The position numbers were made by a program, and so were the translations under genes. A stretch of 64,000 bases of DNA from Styela clava (lineage: Eukaryota), in contig NC_135256.1 of NCBI RefSeq assembly GCF_964204865.1, positions 4,154,001 through 4,218,000 on the forward strand. Reading direction: 5' to 3'. Shown here piece by piece: positions 1 to 64,000 of the stretch. Positions within the stretch are counted from its first letter, which is position 1; each line of letters begins with the position of its first letter. The notes under the pieces are model-generated. The model was not told the origin of the DNA. It worked only from the letters and a program-made list of their open reading frames with translations, and did not search any database.

Positions 1-2675
1 CAAGGCTGTACTGAGCCCTTATAGTCGACGTTCAGATTTGAGATCGGACGCCAATTTCTCAAATCTGAGCGTTGGCTTTCTTATAAATCAAGCGAACTCT
101 GACAAGAATTTAAGAATCTGGCAATATGCCAGATAACATAATAATATTTATTAGAATGGTGAATTTTTTTTTATCAGGTACCAAAACGCCACATAGAACT
201 CTTTTGAGAAGCCGTCCAAACCGGGCGATTTTCCATGCTTTTAATTATATGAAAAACTTCCTTTCCAGGAGTCGTGGATGAAATATTATCTACATATTCC
301 TGATTCAAAGACGTAGTTTTAAGAGTATCTAAATATGTCTTTTGGGTCGCTGTATCTATGTCAGATACAGTGCCTCAAAGTCCGAATAAAAATTTTCGAC
401 TATATTCAAAATTTCTTCCTTTTTTTTATGATTTCGTTGTTGTCTTTTAGTTTCAAAACGGTAGTTTCAGCTTCCCTTTTTTTAATTTTCTGAAAAAATA
501 TTTTTGTTGTTATTTTACCAATCTCGGTTTCATTGATTTTGGCCTTTAATTTAATGTAATATAATTCCCACCATTTCTTGATATGGGAAAAATTGTTCAT
601 ATGGTGGACCAGATCATGATATTTATTAGTGATTATGTCTGTATAGTGTGCATCACCATACAAATTAGGATTCTTCTTCCACGCACCCTTGCGCCACATT
701 ATCTTCATAGAAGATCTTAATACAAGGACTGGAACAAGAGTGTGGTCAATAACGGTGTTTATAATATGGTTGATATTTTTTATACTTCTTTGTTGTGTCC
801 CAATTTTACATGTGTAAAATTGGCCGTCAGGTTTTTTATTCCGTTAAATATCCACCATATTAAAAACTTGCATGATGGTACCTTATATTTTCACTGCCCC
901 AGATAGCTTAAAATGATGTTTAATAAGAACATCACGCTCATCTATGGCAGAGTTAAAATCACCAGGCTATGATTATAAACAATAAAGGATGCAGGGTCTG
1001 ATAAACACTGCACATATTCTCCATAAAGTCTGTCTGGATGTGGCCTCAGACAGACGGGACATACGCATTTAATATAGAAAAATTATTATTATCAAACGCG
1101 GAGTCGAGTTTTCCCCGTTCCAGATTTAAAATATTTATAAGATGTATCTTCATGGAAGATGAGATTAAGATGCGCAGTGTAACCCGGATCATTGGCCCAA
1201 GTTTGGATGACATTATGGTTACAGCGATGGACTTGCTTTGCTGTAAATCAATAATATCCATTGATAAAATGGCGAAGAAAAAATACCAGCTATTAGTATA
1301 TATAGATATAATACAGCTATATTTATTATTAAGGTATTATTTACAAAAAATATTGGCAAAAGAGACTGTTAAAAATGAGTGACCACCAAACGAAGTGTAT
1401 TTTTGATATGAATGGTAGAATGAAAGAATTAAATTATGGTATTTTATCCTCTTCTTCGGAATGCAGAATAGCAACAATCCTGGATTTATGTGGGGACAGG
1501 ACAAGAGAGGTGTCGGATGTTCCTGACGAACTATCCCGTGCTTTTTTGTCATCCCTAAAGACAGAGTTGAGGGCTATCCTTAAATTGTCCCACTCTGGTC
1601 CCGGTTTCTTCGTTTTTCCATGGCTCCTAAGTTTTTTCCTAAAAAGACGCATGGTCCTCATCTGAGCTATCCGAGAGTTTGGCCAGATTTAACGGTCCAT
1701 CCTCCGAAGAGCTCTGCTCCTTTTTAATGTTGTTATTCGAAATTACTACTACGGAATTTTTCGGGTTTCGAACCGATTTTGAATTATTTTCATTCCTCTC
1801 ACCTAATTTCCACTTTAATTAAGAGGGATTCGACTCCAAAGAGTCAGAAATTTCCCTTATATCTGTAGGGATGGGATTTGGTACCACCCTAACCAGACTA
1901 GAAAATATATCCTTTTTTTTAGATGGGATTATAGTTACAATATTTTCTTATCCGAGGGTCGCTGTGACGACGATGGACTATAGGTAGAGTTTTGGGAAAA
2001 CTATACCTAGCAAGTTTTATTGAAGTATTCAACGCGGGTACATCAACAGGAGAGCTCGTGCGAGGTGTTATTGCTTATGTCGCTACCCAATTTCTCGGCA
2101 GACGGAAAAGCTGGGAATTCGGTGCAATCTTTCTGGATGTGACCCGACTTTTTGCACAAACGACACGATGGCGGCTGAACACAATCTCGGACAAATGCCC
2201 AGATTAAAAGCAATTAAGGCAAGATTTTATATAGAGCTTTGTTGGGGGATACGACTTACAACGTTGATGAAATCAGGGAATTAGATATTTCAAATTCATC
2301 GACGATGGCTTGAAAATAGCCATTATATACTCGGGTTGTTTTTTTGAGTATATCTTTAAAACTCGCCTAAAGGTCCCAAAATTCAAGGAATTGAGCATGG
2401 ATTTAATTTTCTCCAGCATGGCTTCTGTTGGTATGTCAAGCACACTGATCCGTGTGCCAGGGCCACGAGGAAGACCAAATTTCAGATTGCCTATTCAAAT
2501 TATTTCTAACACTATCTAAAAAGTTGTTCCGCCATCCGTGGGCTGGAATGTGAGATTTCATAGGTCCTGCCGGATGGGAAAAATACCCTCAACAAAGGAT
2601 TTAAAAGGATGCAGTTTTTCAACGGTGGAGAAGACTTCGTGAAAAGCAGAGACGGTCGGTATGTCTTGTGATGTG
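1..2675 (-). mobile_element. Tx1-clade element, family A, decayed and internally deleted (ORF1, EN, start of RT joined to ORF2 C-terminus)
   Basis: Remnants PRGPGTRISV (ORF1), NAYVPSV, WRKGAWKKN and WRPISNLNVDYK; many frameshifts; near-duplicate of 2680-5720. Confidence 0.85.
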
Positions 2676-2679
2676 GGGG

Positions 2680-5600
2680 GCATAGAATTGCTATATAAAG
2701 ATGGATTTGTGAACTTTATTGGCCAAGGCTGTACTCTGGGCCCTTATAGTCGACGTTCAGATTTGAGATCGGACGCCAATTTCTCAAATCTGATGCGTCG
2801 GCTTTCTTATAAATTAAACGAACTCTGGCTTTTTTTAAAGCATCTGGCAATATGCTAGATAACATAATAATATTAATTAGAATAGTGAATTTTAAGTACG
2901 AATACGCCACATAGAACTCTTTTGAGAAGCCGGGCGACTTCCCATTTTCCATGGTTTTAATTATATGAAAAAACTTTCCATGAGTCCAGACTAAAAGATT
3001 ATCTACATCTTCCTCATTTAAAGACGTAGTATTAAGAGTATCTGAATATGTCTTTTGGGTCACTGTATCTATGTCAGATACAGTGCCTCAAAGTTCGAAT
3101 AAAAATTTTTGACTATATTCAAAATTTCTTCCTGTTTTTTTTTTTATGAATCCGTTGTTGTCTTTTAGTTTCAAAACGGTAGTTTCAGCTTCCCTTTTTT
3201 TTAATTTTCTGAAAAAATGTTTTCGTTGGTTTTCCACCAATCTCGGTTTCATTGATTTTGGCCTTTAATTTAATGTAATCTAATTTATTTTTATGATATA
3301 TATGATATAGAAGAAGCTCCTGCCGAAGTTTGATCCCCGAGACATTATCGGTGCCTTCTCTAATTAAAAATTCAAGATGTTCCACTTTTCTTCTATTATC
3401 CTTTGCTTTTTAGATCAATTAGGCAATAGATGTTTTTCTCAGAGCTAAATTTAACAAAATCCCACCATTTTTGGATATGGGAAAAATTGTTTATATGGTG
3501 GACCAGATCATGGTATTTATTAGTGATTATGTCTGTATAGTTTAGGTATTTATTAGTGAATATGTCTATATAGTTTGCATCACCATACAAATTAGGATTC
3601 TTCTTCCACGCACCCTTGCGCCACATTATCTTCATAGAAGATCTTAATACAAGGACAAGAACAAGAGTGTGGTCAAAAACGGTGTTTATAATATGGTTGA
3701 TATTTTTTATACTTCTTTGTTGTGTCCCAATTTTACATGTGTAAAATTGGCCGTCAGGTTTTTTATTCCGTTAAATATCCACCATATTAAAAACTTGCAT
3801 GATGGTACCTTATATTTTCACTGCCCCAGATAGCTTAAAATGATATTTAATAAGAACATCACGCTCATCTAGGGCAGAGTTAAAATCACCAGGCTATGAA
3901 TATAAACAACAAAGGATGCAGGGTCCGATTTACACTGCACATATTCTCCATAAAGTCTGTCTGGATGTGGCCTCGGACAGACGGGACATACGCATTTAAT
4001 ATAGAAAAATTATTATTATCAAACGCGGAATCGAGATTGTTAGGGATAAGATTATTATATGTACAAGAGATATTATTTTTAATCAAAATCCCCGTTCCAG
4101 ATTTAAAATATTTAACAGATGTATCTTCATGAAAGATGGTATTAAGATGCGCAGTGTAACCCAGATCATTGGCCCAAGTTTGAATGACATTGTAGTTACA
4201 GCGATGGACTTGCTGTAAATCATTAATATCCATTGATAAAATGGCAAAGAAAAAAAAACTAGCTATTAGTATATATAGACAGAATACAGCTATATTTATT
4301 ATTAAGGTATTTTTTACATCAATAGTGGCAAAAGAGACTGGTAAAAATGAGTAACCACCAAACGAAGTGTATTTTTGATATGAATGGTAGAATGAAAAGA
4401 ATTAAATTATAGTATTTTATCCTTCTTCTTCGGAAGGCAGAATAGCAAAAATCCTGAATTTATGTGGGGACAGGACAAGAGAGGTGTCGGATGTTCCTGG
4501 CGAACTATCCCGTGCTTTTTTGTCATCCCTAAAAACAAAGTTGAGGGCTATCCTTGAATGGTCCCACTCTGGTCCCGGTTTCTTCGTTTTTTCATGGCTT
4601 CTAAGTTTTTTCTTAAAAGACGAATGGTCCTCATCTGAGCTATCCGAGAGTTTGGCCTGGTTTAACGGTCTATCCTCCGAAGAGCTCTGCTCCTTTTTGA
4701 TGTCGTTATTCGAAATTACTACTACGGAATTTTTCGGGTCTCAAACCGATTTCGAATTATTTTCATTCCTCTCACCTAATTTCCACTGTAATTAAGAGGG
4801 ATTCGACTCCAAAGAATCAGAAATTTCCCTTATCTGTAGGGATGGGATTTAGTACCACCCTAACCAGACTAGAAAATATATCCTTTTTTTTAAAATGGGA
4901 TTATAGTTACAATATTTTCTTATCCGAGGGTCGCTGTGACGACGATGGACCGAGGGTCGCTGTGACGACGATGGACTATAGGTAGAGTTTTGGGAAAACT
5001 ATACCTAGCAAGTTTTATTGAAGTATATAGGTAGAGTTTCGGGAAAACTATACCTAGCAAGTTTTATTGAAGTATTCAACGCGGGTACATCAACAGAAGA
5101 GCTTGTGCGACTTTTTGCACAAACGACACGATGGCGCTGAACACAATCTCGGACCAATGCCCAGATTGAAAGCAATTAAGGCAAGATTTTATATAAAGCT
5201 TTGTTGGGGGATACGACTTACAACGTTGATGAAATCTGGGAATTTAGATATTTCCAAATCATCGACGATGGCTTGAAAATAGCCATTATATACTCGGGTT
5301 GTTTTCTTTGAGTATATCTTAAAAACTCGCCTAATGGTCCCAAAATTCAAGGAATTGAGTATGGATTTAATTTTGTCCAGCGTGGCTTCTGTTGGTATGT
5401 CAAGCACACTGATGCGTGTGCCAGGGCAACGAGGAAGACTAAATTTTAGATTGCCTATTCAAATTATTTCCAACACTATCTAAAAAGCTGATTCGCCATC
5501 CATGGGCTGGAATGTGTGTGTCATATGCCCTGCCGGATAGGAAAAATACCCTCAATAAAAAAATTAAAAGGATGCAGTTTTTCAACGATGGAGAAGACCT

Positions 5601-5720
5601 CGTAAAAAGCAGAGACGGTAGGTATGTCTTGTGATGTTATGACATCAACCGAATTGCCGCGAAAGACCTCCACCTCGTTAACGATAGCTATCTTGGCAAC
5701 GATAGCAATTCAGGGGCGGC
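2680..5720 (-). mobile_element. Tx1-clade element, family A, tandem duplicate of 1-2675
   Basis: ORFs 2716-3063 (GKSPG...WRPISNLNVDYK), 3886-4233 (EN) and 5189-5407 (ORF1); same deletion junction as the copy at position ~18. Confidence 0.85.
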
Positions 5721-5759
5721 TGTCAGATTGTATTTTACAATACAAGTGGTAATAGAGTA

Positions 5760-6610
5760 ACTATGCAACCATGGGTAGGGTATAATTTGATTTACAACCA
5801 GCCGCACAATATTTGTATTTATAAATAAATATCCATGTTGCAAGCCAAGAAGAATTGAGAAGCCAAGCCTCCTTTCTGTTGGGGCCCCTGTGCATCTTTT
5901 TTCTCGATATGGCCTCAAACATAAGAATTTGTAAAATACCTTGTTAATATCCTTTAAGCATTGTGAGTCCATAGCAATGCTTCTTGCAGGAAACAAAACA
6001 TGTTGCGTTGCCATTGAGTTTAAAATTACTAATTTGCCATTCTAGGTTAGGTCTCTTGCTTTACATAAATTGAAAAGTTGAGTATTTTTTGCCGAAATGG
6101 AGTCCCAAGTAATTTGATTGAATTTTTAATGTAGGTATGACGTGGAGTTCCTTGTAGTCGAATTTTTGTTTTGTCTGAGATACATAGAATTTTGGTTTTG
6201 TGAAGATTAATTGTTTGTTCCGTAGCCAATCCGTAGTTTGCAAGCTTCTGAAAAATATGGTTTAGTGAGGTGTTTATCTTGCACAATGAAGTTTTTGTCA
6301 TCGGCGTACTGATCTAATTTTTGTTCAGCTTTTCCATTTTCTTTTTTGGTGGTGTTTCCTCTTCTTCCATATCCACAACAGCTGCTCTGATCGTATCTTG
6401 TTTTAGTTTGTCGTCAATTAATTGTTCAAGTCCAGTATTTTAGCTTGGTTTTTAGGCTTCCCCTCTGTAAAAAGTAACTTTAGTTTTCGATGAAGTTGAT
6501 CATCTTTTGAGCATTGCTTCTTGGCCTTCAGTTTTGAAAAACAATCGACTGTTTCATGAGTTCCCTTTTACAAGCATCCCATCAGTCTTGTAAGCTATTA
6601 AAATTTAATT
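5760..6610 (-). mobile_element. Tx1-clade family B ORF2 fragments
   Basis: ggcgtactgatc (QYAD) near 6302-6313; 6350-6600 resembles 43130-43410. Confidence 0.6.
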
Positions 6611-8955
6611 TCCTAAACCAAGACAGAAATCTTGTCCTATTTATATTAATAATTTTTTCTATCTTGGCTATTTTTTCGTCCCAAATTTGATTCACGCGAT
6701 TATGCCCGTAGTAAATACCTAAAATTTTAAAACTATCGTGTACAAATTAATTATAGGCAAAGTAGGATATTAATTCTCTTGCCTTTTTATTTGTACACAA
6801 TATTTTAGTTTTTTCTTTAATAATTGTCTGGACAGTGGCTAGACGAAAAGACTCCCAATTCGTTGAATATGGCATCCACCGGGGCGCGTACTGGTCTAAT
6901 TTGTGATAGAAATTGCCAAATCTTAAACCATTTATTAAGTTATTATTTAATACACGGCGGCTGAGGGGCTCTACAAAGATGGTATACAATAGCTTACTCG
7001 GGGGTCATCCTTGACGAATGACCCTGAGTATGCTAATTTCCTTGGTAAACGCCCCATTCACCTCTATAATGCTAATCATGTCGGTGTATAGGGATTTAAT
7101 TAATCTCAAAGCATTTGGGCCTAAATTATTTACTTCGAGTAGCCTCAAAAGGTAATTGTGGTTGACCATATCAAACGCCTTGAGATTATCTATTGAAAAA
7201 ATTATGTAAATAGGAATATTTTTGAGATTGGCATATGATATTGCACTATTGGTGTTATAGTGAATATCGAAGATACTACGTCCCTGGATGGTACATTTTT
7301 GGGTAGTACTTAATATGCCGGAGAAAGTAGTTAAAAGACGATTTGTTAAGAGTTTTAGTCATTATTTTATAGTCGACGTTCAGATTTGAAATCGGACGCC
7401 AATTTTCCAAATCTGAAACGTCGACTTTCTTAAAAATTAAATTCACCCGAGCTATTTTTCGAAGATTTTGGGAGGATCCCAGAAAACAAAATATTATTAA
7501 TTAGAATAAGGAATTATTTTTTAATTTAATTCCAAAAAGTCATGTAAAATTCCTACGAAAAGCAGTCGAATCCTGGCGACTCCATTCTATTTATTATAAG
7601 AAAAATCTCGGTCGCCCAGTCTTCAATTAATTGGTTATCTTCTTCTTCTTGGGTCGACACATCAATTTCTGATGTGGTTCTCCATAGAATATAATAAAAA
7701 TTATGGACCACTTATTATTTCTTTTTTATCTTTTATAATTCCAAATTCATCTTTTAATTGGACAATAATTTTTTGAAAGAAGATTTTTGGGGGCTCTTTT
7801 GTATCCTGGATCCGAGCTTTTAGTTTTATATATTCCAATTTTTGTTCCTGTTGGAGAGTTTGTTTCGGAGATTCATAATTTCAGTCTGGTGTTGACCTTC
7901 TTTTATCAAAAGTTCCATATGATTTCTTTTCATCTTATTTTCTTCTGCTTTTTTGATGGTATAAGCAGAAAGAGCTTTCTTGATGCGATATTTGACGTAA
8001 TCCTACCCTTTCTGGATGAGAGAACAATCTTCTAAATGGTGGACCAAATCTTTATATAATATATAAGGGTTTCTTATAAAAAACAATATTATTTTTCCAC
8101 ACACCCTTGCCTCACCTTATTTTCATAGAAGACTTCAATTCAAGGACTGGGACAATAGTGCGGTCGGAAACGGTTTTATTTAAATAAAGGATATTTTTTA
8201 CACAGCTCACGTAGTTTTCTGACACATAGATGCGGTCGATCCTACGTGACTGTGTGTCTATTGTACAAGTATTTAATTGTCCAGCAGGATGTCTCCTGCG
8301 AAAAATATCTACCATGCCTAATTTTTTAAAGGATTGTCCCAGTATTTTTTCTGCCTCGAAGCGTTTAAAGTGATGATCAGGAGAAGAGAGATTAAAAAAT
8401 ACTATAACTGTATATTGACATTATGCAATCCACTATAAAGCGTACAAAGCGTTGAGCATAGATTTTAACTGCTTTTTGGTCGCCTCAGTTAGAATTCCGT
8501 GGACACTAATACGCGTGCCAGCACCACACGGAAGAGGAAATGTTATAGAACCAGATGGGGTATCGAGTTGGCCGACTACGGAGGTAAGAAACTTCTCTCG
8601 ATTACCACCATCTGCGGAACTGAAAGTTATGTACCAAAGATTTTTATTAATTGGAAATATTCTTTCTACAAGATGTTTAATAGGGACGAAGCTGTTCAAC
8701 TGTCGTGAAGAGCTCATAGAACGCAGAGACCGTAGGAATGTCCTTCGATGTCAACGCGTCTACTGACTCTCCACGACGTACTTCAAGGTTTTTGACGTTG
8801 GCAACCTTAGGCAGCGACGCCGCAACACTGATAAACAGTGGCTTTAGCGCCGAAGTAGAAGCCGAAAGCCTCAAAGAAAATACTCAAGAGAGCGAGGCCA
8901 CTCCCAATACACCAAGAAATTAGAGCGGGCTGGCAATGCCACAATTCAGTTGTAA
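6611..8955 (-). mobile_element. Tx1 family A element with deletions (head, ORF1 N-half, EN, RT)
   Basis: Conserved head 8866-8955; ORF1 8433-8874; SRRIDRIY 8112-8315; KLDQYA 6747-6989. Confidence 0.85.
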
Positions 8956-9205
8956 TTTTTTTTTTTTAAAAAGCAGGCCGCAACCCACCGATACTTACTT
9001 TTTTTCATACATACGTCTTTTCAGGGAAGGCTTGTAGATCTTGTTTCCTGTAAATACCTGTTAGCAGGCAAACTAAGAACACCAGAAGAAAACAGATATC
9101 CAGAGTTAACGGACACTTCCGTGGCAGGAGAGAGTTAGGAGAAATGCACCTTGATGCACACTCATGTTAACTCTCCCTGCCACGTGATGCTCGTCTCCCC
9201 TAGAA

Positions 9206-9603
9206 CAGTGCTCTGCAACCGGTGTGCCACGAGACGATGCCAGGTGTACCGCACAGAAATTCCACTGGATGTGTTTTGGACCTCAATAAAAGAAGAATAT
9301 AAGCACATTTCCAATGCAGCTATTGAAATATTGCTCCAGTTTTGCACAACTTATGTGTGCGAACAAAGCTTTTCCTCTTTATTACTGATCAAAAATGATA
9401 AACGATCCTGTATAAAAGATGTTGACGGCGAACTTCGAGTTGCTCTTTCACGTATTGTGCTCATTAAAACAACCACAAATCTCTAATTGAAATACAAACA
9501 TAAAACAAAGTTACACTTTGTTTTTTTCGTTTGTTGTGGTGTGCCGTCGAATTCGGCAAGATTTATAAGTGTGACGCAAGTTAAAAAAGGTTGCGGAGCA
9601 CTG
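9206..9603 (+). mobile_element. hAT (Buster/Charlie-type) deletion derivative
   Basis: TIRs CAGTGCTCTGCAACC / GGTTGCGGAGCACTG; perfect 8-bp TSD CCCTAGAA; transposase C-terminal remnant FCTTYVCEQSFS. Confidence 0.92.
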
Positions 9604-12600
9604 CCCTAGAAAATGAGAAGGAGAGAGAAGTGAGGAAGAGACGATTTAAAAGGTTATGAAGGAAGGAATATTAGGAAAGAAAAAAATAAGAATTGTAAGA
9701 AACAAACAAAAAAACCTTTACCAAAAAAGAAGCCAAGATTCCTAGTGTATTTGGCGATTAAATATATATAAGATTGTTTGAATTGCTATGTTAATTATAT
9801 TATTTTATACTATTATTAATAAGAACATAGTGTTCATTAAAAAAGATATACAGTAATAGTAGAAAAGTAACTTAATTGTGTTATAAATAGGTATTTCCTG
9901 GAGAGGAAGAGAGCTATAAGAGATTATTAGTATCTTGGAGCATGAGGTTTCCAATTATTAAAAGGTATGGCCGGATAGAATCTCCGACTCACGCTCCAAG
10001 AGGTGCTGATAAAAATTTTCTAAAACAGATTTAGTTATATTATTAACATCGTTTATCTTGACATATCGATCTTCTTTATCAAAAGCCCTTTTTAAGTTAA
10101 TTATCTGAACTTTTATAATTTGAGAAATCTTAAGAACCGATAAAGCACAGTTGTTAATATAAGTGTTAAAAAAGATTTCTTTTATTTGTACACTTATCGC
10201 GCTTAAAACTTCTTCATTTAAAAAGTTATGGACTCTCGATGACATGTCAAGACAAACGGTGCATTCCAAAAAAATATGCTGGGTAGTATCCAGCCCGGCG
10301 TTACAAAATTTGCAATTTAGCTTCAGCAGACGGTTATTAAATTTGTTATACTTGAAACCCGTCTGCTTCCGCCGTTGTCCGAATAAGAAACCGTTCCGCG
10401 CAACCCTATACGAAATCTCCCGCTCATGATTATTAAAATGTTTTCTAAGATGCCGACTGAGAAGATGAACACGTTCCCCGTCGACATCGGTTAGAGAGAG
10501 GAGCTTATAATAAATATTTCGGAAGTTGGAGGTTTCCCACTCCTCAATCGAAAAGGCCAGTCTTTGAAAAAGAATAAATCTTATCGATCAGGGTTCAGGT
10601 AGACAAGGGCATGGAATTATTGAACAAAGATGGATTGTTTATTTTAATTCTGCTGCCAAGGCTGTACTGGGCCTCTCTATGCCAGAATTGTCTGGGATTA
10701 GTTATAGAGACCAGATGTTTTAGTTTTTAGCCTGACAGGCATCAATTTTAGTCCGAAGACTAATTACGCCCACGCGCCTTTATCCATATCGTCCTGAAGG
10801 ACCCTCCTACTAAGAATCTCCATTGGTTCAGAGGACCAGATGAAGGAAAAAATGGATTGCTCAATTATCTCTTTGATTTGGGACGGTATGGGAACCGACC
10901 TTACATTATACACTACCTGGGACAAGATGAGTGAATTGATTACTACAATCTTGCCATACCAGGAAAGAGAACGAATTTTACTAAGATTAAATATTTTATT
11001 AATATTAGCAATTTTTCCTTGCCAGGCTTTGGCTATCTGGTCTTTACCAAAAAAAAAACTAGAATTTTGACAGAGTCTTTTACAAGATTATTAGATCTCT
11101 GGCCCGTTGGTTTGTTCAAAAAATCTCTGTTTTATTTGTAATAATTGCCTGACGTGTGGAGGAATAAAAAAGATCCAATTCCTTTAATATAGCATCAACC
11201 GAGTATGCATCGGATACAACAAAAGTAGCATCGTCCGCATACTGGTCTAGCTTGTGTTGGAATGTACCTATCTTTAAACCTTTTAATGGATTATTATTTA
11301 TTACTCTACGGCTCAGGGGATATAGGTGTGGCATATAGGATCCTAGACGAATGCCCCAGAGTATGTTGATCTCCGTTGTGAAAGCCCCATTTACCTCAAC
11401 GATGCTACTTATATCATAATACATTGAATTTATCAATTTCAAGGCGCTCTCACCTATATTTAATCATATCGAACGCCTTGAGATTGTCTATACAAACTAT
11501 ATAACAGGGGATGTTCTTATTCCTGCTATAATTTAATGCACTAGTAATATTGTAGCGTATATCAAAAATACTGCGTCCAGGATTAGTAGTACACTTTTGT
11601 GTATTATTAACTATAGAAGAAAGGGGTCCCATGAGGCGTTTGGTGAGGAGTTTGGCGACGACCTTGTAGTCGACGTTCAGATTTGAGATCGGTCGCCAAT
11701 TTCTCAAATCTGAAGCGTTGGCTTTTTTATAAATTAATTTAACGCGCGATTGTTCAAACGAATCTGGTAATAGACCAGACAACAGAAAATTATTTATTAA
11801 AATAGTGAACTCTTTTTTAATTAGGAACCAAAACGCCACATAGAACTCTTTTGAGAAGCCGTCCAAACCGGGCGGCTTCCCATTGTCCATATCTTTTATA
11901 ATGCTAAAAACTTCATCTTTATCAGTCCATTCCGAGATCTGGTTCACATCTTCCTGAGTTAAAGATGTGCTATTTAGGATATTCAAGTATTTCTTTTGGG
12001 TCACTTTATCGATGTCAGACACCGTTCCCCAAAGGTCCGTATAAAAATTCTCCATTATATTTAAAAAAAAATTTGGATTATCTGTTATAATTCCGTTGTT
12101 ATCTTTTAATTTCCAATTTGTGGTTTGCTTCTCGTTTTTTTATCTTTTGAAATATTTTTGTAGGTGTTTCACCAGTCTCGGTTACTTTTTTAGCCTTTAA
12201 TTTTACGTAAGTTTTTATTTTGACGAAGAATAATTCTTGCCGTAGTATGACAATCTTATCGTTGTCAGTACCTTCTTTAATATGATAGTTCAGTCGTTCT
12301 ATTTTTCTTTTAATTTTTGGAGGCTATATTTGACAAAATCCCACCATGTCTGAATATGAGAGTATTGATCTATCTGATGGACTGAATCATTATACTTATG
12401 TTTTATTATAATATAGTAATCACCATATAAGCTGGTGTTGTTCTTCCACGCACCCTTGCCCCACCTTATCTTCATAGAAGACTTTAATACAAGGACTGGG
12501 ACAAGGGTGTGGTCAGAAGCGGTATTTATAAAATGATGAATATTTTTGACACCAGTCACAAGGTTTTCAGAGATGTAGATTCTGTCTATCTGTCGTGATT

Positions 12601-14527
12601 GGGTCGTGTAAAGTTGGCCGTCAGGATATTTATTACAAAAGCTATCCACCATGCTAAAGGCTTGCATAGCGGAGGCTAGTATTTTCTCTGCCCTAGAGTT
12701 TGAAATGATGACTATTAAGAACATCACGCTCATCAGAGTTAAATTCGCCAGTTATAATTACGTGTAGCAAAGGATTCTGGGTCTGGATCACACTGCGCAT
12801 CTTTTTCATGAAGTCTTTCTGAATGTGGCCTCTGACAGACGGAACATACGAATTAACAATACAGTAAGTATTGTTATCGTAAGAAAAATGCAGTCTGTCG
12901 AGTCTATCGGGAATCAGACTTTTATATTCAACATCAGTTAAAGAGATATTATTTTTAATCAGAAACCCAGTTTCAGACTTGAGATATTTGATAGTTTTAT
13001 CTTCATGGTTGAGTGTATTAAGATGCGCAGTGTAACCCAGATCGTTGGCCCAAGATTCAATATTATTTTTATTGCAGCGGTGTACTTGCTGCATAGCAAT
13101 AATATTAGGTTTCTGGTTTTGAAGCCAGATACCTAACTTAAGCCGATTAGTAGCCAACCAACCCGTTGATATTAAAAGTGGCTATTTTTAAGGAGGCCAT
13201 TGATAAAGAGGCGAGGGAAAAATACTACATTACTGTTACAATATTAAAACATAATACAACTATATTATGTATTGAGGTATTAATTATATTTATTTAATAA
13301 TTTTATTATCATCATTACAAGCAGTGAAGAATGCCATATATGAAAATCCACAAAGATGAATCCTCTCACAAGTTGTAATAAAGATGGAAATGGAAGAATT
13401 TACTGAATTGGACATACTGTATATTATATTATTCGTCTTCCTCTAGACTCTAAAGAGGCAAGACGGAAAAAACTCTAGGAGGTTTCCCTGTCCCTTTTAT
13501 CATCCCGAAAAACTGATTGTTTGTCAATTCGGGAGTAATACCAATCTGGACCAGGTTCCTTCTGTTTGCCATGGCTTCGGAGTTTATTTCGAAAAGACGC
13601 ATGGTCTTCATCGGAACTCTCCTAGAGTTTGACCAGATTTAACGGACCATCCCCCAGAGAGTTCTCCTTCTCACTAATATTATTGTTATTTCTGGTTCAT
13701 CCTGGTTTTTCCCTAGGTTTAAACTATTTACTTTAATAATATCCAATTTCCCCTTCGTGTGAGATTGGTTTGAATCATGAGAGTCGAATATCTCACGTAC
13801 TTCTGCCGGAATAGGGTGTAAATCAACCCTAACCAGGCTGGAGTACTTGTTGGGTTTATTGGATGTTCCATCATTATTTTTTTTTTAAACAATCTCTGCT
13901 TTGATGGGGTGCTAAATGCTATCTTGGAAAAGCTATATCTAGCTGGCGTCGCGGAGGTGGATGTCGCTACCGAGTTTTTCAGCTGGTGGAATTGCTGGGA
14001 ACTCGGGACAGTCTCTCTGAATATGCCCCGATTTCTTGCAGAGACGACAAGACGGAGGTAATACGCAATCTCGGGCAAGATGCCCAGATTGGAAACAGTT
14101 CAAGCAATTTTTGATATAAAGCTCTGCAGGGAGGTACGTCATGCAACGTACCCCACAAATGTTGATGAAGTCTGGAAAATTGGATACATCAAACTCATCA
14201 ACAATGGTTTGTACATAGCTATTATAAACCCTGGTGTTTTTAACGAAGATCTTGAATAATCGCCGAACATTCCCGAAATTTAAAGAATTAAGCATCGACT
14301 TTATTTGGTCTATTGTGGCATCAGTTGGAATACTACGCACACTGATTCGTGTGCCAGGGCCACGAGGCAGACTAAATTTAAGTTCGCCCGACACTATTAA
14401 AAAAAACTTTCCGCGTAGAGACCCACCATCTGTTTGCTGAAAAGTCAAATTTCACAGACCCTGTCGAATAGGAAAAATAACCTCAACAAATAATTTTAAG
14501 GGGCGCAATTTTTCCTCGGAATTGAAA

Positions 14528-14757
14528 GATAAGATTTAAATATTTATCCCGGGGGATAGGAAAGCCGTCTTATCCATATGGCGAACCACGGCCTCTCGTC
14601 CGGTTACCATTCCAAGTCGGGTATGGGATTAGTTATATTGTTTGTTTTCGGAAGCATGGACTTGGTGGTGGAGGAAGCCGTAACCGACCAGCGGTTACGT
14701 GAACCACCCAACGACGGCGAGGAGTCCAGCAATCCTCTCGCACATAACCATCCCTGC
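14528..14757 (-). mobile_element. SINE-like insertion in ORF1
   Basis: ~230-bp GC-richer insert absent from the paralogous ORF1 (compare ~51800); ends in an AAATCTTATC-type tail on the minus strand; no clear A/B box. Confidence 0.4.
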
Positions 14758-15801
14758 ATCAAAAAACGCCGCAACGGTTAGTATGTCTCGAGATGTTGAG
14801 ACATCTATCGACTCGCCGCGAGAGACCTCCACCCCTTTACAATAACTACATTCGGCAGTGACGCCGCCACGCTTGAAAAAAGCGGTTTTGGGGTCACAGA
14901 AGATGCCAGGGTAGACATGGCCTTCCGACTGCCAGGAACACTCTGAATTAATTCAGTGACGAGAGGCAAGTGTGTCCTGGCAGACATAAAAAGACTAAGA
15001 GAACAAGTTAGACAACCAGATGTTCCGCCGAAGGGAGAATTCTGTTGAACAGCTAAAATAGGCTACTATACTGTATTTATAACTAAACTTCTATTTATGG
15101 TAGTGCAGGAACGAAGACAAGTTGAACAGCTACTACTATTTAAACAAAGCAAGTCGTCAAACAAAAGCGGTAACGTCTTATTATATAAAGAACGCAACTG
15201 AAACGCCGGGGTGGCCTCAAAGAAACTACAAGAAGAAGGGGCCACTCCCAATACACGAAGAATTGGAGCGGGTTGGCAAAACCACAATTTAGTTGTACTT
15301 TTTTTTAAAGTAGGCCTCGGCCCACCGATGCTTACCTTTCTCTCATACTTACGTTTTTTCAGGGGAGGCTTGTAGATCTTGTTACCTGTAATGAATACCT
15401 CTAAGCAGGCAAAAATAAAACACCGGAGAAAACAGATGTTAGATTTGACGAACACTTCCGTGACAGAAGAGAGCTGGGAGAAATGCACCTTGATGCACAC
15501 TCATATCAACTCTCCCTGTCACGTGATGTTCGTCTCCTCTAAGGAAAAAATGAGAAAAAGGTAGTGAATAGGGAGTAAGATAGAAGAGAAGTGTTAAGAT
15601 GTTTAAAAAGAGGAAAGGTATAAGAAAATAAATAATAATTGTAAGAAATAAACAGAAAAACCTTTACCAGAAAAGGAGCCAATATTCTTGGTGTAGGCTA
15701 TATGGCGTTTGATAAAAATATTTATTTAGTCTTACTATAATTTTACTAGGTTATTTAATATATATTACTACATTAATGTTCATTAAATGAACTGTGTAGA
15801 A

Positions 15802-16710
15802 CAGGGGTGGGCAACCTTTTTCGGCTCGCGTGCCAAAATCGGCTAAATTTGAAGACAAAATTGTTCCACGTGCCAACAAAAATTTAAAACATTGCTTTGC
15901 CACTTTCAAAGCAGAGATATACAATAATAAACCTTTTAAACATGTACAGACAGATTTACTTATCGGGAAAATATCAGTCCGACAAATGGATTTGATCCCT
16001 TTATTATTCTATATCAGTGAGACTTCTGCTGCGGCATTACCGCTGATAGAGATTTCACATTGGGTTTATATTTTACAACTTCCAAAGAAATACACGGACT
16101 ACTGGTTTCAGCTTTCAGGCTACTTCTATTACGAGATTCAATAAAGTTCATAACCGAGAATCAAGATTTACAAGCATACGTAGATGAAAACATGCAGAGT
16201 AATGCAATTGCAAAGTTATCAAGAAAGTTTTTATGTCATCTCAATCACGAAATTCTGCACACCTCTCTGTTATTCCCTTTCCTAATCGCTTATATTTCTT
16301 TCGAAATTAATTTATAGCAGTAAGTTAGCAAGTAACTCTATCCAGCATGAGCTTTACAACTTTATAAATCATGCAGAAATGGAGAAAAAGGGTGGCACAG
16401 ATGAACTATATTAAGTAAGAATGTAGCAAAATGAATGCAGCGCTCTTCTTGGACGCTCACTCATTTGTTACGTCATAATATATTTTTTTATTGTAGCCAA
16501 CGTCATGGAAGTAAAAATAGAGTTTAAATAAATAACGGTTGTTAACAAACCATCAAGGATAAACGAACACCGAGTTTCATCAGATAATTCAGAGTTTTGA
16601 AACTTTTTATCTGAAGGTGAATGAACTCGTTTCCGAGGCCTCGCTCGCGTGCCGAATACATGGGCTGGCGTGCCAAGTTTGGCACGCGTGCCAGGGGTTG
16701 CCCACTCCTG
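15802..16710. mobile_element. Non-autonomous hAT element
   Basis: TIRs CAGGGGTGGGCAACC / GGTTGCCCACTCCTG; 8-bp TSD GTGTAGAA / ATGTAGAA. Confidence 0.9.
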
Positions 16711-19125
16711 ATGTAGAACATACAATAGTTAAGAGATAACCCATATTGGTTATAAATAGGGATCACAATCCCAGAAATAGTATTAGGAAATAACTGCAAT
16801 TTCTTATCAAGTATCTTGGGAACGCAAAACTTGTGCTTTCATTAGATATTATAATCGCATAATATCTCTTTCCAGTTTGGCATCAATTTATACAATATTA
16901 TATGACCATACTTAGTTTCGCGTGTCAGGAGATGTTGATAAAATTGTCTATGATAGATTTTATTATATTATTTATCTCGTTTGCCTTGACATATCGGTCT
17001 TCTTCATCGAAACTTTTTTAAACCTCATTATCTGTACCTTAAAAATTTGGAAATCTTTAAGGACAGACAATGAACAGTCAGCGCTGTAGGTGTTGTAGAA
17101 TATTTCATCTACAGAAACACTAACAGGATTTAAAGTAACGATCAGTAGAGGTTGCGCGAGGACTCTTGAATTGCATATTATAGGATTTAAAGTTATGGTG
17201 TTTAAAAAAATAATGATTCTCGAAGATATGTCAAGGCAGACTTTACATTTCAGGAAAATGTGCTGGGTGGTGCCAAGCCCAGAGTTGCAGAACTTACAAT
17301 TAAGCTTCAGCAGACGGTTATTAAATTGATTATATTTAAATCCCGTCTGCTTCCGCTTTTGTCCTAAGAGGAATCCACTTTGCACTATCCTATAAGAGAT
17401 CTTCCGTTCCTGATTATAAAAGTGCCCTCGTAAATTTCGACTGAGAAGATGAACTCGTTCCCAGTCGATATCAGTTGGGGGATGTTCTGCCCTTCCCCCA
17501 AGGAGCCTATGATATATATTATAAAGGTTAGAAGATTCCCAGTCCTTGGTTGAAAAGCCCAATCTTTTAAAAATATCAAGTCTAATCAACCAAGGTTCAG
17601 GAAGATAAGGAGCATGGGGCATGGAATTGTTAAATAAAATAGGATTGATTAATTTCATTTTGCTGCCAAGACTGAACTGGGCCCTCTCTATGCCAGAATT
17701 GACTGGGATTGGAAAGAGAGGCCAGATGTTTTAGTTTTTCAGCCTGGCAAGCAGCAATTTTAGTTCTAAGACTAACCATACCACCTTTATTGAGGTCGTC
17801 CTGAAGAATTCTCCTACCAAGGATCTCCATTTGCTCGGAGGACCAAAGAAAAGAAAAAATACAGCGCTCTATTTTCTGTACTATTTGAGGTGGTATAAAT
17901 ACCGACCTCGCACTGTACAGAACCTGGGACAATATGAGAGAATTAATTGTAATAATCTTCCCATGCCAGGATAAAGAGCGAGTCCTATTAAAATTTATTA
18001 TTCTAGTGATGTTAATTATTTTTTCTTGCCAGGTTTTGGGTATTTGATCTTTACCGAAGTAAGTACAGTACCTAAGATTTTGACAGAGTCCTTTACAAAC
18101 CGAATATGGGCCGAGAATGATAGTGTATCTCTGGCCCGTTGATTGGTGCAAAGGATCTCTGTCTTATTGGTGTTAATAGCTTGGCCTGTAGAGATCCGAA
18201 ATAATACCAGTTCATTAAAAATAGATTCCACCGAGTATGCATCGGATACAACAAAAGTTGCATCGTCCGCATACTGGTCTAATTTAGGTTCAAAAGTCCC
18301 TATCTTGATACCTTTGATTAGGTTATTATTTAATATTCTGCGGCTTAGGGGCTCCACATTGACGGTATACAGGAGCATACTCAGGGGACATTCTTGCGGA
18401 TGCCCCTGAGTATGTTAATCTCCTTTGTGAATGCCCCATTCACCTCCACGACACTTGTAATATCAGAGTTCATAGATTTAATCAATCTCAAGGTGCTCTC
18501 ACCAATATTAATTCTCTTAAAAAGAGTAAACAAGTATTGATGGTTAACCATATCCAACGCCTTGACATTGTACAAACTATATAACAGGGCAGATGTTTAA
18601 TCCTGGAATAATTTATCGTACTATTGATATTATAATGGATGTCAAATATGCTTCGAACGGGGCAGTACACTTCTGTGCACTATTAATTATGTTAGAAATG
18701 GGTCCTAAAAGGCGTCTGGTAAAAAGTTTAGCTATGACCTTGTAGTCGACGTTCAGATTTGAGATCGGACGCCAATTTCTCAAATCTGAAGCGTCGACTT
18801 TCTTAAAAATTAATTCAACGCGCTCTTTTTTTATATGAATTGTAGTCGACGTTCAGATTTGAGATCGGACGCCGATTTCTCAAATCTGAAGCGTCGACTT
18901 TCTTAAAAATTAATTTAACGCGCTCTTTTTTTATATGAATCTGGCAGGATGCCAGATAACAAAATATTAATAATTAGCAGAACAAATTCTTTTTTATTAG
19001 GGACCAGAACGCTAAATAGAATTCTTTTGAGAAGCCGTCAAGTCCTGGTGACTTCCCATTTTCTATTTCTTCAATAATATTAAGAACTTCTTCTTCATCA
19101 GTCCATGTTGAGATATTGTCTACAT

Positions 19126-20180
19126 CAGGCCTGCCCAACCTTTTTCGTCTCGCGGGCCACTTTCACGTGACAAAATTCGTTGCGGGCCGCAAACGTTTGT
19201 ACCAAACATTATTATCAGCTAGGTCCTGATTTTGCTGTAGGTAATTTACATAATACATAAAAGGCAAGTTTATTAACATAAAATCAATCAATTTAATAAT
19301 TGCTTTCTGGTTACTGAGTAGGGCAGGCAGATTATTCGACTTCAAGTCGAATAATAGAAGAGCAGGTTACTATTCGAATATCTGGTAACACGGGGCGTGG
19401 ACTTGACACTTGCGTTTTTTTTTTGCGGATGACCACACGAGAACACACACATCACGTCCAAATTGAGTGTTGTATTCGCGTCGTAGTGTTTTTATTCATT
19501 CTTTTTCAGTAGCCATAATACTGATTTAATGAGCATAATGTGCGCCAATGTCGCAGGAACATCAAGTTTATATGGGCAGTTTCGTGCAATTTGAAACACC
19601 ATTACAAGTATTTAATGAAGTAACATTACAAATATTTCCAGACTAATAGCCTATATATACTGATTTGTCACCAGTGACGACATTTTCGAAATCGTACTTA
19701 GCCCAAATATTGAATGAATAAAAAAAATACAAACATAAAAGGACAACGAGACCCGGGACCAGTAAGTACCAAAGATATTGTTTTATTTAGCGTTAGCAAT
19801 AAAGACGATCAAAGCAGACACGTAAGAAACAATCAGAATGAAATTAATTTGCAAATTTAGGATCCAAATTCATTCCTATAATTGCGCTCAGCGTTTGTCC
19901 TCAATGATGACAATATCTTTCGAGTTCCTCGAACAGAACGCTCAGTTCGGCAAGAAATAAAAAACTGACGTCGATGTCCACGGGGGTGCAAAACTTGACA
20001 CACACGTAATAATAAGAACTGGCATTTGAATGCAGATAGATGGCAGGAATAATCACACCAAAATCAGAAACGTACTTAAGCCTATATATTGATATATAAC
20101 ATAGAATAAAAATAAAAACTCTGCATACAAACTTTATAGGGCGGGCCGCAAAAAACAGTCCGGCGGGTTGGGCAGCCTTG
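19126..20180. mobile_element. Non-autonomous hAT element
   Basis: TIRs CAGGCCTGCCCAACC / GGTTGGGCAGCCTTG; TSD GTCTACAT / ATCTACAT; RT sequence resumes on both sides. Confidence 0.9.
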
Positions 20181-20949
20181 ATCTACATCTTCTTGAATTA
20201 AAGATGTAGAATTAACAGTATTCAAATATTCACTTTGGGTCCCTGAATTTATATCAGACACAGTTCCCCAAAGATCCGTGTAAAAATTAAACTATTTTGA
20301 GAATTTCATCTGGATTTTTTTGTATTTTTCCATTACTATCTTTTAATTTACAAATTGTGGTTTCGGATTATCGTTTTTTAATCCTCTGGAAAATATCTTT
20401 GACGGTTTTTCTCCGAATTTGGCTTTAAATTTTAAATATTCCAATTTATTATTTTGATGAAAAATGAGTTCTTGACGAAGTCTTATTATTTCATCATTGT
20501 CGGTACCTTCGGTTATTAATTGACCCAGATGTAATTTTTTTCCTTTTATTTTCTCTTGCTCTAGAGATGGAATATGCAATCGAAACTTTTCTAAGACTAT
20601 ATTTTACAAAATCCCACCATTTTTGAATGTAAGAAAATTCATCCATATGGTGGACTAAATGATTATACTTATCAGTAATTATGTTAATATCACTATACAA
20701 ACTAATATTATTTTTTCAGGCACCCTTATCCTCATAGAAGACTTTAATACAAGGACTGTGATCTGAAACGGTGTTTATTCGATGGTGGATGTCTCTGCGT
20801 GACTGTGTTCCAATTTGGCAGGTGTAAAGGTGCCCCGTAAGATAGTTTCTAGTTTGGATAGTTGACCTTAGAATTTCCTCTGCCCTAGAGAGCTTAAAAT
20901 GATGTTTGACTAAAACATCACGCAAAAAAAAAAAAAAAATTGTAAATTG

Positions 20950-21016
20950 ACATATCGCAGGGCGAGTCCTAACCACCTCACTACTGTTCTAGCCATAAAT
21001 TTGAGCCACGGCTCAG
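20950..21016 (-). ncRNA. Second copy of the putative SL RNA intron half (donor and the element's poly(A) deleted)
   Basis: CTGAGCCGTGGCTCAAATTTATGGCTAG...GACTCGCCCTGC, closely matching 53331-53401 and again directly behind an element 3' end. Confidence 0.65.
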
Positions 21017-22780
21017 GAAAGTAGGCCTCGACCCACCGATACTTACCTTTTTTTTTTATATTAATACTCACTTGTTTCAGGGGAGGCTTGGAGATGTTGT
21101 TGTCTTCTAATACCTGTAAGAGAGGTGAAAAAACAGAAGTTTAGATTCGACGAACACTTCCGTGACAGGAGAGAGTTAAGAGAAATGCACCTTGATGCAC
21201 ACTCATGTCAACTCTCCCTATCGCGTGATGTCCGTCTCCTTTCGGAAAAAAGAAGTTAAACAGTAAGAGGTTTAGCAGAGCATGAGCAGAGGAAAGGTGA
21301 GAGAGTGAGTGAAAAATAAGTTACAGAAAAAAAAAAATTAAAAATAATAAGACTTTCACCAAAAATATAGAAGAGCCATTATTCTGATGTATAGGGCGTT
21401 TATGAAGTTATTTGTTCTATTATATTATGCTAATAAAAGGTATTATAAATATTTTTAGAAAGTCAGACTATAATAAGACTAATACCTATGATGGAAAGTT
21501 AAATAGCAGACTTGGGGAGAATATAAATCGTTATAACGGTTTCCATTAACAATATTTGACACGTGAGCAACTTTTTATATATTATGTGTTGTAATCACAT
21601 AATATTTCTTTCCAGTTGGGAACCAACTCATACTGGACAATATTTCCATAACTATTTTCACGATCCAAAAGGTGTTGATAAAACTTGGTAATTACAGATT
21701 TAATTATATTATTAGTATCGTTTGCCGTCGCATATAGGTCGTCTCTGTCGAGAACCCTTTTCATCTCAACTATGTAAACCTTAAAAAGTTGATAAATTTT
21801 GAGGACAGATAGAGTGCTGTTTTTGTTATAAGTGTTATAGAAAATATCTTCTATTGGAACATTCACAGCACTCGCACATAATTTATTTAAGATGTCAAGG
21901 ATTCTCGACGATATGCTAAGGCAAACGTTACACCCCAAAAAAATATGTTGTGTGTCGTCGGGTCCTAAATTACAAAACTTACAATCGAGTTTAAGTAAGC
22001 GATTATTACATTTATTATACTTAAACCCGGTCTGTCTTCATAAAGGAAACCATCCCGGACTAAACGGAATACCTTTCATAATTATGAAAATGATGATTTA
22101 AATGTCGACTAAGGAGATGGACAGATTCCCAGTCGACATCAGTGGGAGGATGCTCGGTTCTTCCCCCAATGAGTCTTGAGTAGATGGTACGGAGACTGGA
22201 GTATTCCCATTCCTCGGCTGAGAAGTTCATTCCTTTAAAAAGACTGAGTCTCCTCAACCAAGGTTCAGGTACACAAGTGGAATGAGGCATTGGATTGCTG
22301 AACAAGATTGGATTTACAGATCTTATCTTGCTGCCAAGGCTTTATTAGACCTCTCTATGCCAGAATTGACTGGGGTTAGTTAGATAGAGAGACCAGATGT
22401 TTGATCATTTGCACTTGGCAGGCAGCAATCTTAGTTCTAAGACTAATCACGCCCATTCCACCTTTATTGATATCGTTCTGGAGAATCCTTCTACTCAAGA
22501 CTTCCATGGGTTCAGATGTCCATAGGAAAGAAAAAATACATCTCTCTATTATTTGTACAGTTTGAGGAGGTATGAATACCGACCTCGCACTGTACAATAC
22601 CTGTGACAAAATTAGGGAGTTAATAATCCTAATTTTGCCATACCAGGAGAGATACCTGGTTTTATTATAATTAATTATTTTATTAATTGTTGATATTTTT
22701 TCTTGCGAAGTTTAATTAATTTGGTTCTTGCCAAAATATATACCAAGAATTTTAACAGAGTCCTATGCATATCGTTGATG
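21017..22780 (-). mobile_element. Tx1 family A 3' fragment (ORF2 C-terminus and 3' UTR)
   Basis: ORFs 22376-22609, 22060-22305 and 21582-21938 (ELVPNWKEILCDYNT); same subfamily as 53402-59557. Confidence 0.88.
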
Positions 22781-22784
22781 GGGC

Positions 22785-23186
22785 AACTTTAGGGAGCGAC
22801 GCCGCAACACTGGAAAACAGTGGCTTTGGCACCGAGGAAGAAGCCGAAGGAGAAGTTATGGCAGAGACACTCTGGTTTACACCATTGCCGAGAGGCAAGT
22901 GTGTCCTGGCAGGCATAAACGAATATACTTAACAACCAGACTATTTACGAAATGGATTTACCACCACAAGACTATATAAACTAGGCTACCTACGATAGGA
23001 ATATTAAACTAACTCAGGACTATAAGTAAAACATGTAACAAGCAAACAAAAGCGATAACGAATTATTTGAAAGAATTCGTTAAAGAAACGCCGGGGTGGC
23101 CTCAAGGAAAATACTCAAGAGAGCGAGGCCACTCCCAATACACCAAGAAAACGGAGCGAGCTGGCAATGCCACAATTTAGTTACAC
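22785..23186 (-). mobile_element. Tx1 family A 5' fragment (head, 5' UTR, ORF1 start)
   Basis: Head 23085-23186; near-identical to 35510-35910. Confidence 0.8.
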
Positions 23187-24740
23187 TTTTTTTTTAAAAA
23201 GCAGGCCTCAACCCACCGATACTTACATTTTTTATACTTACGTCTCTGGGGAGGCTTGTAGATCTTGTTTCCTGTAAATACCTGTTAGCAGGCAAACTAA
23301 TAACACCAGAAATAAACAGATATTTAGAGTTAACGAACACTTCCGTGACAGGAGAAAGTTAAGAGAAATGTACCTTGATGCACACTCATGTTACCTCTCC
23401 CTGTTACGTGGTGCTCGTCTCCCAACAGAAGTGAGGAAGAGAAGAGCTAGAAGGTTATGAAGGAAGTTATATTAGGAAAGAAAATATAAGACTTGTAAGA
23501 AATAAACAGAAAAACCTTTACCCAAAAAAGAAGCCAAGATTCTTATTGTATTTGACGTTTATATATATAAAATTGTTTTACTTGCTATGTTAATTATATT
23601 ATTTTATACCATTATTAATAAGAACATAGTGTTCATTAAAAAAAATATAATAGTAGAAAAGTAACTAAATTGTGTAATAGGTATTTACTGGAGAGGAAGA
23701 GAGTTATAAGAGATTATTAGTATCTTGGAGTATGAGGTATATGATATATGGCAACTCATATATGATAATATCCCCATACTTTGACTCACGCTCCAAGAGA
23801 TGCTGATAAAAATTTCCTATAACAGATTTTATCATATTATTTACATCGTTTGTCCTGACATATCGATCTTCTTTATCAAGAGCCCTTTTTTAAGTTAATT
23901 ATCTGAACTTTATAAATTTGAAAAATCTTAAGAACTGATAAAGCACAGTTGTTATTATAAGTGTTAAAAAAGATTTCTTCTATTTGTACACTTATCGCGC
24001 TTAAACTTACGTTATTTAAAAAGTTAAGGACTCTCGATGACATGTCAAGGCAAACGGTGCATTCCACCGGTGCTAACCTGAAGCTCGCCTCTCCGTTCCT
24101 CATCAGGTGATATTGGTGGGAACTCGGTGCACTCTCGCTGCGTATGTCTAGAATTCTTACAAAGACGGCAGGACGGCGGTACTGTGAACTCCCTGGCAAG
24201 ATGACCTGATTGAAAACAGTTTAAGCAGTCTTCGTGTAAAGTTCAGGTGGCAAGTTGGTTTTACACCGTAATCCACCAACATAAAAGAAATCGGGGAAGT
24301 TAGACTTCTCGAAGTCATCAATGATGGCTTCTTGTACGTATTCACTGTATATCTTGGTGTTTTCAAGTTATACTTTATGGACCCGCCGTACTTTTCCACA
24401 ATCCAAAGAATTCAGCAAAAATTTTATTTGTTCCTGCCTCGCACACTGATACGTGTGCCAGGGTCACAAGGAAGAGAGAAATTTAGATGACCTAGACCAG
24501 ATCATGATATTTATTACTGATTGTGTCTATATAGTTTGCATCACCATACAAATTAAGATTATTCTTTCACGCACCCTTGCGCCATATTATAGAAGATCTT
24601 AATACAAAGACTGGGACAAGAGTGTGGCCAAAAACGGTATTTATAATATGGTGGATATTTTTTATACAAGTCACCATGTTTTCAGAAACATAGATTCTGT
24701 CTATTCTGCGTTACTGTGTCCCAATTTTACATTTGTAAAA
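23187..24740 (-). mobile_element. Rearranged Tx1 family A fragments (poly(A), 3' UTR, ORF2 end, ORF1 knuckles, EN piece)
   Basis: Poly(A) 23187-23195; hairpin ~23330-23420; ORFs 23876-24199 and 24157-24399. Confidence 0.8.
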
Positions 24741-24744
24741 TGGG

Positions 24745-26540
24745 TTCTAAATGGAGCAATATTTATTCATAATATGCTTCCTGTACCATGACAAGGGAAT
24801 GAATTTTTAACAAATACTTATAAACGATACGGATATTTTTGGCCATTGAACGAGAATTATTTTTTCTGTCAGTCTGAGAGAAACGTAAATCTTACCTTCC
24901 AAAATGAATTGACAATTTTACACGTAAAGATGCTATCGAGCGGGTCATCACGAATTAACCTCGTCTTGAAAGAGAAACGAGATCTTCTGACGCACAGCTT
25001 TACCCAAGTTAACTTCTAACATATTTCATCTATATCTGAAATCATAGCACAAGTAGACACATTAGTGAATTTGAAAACGCACGAAGCATACAGTAGGTAT
25101 TATTATATTAGTTGTGGCGCTTTTAATTTCTAGGGTTATGTGCGTCACATTGAAAAGAATTTACGTAAAAAACATGTAGCCCACTACTCACTCGGCGAGG
25201 TCTCGACGTTCAAATGACTGGAGACTTGAATAAAGTGATAACATTAAGGCAATTATTATTGTCTGATTGGGGCAGGCAACAACACGTGGTCATCCAAGAA
25301 AATATAAACAAACAACTGTGTTTTGTGTCATCGCATTTACTTTAGAATTACAATTTATGTCCGACGAATCAATATTTTATATATTAAAGCAGAGTTGTGC
25401 ATCCTGCTGCTCAAATAGAAAATTGTGCGGCCTGCGGAAAAGTTCGGAATGGTGGGCTTGGTAAATTATCGTACCGCATATGATTTTCGGGGAATCGATG
25501 ATAAGATATTTTGTTTTGCCTTGTGTGTCCTTATCTCATATAAAATATATTATTCATTAATCATGCAAACTGAGCTAAGTGATTTGCGTGCCACACTAAC
25601 CTTATTATCCTAGGCTGGGTCAGAAACTATCGTCCTGCGTGCCGCAATTGCCTCAACAAACGGGGCCGCGAGTTTGAGACCACTGTTCCAATCTCTTTGC
25701 GTTGCAAAGGTTATACTTGAGTCCAATTTATTATCTATGAATATGACGTTACAATGCCCTAACAGCTAGCTTGTGCGAAGCGAACAACGTATGTCATAAA
25801 ATCAAGAACCAAAATTTTTGTTTTTGCAACTACTAGGAATCCTATGTTCTATTAAGATGCGGTTTCACCCATCACCCTTCTGTATTAAATTTGCATGCCC
25901 CGTTAAAAAAGGGTTTCTGATAACAAATCACCAGTCCGAATGGGAATTCTGTTCTTATTAATTTATCCCTCGGCCTGACTTTTAATATAACATTTAACAG
26001 CGAAATATTCACCTAACTAGACCGCGCTATTTAAAATAAGCTCTCAATTAGTGACAAAATAGCAACTCAAATGATCTTTTCAAGCAATAGCCAAGTCGTC
26101 ATATATACATAAACATGCAGAAATGTCAGTTTTGAATCAAAAAGGGCATAACCATCTCTAACGCGCACATTAATAATAATCGAAATGTGAGCGCAGCGAC
26201 TATGCCACATAATGTAGAAGATTTACCAAATGAACCGACGATAATCCATTCGCATTTCGCTTCGACTTATTGTCACGGATTTTATTATCTGTGTGTTTTA
26301 GTTTAGTTTGTTTTTTAAATTTTTGCCTATACAGTATTCTTTTCGAGGACCCTTAATTTGGATACACTTCATCCGGGTCCGGTTACTGTGAGACTCCGAC
26401 CACCATCGAGTCGTGAGAAAAAAGAGCTTCTCTCTCTTCTTCGCTCGGCTGGGTTGGATGTCGGACGTGTTTTTCTGTGTTCTCTGTTTTATGCTGTTTT
26501 AAGTGTTTTTAACGGTGAAGTTGTATTGTATAACATTTTT
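24745..26540. mobile_element. Non-Tx1 insertion block containing one hAT-like end
   Basis: GCCGCGAGTTTGAGACCACTG ending at 25685 resembles a hAT TIR; partner TIR not found; no convincing ORF. Confidence 0.35.
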
Positions 26541-27049
26541 GATAAGGATCCCAGTACCGGATTTAAAATATTTTATTGATGTATCTTCATGGCTGATGGT
26601 ATTCAGATGTGCGGTGTAACCCAGATCGTTAGCCGTGATCACTGTGTTGAAACAGTTCCGGCGTAGTCTTTACCGTGATTTTTATCGAACTCGTTTCTGT
26701 TACAATGCGTATCGTCAGGGAAAAATATTATGCGATTGTTTTTCGACCCATGTGTGAAATATTAACATTATACAATCAGCATTAACCTCTATATTTCGAC
26801 CATGTTTTCGCTGAAAAATATTTTCGTGGCAATATGAGTACGCGTGCCTCAAAAATCAAAAGCATTTCAAATAAGATCATGGCAAATCGAGGCATGTTTA
26901 GCAAGATATTGGTGAAATATATGAATTTCATTTTCGTTGATTTTGTTGACCAGTCATAGAAGGCTGTCCCCCTTTAAAAACACTTTGCATTCATCTCAAA
27001 AATGATGAATGGCAAGAGGTTAGAGCTATTATGGAGAATGTTATTATTT

Positions 27050-28400
27050 AAACACAGGCAACTCGGGAAAAATTCGAGATTTAGAAGGTGGGAGGACTAT
27101 GAATGCGCCTGATGACGAGAAGCTCTCCTGTCCAATTTTATTATCGTCTCTTAAAACAGGATTTCCCACGATTTTGGAACATAGCCAGTCGGGACCCGGT
27201 TCCTTGGCTTTTCCATGGATACAAAGTTTCTTACAAAACGTTTCTTCATCCGAGTCTGGCTATGTCATGATAGTCTTCTCCCTGAGGAGCAAAACGATTT
27301 TGCACCGTTCTCACCAAGGTCTTCCGGGCCACTTCCTAAATTAGTTTTTTCTTCATCTACAACTGCTACCGATTTATTATTTAAGTTCGCGGTTTTCTGA
27401 TTCTAAGGAATCTGAAATCTCCCGAAGTTCAGCCGGAATAGGGTGTAAATCCACTCTAACCAGGCTTAGATTTATCAGCAGCATCATTTTCCTTTTTTAT
27501 ATTTTCATCCTTTTCAGGCTGTCTATGTGATGATACAGCCACCGATGTAACTTTAGTGAAACTTTATCTCTCCGGCGTCTTTGAGGCCTTTTTTGCAGGA
27601 GAGCTAACCTGAGGCTCGCCTCTCTGTTCCTCATCCGGTGGTATTGATGGGAACTCGCTACACATGTCTAGAATTCCTACAAAGACGGCAGGACGGCGGC
27701 ACCATGCACCCCCTGGCAATATGACCTGTTTGAAAACAATTTAAGCAGTCTTGGTGGCAAGTTGGTTTTACATCGTCGTAGCCTACACCAACATAAAAGA
27801 AATCGGGAAAGTTAGACATCTCGAAGTCATCAATTATGGCTTGTACGTATCCATTGTATACCTTGGTGTTTTTAAGGTATACTTTATGGACCCGCCGTAC
27901 TTTTTCACAATCCAAAGAATTCAGCAAAAGTTTTATTTGTTCCCGCGTGGCCTCCGTTGGTATGCCTCGCACACTGATACTTGTGCCAGGGCCACGAGGA
28001 AGAGAGAAATGGGATCAATTTGATTTCCAACACTATCTAGAAATTTATTACTTGTTGAATCCCCGTTCGTGGGCTGGAACGTTACGTTTCAAATGCCCTG
28101 GCGGATGGCGAAGATGCCGCCAACTAAAAGCTTATATTGACGAAGCTTATCAACAATGGTGAAAAGCTGAAACAGTCGAGATGTCTCTGGTTGTCATGAC
28201 ATCGATCGACTCGCCGCGAATAACTGCAACGCCTCTCGCGTTTGTTACCTTAGGTAGAGATACAGCAACGCTGGCAAATGCTGGCTTTTGCGTCGAAGTT
28301 GTGCAGTCGGCATGACGATTTTCCCAGCAGGTGGTTGCCTGCCAGAGACACCCTGACATGATTCAGTGCCGAGAAGCATTTGTGTCCTGTCAGACCCTAA
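27050..28400 (-). pseudogene. Tx1 family A ORF1 remnant
   Basis: RGIPTEATREQ...CLNCFQTGHIARGC...CRLCRNSRH (27658-27972). Confidence 0.85.
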
Positions 28401-28417
28401 AGAAACTAGTTACTATC

Positions 28418-31375
28418 TTTTTTTTTTAAATAGTAGGCCTCGACCCACCGATACTTATCTTCTTTCATACTTACGTCTTTTCAGGGAACGCTGGTAAATA
28501 TTCTTGTCTTTTTTAAACCTGAAATACGGGTTATTATAACATCATTTTAGAACGCGAGAATCTCCTTCATTAGATGTTATACCCAGAAACTCAGAGAGTA
28601 TTTCTTTCCAATTTGCATTCGCCTCATATTGAATTAGATCCCCATACCTCATCTTGCGTTGCAAAAGATGCTGGTAGAAACCACCTATAACAGATTTTAT
28701 AAAATAGTTTTATAATGAAATAAATAACCTCGTTTGTCTCGGCATATCGATCTTCTTCATCGAGAACCTTTTTTATTTTGATTATCTGAATCCTAAAAAT
28801 TTTAAAGACAGATATTTTGCAACTAGTGCTATAAGTGTTAAAAAAAATTCTCCCATGGAAGCAACTTATAGCACTTGAGCTGATCGAATTTACAATATTT
28901 AGAATTTTCGATGACATGCCAAGACAAACGTTACATTCAAAGACTATATGCTGGGTGGTGGCCTTCACAGAGTTCGCAGTTAAGCTTCAGCAGACGGTTA
29001 ATAAATTTATTATATTTAAATCCCGTCTTTTGTCCAAAAAGAAACCCATTGCGGACTACCCGAAACGAAGTCTCCAGGTCTTAATTATTGAAATGTCCTC
29101 GAATGTGTCTATCTATTGAAAAGATGGACACATTCCCATTTGATGTCAGTAGGGAGGTGCTCCGTTCTTTCCCCAATTAGTCTTAAGATACATGTTACTT
29201 GAGTTGGAGGATTCCCATTCTTTGGTTGAAAAATTTATACTTTTAAAATGACTAAACCTTAACAACTAAGGTTCTGGTACACATAAGGCGTGAGGCATAG
29301 AATTGCTATATAAAGATGGATTTGTAAACTTTATTTTGCTACCAAAGCTGTACAGGGCCCTTATAGTCGACGTCCACATTTGAGATCGGACGCCAATTTC
29401 TCAAATCTGAGCGTCGGCTTTCTTATAAATTAAGCGAACCCTGGCAAGAATCAAAGAATCTGGCAATATGCCAGAAAAGATAATATTTTTTAGAATAGTG
29501 AATTCTTTTTCATCATGTACCAAAACGCCAAATAGAACTCTATTAAGAAGACGTTCAAACCGGGCGACTTCCCATTTTCCATGCTTTTAATTATATGAAA
29601 AACTTCCTGTCCATGATTCCAGGTTGAAATATTATCTACATCTTCCTGATTTAAAGACGTAGTATTAAGGGTATTTAAATATGTCTTTTGAGTGTACGTA
29701 CGCACTGTACGAGTATCTATGTCAGATACAGTGCCTCAAAGCCCGAATAAAAATTTTGGACTATATTCTTATTATTACTCTTTTTTTAATTTTCTGAAAA
29801 AATTATTTTGGTTTGTTTTCCACCAATCTCAGTTTCATTGATTTTGGCCTTTAATTTAATGTAATATTATTTATTTTTTTGATATAGAAGAAGCTCCTGC
29901 CGAAGTTTATTATCGAGTCGTTATCGGTGCCTTCTCTAATTCAAGATGTTCCATTTTCCTTCTATTATCCTTTGCTTTTTGGATCAAATAAGCAATAGAT
30001 GTTTTTCTCATGGCTAAATTTAACAAAATCCCACCGGTTCTGGATATGGGAAAAATTATTCATATGGTGGACCAGATCATGATATTTATTAGTGATTATG
30101 TCTGTATAGTTTTCATCACCATACAAATTAAGAGTATTGTTCCATGCACCCTAGGTCTACCTTGTTTTCATAGAAGATCTTAACACAAGGACTGGGACAA
30201 GAATGTGGTCAGAAACGGTTTTTAAAATATGGTGGATATTTTTGGTTTTAAGAAACCTAGTTTCTGTCTATCCTGCGTGACTGAGTACCAATTTTAAATG
30301 TGTTATTTAGGTTATTTATTCCGGTAAATATCCACCGTACTTGAAGCTTGCATGATGGTACCTTATATTTTCACTGTCCCAGATGGCTTAAAACGATGTT
30401 TATTAAGAACACCAAGTTCATCTAGGACAGAGTTAAAATCACCAGCTATGATTATAAACAACAAAGGATGCAGGGTCCGATTTACACTGCACATATTCTC
30501 CATAAAATCTGTAACCCAGATCATTGCCCAAGTTTGGAAGACATTAGGGTTACAGCGATGTGAATATATAAATCAATAGTAAATATAGGACCAATTTCAA
30601 TACTGGCAGACGAGACTGCCAAGAATGAGTGACCACCAAACGAAGTGTATTTTTATTAGGAATGGTAGAATGAAAAGAATTAAGTTATGTTATTTTATCC
30701 TTTTTCTTTAGAAGCCAGAATAGCAAAAATCCTGGATTTATGTGGGGGCAGGACAAGAGAGGTGTCGGATGTTCCTGACGAACTTTCCCGTCTTTTTTTG
30801 TCATTCCTAAAAACAGGGTTGGGGGCTATCCTTGAATAGTCCCACTCTGGTCCCGGTTTCTTCGTTTTTCCATGGCTCCTAAGTTTTTTTTCAAAAACAC
30901 ATGGTCTTCATCTGGGTTCTCCGAGAGTTTGACCAGGTTTAACGGGCCATCTTCCGAAGAGCTCTGCTTCTCTTCGATGTTATTATTTGAAATTACTACT
31001 ACGGAGTTTTCCGGGCCTCCAATCAATTTTAAATTATTTTCATCCTTTTCACCTAATTTCCCCTTTAAATTAGAGGGATTCGACTTCAAAGAGTCGGAAA
31101 TGTTTCTTACATCTGTCTGTAGGGATAGGATGTAATTCCGCCCTAACCATACTAAAAAAATTTAACAAGTTTTTAAGTGGGATTACAGTTACAATATTTT
31201 TCTTATCCGAGGGTCGCTGTGACGACGATGGACTAGGTAGAATTTTGGCAAAACGATACCTAGCAGGTTTTATTAATGTATTCGACACTGGTACATCGAC
31301 AGGTGTTGTCGCTACCCGATTTCTCAGCAGATGGCATAGCTGGTAATTTTGTGCAATCTCTCTGGATGAGACCCG
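28418..31375 (-). mobile_element. Tx1 family A element sharing the RT deletion of 1-5720
   Basis: Poly(A) 28418-28427; junction gctgtacagggcccttatagtcgacg at ~29347-29372; ORFs 29490-29705 and 30826-31089. Confidence 0.85.
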
Positions 31376-32240
31376 ATGTGTATTGTCTTTCATTGTCGGG
31401 TTGTCCGGGCTTGTTTCAGGTGTTTTTTGTCGTGATGGGGATTTCACCACAATAGTATGTTCTCTTTTCGGACGCGGTGAAAAAATTATGGCCGTGTTTG
31501 GACTCACTCGCTGTGGTGAGCGAGTGATGGAACCTTGATCTCTTGAGCCAAATAATATTTCAAGTGAGCCGGGTATAGGTAGGATGGGTACTTCCGTACT
31601 CGTAAAATTATTTTTGTTTACAGGCGACTGCTCAATTTCTTTCGACCATTGAGTCGGTGGAATTTGCTGCCCCTGCGGAATGGGTCTAATTGAACAATTG
31701 GTGATATGACTTGTGAGAATTCGAATGGGGTCATAGTGGGCACTAGATCTGTAGTTTTATTTTCCTTATATCCAGGATCTTCTTGTTGGATTTCGGCTTC
31801 CGTGACAACTTGTTTGACATGGGATGCTTTGACCGAGTTGAAACCTTTTGGAAAGTGAGTGCTGGAAATTTCCTGTGAGACTGGTTGCACCACGTGTTTC
31901 ATTTCTTACTGTTCCAGGCTTTTTGGAGCACGCTCATCACTCAGTATTGGCTGAGATTCGATTCGAGAATTGTTTTCTTTTCAGGGCATTGCTTTTTTAT
32001 GCGTCTTTCTTTACGGCATCGTACTTTGTTGTTGCAGCGTATGTCCCTTCTCGAGGCATTTGGTGCACAAAGGACGAAGAGTTCCCTCGGGACAAAGCAT
32101 GGGCAACTATACCCGCCGATATTCAGAAATGTTGGGAGCTTATCCATTTCGGAATCCTTTATTAAAAACGAGGTGTGCTCGTTGTAAACTTTTGTGCCTT
32201 TGTAGAAAATTCTGTTAGCCTTGAGCCATGATTCCGGAGT
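31376..32240 (-). pseudogene. Tx1 family B ORF1 fragment
   Basis: FYKGTKVYNEHTSF...VPRELFV and KGFNSVKASHVKQVVTEAEI, homologous to 45969-46882 and 49720-50265. Confidence 0.8.
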
Positions 32241-35200
32241 AAGCATGGAATGGGGGATGGAGTTGGTGAATAATCTCGAATTAACCGAGATTATTCTACT
32301 GCCAAGACTATACTGGGTCTATATGCCACAGTTGATGGAATCTTTCGACTTGGCATGCAACTATATAATCTCCATGGGATCTGACGACCAGAGGAAAGAA
32401 AAAATAATCCTGTCGATGGATTTAAACACACGAGGTGGTATTTCTACAGACCTCGCGTTGAAAAGGATTTGAGACAAGACCATGGAATTAATTACCATGA
32501 TCTTGCCATACCAAGACAGAGATCTTGTTTTATTTAAGTTAAATATTTTGGCTATTTTTTCGTTCCAGGTTTGGTTTGCGCGATTATTCCCGAAGTAAAT
32601 ACCTAGAATTCTTAAACTATTGTGTACAAATTTATTATAGGCAGAGTAAGATATATTAATTCTCTTGTCTTTTTATTTGTACACAATATTTTATTTTTAG
32701 TAATTGTCTGGCAAGTGGCTAGACTGAAAAACTCTAACCGTGAAATTGGCATCGTCCAGTACTGAAAAACTCCAACCGAGTACACGTCCGATACCGTGAA
32801 ATTGGCATCGTCCGCGTACTGGTCAAGTATATGATAAAAATTACCAATTCTTGAACCGTAGATTGTTATTTACTATACGGCGGCTGAGGGGCTCCACATT
32901 GATGGTATAGAGTAGCATAAAACGTCCAATACCGTGAAATTGGCATCGTCCGCGTACTGGTCAAGTATATGATGAAAGTTACCAATTCTTAAACCTTAGA
33001 TTTTTATTTACTATACGGCGGCTGAGGGGCTCCACTTTGATGGTATAGAGTAGCATACTCAGAGGACATCCTTGACGAATGCCCCTGAGTATGCTAATTT
33101 CTTGAGTGAACGCCCCTCTATAATACTAATTATATCCGTATTTATAGATTCTATTAATCTCAAGACGTTTTGGCCTATATCAATTACCTCGAGTTTTCTC
33201 AAAGGGTAATTGTGGTTTACCATATCAAACACCTTGAGATTATCTATTGAAATTATATAAATGGGAATACGATATTGCACTATTGATGTTGTAGTGAACA
33301 TCGAATATACTACGACCATGTATAATACATTTTTGGGTAGTACTTATTATGCCCGAGAGAGGAATTACAAGACGATTTGTGAGGAGTTTGGTTATGATTC
33401 TATAGTTGACGTTCAGATTTGATATCGGGCGCCAATTTTTCAAATACCGGAAAATACCGCACATATCCTCCATGAAATTCGTCTGGATAGTACCTCGTAC
33501 CGACGGAACATAAGAAATATTGAGAGAAAAATTATTATTGTTATAGAAAAAATCCAGTTGGCAAAGTCTATTCGGGATTGAAAACTTATACGTCTAAGTC
33601 GTACGAGGGATCTTATTTTTAACTAAAAATCCCGACCCAGCCCTAAAGTATATTAGGATCTTCATGGAAGATGGTGTTTAGATAAGCAGTATATCCTATC
33701 TAAGTAGCCCATGTATCGATGTCTTCTTTTGTGCAGCGGTGGATTTGCTGCAGGGATATAATCTCAGGTCTATGTCTCTGCAACCAGATACGTAGCCTGA
33801 GCCTATTTGAGTATAGCCCGTTAACATTTAATGAGGCTATGCTCAGAGAATCCATTAAAAAAAGGGGGCTCCCGAAGTATGCGAACCAAGATGGCGGACA
33901 TCGGAATGTAATATGTGTACTAGGTTAGGGTTAGGCCATAATTTTAGGTATAAATACTACGGGAGGCTCTTGGTTAGTTTTCGAACTGATAATAGGACTA
34001 AAATAAGGAAAATTGGAAAAAAATTATCGCCTAACCCTAACCTCTGTTACCCATGTTACGTTCCGATGTCCGCTTTCTTGGTTCGCATACTTCGGGAGCA
34101 CCAAAAAAGATATCAAAAAATACTATACCTGTATATTGACATTATGCAATCTACTATAAAGCGTACGAAGGTTATTACTAAGAGTAGTAAACTATATGGA
34201 GTTGGACGGCTATAATAAAGAATGTTATTACAGGTGGTAATCCACCAATAAAAGAGTTTTCTATATAAATAGGAGGGACTATGAAGAACTAGAGTTTATC
34301 GGTATTTTATTTATCAACGACAGACAATTCAGAAAAAATCCTGGATTCACTGAGAGGGAGAGCTGAGAAATCGTCTGACGACGAGTTCTCCCGTCCCCTT
34401 TTTTGTCCCTAAAGACAGATTTCTCAATATTAGAGTAGTCCCAGTCCGGACCCGGTTCCTTGGATTTGCGATGACTGCGCAGTTTCTCTCGAAATGACGC
34501 GTGTTCTTATTCAGTTTTCTCCGAAAGTTTGGCAACCACAAGTATGCCATCTTTGAAAGAGCTGTCTTCTTCGCAAATTTCGTCCAAGAAATCCGAGTTC
34601 TTTCCAGAACTACTGTTATTATTTTCTGCCTCTTTATTATTAATTTCTTTGAATTAAAATGTTCTGACTCTAAAGAATCAGAGATGTCCTGAACTTCAAT
34701 CAGGATTAGGTTGATGTCCACCGTCACCCGACTGAGAAAATTACTAGTAGACGATTTTTCAGATATAATTGTAATTTCATCTTCCTCCTGTACTGGCCTT
34801 GGTGACGAGGTTGATGTTGCTTTTGGAAAGCTGTACCTGTCAGTCCTCACCGCTGCTTTAGATGTTGTTGCAGATGATGCCGTTGGAAAAGCAGAAAAGT
34901 CGGTGCAGTCCCTCTGCACATGACCAGATCTTTTGCACCTGCGGCAAGAGGGAGGATTCACACACTCTCGGGCTAAATGCCCGGAAGCGAAGCAATTCAA
35001 ACATTGTTTGACATAAAGTTCCGCTGGCAGGTATGTTTTGCAGCGTATACCGCAAACGTTGATAAAATCTGAAAAAGAATTATTATCAAAATCGTCATCG
35101 ATTGCTTGGATATATCCATTATACACTTTCGTGTTTTTAAGATATATCTTATACACTGAGCGAGTTGAGCATGGATGTTAACTGCTCTTTGGTCGCCTCA

Positions 35201-35910
35201 GTTAGAATTCCGTGGACACTAATGCGCGTGCCAGCACCACACGGTAGAGAAAATGTTATAGAACCAGATGGGGTATCGAGTTGGCCTCTTACGGAGGTAA
35301 GAAACTCCTCTCGATTACCACCATCTGCGGAACTGAAAGTTATGTATTTAAAGATTTTTATTAATTGGAAATATTTCTTCTACAAGATGTTTGAAGGAAC
35401 GAAGCTGTTCAACTGTCGTGAAGAGCTTATAGAACGCAGAGACCGTAGGAATGTCCTTCGATGTCAACGCGTCTACTGACTCTCCACGACGTACTGACAA
35501 GGTCTTTGACGTTGGCAACTTTAGGCAGCGACGCCGCAACACTTTGGCGCCGAGGAAAAAGCCGAAAGAGAAGTTATAGCAGAGACACTCTGGTTTACAC
35601 CAGTGCCGAGAGGCAAGTGTGTCCTGGCAGGCATAAACGAATATACTTAACAACCAGACTATTTACGAAATGAATTTACTACCACAGGTCTATATAAACT
35701 AGGCTACCTGTTAGGATAGTTGACGATAGGAATATTAAACTAACTCAGGACTATAAGTTGAAACAAGTAACAAGCAAACAAAAGCGATAACAAATTATTT
35801 GAAAGAAGTCGTTAAAGAAACGCCGGGGTGGCCTCAAAGAAAATATTATATTCAAGTGAGCGAAGCCACTCCCAATACACCAAGAAATTAGAGCGGGCTG
35901 GCAATGCCAC
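32240..35910 (-). mobile_element. Tx1 family A element with deletions
   Basis: Head 35817-35910; ORF1 34347-35156 (CLNCFASGHLAREC, CRRCKRSGHVQRDC); EN start ~33854; RT 33059-33473. Confidence 0.88.
33865..34102. mobile_element. MITE with ~50-bp TIRs and subterminal TTAGGG motifs
   Basis: GGGGCTCCCGAAGTATGCGAACCAAGA... / ...TCTTGGTTCGCATACTTCGGGAGCACC; flanked by an AAAAAAG repeat. Confidence 0.88.
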
Positions 35911-38395
35911 AGATCTTGTTTCCTGCAAATACCTGTTAGCAGGCAAACTAAGAACACCAGAAGAAACAGATATGTAGAGTTAACAATGACTTCCGTGACA
36001 GGAGAGAGTTAGGAGAAATGCACCTTGATGCACACTCATGTTACCTCTCCCTGTCACGTGATGCTCGTCTCCCCTAGAAAATGAGAAAGAAGTGAGGAAG
36101 AAAAGAGCTAAAAGGTTATGAAGAAAGTTATATTGGGAAAGAAAAAAATAAGAATTGTGAGAAATAAACAAAAAAAACTTTACCAAAAAAAAGCCAAGAT
36201 TCTTAGTGTATTTGGCGTTTATATATATAAAATTGTTTGACTTGCTATGTTAATTATAATATTTTATACTATTAATATTAATAAGAACCTAATGTTCATT
36301 AAAAAAGATATAACAGTAGAAAAGTAAATTAATTGTTTTATAAATAGGTATTTCCTGGAGAGGAAGAGAGTTATAAGAGATTATTAGTATCCTCGAGCAT
36401 GAGGTTTCCAATTATTAGATGTTATATCCGGATAGGATCTCCTTCCAATTTGGAAGCAATTCATATATAATAATATCCCCATACTTTGACACGCGCTCCA
36501 AGAGGTGCTTATAAAAATTTCCTATAACAGATTTTATTATATTATTAACATCGTTTGTCTTAACATATCGGTCTTCTTTATCAAGAGCCCTTTTTAAGTA
36601 AATTATCTGAACTTTGTAGATTTGAAAATTCTTAAGGACCGATATAGCACAGTTGTTATTATAAGTGTTATACAGGAAAATATGCGGAGTAGTATCTAGC
36701 CCGGCGTTACAAAACTTGCAATTTAGCTCCAGAAGACTAGTATTAAATTTGTTATATTTAAAACACGTCTGTTTCCGCCGTTGTCCGAATAAAAAATCGT
36801 TCCGCGCAACCCTATACAAAATCTCCCGCTCATGATTATTAAAATGTTTTCTAAGATGCACTGTGCCTCTCTAGGCCAGAATTGTCTGGGATTAGTTAGA
36901 AAGACTAGATGTTTTAGTTTTTCAGCCTGACAGACATCAATTTTAGTCCGAAGACTAATTACGCCCACGCCGCCTTTATCCATATCGTCCTGAGGGACCA
37001 TCCTACTAAGAATCTCCATTGGTTCAGAGGACCAGATGAAGAAAAAAATAGATCGCCCAATTACCTAATTTGGAACGGCATGGAAACCGACCTTGCATTA
37101 TAAAGGACCTGGGACAAGATGAGTGAATTGATTACTACAATCTTGTCATACCAGGAAAGAGAACGAGTTTTACTAAGATTAAATATTTTATTAATATTAG
37201 CAATTCTTCCTTGCCAAGCTTTGGCTATCTGATCTTTACCAATGCCTAGAATTTTGACAGAGTCTTTTACAAGATTATTATGGACAGAGAAAGATATTAG
37301 ATCTCTAGCCCGTTGGTTTGTACAAAGAATCTCTGTTTTATTTCTCTCTCTAGGATCGGCCCGGTCATAAATTCCAGATCTGTGTCATCTTGGGATTATG
37401 GCTAAATTAAATCTATTTTGGGGGGTCAATAGTATTTCATAGTGGTCTGCATGTGAACAAAACCAATTTCAAAACTCAAAATGTTTGAGTTTAAATTATC
37501 CATGCTTGATCCGAGTGTTCTCAATTACGGTGACGTCATCATATTTTTTTATGTATAATTTTTATTTTGCAACAAGGTCAAATTTATTTGTATGAGTATT
37601 TCAAAGCTTAAAAATAAACAAATATTTGTTGTTAGTTGAAAACGAAGTATTTTGAACGCGCGAGCAACGTTCTCCGGCTCATAATAAACAAACAAAGATA
37701 CCAGACAGCACGCGATCAAATGCTCTTTGATAAAACGAATATCACTTCACTTACAAATCCCACTTTTGTTTTATTTTGAAGGTGACGTAAAACTCGTCCA
37801 AAGGAAAACTCTTTCTCTCGCATATCAATCACGTGTTGACCACAGCGTTAAAAGTGAGAAACTTTTTCTCGAAATTTTTTGAAATTTCTTTCTTCTTACT
37901 GGCATATGGTCGGACGCATTTACGCTACGTAATGTGGGCGCGTTTTAGTGGAAAGCGACGAAAATAAGCTATTCAGGGACACATTAATGATGTCTTTGGC
38001 ATTTTTGGTTGGTGAAATATAAAAATGGTGTCAAAATGACCCAGGAACACCAGGGGTCATTGAGTTTTGCCTGACCTGTGGAGAAATGAAAAAGATCCAA
38101 TTCCTTAAATATAGCATCAACCGAGTATGCATCGGATACAACAAAAGTTGCATCGTCCGCATACTAGTCTAGCTTGTGTCGGAATGTACCTATCTTTAAA
38201 CCTTTTATTAGATTATTATTTATTACTCTACGGCTCAGGGGACAGACATCCTTGGCGAATGTCCCAGAGTATGTTGATCTATTTTGTAAAAGCCCCCTTC
38301 ACCTCAACGATGCTACTTATATTATAACACATTGATTTTATCAATTTCAAGGCTCTGTCACCAATATTAATTCTCTTAAAAAGAGATAATAAGTA
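35911..38395 (-). mobile_element. Tx1 family A 3' half
   Basis: ORFs 36415-36861 and 36723-37019; RT YADD region ~38150; 3' hairpin ~35985-36070. Confidence 0.85.
37344..38066. mobile_element. Unclassified ~720-bp insertion in RT
   Basis: Interrupts sequence that is contiguous in the paralog at ~11125-11160; GTCA/TGAC-rich ends; no clean TIR or TSD. Confidence 0.5.
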
Positions 38396-41300
38396 TTATT
38401 TATTATTCTGATGAGGAAGGAGTTCTTGACGAAGTCTCATTATTTCATCATTGTCGGTACCTTCGGTTAGTAATTGACCCAGATGTAACTTTTTCCTTTT
38501 ATTTTCTCTTGCTTTAGAGATGGAATAAGCAATCGAAACTTTCCTATGACTATATTTTACCAAATCCCACCATTTTTGAATGTAAGAAAATTCATCCATA
38601 TGGTGGACTAAATAAATATACTTATCAGTAATTATGTTAATATCACTATACAAACTAACATTATTTTTCCAGGTACCCTTATCCTCATACAAGGACTGGA
38701 ACAAGGGTGTGATCTGAAACGGTGTTTATTCGATGGTGGATGTCTTTGAAACAAGCTAGCAGGTTTTCAGAGATATAAATTCTGTCCATCCTGCGTTACT
38801 GTGTTCCAAGTTGGCAGGTGTAAAGTTGCCCCGTAGGATAGTTTCTACGGTAGACATTCACCATAGCTGAAGTTTGGATAGTTGAACTTAGAATATTCTC
38901 TACCCTAGAGAGCTTAAAATGATGTTTAACTAAAACATCACGCAAAAAAAAAAAAATTTCCAGATGGGTACTAGTTCATACGAAACAATATTGCCATGCG
39001 TGATCTCGCGACCCAAAAGATGATTATAATAACCGGTCACGACTGATTTAAAGATATTATTAGTATCGTTTGCCGTCGCGTATCGTCTTTGTCGAGAACC
39101 CTTTTCACCCCAATTATGTGGACCGGTGGTGCGGAGGTTGGAGGACCCCCATTCCTCGGCCGAGAAGTTCAATCTTTTAAAATGATTAAATCTCTTCAAC
39201 CAAGGGTCAGGTACATGGATGGAGTGGGGCATGGAATTACTGTATAAAAAAAGAATTAACAAATTTTATCTTACTGCCAAGAGGGTATTGGGCCTCTCTA
39301 TGCCAGAATTGACTTGGTTTAGTTAGAGAGACCAGATGTTTAAACATTTCCACTTGGCAGGCAGCAATCTTAGTCCTAAGACTAATTACGCCCCTCCCTC
39401 CTTTATTAATGTCATCCTGGAGAATCCTCCTACTCAAGACTTCCATGGGGTCAGATGTCCATAGAAACGAAATAATACTACACTCTATTATCTGTACAGT
39501 TTGAGGAGGTATAAATACCGACCTCGTACTGTACAGAACCTGGGACAAGATTAGGGAGTTTATCACCATAATCTTGTCATGCCAAAAGAGAGACCTAGAT
39601 CGACGAAGGTTGATTTTTTTATTGATGGTAACGGTAAGTATCTTCGCTTGCCATGTCTTATTGACTTGGTTTTTACCAAAATAAATTCCGAGTATTTTAA
39701 CAGAGTCCTTTGTATATTGATTATGAGCCGAGATGGATATTAAATCTCTGGCCCGTTGGTTAGTACAAAGGATCTCTGTTTTATTCCAGTTAATGGCTAG
39801 GCTTTACAAAAAAGCTCTAATTCAAAAAAATTTCATCCACCGAGTATGCATCGGATACAACAAAAGTTGCATCGTCTGCATACTGGTCAAATTTATGATA
39901 GAAATTACTTATACATCCTTGACGGATGCCCCTGAATACGTTAATCTCCTCCGTGAAAGCCCCGTTCACCTCGACAATGCTAGAAATATTCGTATACATA
40001 GATGTTATCAACCTCAAGACATTCTCACCAATATTTATTCTGTGAAGAATGTTTAATAGGAGTCGATGGGAAAACATGTCGAATGCCTTGAGGTTATCAA
40101 TAGCTACTATAAAACAGGGAATAATTTTATCCCTGGTAAAATTTATAGCGCTATTTAGATTATTATGTATGTCGAATACCTCGACCAGGAATGCTACATT
40201 TCTGATTTGGACTTATTATGAAGGAAAGAGGTCCGTTTTGTGAGAAGTTTGGCGACGATTTTGTAGTCGAAGTTCAGATTTGAGATCGGTCGCCAATTTT
40301 TCAAATCCAAAACGTCGGCTTTTTTAAAAATTAAACGAACGCGCGCGATTTTAGAAGAGTCCGGCAGTTTACCAGAAAATAAAATGTTATTTATCAAAAT
40401 TATGAATTCTTTCTTTATTGTAGTCCAAAACGTCTCATAGAACTTTTTAGAGAAGCCGTCAAGACCTGGCGACTTCCCGCTCCCCATTTCTCGTATGATA
40501 TTAAAAACTTCTTCTTCAGAGGTCCAATCAGTCAATTCATCCGGATTGTCAGGAGTTAATTTAGGGTGATTCATTATATTTAGATAATCCTGTTGCGTCA
40601 CTATATCAATGGGAGATACAGTTCCCCATAGCTCCTTATAGAAGCTGTGTACTATATTAATTATTTCAGCTGGATTATTTTTTATTATGCCCTGATTATC
40701 TTTAAGTTCAGTAATGGTGGTTTCGGCCTCTCTTTTCTTTATTTTTTGATAAAAAATTTTAGAAGTTTTTTCTTCGGTTTCAGGGCTTTCAATATTGGCT
40801 TTTAATTTAATATATTCTAATTTCTCTTCCTGCTGAAGAAGAAGTTCACGACGCAGTTGAATAATAGCATTATTATTGGTCCCTTCTTTAATTAGATGTT
40901 GTAATTCTAACTCTTTACTTTTATTTTCTTCAGATTTCTGGATGGAATATGAAATCGATACCTTCCGGATGCTATTTTCGACAAAGTCCCACCAGTCTTG
41001 GATGAAAGGAAAGTTCTCCAGACGACGAACATACTATATTTATGTTTAATTAAATTAATATACACTTGATCGTTATACAAGCTAAGATTGTTTTTCCAAG
41101 CACCCTTGCCCCACTTAGTCTTCAAAGAATATTTTAAAACAAGTAATGGGACAAGAATTTGGTCAGACACGGTGTTGATTAAATGATGGATGATTTGAGC
41201 ACTAGCCAGCAGATTTTCAGAGATGTAAATTCTGTCAATCCTGCGTGATTGTGCTCCTATTTGGCAGGTGTATATTTGCCCAGTGGGATAATTCCTACGA

Positions 41301-42825
41301 TAAATATCCACCATGTTGGAAGCTTGTAAAGCTGATCCTAATATTTTCTCTTGCCCTAGACAGCTTCAAATGATGTTTATTAAGAACATCACGCTCATCT
41401 AGGACAGAGTTAAAATCGCCGGCTATTATTAAATGTAACAATTAATCCCGGGTCCGGATTACACTGCACATCTTTTACATGAAGTCTGTCTGGATTAGGC
41501 CTCTGACAGACGAGACGTACGCGTTTATTATAGAAAAAATATTATTATTATAGTCGAAGTCGAGTCTGTCGGGAATTAGACTATTATACAAAAAATCTGT
41601 ACAAGAGATGTTGTTTTTAATTAAAATCCCCGTCCCAGATTTAAAATATTTGACAGATGTGTCTTCATGGAAGATGGTGTTAAGATGCGCAGTGTAACCC
41701 AGATAATTAGCCCAAGTTTCGATATTATTTTATTGCAGCGATGAACTACTACCCTGCAGACTTGTAATTTTGCCTCGAGATCGCTTCAAATGTCTGCGGA
41801 TACCATAGGAAGTTATAAAATAATTTACCAAACTCTTTTATGCGTTGTGCATCCATGATGATACTTCTCGCCGAAAATAGAATATGTTGCGTGAGCTTTC
41901 CGTTCCAACTCCGTGCAGATCATTATCCCAAGTTTCGATATTATTTTTATTGCAGCGATGAACTTGCTGCAAAGAAACAATATCAGGTCTCTGGTTTTGA
42001 AGCCAGAGAGTTAACTTAAGCCAATTAGTTGTTAGCCTATTGATATTAAATGTGATTATTTTTAGATAATCCATTGAAAAGCAGGCGATAGAAAAATATA
42101 ATGTTTACTATATTTGAACTTAATGCATAGATATTGTGTATTAGGTTCTTATTATAAACTATAATTATTATAAGAATATTATCATTACTAGCAGAGAGAT
42201 AAACCAGTAATGAACCGCCACAAACAGATGAATTCTCTCCCAAGATGTGATGAGGATAAAAATCGAGGAATTTATGAAATTGTGTTATATTATATTATTC
42301 ATCCACTTTCGAGGGCATGACGGGAAAAATCCTAGATTTACTAGGGGGCAGAACGAAGGAGGTGTCTGATGTACTAGACTAGACAAACTCTCCCGTCCCC
42401 TTTTATCGTCCCTAAAAACAGATAGTTTATCAATTTGGGAATAGTCCCACTCAGGACCAGGTTTCTTCTGTTTGCCATGGCTTCGGAGTGTTTGCCGAAA
42501 AGACGCATGGTCGTCATCAGAACTCTCCGAGAGTTTGACCAGATTTAAAGATCGATTATTTCAGGATCATCCTGTTTTTTTCCTTTTTAAAACTATTTTT
42601 ATTAGCATCATCCAACTTCTCCTTGGTGTTTAAAGAATTTGACTCGAGAGAATCAGATAGCTCACGTATTTCAGTAGGGATCGGGTGCAATTCGACCCTA
42701 ACCAAACTAGAGAACTTATTGGGTTTTTTGGATGATGTTTCTTCCTTTCTATTATTTTTCTTCGGCGACTGTCTCTTCGTTAATGAGGAACTAGATACAA
42801 CTTTAGAGAAGATACCAGAAATAAA
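38396..42825 (-). mobile_element. Tx1 family A: EN-linker fragment (38396-38943) plus a long ORF1-end/ORF2 remnant (38958-42825)
   Basis: ITFNINRL (42074), SRRIDRIY (40907-41314), GKSPGLDGF/WRPISNLNFDYK (40194-40601), QYADD (39817-40077). Confidence 0.88.
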
Positions 42826-44741
42826 AATTATCCATCATCAATGCCAGGTGACTTATTATTTTCCATGGTTCTAATAATATTCCAAATTTCGTTTTCGGTA
42901 ATAGGGGATTTAAGATCTTCATTTTGATTCTCAGTTAATTTAGTTTTCGACATATTTTCCAGAAATTTCTGCTGGGCGTTGGGATTCCCAGTATATTTGG
43001 ATTGCCACAAAGTTTTCTGTTATTTCGAATATATTTTCTTTGTTTTTAGTTTTGTTTCTATCTTTATCAGTTCTATCTATCAGTTCATAAATTTTTGTGC
43101 TATCATCCCTCTTCTGCATATTTTCGAAGAAGCTTTTTGTAGGTGTTTCCCCTTCCTCCACATCTGCCGAAGCTGCTCTAATCGTGTTTTGTTTCAATTT
43201 GTCATCGATTAATTGCTTGAGCTTCGTTTTTAAAACTAATATTTTCGATTGGTTCTCGGGTTTCCCCTCTGCTATCAATAACTTTAAATTTTTATGTAGT
43301 TGGTCTTCCTTTATATGTTTTTCTTTGACCTTCAGTTTTGAGAATCCAATCGTTTGTTTCTTAAATTTTTCTTTGCACTCATCCCACCAACCCTGAATAT
43401 AGCTAAAATTTACCCTTTCTTCCAACAGATTATTATACGTTTTGTAATTATTTCGTGGTAATGTTCGTTTTCCAAGTGAAGAACTTCCCCATCTTGTTTT
43501 TGGGGTGTTTTAAGTATAAGAATAGAAATTAGATCATGGTCCGAGCGGGTATTGATATTATGTTTTATATTATGAATGAGAGGGTCCAAATTATTCTGCT
43601 GATAAATTTTATCGATTCGGCGACTTTGATTTCCGGTAGTGCACATACTATTTTATTTGGTTTTTTATATCTATAGGTATCAAGTATATTGCTGTCTGAG
43701 ATCGTCTTTCTGAACAGTTTCTTGGCATGGGTGAGTTTAAAGTTGTTTTTGTTTAGTACATCTCTTTCGTCCAGGACTAAATTAAAATCTCCTAAGACAA
43801 TCAATTTATGTTTGACACTATTTATTGTTATGTCATCGAGTTTACCATAAAATTCAGTTTGGCTCGTTCCCCGTTCCGAGGGCGCATATACATTTAAGAT
43901 CATAATATCTCATTTATCATGGTGCAAAATTAAACTATCCATCCCATGTTCCATAAATTTAGTATACTTCGAAACTCTTATGTCATCTCTCTTTTTTATC
44001 ATAATACCAGTTCCCTGCTTCATGTACTTTATGGCTGAGTCAACTGCACTTGTGTTGCAAAATATATTGTATCCGATCTTATCCACTCATCTTTGTATTT
44101 GTTCTTCATCAATTTTATGCAGTTCTTGTGAGCATAAAATATCAGGGCTATATTTGGTTAACTAATTAGATAAACTATTCATCTTTTTTTCAAGACCATT
44201 TATGTTTATGGTTGTTATTTTTATTTTACTCATTGTATTGAATCGAAATTAAAAATGGGCGGGTCTCGAATTGTCGGTCTCAGATATGATTTTTTTAATA
44301 AGGTTTCGTTTTTTTTTAAATCTTGAGTTCTAATCGTTTCCACGAGCATTGGGTGTTTTTACAATGCTGTATCGTGGGCGAGGGTTGGAATCTTGTTTTG
44401 TTTTCTTTGATGTTCTAACTTGAGAATTATCTTTCATGGATAAATTGTCTGGGCTAGTTCGGGTTCTTTTTTGTCGAGATGGTGATTCGACAAAGCTTAT
44501 ATTATGAGCCCTAGGAAGCGGTAATGATTGAAAAGCCGTTTTCAGATTTCTCGCGTTGGCGAGCGAATGATTGCGGTTTTCCTCCGAGTCGATCCTTATG
44601 CTCTGGGGCTAAATAGATTTTTCAATGAGTCTTTATCAAATAGGGCGGGGACTTCTTCTTCCTCTTTTGCATCAGTTTTGCTTAGAGGTGATTGTTCGAT
44701 TTCTTCCGACCGTTGAGTCTGAGGGACTGGTTGTTCTAGAG

Positions 44742-45885
44742 CAGCGTTTCCCAACCTTTTTTTGTCGCGGACTATTTTCTCACCGGCGAAAACCTTTGCG
44801 GACGACAAGATGGAAGCATTACTTCTTTGGAATGCCACGGCAATCTGCGAACATAATAATGGGAGAATATATTGCACGATTATATTTAGTTTTGATAGAT
44901 ATTTTTTGCGATCTTGCGAATTTGTAATCGCCGTTAGAAAAATCCTACTATCTTCTATAAATTTCCAAAAAGTACAACTTGATTTAGTACTTATTAAAAA
45001 TATATTTAAACTATATTAGTAAATCAAAAATACATATTCATCGCCTTGTTTTATTATTAATTTAATTGTGATCATTTTAATCTGCGGTTGTGTCGTCGAA
45101 ATAAAAGCAATACTACTGAGAAAATATCATGACAATCCGTGGACACAAAAATGCGTGGTAAAGTGCCCGATTATATTATGTTTTGATTCGTATTTTTGTG
45201 AATTCGACAAATCTGAGCTGTTTGTACAACACCTACGGCAGTACTATAGGTACCAATGTGGAGGCAGTAAAGCAAAGAATCCTAAGGGAAAATGTTCTGG
45301 CACGTATATTACGGTAGCACCCAAAATTTTTCGATTTGCAATGTCTAAAAAAGCGTTTTTAATCGGTCGCTGACCATCATAAAACAAAACTTGGTGTTCT
45401 CCGTTTTATTTTTAGTATTTTGTATTGCCGCTTCTCAATTTAGAAAATTCGGGTTGCCACCATTGACACCTACCAGAAAAAAAAAATTATCCCTCGTTGA
45501 TCGAACTCGCGAGAAACACCACGCAGGTATCTATCGACGCGTGTGCAGACTCGTGTGTTTTAGTCGAAAATCTGCAAGTGAGTTGTGAAATCCAATCGTT
45601 TGATCGAGCGACGCGCAAGTGACCTGTCGCGTCACTTGTTTCCAAATTTTGAATAGTAAATTGCTATTCTAATGATTGACTATTCGAATATATGACTCGA
45701 TTAATGTTATGTGAATAAACTTGCTTTTTATGTTTTATGTAAATTCTAACGTAAATCGTAACTTGGCTGATGGTTAAGTTTTGCAAAAACGTTTGCGGCC
45801 CGCAGTGAATTTATGGCTCGTTGCGGACTCATTCAAACGCTCCGTGGACTCATTTGAGACCGCGGACTCGGGTTGGGAAACACTG
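44742..45885. mobile_element. Non-autonomous hAT element
   Basis: TIRs CAGCGTTTCCCAACC / GGTTGGGAAACACTG; degenerate TSD TTCTAGAG / TCATAGAG. Confidence 0.85.
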
Positions 45886-46159
45886 TCATAGAGGGATTTC
45901 TGGTGTTTGTGGAACTATTTCGGTTTCCTGATTTTTTTCCAATGGGACAATTTGTACAGTAGGCGATATTACTTGAGAAATTCAAACGGGTTCATTGAAG
46001 GTACTGGTTCCGCGGTTTTGATTTCTTCAGTCTCGGGATCTTCCCTGTGGATTTCGGCCTGTGTGACTACTTTTTTCAAATGCGGTGCTTTTACTGAACT
46101 AAAACCTTTTAGTATAGTACGTATGGAGTTTCCGGCTTTCCTGAGTTTAGTTTGGCATT

Positions 46160-46882
46160 TCAATCGAAGCTGGCTGTGCGACATTTTCTTTTTCTTCCTG
46201 TATTGTTTTTTTTCGGGGACTTTCCTACGGGACAATTTCTTTTCATGTTCCCTTCATTTTGGCACTTACGGCATCGTGTTTCATTTTCACAGTTGCTCTG
46301 CGTATGCCCATTCTCTAAACATTTGGTGCAAGAAGAAACGTAAAGTTCCCTCGGGACGATGGTTCTACATCTTATTCCGTCAATTGACATGAATGTCGGG
46401 AGCTTTTCGATGTCGAGTTCTTTTATTTGGAACGTGGTGTGACCGTTATATATTTTTGTTCCTTTGTGAAAAACCCTCGTTGCTGAGACAATTTTGCCAA
46501 CTCCCTTATTGCTCATGGTTTCGATCGCCTTTGCACGAGATGTTTCGTCCGCAATTCCCCTTATTGATACCCGGATAGGTGGTGGTGAGGGGAATGAGAA
46601 CTTCAATGACAGATCTAGGGTGTTCACTTCACCCTTGGTTGAATTCATCAGTTCGGTTCTACAACTCTCTTGGCTATCTTCCAGAGGATGAAATGACAAA
46701 ACCCACTTGTTCTTCGCTATTTCCCAAAGACCGGTGTAAACTCCTAGTTGTGGGGATTCTTTAAATGCAGTGTAGAGCTCCGGGAATTCTACTTCTTTTG
46801 ATGTTTCCACACACAGAGTTCTTCGTCTGGTCATTGTCGATTCTTCATCTCCAGTTCTTGCTGCAGCAGCTGCGTAGGACAT
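46160..46882 (-). pseudogene. Family B ORF1 (gag-like, zinc knuckles), N-terminal part
   Basis: 240-aa ORF with CTKCLENGHTQSNC and CRKCQNEGNMKRNC; continues by frameshift into 45969-46235. Confidence 0.85.
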
Positions 46883-46914
46883 CTTGAATATCCGAGAGGT
46901 ATGATGGTAAATCC

Positions 46915-49015
46915 CAGTGGCGGCGCGTGGTCATTTTGACAACCGGGGCAAGCTACTGCGGGACCAAGTCACCCCCATCTACGGGGACAGGATGAGCGCT
47001 GTAAGTTCTCCCATCATTTTATGAGTATAAAAACCATTCCATCGGTAACAACCAATCGGCAAAAGCGACAATTTTTAACGACAAGAAAGTGTCTTTAAAA
47101 CCGGTCCAAGTCAAGGGATTGATAAATATAGACATAGTTTATTTTGAAACCTCTTTCAAAAGGAAAGGCAATATTTACCCAGATAAATACAATGACATAT
47201 TAACAGAAACTTCGGGAAAGCAGACAAAACCTAAAATAAGGTTTAAAACGTTACTATGAAGAAAGGAAAGCTAATGCAAAGATAAGGACATGCGTCGCTC
47301 ACTCATAGATATATATGCTGCTAGACTTCTACTGCTTGAACATATATGCATCACGCCGCGGTTTCTTGGAAGCAAAGTGCTCAATAACGCGCTGATTGAA
47401 GTCATGCATCCCAGAAATAACGTCTCTGTGAATGGATAAAACAGCCAAGGAATTTAATCTATTTTGCTTCATTATGTTTCTGAGATACGTTTTAATACGC
47501 TTCAGCGTGCTGAATGTTCGCTCTGCGTCGGCGGAAGAAATAGGCGTCGTCAAAATGATGTCCAGAAATTTTGCAGACGCCGCAAAGGTAGTTACTAGAG
47601 TGTTATCTATGAGGAACCCATAGAGCGCGCAAGTTGATGTGATGTTCAAAAAAGTTTGATTGGTGTATATACATCGCAATTCATTTTCCAATTTACCCAC
47701 GTTTATCATGGGGTAAAATTTGGAGACAGTAGCCAACAAATGGATGGGAAATTGACGTGCAAATTTTGAAAAAATTTTGGGCTTCATCAAAGAGAACGCG
47801 GCAAGGTGTTCAGTGCGCAGACGATCGCCTATTTGATTCACCAGAATGTCACAGCATTCCTTTGCAGACAAAATCAAACGCTGCGTTGTTTGCCCGCGGC
47901 GTAAAGAAGCACTCCATGTGTCGTCGTATTTTATTGTTTCCCGGATACGAGATACAGCATCGCAGAAGTCTGAAATACACGACTGCACAGACGCTCCATC
48001 CATTAGCCTTGACTGCAATGCGCCGTATAATACATCCACGTGATAGAATATTGTGGAGAAAAAAGCGAGAAAAAATGAAAACTCACCATCTTCTAGCAGA
48101 CGCTTTAGACCTGCCGCCTCCCTCACAGAGCGTTCGTCCGAAACCGGAGAGCTCTGAATGCCATTGAAACACTCAATGAGCTCAGACCTAATTTCGGACA
48201 CGCCCTGCACCACGCGTGATTGGAAGTTCCAACGTGTTGGTGCACAAGCTGGGAGACGGCGGCTACATATCTGGCAAGTGCATTTTTGTCCTCGCTGTAA
48301 CACAACCATTCGTGTTTTTTATACCAAGTTTCTGCGCAGAATGTACGCCGACGCTTTCCTCCGTCATGGGGTTGTTCCAGTGAACAATTTTTTGGTTGAT
48401 AAGGCCCAAGACGTTGTACCTCTAATTATTGTTCCAGCGGCAGCTGCGAAAACGGAGTGCGAAGTAGTGCATCAACCTTATTCATTATGAGGTCTAAGGC
48501 TAAGAAATGCGAAGCCAGAAAGAAGTGAGGAGCGCAAAAGGAATGTGGAAAATCGAAAGCAAATGGACTAAAGGTCTCTAACTGATTCAAATAGCGAAAT
48601 AAGCGACAAAAACGAAGGCGAGGAAACTATCAACTCTTCAAGCAACCAACGAACGAGAAGGAATGCGTGAATATGTCAACACGTTGTTGTAAGAAACGTC
48701 GACATTGTGTCGTCATAATTTCGGGGCTAGCCCCGATGATTTAGTAAAAGAAACAGAAAACAAACGAGATAAACGCGGCGAGTGGAAGATAAAAGAGAGA
48801 ATACGTTATACAATGAGCAACCGGGGCAAAATCGGCGTCGCCCCGTCGACGTTCGGCGAAGGCTTTGCGAGCGAAAAATGAACCATCTCGGGAGAATATG
48901 GCTAGTGTAGACAGTCTGTGCAACCGATATTGAGGTATTTTTCGAATATTTTTTATTATACCGAAAAAACAACCGGGGCATTGCCCCGGTTGGCCTTATT
49001 GACGCGCCGCCACTG
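46915..49015 (-). mobile_element. hAT transposon, internally deleted
   Basis: Perfect 14-bp TIR CAGTGGCGGCGCGT; perfect 8-bp TSD GTAAATCC (46907-46914, 49016-49023). Confidence 0.95.
47329..48309 (-). pseudogene. hAT transposase C-terminal half (ZMYM1-like, dimerisation domain)
   Basis: TRW motif and TPISSADAERTFSTLKRIKTYLRNIMKQNRLNSLAVLSIH; element too short to hold the N-terminal catalytic region. Confidence 0.88.
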
Positions 49016-49194
49016 GTAAATCCCTTTTGCTCGTATATCCAATTGAGTAAGTCCAGTTAATTGCAAGCAGTATATAATCCAGTAGGTGACTCGATGCTTA
49101 AGAACAGTTCAATCAATTTTCGTCTTAAAACAGTTACGAAATCTTCGGCCGAAGGCTTAGTGCTCGGGTCTTAACAAGAACGTCGCTACTTACC

Positions 49195-50305
49195 AAATTA
49201 TACTATCCATTCTATGTTCTATAAACTTGGTATACTTCGAGACTCTTAGTTCGTCTTTAATTTTTATCATAATCCCTGTGCCTTGTTTCATATATTTGAT
49301 TGCTGTGTCATCAGCACTCGTGTTACAGAAAATTTGATAACCTATATTTTCGGCCCACTTGTTTATTTGTTCCCCATTTACTTTATGGACTTCTTGTAAA
49401 CATACAATATCAGGGTTTGAGTGATTTATCCAATTAGAGAGACTTTTTAACTTTCTACCTAGGCCATTTATATTGATAGTCGTGACTCGTGATTTTAGTT
49501 TTATCCATTTGTGTAGGTCAAAGTTTAGTTCCAAGCATGAGGTCGAAATGTCAATCAAAAATTTTTTCCCCCTTTATTTGTGCAATTTTTCAGTTTGATC
49601 AAATCTTAACTTTTTTCAAGTCTTTCCAGGGAGGTTGGCTGTTTTTACTATGCTATATCTTGGCAGTGCACTGGTATCCTGTTTAGTTTTCTTTAAAGTC
49701 CTAATTTGTGTATTGTCCTTTAAAGTTCGGTTATCGGGGCTCGTTTTGGGTCTTTTTTGTCAAGATGGTGATTCAACCACGGTAGTATTTCCTTCTTTCG
49801 GGCGCGGTGATGAAATGAAGGCCGTGTTTGGACTTTCTCGCGATGGTGAGCGAGCGATAAAACCTTTTCTTCGTGTCGCTCTTTGTTCTCTCGGACTAAA
49901 TAGTTTCTCCAATGGACCAAAAATAGATTGGGCGGGTTCTTCTGTAGTTGTAGAAACATTTTCGTTTTCAGGTATCTGCTCAACTTCATCCGACCACTGA
50001 GTTGGCGGAATTGGTTGCCCCAACTGGATTTCTTGGGTTGTGACTGATCTACTGGGACTAATTGGACAATCGGTGATATGACTTGTGAGATTTCGAATGG
50101 GACCATTCCGGGCTCTGGGTCTGTGGTTTTGTTTTCTTTATTTTCAGGACCTTCTTGATGGATTTCGGCTTCCGTGACAACTTGTTTGACATGAGGTGCT
50201 TTTACCGAGTTGAAACCCTTTGGTAAGAAAGTGCTGGGATTTTCCTGTGGCATTGATTGTACCACGTGTTCATTTTTTCCTTGTTCCGGGCTCTTTGAAG
50301 CAAGG
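49195..50305 (-). mobile_element. Tx1 family B fragment (ORF1 C-half and EN N-terminus)
   Basis: VTTININGL...IVCLQEVH (49190-49558); ORF1 49720-50265. Confidence 0.85.
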
Positions 50306-50306
50306 T

Positions 50307-52382
50307 AGTCTGTATACGACCTCTAACAGACGGGACGTATGCATTGAGAATGCAAAAATTATTTAACATAAGTTGTATCGGTACATGGAATATTATTTTT
50401 AATAAGGATCCCAGTACCAGATTTAAAATATTTTGTTGAGGTTTCTTCATGGCTGATGGTATTCAGATGTGCGGTGTAACCCAGATCAGTTGCCCAAGAT
50501 TGGATGATTTCCTCCTTGAAACGATGTATTTGCTGCAAGGAGATTATATGTGGTCTGTGTCTCTGTAAAAAAAGACTCAGCTTAGGCATGTTTGTGGTAA
50601 GACCATTAACATTCATGGTAACAATACTTAGCGAGTCCATTGATATGGAGCGATTTGGAAAAATATATTAGTGCAGTATACATTACTATTAAACAAGTTG
50701 CTGAGGGATGATTCTCAGCTACTATTAATATATTACAAGTTATTATATAGTCAGTACTACCACAAATGGCTGTCCACAAAAAAGAGAATTGGAGGAATCT
50801 ACAGAATTGGACCAATATTTTAACCGAAAAGACTCATGACCTTCATCCGAACTCTCAGAGAGTTTGACCAGATTTAAAGGACCATTCCCCGAAGAGTTCT
50901 CCTCCTCGATGTTAATATTTAAACTTTCTACAACAGACTTTTTCGGGTCTCCAACCGATTGCACACTGTTTTTATTCTCCTCAACTAACTTCCCTATTAA
51001 ATTGGAGAAATTCGACTCAAGAGAGTCAGAATATTCCCTTAAGTCAGCAGGGATAGGATGTAATTCCACCCTGACAAGGCTAGAAAATTCATCAGGTTTT
51101 TTAGGTGGGATTTTATTTACATTTTTCTTTTCCGACGGTCGCTCTGACGGCGGTGGGCTAGATGCAGTTTCGGAGAAACTATTACTACAGGCGTCAATAC
51201 GGGTACATCAGGAGAGGTTTCGCTACTTGATTTCCCAGTAGATGAGATAGCTGGGAAATCAGCACACTCTCTCTGAATGTGACCAGACTTCTTACATAAA
51301 CGACAAGAAGGTGGCAGGACGCAATCTCGGGCCAAATGCCCAGACTGAAAACAGTTAAGGCAAGATTTTGTGTACAGTTCTGTGAAAAGATACGTTTTAC
51401 AACGTATTCCACAAAGCTTAATGAAATCCGGGAATTTAGAAATTTCGAAATCATCAACGATTGCTTGCACATATCCATTGTACACCCTGGTGTTTTTTAG
51501 AAAAATCTTGAAGACACGCCTAACTGTCCCAAAATTTAGGGAATTGAGCATTGTTTTTAACTGCTCCAACGTGGCTTCGGTTGGTAACCTCGCACACTTA
51601 TACGTGTGCCAGGGCCACGAGGAAAACAGAACTTCAAATTACCCAAGGGAGTGTCCAAGGTTTCTCCGACACAATGTAAAAAATTATTGCAAGTACAGCC
51701 ACCATCCGTGGACCGGAAGGTGAGGTTCCACAGGCCCTGCCGGACCGGAAAAGCGCCTTCAACAAGGGATTTAAAGGGCTGCAACTTAACTGTGGAGAAG
51801 AGTTCGAAAAACGCCGCGACGGTCGGTATGCCTTGTGATGTTACAACATTAACCGACTCGCCGCGAGGGACATCCACCCACTTTGCACTAGCTACCCGAG
51901 GTAGCGACGCTGCTACGCTCGAAAAGAGCGGCATTGGCGTCACAGTGGAACCCCGGGTGGCCATAGTAAATAAATTCTGACTGCCAGGAACACTCTGAAC
52001 TGAATCAGTGCCGAGAGGCAAGTGCGTCCTGGCAGACAAAGATACCAAGAAAACAATTCAGCAACCAGATGATCCAACGAGGGGAGAATACCATAGAATA
52101 GAAAAATACTGTAAATATTATTATAACTACTATTAGACTATATTATAACTATTCTACTATTTAGGGTAGCACAGGATCCAAAGACAGACTGGATACAAGG
52201 TATGCAACTATTTATTTAAAATGAAAAGAAAGACAGAAGATCTACAACTGCAACGATCTACTAAAAAATGGAACACAACAGTAATGCCGGGGTGACCTCA
52301 AAGAAAATACTCAAGAGAGCGACGCCACTCCCAATACACCAAGAAATCGGAGCGGGCTGGTAATGCCACAATTTAGTTGTAC
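50307..52382 (-). mobile_element. Tx1 family A 5' part, directly fused to the SL exon
   Basis: Head 52285-52382; ORF1 pieces 51557-52048, 51117-51569 and 50743-51069; EN start MDSLSIVTMNVNGL (50640). Confidence 0.9.
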
Positions 52383-52398
52383 AACCAAATACTCCAAT
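52380..52398 (-). ncRNA. Spliced-leader exon copy with its 3' end deleted
   Basis: ATTGGAGTATTTGGTTGTA equals the first 19 nt of the Halocynthia/Botryllus SL as I recall it; TTAAGGTA lost between GTA repeats. Confidence 0.85.
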
Positions 52399-52502
52399 AC
52401 CTTTTTTCGGCTCTGCCCAGGGGCAACTGGCCCAGTCCAGGGTGGTCGAACCAGTGCGCCACCAAGAGGTAGCAAAGTTTTTATTATCGAAAAAGGACTA
52501 AA
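52399..52502 (-). promoter_or_regulatory. Conserved SL upstream region (TATA deleted in this copy)
   Basis: Near-identical to 63891-64000 except that TATATAA is missing. Confidence 0.7.
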
Positions 52503-53330
52503 ACACAAATTCTTGAGAACACAATATTTAAAAAAGGCATGATGACGGGCAACGCTGGTACATCTATGGCCAAGTGGTTCAGTGCCCAAAAATGGGGGTG
52601 GGGTGGACAGACCTCGAAAAAAAAATTCGAATTTTTTTTTTTTAAAAAGGTATACCACAGGGTGAGCCCCTATCGTCCTATAAAACTGCCCTAAAATTCA
52701 CATAGGTCCAGCTACTATTTTCATAAATAAGTACATTCATCAAAAAAAAAACACTGACGAAGGGCTTGAAAATACATGAGCAATCGGGACACAGCATTTG
52801 TGTTACATGTTTATTATCTTCATGGAATCTACGGTTTCGCGTCCACAGGCCTGCTACTTTCCATCTCGTAAGTTTTATCTTCACATATCAATGATGAGCT
52901 TCAACGAATTTATTCGCTGTATCAGCAGCATATCTTGCCGCAACAGCATGCAAATTTCTTAACAACAAACTTCTTTGCTGTATCAGCAACGTATTTGGCC
53001 TAATGCTCTCGGCCATAGAATATTTTAGCTCAAATTCCAAAAGATTATTTTTGTGGCATTGTTATGACGTCACAGACGCTTCACATCGCGTCCAATTTAG
53101 TTGTTTGTTGAATCAGATTCGTAGCCCACTCGCGTTTTGGCAGGATTGCAGGGCAAACAGGCGCAGAGCCGGCTAAGAACACCTCGCAGTGCGATATTTC
53201 AGAAAAGCATGAGGGCAGGCGGTGGTCCATCTATCATGACCATGCGGGCGGGACGTGTCAAATGCCCGAAATTGGGGGAGGAGGAGTGGACAGACAGACT
53301 TGAAAATTTTTTTGTTTTGTTAATTGACAT
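52503..53330. other. Putative intergenic spacer of the SL RNA tandem repeat
   Basis: Unique, non-Tx1, non-coding ~830 bp between the putative SL intron half and the next SL promoter/exon. Confidence 0.55.
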
Positions 53331-53401
53331 ATGGCAGGGCGAGTCCCAACCACCCCACTATTGTCCTAGCCATAAATTTGAGCCACGGCTCAGAAGCTTA
53401 C
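53331..53401 (-). ncRNA. Putative SL RNA intron half, displaced from its exon
   Basis: GTAAG donor; TGAGC-CGTG-GCTCA hairpin; Sm-like AAATTTATGG; GTGGGGTG/CGCCCTGC hairpin; begins exactly after poly(A). Confidence 0.7.
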
Positions 53402-53946
53402 TTTTTTTTTTTTATAAAGTAGGCCTCAACCCCCCGATACTTACCTTGTTTTTAATACTCACTTGTTGCGGGGAGGCTGGTAGATGTTCTTCTCTTTAAG
53501 TACCTATAAGAGAGGTAAAATAAAAACACCGAAAGAAAACAGAAGTCTAGATTTGACGAACACTTCCGTGACAGGAGAGAGTTAGGAGAAATGCACCTCG
53601 ATGCACACTCATATCAACTCTCCCTGTCACGTGATGTCCGTCTCATCTAAAAAAAAAGAAATTAAACAGTAAGAGGTATAGCAGAGAATGAGAGAGAAAG
53701 AAGTTATAGAGAAATAATAATAATAAGACCTTCACCAAAAAATATAGGAGAGCCATTATTCTGGTGTATAGGGCGTTTGTGAAGTCATTTGTCCTATTAT
53801 ATTATTCTACTATAAGTTATTAGAATTATTTTAGATAGCCAGATTTAATACCTATGATAGAAATATAAATAACAGACTTGGGGAGAATAGAAGTTTTTAT
53901 AACGGTTTTTATAACAATATTTGAAACGTGAGCAGCTTTTAATATA

Positions 53947-56900
53947 TTATGTATTATACCCACATAATATTTCTTTCCAGTTGGGAACCAATTCATACTG
54001 GACAATATTTCCATACCTATTTTCACGATCCAAAAGGTGTTGATAAAACCCGTTAATTACAGATTTGATTATATTATTAGTATCGTTTGCCGTCGCATAT
54101 CGCTCGTCTCTGTCGAGAACCCTTTTCATCCCAATTATGGTGACCTTAAAAAGTTGGTAAATTTTAGGGACAGATAGAGTGCTGTTTTTGTTATAGGTGT
54201 TATAGAAAATATCTTCTATTGGAACACATACAGCACTCACACATATTTTATTTAGGATGTCCAGGATTCTCGACGACATACTACGGCAAACGTTACAACC
54301 CAAGAAAATATGCTGGGTGTTGTCTGGCCCAGAGTTGCAGAATTTGCATTCCAGTTTAAGTAACCGATTATTGTATTGACCATACTTAAATCCGGTCTGC
54401 TTCCGGCGTTTTCCAAAGAGGAAACCGTTCCGGACTGTTCTAAAAGATATCCCTTTCATAATTATAAAAATGTGTCCTATGATATCGACTGAGGAGATGA
54501 ACAGCCTCCCAATCGATATCAGTGGGAGGGTGCTCAGATCTTTCCCCAAGGAGTCTTGAGTATATGGTGCGAAGGTTGGAGGACTCCCATTCCTCGGCCG
54601 AGAAGTCCAATCTTTTAAAAAGGTTAAATCTCCTCAGCCAAGGTTCAGGTACACAGATGGAATGAGGCATAGAATTGCTGAACAAGACTGGATTTATAGA
54701 TTTAATCTTGCTGCCAAGGCTATATTGGGCCCCTCTATGCCAGAATTGACTGGGGTTAGTTAGAGAGACCAGATGTTAAAACATTTGCACTTAGCAGGCA
54801 GCAATCTTAGTCCATTCCGCCTTTATTAATGTCATCCTGGAGCATCCTCCTACTCAAGACTTCCATGGGTTCAGACGTCCATAAGAAAAAAAATACATCT
54901 CTCTATTACCTGTTCAGTTTGAGGAGGTATAAATATCGACCTCGCACTGTACAGTACCTGAGACAAAATTAGGGAGTTGATGATCGTAATTTTACCATAC
55001 TAGGAGAGAGACCTGATTTTACTAAAGTTGATTATTTTATTTATAGTTGATATTTTTTCTTGCCAAGTTTTATTAATTTTGTTCTTGCCATAATAAATAC
55101 CAAGAATTTTAACAGAGTCCTTTGCATAACGATTAGGGGGCGAGAAAGATAATAATTCCCTAGCCCGCTGATTAGTACAAAGGATCTCTGTTTTATTTTT
55201 ACTGATGGCCTGGCCAGTAGATTTATAATAAAGCTCCAATTCTTGAAAAATTGCATCGACCGAGTATACATCCGATACAACTAAAGTTGCATCGTCTGCA
55301 TACTGGTCTAGATTGTGTTGAAATGTACCTATCCGTAAACCTTTTATTGAATTATTTTACGGGTAAGGGGCTCCACGTTTATGGTGTACAGGAGCATACT
55401 CATGGGACACCCTTGACGAATGCCCCTAAGTATGTTTATCTCCTTCGTGAACGCCCCGTTAACCTCAACAACGCTAGTGATGTCTGTGTACATGGATGTT
55501 ATTAACCTCAAGGCATTCTCACCTATATTTATTCTGTTAAGAATAGATAGAAGGAGTTGATGATCAACCATGTCGATCGAATGCCTTGAGATTATCAATA
55601 GCGAAAAATGCTACGTCCGGGCATAGTACATTTTTGAGATGGACTAATTATGGAAGAGAGGGGTTCTATGAGACGTTTGGTTAAAATTTTTGCAAGGATC
55701 TTATAGTCGACGTTCAGATTTGAGATCGAACGCCAATTTCTCAAATCCGAAGCGTCGGCTTTTTTAAAAATTAAACGAATAAGGGCTTTTTTGAATGAGT
55801 CTGACAGTTTTCCAGAAATAAAATGTTATTAATCATAATAATGAACTCATTTTTAATTGTGGACCAAAACGTCTCATAAAACTCCTTTGAGAAGCCGTCA
55901 AGACCTGGCGACTTCCCGCTCTCCATTTCTCGTATGATATTAAATACATCGTCTTCAGAAATCCAATTAGAAATGGGATCCGAATCATCCTTTGTTAAAG
56001 GGGTTGAATGAGTCTGACAGTTTTCCAGAAATAAAATGTTATTAATCATAATAATGAACTCATTTTTAATTGTGGACCAAAACGTCTCATAAAACTCCTT
56101 TGAGAAGCCGTCAAGACCTGGCGACTTCCCGCTCTCCATTTCTCGTATGATATTAAATACATCGTCTTCAGAAATCCAATTAGAAATGGGATCCGAATCA
56201 TCCTTTGTTAAAGGGGTCCACTCCTTTGAGAAGCCGTCAAGACCTGGCGACTTCCCGCTCTCCATTTCCCGTGTGATATTAAATACATCGTCTTCAGAAA
56301 TCCAATTAGAAATGGGATCCGAATCATCCTTTGTTAAAGGGGTTCTATTCATTAAATCTAGATATTCTGATTGGGTTGCTATGTCGACATGCGACCTAGT
56401 TCCCCATAGCTCCGTATAGAAGCTTTGTACTAAATTTAAAATGTCATCAGGATTCGTTTTTATATTGCCCTGGTAATCTTTTATTTGGGAAATCGTCGTT
56501 TCGGATTCTCTTTTTTTATTTTAATGAAAAATATTTTCGAAGGGGTTTCATCTTCCTCAGGGCTATCGATCTTTGCTTTAAGTTTAATATAGTCTAATTT
56601 ATTTTCTCGCTGAAGAAGAATTTCCAGACGAAGCTTGGTTATAACGTTATTTTTGGTTCCTTCTTTTATCAGATGTGATGATTCCTCTTATTTTCTTTAG
56701 CCTTTTGGATGGAATAGGCTATAGTAATCTTTCGGATGCGAAATTTAACAAAGTACCACCATCTCCAATTGGTGGACCAATTCTCTATAACTATATTTGA
56801 TTAGTTCAATATATGATTTGTCATTATACAAACTGGTATTATTAGGCACCCTTGCCCCACCTAATCTTCGTAGAAGATTTTAATAATAGGACTGGGACAA

Positions 56901-57613
56901 GGGTGTGGTCAGAAACAGTGTTTATTATATGGTGGATGTCTTTGAAACAAGCCAGCAGGTTTTCAGAGATGTAAATTCTGTCTATCCTGCGTGACTGTGT
57001 TCCAATTTGGCAGGTGTAGGTTTGCCCCGTAGGATATTTTCTACGGTAGACATCCACCATACCTGAAGTTTGTAGAGTTAAGCCTAGAATTTTCTCTGCC
57101 CTAGAGAGCTTAAAATGATGTTTAATTAGAACATCTCGCTCATCTAGGATAGAGTTAAAATCGCCAGTAAGTATTATGTGAAGCAATGGATCCAAGATAT
57201 GGATCACACCGCACATCTTCTCCATGAAGTCAGTCTGGATGAGGCCTCGGACAGACGGGTACATAGGCATTGATGGTGCATAATGTATTTTTATTATAAG
57301 AAAAATCAAGTCTGTCGAGCCTATTGGGAATTAGTATATTATATACTATATTTGAACAGTGGATGTTATTTTTGATCAGAATCCCAGTACCAGACTTGAA
57401 ATATTTTATAGATGAATCTTCATGGATCATGGTAATAAGATGCGCGGTGTAACCCAGATCGGTGGCCCAAGTTTGAATGATTGCTTCCTTACAGCGATGT
57501 ATTTGCTGTAAAGAGACTATATGGGGACTGTGTCTCTGTAGCAAGAGACACAGCTTACGCCAATTAGTGCTAAGACCATTTACATTAAATGTAATGATTC
57601 TTAGCGAATCCAT
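53947..57613 (-). pseudogene. ORF2: AP endonuclease, reverse transcriptase and C-terminal Cys/His finger, frameshifted
   Basis: ITFNVNGL, GDFN, SRRIDRIY, SDH, GKSPGLDGF, GIRQGCPMS, YADD codons (~55288-55302), CKFC...HIFLGC. Confidence 0.93.
55793..56343. repeat. Near-identical internal tandem duplications (213-bp and 126-bp periods)
   Basis: TPLTKDDSDPISNWISEDDVFNI.REMESGKSPGLDGFSKE occurs three times in ORF 55771-56352. Confidence 0.95.
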
Positions 57614-57835
57614 TGGAATGGGGCGATTTGAAAAAAAATGCTAGAGCAGCATATATTATTACCAAAAAATTAACTGAGAAATGATACTCAGTCAATATTA
57701 CACAGTTACAAAGAGTTATGCAATTACCTGGCAAAAAATATTGCCAAAAATTGCTGCCCACCAAGGAGACTTTTAAAACCAATAAAGAAAAGAAAGTGGT
57801 GAGAAACAGAAAATTGGAGCTATTAATAAAAGTTA

Positions 57836-59252
57836 TTATTCCTTGAAAACAGGCGCCTCAGAAAAAACGCGAGATTTAGTTGGCGGAAGAACGGAATACG
57901 CGCCTGAAGACGAGCTCTCCCGCTCCCTCTTGTCGTCCCGTAAGGTGGGATTACCTTCAATTTGTGAAAGGTTCCAGTCCAGACCCGGTTCCCTGGTCTT
58001 TTTATGGCTGCGAAGTTTATTGCAAAACGACGCAAGATCTTCATCCATACCCTCTGAGAGTCTGGCTATATTATGATAGTCTTCTCCCAGAGTTTTATCA
58101 AACTCGATGATTTTTGCCTCATTCTCTACAAGGTTTTCCGGGTCACTCACTACATTATTATTTTCTTTATCCCCAGCTGCTACCAATCTATCATTCGGGG
58201 ATTTCGATTCCAAAGAATCAGTTATCTCCTAAATTTCAGCCGGAATAGGGTGTATGTCCACTTTAACCCGACTGAAAAATTTAGATTGATCGGCAGAAGA
58301 GTTTTTCTTACTATTATTAATATTATTTTTCTTTTCCAGCTGTCCTTGCGACGATACAGCCACCGATGTTACTTTGGTGAAGCTGTATCGCGATGGCGTC
58401 TTTGGTGCCGTTTCAGCAGAGGAACTGACTGTAGGATCAACACCAGGTGTTATGGATGGAAAATCAGTACAGTCTCGCTGTACATGGCTGGATTGTTTAC
58501 AAAGACGGTAGGACGGCGGAGAATTACACTCTCTGGCCAGATGACCAGTCTGAAAACAATTCAGACAAGTCTTGATGTAAAGTTCTGGTGGTAAGTACAT
58601 TTTACACCGAAGTCCGCCAACAGTGATGAAGTCGGGAAACCTGGATTTATCAAAATCATCAAAGATGGCTTGTACGAAGCCGTTGTACACCTTGGTGTTT
58701 TAAGGTATACTCGAACGACTCTACGTACTGTACCACAACCAAACGAGTTTAAAATGGACTTCACTTGCTCTTGCGTGGCTTCTGTGGGAATACCACGCAC
58801 GCTAATGCGGGTCTCAGGGCCACGCGGCAAAGAAAAATTAATTATACCTAAAGGGGTATCTACTTGACTCCCCATACTATTAAGAAAAAGATCTCGTGTT
58901 GGTGTTCCCTCCACAGGCTGAAACGTCAAATTCCAAGTGCTCTGACGGATGGGAAAGACATCAGCTACTAGGTTTTTATAAGGACGTAACTTATCCACGG
59001 TGCTGAAAAGCTCATAAAAGGCTGAAACCGTCGAGATGTCTCTAGATGTTGTAAATCTATCGACTCGCCTCTGCTAACTTCGACACCTTTCACGTTAGCT
59101 ACCTTTGGAAGTGAGGCAGCTACGTTGGAGAAAAGGGAGCTAGACGTTGAAGGCTGCGTAGTCGGCATGGCGGGTAACCCAGCAGAAACCTGTCTGCCGA
59201 GGACACTATGACGCGAGTCAGCGCCAAGAGCCATGTGTGTCCTGGCAGACAT
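57836..59252 (-). pseudogene. ORF1 (gag-like, two CCHC knuckles), frameshifted
   Basis: MSARTH start; CLNCFQTGHLAREC; four consecutive ORF pieces. Confidence 0.9.
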
Positions 59253-59557
59253 ACAAAACAAGACTATTCACTACTATAGAAAAGGTTTATTACAGGAGGA
59301 GGTAACTATTACTAGAAGAGATACCTATTTAAGCTACCTTTTATGATAGAACAGGAACAGTAACAAACTCAGGACTATAGAAGGTAACTCAGACAACACA
59401 CAAAGCAGAATCAAACAACAGCGGTAACGATCTATTAAATAAAGAATCGCTACGGAAACGCCAGGGTGGCCTCAAAGAAAATACAAAAAGGAGAGGCCAC
59501 TCACTCCCAATACACCGAGAATTGGAGCGGGCTGGCAAGACCACAATTTAGTTGTAC

Positions 59558-61278
59558 TTTTAAGTAATTGTTTTAAATGTAGGCTCCTGATGGGCGCCAG
59601 ATTCTCCCATTCATTCTTTCCACGCTTTTTAGCTATTACTGTTGCCTTGGCATCTTTCAGTTTATTATGGAAAAAAACTTCTCTTACAGCAGGACTACCC
59701 TCGATATCAGAACACTGCCAATCTGGGCCCGGTTCCTCTGCTTTCTTATGGCTACAAAGTTTTTTACGAAATGTTTCAAGATCTTCATCTGAACCCTCTG
59801 AGAGTCTCGCTATATTAAAACAATCTTCTCCCAGAGGGTTATCCAGTTCAACGATTTTATCTTCTTTTTTTTTTCAAGGTTTTCCGGGTCAACTGCCAAT
59901 TTTTCATCTTCCAGATTCGGTCTCTCAGATTCTAATGAATCCGAGAAATCACAAGCTTCAGCCGGAGTAGGGTGTACGTCCACCCTAACCCGGCCGAGAG
60001 ACTTAGATTTATCAGCAGCAGCAGTAGATTTTTCTTTTGTTCTATTATTAGTTTTATTTTTCAGCTGATCCTGTGATGATACAGCCACAGATGTTGATTT
60101 GGTGAAACTGTATCTACCAGCCGTCTTTGCAACAATCTTGGCAGGAGAGTTAACCTGAAGTTGAGGCTGGCTACTTCGTTCCACTGCTGGTGTTATTGCA
60201 GTGAAGTCAGTGCACTCTCGCTGCACATGGCCGGATTTTTTGCAAAGACGGCAGGTCGGAGGCATTACACACTCTCTAGCCAGATGACCTGCCTGAAAAC
60301 AATTCAAGCAGGACTTGGTATAGAGTTCGGGAGGTAAGTATGTTTTGTAACGTAGTCCACCAACATTGACGAAATCGGGAAAGTTGGACTTCTCGAAGTC
60401 GTCAATGATGTCTTGTACGTTGCCATTATACACCTTGCTGTTACGTAGATATATTTTGAAAACACGCCTCACTTTGCCACAGTTAAAAGAGTTGAGCATT
60501 GTTGTTAGTTGCTTGACTGTGGCTTCAGTGGGAATACCACGCACGCTAATGCGGGTCCCTGGACCACGGGGCAGAGAAAAATTAATAACACCTAACGGGG
60601 TTTCTAGTTTACTACCAACACAGTCAAGAAATTGATCCCGCGTTGGTCGTCCGTCAGTAGGTTGAAAAGACAAATTCCAAACACCCTGGCGGATTGGAAA
60701 AATTCCACCAACTAGGATTCTGTAAGGACGTAGTTTTTCAACAGTATAAAATAGATTAAAAAATTCCGAGACGATCGAGATGTCGTTGGTTGTCATGACA
60801 TCGATCGACTCGCCCCTGCTGACTTCCACACATCTCACGTTTGCTACTTTTGCAAGTGAGGCAGCAACGCTAGAAAAAAAAGAGGCCTAGATGTTGAAGG
60901 CTGTGTAGTCGGCATTGCAGATGTTAAAGCAGGAACCTGTCTACCAAGAACACTCTGACGAGAGTCAGTGCCGAGAGGCATACGTGTTCTGGCAGACATT
61001 AAAGACTATTTATAAACACGAAGAGAACTATTTACTATATGAAGTTACTCTACAAGAAGACACCTATTTAAACTACCTTTTATGGTATTTCAACAACAGC
61101 AAAAACTTAGGACTATATATGTCAAACTATGTAACACACAGATAGAAAAACAACAGCGGTAACGAAAACGCCGAGGGGGGAGGGGGGGGGGGGTTTCAAG
61201 AAAGATTCCAAGAAGGAGAGGCCGCTCCCATTACACCGAGAATTGGAGCAGGTCGGCAAGGCCTCAATTTAGTTGTAC
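59558..61278 (-). mobile_element. Family A element lacking almost all of ORF2
   Basis: GTACAAC head at 61278; 342-aa ORF1 piece 59810-60838; vestigial tail (GCCTAC plus A-rich) at 59558-59585. Confidence 0.85.
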
Positions 61279-63866
61279 TTTTTTTTTTATAGTAGGCCTC
61301 GACCCACCGATACTCACCTTGTTTTTATACTCACGTGTTGCAAAGGAGGCTTGTAGATGTTATTTTCTTTAAATACCTGTTAAAGAGGTAAAATATAATG
61401 CACCAAACAAAAGATAAACAAATTTTAAGATTCAGCGAACACTTCCGTGACAGAAGAGAGTTTGGAGAAATGCACCTTGACGCACACTCATGTAAACTCT
61501 CCCTGTCACGTGATGCTCGTCTCCTCTAGGAAAAAAATACAAGAGAAAAGAAAGAAAAAAAAAAGAATTGAGAGAGAGAAAAGGTAAGATATTAATAACA
61601 AAGGAAAGTATAAAAGAATACATTAATCATAAGAATTATACAGAAATACCGTTACCAAAAAAAGCCATAATTCTTGGTGTATATGGCGTTTGTAATAGAT
61701 AGAAATTTGCCTCGCTTATATTATGTTATATTTTATTATACCAGTATTAATATAAGACCTAAGTGTTCCTTTCATAAGCTTTGTTTTTGCTGCTGCTGCT
61801 GCCTTGGCCTCCACGTTGATACATAATTTGAAGCAGTATAGAAAAAAAATACCAGTTTGGAAAATATTGCCAATGTAGATTTACTGTGGGAAGATCCTGA
61901 GTAGCTGATATTAAACTATTGAAATTAATATGGGAAGAGTCATATACCTTCCTGGAACAAATCTTGCCACAAATGAGTGCCCACCAGGTATACTTTCAAA
62001 ACCACTATGAAGAAGAAAATTGTGAAAAGAATGCAATTGAAGGTAGTCAGATGATTATTTTTTTATTTATTTATTCTTCACGCCCGGCTTCTCGGACTCC
62101 AGCGAATCCGAGATATCACAAGCGTCAGTCGGAATAGGGTGTATGTCCACCCTAACCCGACCGAGAGACTTAGATTTACCAGCAGCAGCAGATTTTTCCT
62201 TTATTTAAATATTTTTATTTTTCAGCCGATCCTGTGATATTACAGCTGCAGATGTTATGTTGGTAGAGCTGTATCTACCAGACGTCTTTGCAACAACCTT
62301 GGCAGGAGAGTTAACCTGGAGTTGAGGCTCGCTACTTCGTTCCACTGCTGGTGTTATTGCAGGGAAGTCAGTGCACTCTCGCTGCACATGGCCGGATTTT
62401 TTGCAAAGACGGCAGGACGGAGGCATCACACACTCTCTAACCAGATGAACCGCCTGAAAACAATTCAAGCAGGATTTGGTATAGAGTTCGGGAGGTAAGT
62501 ATGTTTTGCAACGTAGTCCAACAGCATTGCCGAAATCGGGAAAGTTGGACTTCTCAGAAGTCGTCAATGATGGCTTGTACGTAGCCGTTATACACATTGG
62601 TGTTACGTAGGTATATTTTAAAAACATGCCGCACCTTGCCACAGTTAAAAGAGTTGAGCAGTGTTGTTAATCGCTCGACTGTGGCTTCAGTCGGAATACC
62701 ACGCACGCTAATGCGGGTTCCAGGACCGCGAGGCAGGGAGAGATTAATGGTACCTAATGGAGTATAAATTTTACTACCAACACTTTCAAGAAATGTATCT
62801 CGTGTTGGTCGTCCATCCGTGGGTTGGAAAGTCAAATTCCAAATACCCTGGCGGATTGGAAAAATTTCTCCGACTAGGGTTTTATATGGGCGTAGTTTTT
62901 CCACAGTACTAAATAGATCAAAGAATTCCGAGACGGTCGAGATGTCCTTTGTTGTGATGACATCGATCGACTCGCCTCTGCTGACTTCAACACATCTAAC
63001 GTTAGCTACCTTAGGAATAGAGGCAGCAACTCTAGAGAAAAGAGGCCTGGATGTTGGAGGCTGTGAAATCGGCACGGCAGATGTTGCAGCAGGAACTTGT
63101 CTGCCGAGGACACTCTGACGCGAGTCAGTGCCGAGAGGCATGTGTGTCCTGGCGGACATAAAAAAATTATCTACGAATATGAAAAAAACTACTTACTATT
63201 ACAATCGAAATTTACTATACGAGAAGAGGTACTAAACTATTATTTATGGTAGTAGAGGGACAGTAAAAAAAAAAACAGGACTACATAAGTTAAATAGTAC
63301 AACACAAACCAAGTAGAAACAAAAGCGGTTTTAGGGAACAATATGTTTTTTTGCTATAATTTCTGTATTGCTGTTGTTTCTGATCTGATCTTATGAAGAA
63401 GACATACTCCTGGTACCGAATACATATATTGCAATTGTATATTTACAAATACAAAGAACAGTTCCAAGTCATGACTGATAAGTCACATAAAATCAAAGTT
63501 TCACTGCAAGCCCGAGTTCGTTAATTACTTGTTCATCGTTATCCTTTCTTTTCTCTCCTAACGATTGGTCGCTTTTATGCTGGTTTTGGTATCCTTAGGG
63601 CATGACGCGTTATCGTCATCGTACCTTACAGGACGTCTAATTGTTACGTATTTTATGACTGAGAGATTGCTTCTAATTTTAAGATTAGTATGACTTCAAG
63701 TCTAAACACGTAACTTAACCAAAACCAGCAAAATTACCCAATATCCTATACGGTAACGATCTATAAAAGAAACGCCGAGAGGGCCTCAAGAAATTCCAAG
63801 AAGGAGAGGCCACTCCCAATACACCAAGAATTGGAGCGGGCTGGCAATGCCACAATTTAGTTGTAC
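61279..63866 (-). mobile_element. Family A element fused to the SL exon: head, ORF1, 3' UTR and poly(A), with ORF2 deleted
   Basis: Head 63770-63866; ORF1 62205-63159; hairpin ~61433-61521; poly(A) 61279-61288; foreign inserts ~61780-62080 and ~63330-63750. Confidence 0.85.
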
Positions 63867-63890
63867 CTTAATACAAACAAATTTTCCAAT
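63867..63890 (-). ncRNA. Spliced-leader exon (24 nt)
   Basis: ATTGGAAAATTTGTTTGTATTAAG followed by GT; 21/24 identical to the recalled stolidobranch SL ATTGGAGTATTTGGTTGTATTAAG. Confidence 0.85.
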
Positions 63891-64000
63891 ACCTTTTTCC
63901 GGCCCTGCCCAGGGCTTATATACCACTGGCCCGGTCCAGGGTGGTCGAACCAGTGCGCCACTAAGAGGTAGCAAAGTTTTTATTATCGAGAAAGGACTAA
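63891..64000 (-). promoter_or_regulatory. SL RNA gene promoter region with TATA box
   Basis: TATATAA at 63916-63922, i.e. -32 to -26 from the exon start; block conserved with 52399-52502. Confidence 0.72.

Follow-up and report, generated by a model that had tools for sequence, protein, structure and literature searches.

Putative Tx1-like LINEs at the SL exon/intron boundary of Styela clava and the probable re-use of a rebuilt insertion site

Introduction

The insertion of site-specific LINEs into multicopy RNA genes is a textbook "safe-haven" strategy. To our knowledge, SL genes have previously been known as targets only of restriction-endonuclease-type elements, in trypanosomatids and nematodes. 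In SLACS, CZAR, CRE1/2 and NeSL-1, a restriction-like endonuclease follows the RT and insertion occurs inside the SL exon (see also PMC4640811). Target-specific LINEs of the Tx1 clade include Tx1L in Tx1D, Keno in U2 snRNA genes, and Kibi/Koshi in microsatellites (Kojima & Fujiwara 2004, as cited in PMC4494074), and tandem copies formed by sequential insertion have been reported for the Tx1-mobilised SINEU-3 (PMC4494074). Occasional tandem insertion in U2 genes is described for Utopia-1_NVit (PMC4640811). R1 and R2 are co-transcribed with their host gene and use flanking host sequence to form an exact 5' junction (work of Eickbush and Fujimoto, as cited in PMC4494074). No case of a LINE of the present kind at an SL exon/intron boundary was found in the searched literature.

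Here, we analyzed a window of 64,000 nucleotides from Styela clava (NC_135256.1, positions 4,154,001 to 4,218,000), in which such elements lie head to tail; coordinates refer to the window unless a chromosome or Mb is given. Our data indicated that these L1-group (Tx1-like) elements have probably specialised for the SL boundary and that their stacks probably reflect re-use of a rebuilt AAG|GTA, with an order that is only roughly one of age.

Results

The window is the decayed low-coordinate edge of the genome's main, and possibly only, tunicate SL RNA gene array. All 116 copies of the SL intron motif lay on the C8 minus strand, an empty unit measured 1634 bp, and the canonical SL exon (ATTGGAGTATTTGGTTGTATTAAG) is the published "Chordata 1" SL (PMC3795323). 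Insertions fall where the exon (...TTAAG) meets the intron (GTAAGT...). This boundary had been proposed as the target by a first-pass annotation and was borne out by the occupied genes, in which the 3' junction, poly(A)|GTAAG, was exact in 27/33 and the 5' junction, exon|GT, in 28/33; 5'-truncated copies had deleted 1-10 nt of the exon. Families A and B insert at AAG|GTAAG, and family C five nt further in. The first bases of the element are GTA in family A and GT in family B, so that AAG|GT(A) is recreated after insertion, again as proposed. Only 1 of ~47 occupied young units held a same-site stack, and re-use of the rebuilt site is therefore not frequent. The array part at 4.42-4.62 Mb, analyzed through motif coordinates alone, contained single insertions only, and old, damaged units piled up at the array margin.

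The ORF2 of young family-A and family-B copies matched RVT_1 (E=8e-29 to 3e-33) and Exo_endo_phos (E=3e-9 to 8e-16) in Pfam, with an N-terminal APE domain as the only endonuclease, and ORF1 carried a zf-CCHC zinc knuckle in family A (long and short) and in family B. The best solved relative of ORF2 was human L1 ORF2p (E=1.5e-69, residues 4-859), while R2 proteins reached just 1e-21, over the RT alone. The nearest database proteins were unnamed, at no more than 29% identity, and the protein atlas returned generic RT/endonuclease clusters. Protein similarity thus places the elements among the APE-endonuclease/RT LINEs of the L1 group; within it, they are putatively Tx1-like. A CRE/NeSL-type identity (SLACS, CZAR, NeSL-1) was ruled out by the exclusively N-terminal APE domain together with the exon/intron-boundary site. 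The copies share a constant poly(A) 3' junction but vary in 5' truncation and show small deletions of the target; together with the encoded RT and endonuclease, this agrees with non-LTR elements that integrate by target-primed reverse transcription.

The SL genes, stacks, and blocks of the window described here are on the minus strand. SL gene A (63867..63922) comprises a TATATAAG box (63922-63915) and a 24-nt SL exon (63890-63867) with three changes from the canonical one, the end of which (...TTAAG) lies directly against the head of A1. This exon-proximal element (61279..63866) is an ORF1-only copy of family A, 2588 bp long, with the 3' end GGCCTAC-TAT-A10. It is followed across the tail|head junction 61279/61278 by A2 (59558..61278), a second ORF1-only family-A copy of 1721 bp with a shortened 3' UTR, and then across 59558/59557 by A3 (53402..59557), a full-length family-A element of 6156 bp. 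A3 contains an ORF1 zinc knuckle and the ORF2 APE endonuclease and RT, is interrupted by many frameshifts and stops, and ends in an A12 tail adjoining the intron. The SL intron and downstream spacer of gene A (52787..53401; GTAAGC...) retain a stem-loop and an Sm-like AAATTTATGG, and unit positions 530-1196 are deleted.

The SL exon of gene B (52383..52398) lacks its last 5 nt (TTAAG) and runs straight into the B1 head, the two sharing a GTA, so that this target has been destroyed. Behind it lies a 31-kb stack (21024..52382) of family-A and B-like fragments, about 12 in all and numbered B1 to B12, with a hAT transposon remnant (47329-48309). Most of its joints are internal-to-internal deletion scars, and it includes the 23187/23186 junction as well as a poly(A)|5'-truncated-body junction at ~28421. 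The last SL intron remnant of the array (20940..21019, unit positions 6-85) is fused to the B12 tail without poly(A). Further on (6612..19126), T2 (19126-15299), the full-length T3 (15298-8956), and T4 (8955-6612) meet at the precise junctions 15299/15298 and 8956/8955, with no SL exon/intron flanks left. The multi-element block T6-T3 (2679..11464) is colinear with B8-B5 (29294-38371) at 83-94% identity, part of a stack having been duplicated at the DNA level; a further tandem duplicate, at 93-97%, is formed by T6 and T7 (1-5700), and duplicated multi-element blocks exceeded 9 kb. A separate suggestion, that A3 and the 3' part of B12 represent the same old insertion because of a shared frameshift, was rejected, a 2-nt deletion against an overlapping 7 nt being too weak.

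The six poly(A) junctions listed by the first-pass annotation were all recovered on the minus strand. A run of 8-12 A directly abuts GTACAACTAAATTG at 61278 and 15298, just 4 A, preceded by an atypical tail, stand before the head at 59557, A12 is followed by the head TTACAACTGAATTG at 8955, and A9 by the head GTGTAACTAAATTG at 23186; at 53401, the A12 of A3 meets GTAAGC at the SL RNA intron's first base. A genome motif search located the 18-nt head ~50 times within one 0.43-Mb C8 cluster, on a single strand, and only a handful of times elsewhere, far beyond chance. The view that diverged subfamilies are joined held for 61278, 59557, 15298, the 8955/23186 pair, and one young stack outside the window (C8:4350969-4359781, at C8:4353590), but 8955 and 23186 were not independent of each other. 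The 903 nt of their tail sides were 87.3% identical and the 95 nt of their head sides 87.4%, both junctions sit within duplicated multi-element blocks, and a third copy at ~35911 has lost the junction itself. The window therefore contains four independent tail|head junctions rather than five. Independent insertion with the target motif restored between copies was found at these four and in the young stack, the 8955/23186 pair being a DNA duplicate. Exon sequence was present at 0/5 independent tail|head junctions, compared with at least 6 nt in 8/9 off-array copies (Fisher p=0.003). This outcome would be anticipated if every such junction were the exact 3' junction of a younger insertion whose nick fell at exon|GTA.

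Copies outside the array carried 3-23 nt of the SL exon directly before the head, in 7/7 cases for family A and 2/2 for family B (6-23 nt in eight of the nine, AAG alone in one). These exon pieces support the earlier proposal that the SL promoter drives the exon-proximal element, so that its RNA would begin in host gene sequence; this R2-like strategy is seen indirectly, through the 9/9 off-array copies. The retained exon also argues against efficient 5' trimming. Among distinct off-array 3' flanks, 6/32 started with GTA against ~2.7% expected (p=2e-4), and one copy was flanked by the target-site duplication GTAGCA. Family-A-type tails also adjoined the GTAAGC... or GTGAGT... starts of other repeated loci on C4, C6, and C2, suggesting that downstream sequence changes may be tolerated by insertion. 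In the one unit analyzed from the C4 cluster with GTAAGC..., no exon could be recognised, and its sequence did not resemble the SL unit of C8.

The 100-nt head was 85-89% identical among subfamilies, compared with just 40-57% for the rest of the 5' UTR. It may combine a GUA donor, a 12-bp hairpin that pairs head and exon across this donor, a stem-loop, and an Sm-like AAAUUGUGG; in the exon+head RNA fold the 12-bp hairpin was predicted with a z-score of -1.7, which is not significant. The head could conceivably mimic the non-exon part of the SL RNA, leaving the occupied gene a trans-splicing-competent donor whose "intron" is the whole retrotransposon, an idea that we consider quite doubtful. 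If it were true, the element would keep up the host leader supply (or use the Sm/SL snRNP pathway) while keeping its own landing site open, and the rebuilt AAG|GTA would be a selected feature instead of a by-product.

The array had also been read as a chronological stack, which was not supported in that form: block duplication, internal deletion, and many deletion-scar joints leave no clean time record. An age gradient emerged in the gene-B stack only, and there by the ORF-disruption clock only. Next to the exon there were 0.56 disruptions per 100 ORF codons, and the values climbed to 2.1-3.1 deeper in the stack (Spearman rho=0.82, p=0.002; p=7e-6 for the front five vs the back six fragments). 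By the codon-position clock, the same stack had no monotonic gradient (rho=0.33, not significant), with the oldest elements mid-stack and the two intron-nearest fragments looking young. The deletion of TTAAG by the exon-nearest element would fit that element being the last insertion into gene B. Disruptions per 100 codons were 0.55/0.43/0.85 for A1/A2/A3 and 1.68/1.70/1.31 for T2/T3/T4, and private substitutions in the young stack did not differ between the front (23/6181, 0.37%) and back elements (9/2613, 0.34%). Partners at each precise junction were thus indistinguishable in apparent age, by clocks that do not resolve intervals below a few percent divergence. A sister-unit test of the young stack gave no resolution, since the spacer sequences differed at just 1-3 nt.

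Discussion

Our data are best accommodated by a cycle in which the SL boundary is used and rebuilt. The endonuclease nicks the bottom strand exactly between the final G of the exon and the intron GTA, where reverse transcription begins; this accounts for the invariant poly(A)|GTAAG 3' junction. The template appears to be a read-through RNA from the SL gene's own promoter, starting with the SL exon. The exon copy in the cDNA could then pair with the target exon, healing the 5' end without duplication or loss and giving exon|GTA-head. As the element starts with GT(A), the occupied gene would again read AAG|GTA beside an intact exon, could be nicked again, and could receive a second element in front. 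The new poly(A) would meet the old head as an ordinary precise 3' junction, and no exon remnant would be expected there. The newer copy would come to lie behind the promoter, with the older one displaced downstream. Stacks persist at the array edge, where homogenisation is weak, but block duplication, internal deletion, and insertions of foreign elements later disturb them, so that order tracks age only roughly.

The precise tail|head junctions, with no exon in them, are best read as insertion in front, but the B8|B9 junction and its duplicate T7|T8 place a poly(A) against a 5'-truncated body that starts with GATAGT and lacks GTA; either GTA is not strictly needed, or some insertions occur behind. 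The latter could be general if the endonuclease required just an A-rich run and GTA, which would make poly(A)|GTAAGT and poly(A)|GTACAAC targets and let stacks grow at the intron end or at both ends. We regard such growth behind or inside the stack as unlikely. The A-rich|GTA character of the off-array sites, the B8|B9 junction, and the codon-position clock in gene B, younger at both ends than mid-stack, all fit it, but a 5' junction formed without exon homology should be truncated or exon-bearing, as in the 8/9 off-array copies, and each of the five independent tail|head junctions is exact and free of exon. Poly(A) microhomology should moreover have left an extra G or removed 10 nt, and neither was found.

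Less probable still is the integration of a tail|head pair in one event, either because the RT, on reaching the 5' end of its RNA, switched to the poly(A) of a second one, or because a read-through dimer RNA across two stacked elements was copied. Events of this type are hinted at by one chimeric unit, with a family-B head (nt 1-81) and a family-A 3' half, and by copies in which the last 31 nt of the element (GTAAGTATCGG...GGCCTAC) follow an A18 run within the copy and resemble a transduced intron start, so that read-through past the poly(A) has occurred in the family. A jump from an exon-bearing RNA would, however, leave exon in the junction, where none is present, and a dimer RNA merely copies a junction formed beforehand. 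The equal apparent age of the partners in every pair would fit a single event, but the clocks do not separate intervals of less than a few percent divergence. Descent of all junctions from one ancestral junction by DNA duplication, the refuting case named by the first-pass annotation, is refuted as a general account, since it applies only to 8955, 23186, and the decayed copy at ~35911 (equal identity on both sides, colinear duplicated blocks), whereas 61278, 59557, 15298, and C8:4353590 join different subfamily pairs with discordant side identities (e.g., 60% vs 82%).

Under the favored reading, re-use of the rebuilt AAG|GTA, an L1-type lineage in a chordate relative, unrelated to the elements previously known from SL genes, would have taken the SL-gene niche with a splice-donor boundary, a borrowed SL promoter, and a re-usable site. 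The locus could serve as a natural system in which to study the joint contribution of an APE endonuclease and RNA-target homology to single-nucleotide specificity, a question relevant to programmable insertion, and it illustrates that parasitised units are shed or buried at the margins of a tandem gene array. A chronological stack would be a built-in fossil record of LINE subfamilies, a record that duplication and deletion blur here.

Among described systems, the Tx1-clade LINEs resemble these elements in their APE-type endonuclease and RT, their poly(A) tail, and their ORF1 protein, and also in that they enter a multicopy small-RNA gene with single-nucleotide precision. The site used in the present case is the SL exon/intron boundary. 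Tandem copies of SINEU-3 have a 16-bp target duplication between them, whereas in the present elements nothing but their own GT(A) restores the site. Utopia differs in its restriction-like endonuclease and belongs to another clade. With R1 and R2 in rDNA, the elements share the likely co-transcription with the host gene, the likely reliance on neighbouring host sequence for an exact 5' junction, families whose sites lie a few bases apart, and damaged old units at the array margin. In contrast to R1 and R2, an Rfam gathering-score search of the whole window returned no family, and thus no 5' self-cleaving ribozyme; the host promoter appears to be of a TATA-containing small-RNA type rather than Pol I, and stacking at one rebuilt site is not their usual picture. 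SLACS, CZAR, and CRE1/2 of trypanosomatids and NeSL-1 of nematodes likewise occupy tandem SL RNA genes, a safe multicopy target, but the elements described here have an N-terminal APE endonuclease and a splice-donor-boundary site. The endonuclease type and the site both differ, so the SL-gene niche was acquired independently.

Organization of the SL genes and their stacks

All six poly(A) tail junctions described in the first-pass annotation (8955, 15298, 23186, 53401, 59557, and 61278) were present as claimed, each on the minus strand. In the first spliced leader (SL) RNA gene (gene A), the promoter TATATAAG (63922-63915, minus strand) precedes a 24-nt SL exon (63890-63867) that directly abuts an element head (...TTAAG|GTACAACTAAATTG). 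Three elements follow head to tail on the same strand, A1 (63866-61279), A2 (61278-59558), and A3 (59557-53402), with the poly(A) of A3 abutting GTAAGC at 53401, which is base 1 of an SL intron carrying a stem-loop and the Sm-like site AAATTTATGG. In the second SL gene (gene B, minus strand), 31 kb of element fragments separate the start (~52398) from an intron remnant (21019-20940), and another 24 kb of same-orientation elements without any SL flank lie beyond it. The canonical exon of the array is identical to the 'Chordata 1' spliced leader listed in Table 1 of PMC3795323.

The SL intron motif occurred 116 times genome-wide, every copy on the minus strand of C8 between 4.175 and ~4.59 Mb, and the window, which spans C8:4154001-4218000, therefore represents the low-coordinate edge of the array, whose empty units repeat with a period of 1634 bp. 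In 314 kb of contiguous C8 sequence, 33 of the 38 gene units (intron motifs) were occupied, with an exact exon|GT 5′ junction in 28/33 and an exact A(n)|GTAAG[T/C]TT 3′ junction in 27/33. Terminal A-runs comprised 14-51 A in young tails versus 4-12 at the old junctions of the window. Two empty SL genes with a mutated boundary, TTAAA|GTAAG and TTAAAATAAATTT (C8:4413402-4413420 and C8:4397668-4397686; stretches L020 and L018), may be dead genes or insertion-escaping alleles.

Element families

The elements at the AAG|GTAAG boundary are LINE-like retrotransposons. Family A has the head GTA[C/T]AAC and comprises long copies (6.0-6.2 kb) that carry a zinc-knuckle ORF1 and an ORF2 with an APE endonuclease and RT, as well as short ORF1-only derivatives (2.6-2.8 kb); family B has the head GTTTGTTC and a length of 5.85 kb. 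ORF2 was closest to human L1 ORF2p (E=1.5e-69), and its nearest database proteins were unnamed, at just 29% identity. The first 100 nt of family A (window 63766-63866) showed 85-89% identity across subfamilies, compared with just 40-57% for the rest of the 5′ UTR. This head is predicted to form a 12-bp hairpin with the SL exon across the donor (nonsignificant fold z-score of -1.7), and a stem-loop and an Sm-like AAATTGTGG lie within it, so it may mimic SL RNA. The family A 3′ end has a modular structure (...CGTAAGTAT-A(n)-GTAAGTATCGGTGGGTCGAGGCCTAC-TTT-A(n); L012:2000-2100 region; young 3′ ends at C8:4330036, 4317964, and 4301511), and some young copies retain an internal A18 upstream of the final 31 nt, which look like an intron start captured via read-through (3′ transduction) and later fixed as a new 3′ end. 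One chimera (L004, C8:4247852-4250711) joins nt 1-81 of the family B head (identical) to the family A 3′ half (from ~nt 3268) and tail, reflecting either template switching in reverse transcription or deletion within a B|A stack.

Independence of the junctions

The proposal that diverged subfamilies are joined held at 59557 and in a two-element "young stack" outside the window (C8:4359771/4353590; a 6181-bp front element, at least 30 A, and a 2613-bp back element). A1 and A2, joined at 61278, are related ORF1-only copies (86.9% identity over 1105 nt) and could represent an exact tandem duplication of one element. Descent from one duplicated ancestral junction applied to the 8955/23186 pair only, with identities of 87.3% and 87.4% on the two sides. 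When 15298 was compared with 8955 and 23186, its flank identities were discordant (60% vs 82-83% on the tail and head sides). This pair lies in duplicated blocks (window 2679-11464 colinear with 29294-38371, 83-94% identity), and a third copy at ~35911 has lost ~100 nt, junction included. The pair [B8|B9] of gene B matched [T7|T8] of the terminal stack at 82-90%, and T6 matched T7 at 93-97% across most of its length. These duplicated blocks and paired identities indicate that a portion of the stack was multiplied by DNA-level duplication. Block duplication and deletion scars have reshaped the array edge, as has insertion of a hAT transposon, of which a transposase remnant (Dimer_Tnp_hAT, E=5e-9) lies inside the gene B stack at 47329-48309.

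Age order within stacks

Age order was assessed with two clocks, neither needing a consensus sequence. The first counted stop codons and frameshifts together per 100 aligned codons and gave, from the exon end backwards, 0.55, 0.43, and 0.85 in gene A (A1-A3); 0.56, 0.60, 0.95, 1.12, 1.13, 2.11, 1.64, 3.09, 2.64, 2.36, and 1.36 in gene B (B1-B12); and 2.75, 1.68, 1.70, 1.31, 2.11, 1.48, 2.73, and 2.69 in the terminal stack (T1-T8). In gene B, density rose with rank (rho=0.82, p=0.002), and the front five fragments differed from the back six (p=7e-6). The second clock, which scores surplus change at the first and second codon positions against a calibration from young open ORFs (d12/d3 ~0.3), agreed that the gene B front is youngest (0.005-0.06) and the middle oldest (0.24); its rank gradient was not significant (rho=0.33) because the two intron-nearest fragments look young (0.02). 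Partners were indistinguishable in age at every precise junction, and private substitutions in the young stack amounted to 0.37% (front) and 0.34% (back). The proposed chronological stack is reduced to a coarse tendency in gene B by the first clock.

Target site and direction of growth

Target-primed reverse transcription yields an inherently exact 3′ junction, whereas precision at the 5′ junction requires guidance by homology. A new element nicked in between exon and GTA-head would make new-poly(A)|old-head a 3′ junction, and exon carried on its RNA would heal its 5′ end. Insertion behind an older copy would instead make old-poly(A)|new-head a 5′ junction without homology, expected to be truncated or to contain exon pieces, like the off-array copies. 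Exon sequence was found at 0/5 independent tail|head junctions versus 8/9 off-array copies (at least 6 nt; Fisher p=0.003), which argues against insertion behind; at ~28421, a 5′-truncated body starting GATAGT directly follows a poly(A) tail, so that either the requirement for GTA is not strict or insertion behind does sometimes occur. A same-site stack was present in only 1 of ~47 occupied young units.

Off-array 3′ flanks began with GTA in 6/32 distinct cases (~2.7% expected, p=2e-4), one copy having the target-site duplication GTAGCA, and the nick site favors GTA downstream. At other repeated loci (C4, C6, and C2), family A-type tails likewise sit directly against GTAAGC.../GTGAGT... starts, and sequence past the first few intron bases is therefore not critical. 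Exon-free junctions, GTA preference, and this tolerance together support the core idea of the first-pass annotation, that the elements target the exon plus GT(A) and themselves restore this site. Such tails end precisely at donor-like GTAAGC/GTGAGT plus stem-loop repeats (L041, L064, L065, and L084, C4:23.296-23.469 Mb; L066 and L067, C6:19.28-19.58 Mb; L042 and L050), in clusters of at least 15 copies on C4 and at least 4 on C6. These repeats could represent additional target gene families of SL-like or small-RNA type; the one unit compared did not resemble the SL unit of C8.

Probable SL promoter use and comparison with known systems

SL exon sequence, itself preceded by unrelated flank, lies in front of 7/7 off-array family A heads (AAG, ATTAAG, 13, 20, 22, 23, and 23 nt), and SL exon sequence also occurs at 2/2 family B heads, one near-full (23 nt). 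This indirectly suggests that the transposing RNA starts at or near SL +1. The second family B copy (L086, C5:4631281-4631415) has a U1-like 5′ end (ATACTTACCTG...), intervening sequence, and a diverged SL exon piece, the sort of chimera that L1 makes with snRNAs through template switching. In a dispersed repeat with constant upstream sequence, a piece of SL exon (GGAGTATTTGGTTGTATTAAG) lies internally, with GTAGATTTTCC... directly after it (L055-L060 and L062; C1, C3, C8:19.84 Mb, C9, and C13). Either this is another element with a GTA head, inserted at a fixed secondary target, or the repeat has captured an SL-element chimera.

The precise junctions are best explained, as the first-pass annotation proposed, by a rebuilt AAG|GTA combined with front insertion and SL promoter use, a reading we hold with moderate confidence. 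LINE and SINE copies with a specific target have been described before as inserting sequentially in tandem (PMC4494074, PMC4640811); the literature searched contained no case of L1-type elements at the SL donor site of a tunicate. A third family, C, inserts 5 nt deeper (GTAAG|TTTCTGAGCC; tail CTCTGATCCG(T)AATT-poly(A)) and can share one SL gene with family A (L006, C8:4260000-4267873; L020, C8:4407877-4411788; also C8:4388395-4391676). In both shared genes compared, the family A tail (A54, A28) was longer or purer than that of family C, which hints that family A arrived second. This use of neighboring sites in one gene resembles that of R1 and R2 at neighboring rDNA sites.

What the first reader, a model, noticed from the sequence alone, without database searches (positions are those of the whole stretch)
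52285..64000. Tx1-clade retrotransposons that target the exon/intron junction of tunicate spliced-leader RNA genes and stack into arrays
Seen, reading the minus strand: promoter+TATA > 24-nt SL exon ...TTAAG (63890-63867) | element...A(n) | element...A-rich | element...A12 | GTAAGC-hairpin-Sm-hairpin (53401-53331) > ~830-bp spacer > same promoter > SL exon (52398) | more elements. Removing 53402-63866 rejoins AAG|GTAAG and gives a plausible ~95-nt SL RNA gene in a ~1-kb tandem unit. Established: Tx1-clade elements often target multicopy RNA genes (Keno/U2, Mutsu/5S). The SL-specific elements I know of (CRE/SLACS/CZAR in trypanosomatids, NeSL in nematodes) use a restriction-like endonuclease. 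Inference: this is an independent, AP-endonuclease-based SL-targeting lineage in a chordate. I know of no description of it but cannot search.
Basis: partly seen in the sequence, partly recalled or inferred. Interest (0 to 1): 0.95.

Follow-up and report, generated by a model that had tools for sequence, protein, structure and literature searches.

The report
Retrotransposons targeting sea-squirt spliced-leader genes
Several families of jumping genes in a sea-squirt genome insert at one exact spot in the small RNA genes that supply the spliced leader for messenger RNAs, and fill about four in ten of those genes. Until now, this target was known only for unrelated elements in trypanosomes and nematodes.

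Summary
The 24-nt exon is the published spliced leader (SL) of stolidobranch ascidians. The genome has a single SL RNA gene array (C8, minus strand, 1,634-bp unit). It holds 64 intact genes and 48 genes split by a poly(A)-ended insert.

- **Insertion sites.** 44 inserts sit exactly at AAG|GTAAGT, the exon/intron junction. Three sit 5 nt further on (GTAAG|TTTCTG), and one has a 4-nt deletion.
- **The elements.** They are non-LTR retrotransposons. ORF1 carries CCHC knuckles. ORF2 (~1,160 aa) has an N-terminal AP endonuclease plus a reverse transcriptase, and aligns end to end with L1 ORF2p.
- **Diversity.** There are at least four autonomous A subfamilies, plus B and C, which are only ~40% identical to A in protein. 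There are also three abundant families that carry ORF1 only.
- **The window.** It is the old, degenerate edge of the array. Stacking is real.

New here: the first ~37 nt of A and B elements are complementary to the SL exon. Ectopic copies carry an SL head without the promoter. Element tails resemble the target flank. Assignment to the Tx1 clade, rather than the L1 group generally, could not be tested.

I found no published description. Another first-stage note in this scan (s1-822871) saw the same array.

The parts
63891..64000 (-). Promoter and upstream spacer of an SL RNA gene. The TATA box TATATAAG is at 63922-63915.
   Evidence: 96% identical to positions 1528-1634 of the canonical 1,634-bp unit.
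63867..63890 (-). SL exon, 24 nt. It is a variant with 3 changes from the canonical ATTGGAGTATTTGGTTGTATTAAG.
   Evidence: The canonical sequence is the published stolidobranch SL.
63827..63890 (-). SL exon plus the first ~40 nt of the element. On one RNA they would form a long hairpin, because the element's 5' end is the reverse complement of the SL exon.
   Evidence: computed on intact A copies with the canonical SL. SL nt 1-20 are all paired, at -21.8 kcal/mol, and 0 of 1000 shuffles fold as well.
61279..63866 (-). Element 1. A degenerate ORF1-only (S2-like) element with a full 5' end (GTACAAC...) and an A10 tail at 61288-61279.
   Evidence: 87-91% identical to family S2.
59558..61278 (-). 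Element 2. The 5' 1.6 kb of an S2-like element. It starts right after the tail of element 1 and has an A-rich end.
   Evidence: 83% identical to S2 positions 1-1605.
53402..59557 (-). Element 3. A full-length (6,156 nt) degenerate A-type element with broken ORF1 and ORF2, and an A12 tail at 53413-53402.
   Evidence: 75-86% identical to A1 and S3.
53414..53520 (-). Conserved 3' module of A-type elements. It holds a pyrimidine tract plus YAG, a ~45-nt block, and two GTRAGTA motifs. The second motif, AAG|GTAAGTATCGG, resembles the target.
53331..53401 (-). Intron part of the split SL RNA gene: the GTAAGC donor, a hairpin, the Sm-like site AAUUUAUGG, and a second hairpin.
52399..53330 (-). Spacer with a ~665-bp deletion, followed by a second promoter that has lost its TATA box.
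52381..52398 (-). Second SL exon, cut back to 18 nt (ATTAAG is missing).
52285..52380 (-). Start of the next stack, an A2-like element beginning ACAACTAAATTG. The stack runs on to about 21025.

Best explanation
These are site-specific non-LTR retrotransposons of the L1/Tx1 group. They live in the spliced-leader RNA gene array of a stolidobranch ascidian.

Shown:
- ORF2 carries an N-terminal AP-type endonuclease and a reverse transcriptase.
- Every insert ends in poly(A) that abuts GTAAGT (families A, B and the ORF1-only families) or TTTCTGAG (family C).
- 5' ends are full length or truncated.
- About 42% of SL genes are occupied.

Inferred mechanism:
- The endonuclease nicks the bottom strand opposite AAG|GTAAGT (site 1), or 5 nt downstream (site 2).
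- The nick primes reverse transcription on the poly(A) tail.
- New copies usually end flush with the SL exon.

Inferred, about even odds: resident copies are transcribed from the SL gene's own promoter as an SL-exon-headed RNA. The 5' UTR of that RNA folds back on the SL exon, and the SL head guides a seamless 5' join.

The ORF1-only families presumably borrow ORF2 protein from the autonomous ones.
For: - **Site.** 33 of 37 genes are split at one place in 264 kb. Genome-wide there are 48 junctions, all in the array: 44 at |GTAAGT, 3 at |TTTCTGAG and 1 at |GTTTCTG.
- **Specificity.** 38 of 42 SL-to-A junctions lie in the array.
- **Independent events.** More than 12 distinct families or truncation forms share the site.
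- **Domains.** PF03372 plus PF00078, with CCHC in ORF1.
- **Group.** L1 ORF2p is the best solved match, E = 7e-70 over residues 12-868.
- **Age of the habit.** A, B and C are ~40% identical yet form one clade against database homologues.
- **Recent activity.** ORFs are intact and copies are 98-100% identical.
- **SL head.** Ectopic A copies at C4:3646404 and C18:14011673 start inside the SL and lack the promoter.
- **Hairpin.** The anti-SL hairpin occurs in both A and B.
- **The SL itself.** It is the published leader.
Against: - No RNA reads could be laid, so neither co-transcription nor use of the SL in this animal was seen directly.
- One A1 copy on C5 starts at GTACAAC after ...CAAAG with no SL head. 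An SL head is therefore not obligatory.
- Some near-identical copies may have spread by unequal crossing-over rather than by new insertion. ins13 and ins18 share a mutated exon.
- Endonuclease specificity is inferred from the junctions, not assayed.
- The Tx1 clade was not tested against references.
Confidence: 0.85

Rival explanations
1. The SL head on element RNA comes from ordinary SL trans-splicing onto an acceptor at the element's 5' edge, not from transcription by the SL gene promoter. Targeting is still done by the endonuclease.
For: Hundreds of other repeat families elsewhere in the genome also begin with the SL sequence. This shows that SL-bearing RNAs of many elements get reverse-transcribed. 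In the array the base before GTACAAC is always AG, the end of the SL exon itself or poly(A)+G.
Against: Array copies sit directly behind a TATA-bearing SL promoter. The product of the two routes is identical, so sequence alone cannot separate them. A 5' UTR selected to pair with the SL exon fits either route.
Confidence: 0.3
2. Integration is guided by homology rather than by a sequence-specific endonuclease. An SL-headed cDNA recombines with SL genes through the 24-nt head and the target-like tail.
For: The SL head on ectopic copies and the target-like tails: GTRAGTATC in A, CTCTGATCCG in B and C.
Against: - The poly(A) tail always lies between the tail motif and the target, so the 3' join is not made by homology.
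- 5'-truncated copies with no head share the same 3' junction (ins04 and ins07).
- A copy with early polyadenylation and no tail motif uses the same site (ins22).
- Off-target copies sit after ...AAAG|GT and ...TTAAG|GT.
Confidence: 0.07
3. One or a few chance insertions were multiplied by unequal crossing-over in the tandem array. There is no targeting.
For: Some neighbouring units look like segmental duplicates. The same stack occurs at C8:4353574 and C8:4473965, and ins13 and ins18 share an exon mutation.
Against: - Families with no nucleotide similarity and ~40% protein identity occupy the same nucleotide.
- 5' truncation points differ, and poly(A) lengths run from 7 to 51 for single inserts.
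- Family C uses a second site 5 nt away.
- The elements are almost absent elsewhere in 377 Mb.
Confidence: 0.03

Closest known systems
Target-specific Tx1-clade LINEs: Keno (U2 snRNA genes), Mutsu (5S rRNA genes), U5-, satellite- and transposon-specific families (Kojima and Fujiwara 2004; Kojima 2015, PMC4494074)
   Same: - ORF1 plus an ORF2 with an N-terminal AP endonuclease and RT, a C-terminal Cys/His motif and a poly(A) tail.
- Precise insertion into tandem small-RNA genes that are transcribed from snRNA-type promoters.
- Head-to-tail stacks.
   Different: - The target is the SL RNA gene at its splice donor, which is not on the published target lists I read.
- The host is a tunicate.
- The 5' UTR is antisense to the target exon.
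- Clade membership was not tested by phylogeny.
SL-gene-specific elements CRE1/CRE2, SLACS, CZAR (trypanosomatids) and NeSL-1 (nematodes)
   Same: They live only in spliced-leader RNA genes.
   Different: The papers I read place those elements among the restriction-like-endonuclease elements of early-branching clades (PMC4640811). By my recollection they insert inside the SL exon. Here the endonuclease is AP-type, and the site is the exon/intron junction or 5 nt into the intron. The resemblance is therefore a convergent habit.
R1 and R2 in 28S rRNA genes of arthropods
   Same: - R2 occupies a sizeable fraction of rDNA units (10-20% in Drosophila, abstract) and is co-transcribed with the host gene (PMC4494074; abstract).
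- That R1 and R2 use two separate nearby sites in 28S is my recollection.
   Different: - Different target and different clades.
- No self-cleaving ribozyme was detected here (Rfam).
HAL1, the ORF1-only derivative of mammalian L1 (from my own knowledge)
   Same: Families S1-S3 keep the 5' UTR, an intact ORF1 (477-503 aa) and the 3' end, but have no ORF2. They outnumber the autonomous elements.
   Different: They are site-specific, and they are not simple deletion products of the present autonomous families (60% coverage at ~77% identity).

Membership tests
AP-endonuclease-type non-LTR retrotransposon (LINE) | ORF2 with an N-terminal Exo_endo_phos domain followed by a reverse transcriptase | tested here: met
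   PF03372 plus PF00078 in A1, A2, A3, B and C.
AP-endonuclease-type non-LTR retrotransposon (LINE) | Poly(A) 3' end, variable 5' truncation, no terminal repeats | tested here: met
   Poly(A) of 7-51 nt on single inserts. The 5'-truncated copies ins04, ins07 and the C copies share the 3' junction.
L1 group (L1 plus Tx1 clades) | ORF2 collinear with L1 ORF2p through the endonuclease, RT and the region beyond, and closer to L1 than to the R1 or I groups | tested here: met
   L1 ORF2p matches at E = 7e-70 over residues 12-868. L1 endonuclease structures match. The R1Bm and TRAS1 endonucleases do not reach E = 0.01.
L1 group (L1 plus Tx1 clades) | C-terminal Cys/His motif (zf-RVT type) | tested here: inconclusive
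   CX2CX8HX4C is visible in the A/B alignment. zf-RVT matches are below the cut-off. Nearest database relatives carry PF13966.
Tx1 clade | RT domain groups with reference Tx1 families (Tx1L, Keno, Mutsu, Kibi, Koshi) rather than with L1 | not testable with these tools
   No named Tx1 or Repbase sequences were within reach. All near homologues are unnamed.
Tx1 clade | Sequence-specific insertion into a repeated target | tested here: met
Tx1 clade | ORF1 of the RRM-plus-CCHC type. This criterion is recalled from Khazina and Weichenrieder 2009 and was not read here. | tested here: inconclusive
   Two CCHC knuckles are found. The RRM is suggested only by eye.
CRE / NeSL (SL-specific early-branching elements) | Restriction-like (PD-(D/E)xK) endonuclease C-terminal to the RT | tested here: not met
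   The endonuclease is N-terminal and AP-type. No other nuclease domain was found.
Spliced-leader RNA gene (the target) | Exon identical to a leader found on mRNA 5' ends, followed by a GT donor and an Sm-like site, in a tandem array | tested here: met
   The exon equals the SL recorded for Botryllus, Halocynthia, Boltenia, Herdmania and Polyandrocarpa. Donor, hairpins and AAUUUAUGG are present. There are 64 intact copies at a 1,634-bp period. Use on mRNAs of this animal was not tested.

The most novel reading that the evidence does not exclude
The element and the SL gene work as one RNA unit. In this reading the SL promoter makes an SL-exon-headed element RNA, and the 5' UTR of that RNA has been selected in two unrelated families to pair with the whole SL exon. 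In A-type elements the conserved 3' module (acceptor, ~45-nt block, two GTRAGT donors) would lie just upstream of the retained Sm site. That would let the element body be spliced out, or let the occupied gene still donate a longer leader. Occupied SL genes would then not be simply dead.
Probability: 0.12. Interest if true: 0.85.

Novelty: new variant of a known kind. Interest (0 to 1): 0.68.

Why it matters
- **Convergence.** Living in the SL gene has been reached twice by unrelated machinery: restriction-like endonuclease elements in trypanosomes and nematodes, and AP-endonuclease L1/Tx1-like elements in a chordate.
- **A system for studying targeting.** Several diverged endonucleases are aimed at one 10-bp site, and a sister lineage is aimed 5 bp away. 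This suits work on how AP endonucleases acquire sequence specificity.
- **A testable case of promoter and leader capture.** The anti-SL 5' UTR, the SL-headed ectopic copies and the target-like tails bear directly on how a retrotransposon might use a host small-RNA promoter and leader.
- **Cost to the host.** About 42% of the genes for an RNA needed by trans-spliced mRNAs are interrupted, which raises the question of how the host keeps enough working copies.

Tried and rejected
- **Reads.** SL use and element transcripts were not seen directly.
- **Genome letters.** Flanks of copies outside the array could be read only through 35-place patterns.
- **Rfam.** No SL RNA family and no HDV-like or other ribozyme in the window or in two loci with intact elements.
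- **Naming the clade.** Two word-index searches, the exhaustive representative search, a cluster look-up and the Atlas returned only unnamed relatives at 29-45% identity.
- **Target of the related clusters.** I tested whether the clusters at C4:23.29-23.47 Mb and C6:19.27-19.57 Mb sit in U4 or U2 arrays. They do not.
- **A poor pattern.** The pattern had too short an anchor. The control count was high, so only its exact matches were used.
- **Order of insertion in stacks.** Element 1 in the window is 87% identical to modern S2 and element 2 is 83%. This weakly favours newest-nearest-the-exon, but it is not decisive.
Full report
**The sequence as described.** On the minus strand the window shows a TATA-bearing promoter and then a 24-nt exon ending TTAAG at 63890-63867. 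Directly after it comes an element beginning GTACAAC. Three elements follow head to tail: 63866-61279 ending in A10, 61278-59558 with an A-rich end, and 59557-53402 ending in A12. Next comes GTAAGC, a hairpin, AAUUUAUGG and a second hairpin at 53401-53331. A spacer follows, then a second promoter without its TATA box, and a second exon cut back to 18 nt at 52398-52381, joined to ACAACTAAATTG. The rest of the window is a same-strand graveyard of degenerate copies of the same families, with only three remnants of the host unit.

**What the exon is.** The major form in the genome, ATTGGAGTATTTGGTTGTATTAAG, is the spliced leader recorded from mRNA 5' ends of Botryllus, Halocynthia, Boltenia, Herdmania and Polyandrocarpa (Front Genet 2013, PMC3795323 and its supplement). 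The genome is therefore that of a stolidobranch ascidian. The window lies at C8:4154001-4218000 in a 377-Mb assembly. The intact gene has a TATA box about 30 nt upstream, the 24-nt exon, GTAAGT, a hairpin, an Sm-like AAUUUAUGG and a second hairpin. It repeats every 1,634 bp. All 64 intact genes lie on C8 minus, between 4.337 and 4.610 Mb.

**Targeting.** I joined the window to the next 200 kb.
- Of 37 promoter-plus-exon copies, 33 are split. Thirty have the element flush after TTAAG, and three have small losses of exon sequence. The far side is always poly(A) followed by the intron.
- Genome-wide there are 48 poly(A)-to-intron junctions, all in this array: 44 at |GTAAGT, 3 at |TTTCTGAG and 1 at |GTTTCTG. 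About 42% of the genes are therefore occupied.
- The three |TTTCTGAG junctions belong to family C. Their differently 5'-truncated copies sit after GTAAG, so this lineage uses a second site 5 nt downstream.
- Of 42 junctions between the SL exon and an A-type 5' end, 38 are in the array. ORF2 DNA of the A subfamilies is almost confined to it.
- Two off-target A copies sit after ...CAAAG| and ...GGTTAAG|. This hints that AAG|GT is the core of the site.

**What the inserts are.**
- Full-length copies are about 6 kb. ORF1 is ~485 aa with two CCHC knuckles. ORF2 is ~1,160 aa with an N-terminal AP endonuclease and a reverse transcriptase.
- ORF2 aligns with L1 ORF2p over residues 12-868 at E = 7e-70, while the R1Bm and TRAS1 endonucleases do not match. 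This places the elements in the L1 group.
- Nearest database relatives are unnamed, 29-45% identical, and often carry the zf-RVT domain. I could not test Tx1 against L1.
- There are four autonomous A subfamilies (68-76% identical in DNA), plus B and C. B and C have no DNA similarity to A and are about 40-44% identical in protein. There are also three ORF1-only families of 2.6-2.8 kb.
- The six ORF2 proteins form one clade against database homologues. Related copies elsewhere in this genome could not be included.
- Many copies have intact frames and are 98-100% identical.
- One S2 copy, polyadenylated early and lacking the usual tail, still uses the site (ins22). The poly(A) tail therefore suffices for priming.

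1. The first 12 nt of every A-type element pair with SL nt 9-20. A CUCCAAU segment about 30 nt in pairs with SL nt 1-7. The SL-plus-element hairpin folds at -21.8 kcal/mol, and none of 1000 shuffles matches it. Family B, unrelated in sequence, carries its own anti-SL segment (-19.3 kcal/mol; 8 of 1000 shuffles and 0 of 230 other windows fold as well). The three variant positions in A keep pairing as G·U.
2. Ectopic A copies on C4 and C18, and a copy just upstream of the window, begin 0-2 nt inside the SL and lack the promoter. Element RNA can therefore carry the leader. One copy on C5 does not.
3. A-type 3' ends hold a conserved pyrimidine tract plus YAG, a ~45-nt block and two GTRAGTA motifs. 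The last motif is AAG|GTRAGTATC, against the target AAG|GTAAGTTTC. B and C tails end CTCTGATCCG, against the intron sequence TTCTGAGCCG just past site 2. These may be fossils of read-through into the flank, or aids to docking.

**Mechanism.**
- Shown: the anatomy and the junctions.
- Inferred: a sequence-specific bottom-strand nick and priming on poly(A).
- About even odds: transcription from the SL promoter, with the SL head guiding the 5' join, as proposed for R2 and discussed for Tx1-type elements (PMC4494074). Trans-splicing would give the same RNA.
- Unequal crossing-over also spreads copies. It cannot explain unrelated families at one nucleotide.

**Novelty.** In the papers I could search, SL-specific elements are of the restriction-like type. 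Listed Tx1 targets are U2, U5, 5S, satellites, transposons and microsatellites. Repbase Reports are not searchable here. Another first-stage note of this scan (s1-822871) describes the same array from a neighbouring piece.

Noticed in passing
Genome-wide, e.g. C1:7111, C1:20651276 and 20658402, C2:821435, C3:6988142, C4:24682333, C10:11724766: About 480 copies of the SL 3' part lie outside the array, without the promoter. They are followed by a few recurrent repeat families (starting GTAGATTTTCC, GTGTATAATTAATC or ATCTTTGTTAACAG), often as same-strand pairs 5-7 kb apart. Many other mobile elements in this genome therefore carry an SL head.
   Followed up: partly
C4:23.29-23.47 Mb and C6:19.27-19.57 Mb (plus strand): These are clusters of elements 67-70% identical in ORF2 DNA to A1, which is as close as the SL-specific subfamily A3. 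No SL match was listed there, though the listings were truncated. Their target is unknown. It is not the U4 arrays (C4:20.09-20.16 Mb, C10:7.36-7.43 Mb) and not the U2 array (C6:17.53-17.79 Mb).
   Followed up: partly
C8:4247853-4250712 (L003:9853 to L004:2712, minus strand): A chimeric insert. The first ~57 nt are a family B 5' end, fused to a 5'-truncated A3 element (99.9% identical to A3). This may be a template switch during reverse transcription.
   Followed up: no
window 55791-56216: Two identical 213-nt tandem copies, with a third partial copy, lie inside the degenerate ORF2 of element 3.
   Followed up: no
C8:4135970-4136004 (plus strand, about 18 kb before the window): An SL-headed A-type 5' end in the opposite orientation, without the promoter. 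Degenerate ORF2 pieces on the plus strand lie at C8:4113731-4118812. The element graveyard therefore continues upstream of the window with inverted polarity.
   Followed up: no
L012:8240-8310 and 9500-9560 (minus strand): Each 1,634-bp SL unit holds two A-run/T-run blocks and two copies of a ~120-nt segment (gtccacccc...catcatgcctttt). The spacer is therefore itself internally repeated.
   Followed up: no

Follow-up and report, generated by a model that had tools for sequence, protein, structure and literature searches.

Spliced leader (SL) genes are targets of CRE/SLACS retrotransposable elements, and a description of the stolidobranch SL gene may reportedly exist in Gasparini and Shimeld 2011. 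A 24-nt leader ending in AAG is listed for the stolidobranchs Halocynthia roretzi, Botryllus schlosseri, Boltenia, Herdmania, Polyandrocarpa and Styela plicata in the accessible part of PMC3795323, and it is the same exon as the one described here. In Ciona, one 16-nt leader and a 46-nt SL RNA have been described (PMC7986045, section 10), and the same source notes a candidate 21-nt leader, unrelated in sequence, on seven genes; the sections of it consulted here present tunicates as having a single leader each. According to the excerpted text of PMC4233971, SL RNAs have been hypothesised to arise from U1 on the basis of shared properties, and some Tx1-clade retrotransposons carry snRNA heads (PMC4494074, in part). 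The literature searched lay outside subscription papers, genome-paper supplements and Repbase reports; in it, neither an SL gene from a stolidobranch nor a second leader class in an ascidian is described, and no Tx1 elements that target SL genes are reported.

Here we describe a split SL gene of Styela clava within a 64,000-nt stretch of genomic DNA (the window; C8:4154001-4218000), together with the array to which it belongs. The 71 nt quoted in the initial annotation are the reverse complement of window positions 53331-53401 (100% identity), and we regard it as almost certain that this minus-strand segment is the intron half of an SL RNA gene of the 24-nt leader class. It is identical to the commonest intact intron at 68 of 71 nt, the three differences lying at +6, +41 and +69. 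Its splice donor, GTAAG (53397-53401, minus strand), follows directly on the 12-nt poly(A) tail of a retroelement, and the exon that belongs to it lies at 63867-63890 on the same strand, with three mismatches to the published leader and the element start GTACAAC directly after it. Upstream of the exon, positions 63891-63951 (minus strand) hold the putative SL promoter, with a PSE-like ACCAC at -55 and a TATA-like TATATAA near -30. Because 10.5 kb of L1-clade elements, stacked head to tail on the minus strand (53402-63866), part the intron from this exon, we hold with equal near-certainty that the copy is dead; in itself it is an ordinary dead gene half.

Further remnants surround it, all on the minus strand. 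Downstream of the intron come a spacer, a promoter and the next SL exon, of which the promoter has lost its TATA and the exon its 3' end (52380-52452). A second intron remnant (20950-21016) has three further substitutions, and its poly(A) and GTAAG donor are gone; the annotation's statement that the intron occurs twice behind an ORF2 ending in ELVPNWKEILC.YNT holds for what precedes both copies, the second being without a donor. A spacer paralog at 52583-52700 comprises hairpin 2 (see below), the A/T tract and a C-rich box without donor or hairpin 1, and this paralog (also at L066:7150-7335) is possibly a decayed second gene or a terminator module. An 18-nt core of the intron has 116 exact matches in the genome as against none for its reversed control, and these matches are therefore not due to chance. 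Rfam searches of the window (E up to 1) and of eight array loci gave no match, and no tRNA was found in a search of the window.

The full SL gene reconstructed in the annotation exists, since the exon-donor pattern of the 24-nt leader has 64 exact matches on the same contig, all on the minus strand of C8 from 4337619 to 4610425, with none for the reversed control. Exon and intron are contiguous in these 64 copies and in contigs of DNA runs, which bears out the identification of the intron and is the opposite of an intron that never lies behind the SL exon, the observation that the annotation had named as speaking against it. In two DNA runs from other studies (X6 and X7), contigs run across the joint, one with 8 differences over 1080 nt and the other with 9 over about 860 nt, so that it is no assembly artefact; the runs examined were these two and four guessed to be RNA, out of 24 listed, all as contigs. 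Among these contigs the 24-nt leader was not seen on mRNAs of S. clava, probably because a match of 24 nt is too short to be placed. The commonest spacing of the genes, and hence the tandem unit, is 1634 bp. Across 624 kb around the window there are 112 SL exons and 115 introns, with 66 uninterrupted genes, 46 interrupted ones and three introns without a detected exon before them, and all 115 introns lie within this single C8 array. Uninterrupted genes make up 35 of 36 above 4.55 Mb and none of 13 below 4.30 Mb, and the window is the dead, decayed edge of the array. The ACCAC of the C8 promoter, at -55, is found at -56 to -59 in the U2, U4 and U5 promoters and the one U1 promoter that have it; alignment of the whole C8 promoter to snRNA promoters gave no significance. 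The 1634-bp unit also contains an inverted-repeat MITE-like block of about 650 bp (L066:6130-6400 and 7372-7740), which matches many foreign contigs and is absent from the window's unit (52795-52917).

The exon of these genes is the leader listed from mRNAs of H. roretzi and Polyandrocarpa, and it also matches the entries for Botryllus, Boltenia and S. plicata (PMC3795323, Table 1 and supplement, seen in part). Based on this match, the intact C8 genes likely donate the published 24-nt leader to mRNAs, and the donor gene of so widespread a leader supplies probes with which its RNA can be measured. The last 17 nt of the leader have 683 genomic matches, 540 of which are followed by a base other than G; many of the 683 are copies of a few repeat families rather than independent events. 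Among the first 30 such relics in coordinate order, 23 match 23-26 nt of the exon plus upstream sequence, which places the start of the leader at ATTGG. In one LTR-like family, copies reading leader|TTCTTACAG|GTGTAT and leader|GTGTAT are both present, and a leader before or after the internal TTCTTACAG acceptor would be the re-splicing footprint expected of trans-splicing. We also observed pairs of identical, LTR-like repeats in which each repeat contains the 24-nt leader (L132, L137, L138, L140-L147, L149-L152, L154, L158 and L159); the members of a pair are separated by 5-7 kb, or by less in two cases, and some copies are re-spliced to an inner acceptor. The 3' end of the leader further occurs in short tandem runs with 30-60 nt spacing at C5:1.575-1.578 Mb and 2.098 Mb. 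Searches of viral and prokaryotic collections did not find the leader, and one of three metagenome matches (L127) was rejected as a chance match in a prokaryotic-looking contig.

The element adjoining the orphan intron is a decayed L1-clade retrotransposon (53402-59557, minus strand) with its 5' start GTAC at 59557, a poly(A) at 53402-53413, a broken ORF2 at about 53947-57613 and a broken ORF1 at about 57860-59252. All 128 tblastn hits of intact ORF1 and ORF2 in the window are on the minus strand, and they cover 40.5 kb. Intact inserts of the array encode an ORF1 of about 470 aa with a CCHC knuckle and an ORF2 of about 1155 aa with an APE endonuclease and RT, and they end in a poly(A) tail, as is characteristic of the L1 group. 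Among solved structures human L1 ORF2p is closest to ORF2 (E 2e-73; R2, 2e-22). The APE domain occupies residues 7-236, and the restriction-like domain by which CRE/NeSL elements are recognised was not among the Pfam hits. The CCHC knuckle of ORF1 and the target preference presumably fit the Tx1 clade; no named Tx1 relative was among the hits of a protein search.

These elements enter at the exon/intron joint. GT right after the exon starts 43 of 46 inserts, and GTAAG is retained behind the poly(A) in 44 of 49 orphan introns. The commonest element 3' end has 62 genomic matches (33 in the C8 array, 15 in the C4 and C6 arrays and 14 elsewhere), and two dispersed copies (L111 and L125) carry 14-17 nt of SL exon at their 5' end, which suggests that the leader probably forms the beginning of the element RNA. 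Six stacks contain a tail that directly abuts the start of the next element, without exon remains. Such joins would fit insertion upstream of an older element, and within one stack the element adjoining the intron is probably the oldest. Several other features of these elements were observed. Many inserts of 2.6-2.8 kb have an intact ORF1 without ORF2 (C8:4.27-4.57 Mb, for example at 4570059); leader fragments of one array are carried elsewhere by elements (L113:8870-8930, L111:6400-6480); and elements in C4 have a constant head made up of the first 14 intron nt. Intact related ORF2s also cluster at C5:7.90-7.95 Mb and C8:7.59-7.90 Mb, and since five sampled stretches there were without an SL array, these have another target.

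The initial annotation had suggested that the ELVPNWKEILC.YNT subfamily was the founder insertion. That the founding insertion was made by this subfamily, or that the intron belongs to it as a tail of its own, is in our view highly improbable. Both introns of the window do follow it, the likeness between the two regions being 82% over 1.9 kb; any element that enters at the exon/intron joint will, however, end up with the intron after its tail. The suggestion fails on the array at large, where the 49 orphan introns lie behind seven kinds of 3' end (32, 6, 5, 3, 1, 1 and 1) and five intact ORF2 families occur with 40-70% identity, the window subfamily being only 80-81% like the nearest. Nor does the intron follow the commonest 3' end in any of its 14 dispersed copies.

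Turning to the RNA, the predicted layout of donor, stem-loop, Sm site and stem-loop survives in its GT donor and in two hairpins that can form, and falls short in that the fold is no better than that of shuffled sequences (z -0.48 for the 71-nt intron; -0.47 for exon plus intron) and that the Sm-like tract is paired in the best fold. Hairpin 1 (53379-53392, minus strand; +10 to +23) has five pairs and a 4-nt loop, and a counterpart is predicted in all six SL gene types. Across these six types 93% of its cells are paired, with one pair changed on both sides and two on one side, as against 55% for the columns of hairpin 2, in a comparison of six rows that takes its structure from the C8 gene and in which the aligner shifts the L128 row. 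The candidate Sm-like tract AATTTATGG (53370-53378, minus strand) resembles the Sm site AATTTCTG of this genome's U1 genes; the lowest-energy fold pairs it with the 5' arm of hairpin 1, and keeping it open costs 3.1 kcal/mol. The GC-rich hairpin 2 (53334-53358, minus strand; +44 to +68; z -1.79) would either close a 92-nt RNA at its 3' end or lie beyond the RNA as a downstream module.

Where the annotation predicted about 95 nt, we lean slightly towards an RNA of about 92 nt from the intact C8 genes, hairpin 2 included; that the same gene yields an RNA ending just after the Sm-like tract (about 56-60 nt, Ciona-like), with hairpin 2 and the A/T tract serving termination or belonging to the spacer and being either removed from the RNA or left untranscribed, is a real possibility to which we give rather less weight. 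The division between 92 and about 58 nt arises because hairpin 1 is conserved and hairpin 2 is missing in the gene of another species. That gene, on metagenome contigs L128 and L129, has the same exon followed by GTAAGTT. Its hairpin 1 differs in sequence and is stronger, and a U-rich tract is present, but it has no counterpart of hairpin 2 (-2.1 kcal/mol, as against -13.9 in the C8 gene). A short RNA is likewise favoured by four gene types of a second leader class without a comparable hairpin at that place (-0.9 to -7.1 kcal/mol), by the recurrence of the hairpin 2 module in the spacer without donor or hairpin 1, and by the Ciona SL RNA, 46 nt with 30 nt of intron (PMC7986045, in part). The order of an Sm site followed by a stem, as in U1, argues for the longer form, as do the variants in the 66 uninterrupted genes, which, two donor mutants aside, fall at +54 (in the loop), +69, +70, +76 and +82, starting just past the hairpin 2 stem with none in the stems, a count that rests on four or five events. 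The spacer paralog keeps the hairpin 2 pairing through G-U to A-U and U-G to C-G changes. Shortening the RNA does not cure the buried Sm-like tract, since the fold predicted at 58-70 nt buries it too. Placing the 3' end by a 3' box was not possible, as none shared among the U1, U2, U4 and U5 flanks was evident by eye. We take the Oikopleura SL RNA to be about 93 nt. Overall, our preferred description is of an SL gene half split off by L1-type stacks at the edge of an array whose intact genes, somewhat more probably than otherwise, give a capped, Sm-bound RNA of about 92 nt, hairpin 2 included. Upstream of its exon, the L128/L129 gene also has the GTTCGAC..GTGGTATA of the C8 promoter, at a distance greater by about 100 nt, as well as GTG.AACCG..TGTTTCAAAC, which it has in common with the second leader class.

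This second class comprises about 1000 units at C4:23.28-23.49 Mb, C6:19.27-19.81 Mb and C7:8-55 kb (L087-L106, L112-L115 and L190-L203). The C4 array has three gene types in an 831-bp repeat, and the C6 and C7 units are about 490 bp; in each unit there are a leader ending in ATTAAG and a GTRAG donor, together with hairpin 1 and a U-rich tract. For three of the four types a common leader-donor pattern gave 974 matches, of which the first 100 were located, as against none for the control, and elements insert at the same exon/intron joint as in the C8 genes. This leader is followed by a base other than G at 238 places, a pattern that overcounts relics, as 16 of the 238 are array units and, of the first 30, 20 are leader-like and ten an unrelated repeat. 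Seventeen of the 20 leader-like relics match 18-23 nt, which gives a 21-nt exon starting at ATT. An exon of 31 nt, suggested by alignment with the upstream sequence of the other species, was set aside as the main form because the 17 relics stop at 18-23 nt and only two dispersed relics reach 25 nt, and because a 21-nt exon puts GCATA at the distance seen in U1. Longer second-class donors do occur, in a contig of run X22.

At its start this contig (1643 nt; record 21 of X22, presumably an RNA run) has the 30 nt that directly precede a C4 donor, and it continues with C18 sequence that follows an AG acceptor shortly before a start codon. The join is exact, from the AAG of the leader to the base after TTGTTGCAG, before the start codon of a Tweety-like gene (L210:1373-1527 on C18, minus strand), the first two exons of which hit Pfam Tweety in order with E values of 0.0017 and 0.0047, below the curated cut-off. 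Since its 30 letters are probably the overlap length of the contigs, the donor part is at least 30 nt and longer than the relics, and we read it as a minority of upstream starts or as read-through donors. From these data we consider it very probable that the second leader class also works in trans-splicing. The C4, C6 and C7 family could instead be a satellite of element heads whose joins are read-through transcripts or template switching. Contigs of probable RNA runs extend over the complete 831-bp C4 repeat and thus include read-through or DNA, the RNA contig carries 30 nt of upstream sequence although genomic relics mostly stop at 18-23 nt, and a single join is mapped, a second loose end not being found in the genome. 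We nevertheless judge a satellite unlikely, given that the mapped Tweety join is exact at an AG acceptor, that second-class promoters have U1's GCATA at -43, and that leaders are swapped in front of the same retroelement start, which is found behind either leader class (L131, L156 and L157 versus L161, L169 and L176; L153 versus L165) and behind two second-class variants (L180 versus L181).

We compared these genes with the U1 genes of the same genome. Second-class promoters have GCATA at -43 (-43/-44 in U1 genes) and an ATC|A start as in U1; against the two C5 U1 genes they gave p values of 0.002-0.03 in seven of eight tests (uncorrected), and against the C2 U1 gene no significance. Their 3' parts resemble the U1 end with p values of 0.001-0.022 in C4c and C6 and 0.008-0.107 in C4b, with none in C4a (uncorrected); for the three types that align, RNAs ending where U1 ends would be 94-113 nt long. 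In the C8 gene, the stretch from the Sm tract through hairpin 2 matches the final 45 nt of this genome's U1 genes, the alignment stopping at U1's end (p 0.004-0.016, as against 0.17 or more for U2, U4 and U5), but the likeness is weak, as two other places in the 1634-bp unit score higher against that end (26-27 versus 24). These likenesses are to be read as part of 54 uncorrected comparisons that used nine of 32 snRNA loci, and the SL exon and hairpin 1 gave no significance against the first 120 nt of U1. Large arrays of U1, U2, U5 and U4 genes lie on C5, C6:17.5-17.8 Mb, C13:6.27-6.47 Mb, C4:20.1 Mb and C10; the U1 and U2 genes have two promoter types, and a divergent U2 variant occurs on C6.

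The gene anatomy, tandem array, split, insertion point, leader identity, swapped leaders and one trans join seen in the genome and the contigs are compatible with the following mechanism. An snRNA-type Pol II promoter would start the RNA at the A of ATTGG, and the RNA would acquire a TMG cap, bind Sm proteins and end behind hairpin 2. Hairpin 1, an open Sm site and hairpin 2 would form, the last two ordered like the Sm site and last stem of U1, and the spliceosome would join the leader to AG acceptors. The elements would nick the DNA where exon and intron meet, and their RNA, probably made from the SL promoter, would carry the leader. The GT at the element 5' end would rebuild the target, allowing later elements to insert upstream and stack.

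We tentatively propose, as one possible reading, that S. clava has two unrelated-looking SL systems, the 24-nt leader with about 65 genes and a Ciona-like 21-nt family of about 1000 genes, the latter with a U1 promoter and 3' end, and that one L1 lineage parasitises both at the donor. If so, the U1 promoter and 3' end of the second class would support, at the sequence level, a descent of SL RNA genes from U1 genes. A U1 origin of SL RNAs becomes testable, since promoter and 3' end may still be alignable here. Of the results, we regard the second leader class, possibly of U1 ancestry, as the most interesting. Its use on host mRNAs would change the single-leader view of tunicates and raise the question of a division of labour like that of nematode SL1 and SL2, and the resemblance of its leader to that of Ciona suggests an older pair of which each of the two ascidian orders retained a different member.

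Compared with known systems, the stolidobranch leader is described in the accessible part of PMC3795323 as a leader of mRNAs, whereas here donor genes, intron, promoter and array are read. As in Ciona, the SL genes form a tandem array with a GT donor and an Sm-like tract about 25 nt into the intron, the second-class leader end CTATTTGATTAAG is like the Ciona end CTATTTGAATAAG, and the second-class units, at about 280-500 bp, are short like the 264-bp Ciona unit (PMC7986045, PMC6836712 and PMC1488885, each in part). Unlike Ciona, with its single leader and 46-nt RNA, as these sources present it, S. clava has two leader classes and a predicted second hairpin. The Sm site and 3' stem of its own U1 snRNA (RF00003) can be aligned to four of the five gene types; the C8 promoter is not U1-like, and part of the background in the C8 unit exceeds the 3' likeness of the C8 gene. 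Like NeSL and CRE/SLACS, the C8 elements enter tandem SL genes at a specific site. NeSL and CRE/SLACS have a restriction-like endonuclease (PMC4640811, in part), whereas the C8 elements have an N-terminal APE, two ORFs and a poly(A) tail. The Tx1-clade elements Keno, in U2 snRNA genes, and Tx1-Mar, with U1/U2 heads, are likewise L1-group APE elements aimed at multicopy small-RNA genes, and the SL donor targeted by the C8 elements is absent from the Tx1 targets described in the consulted part of PMC4494074.
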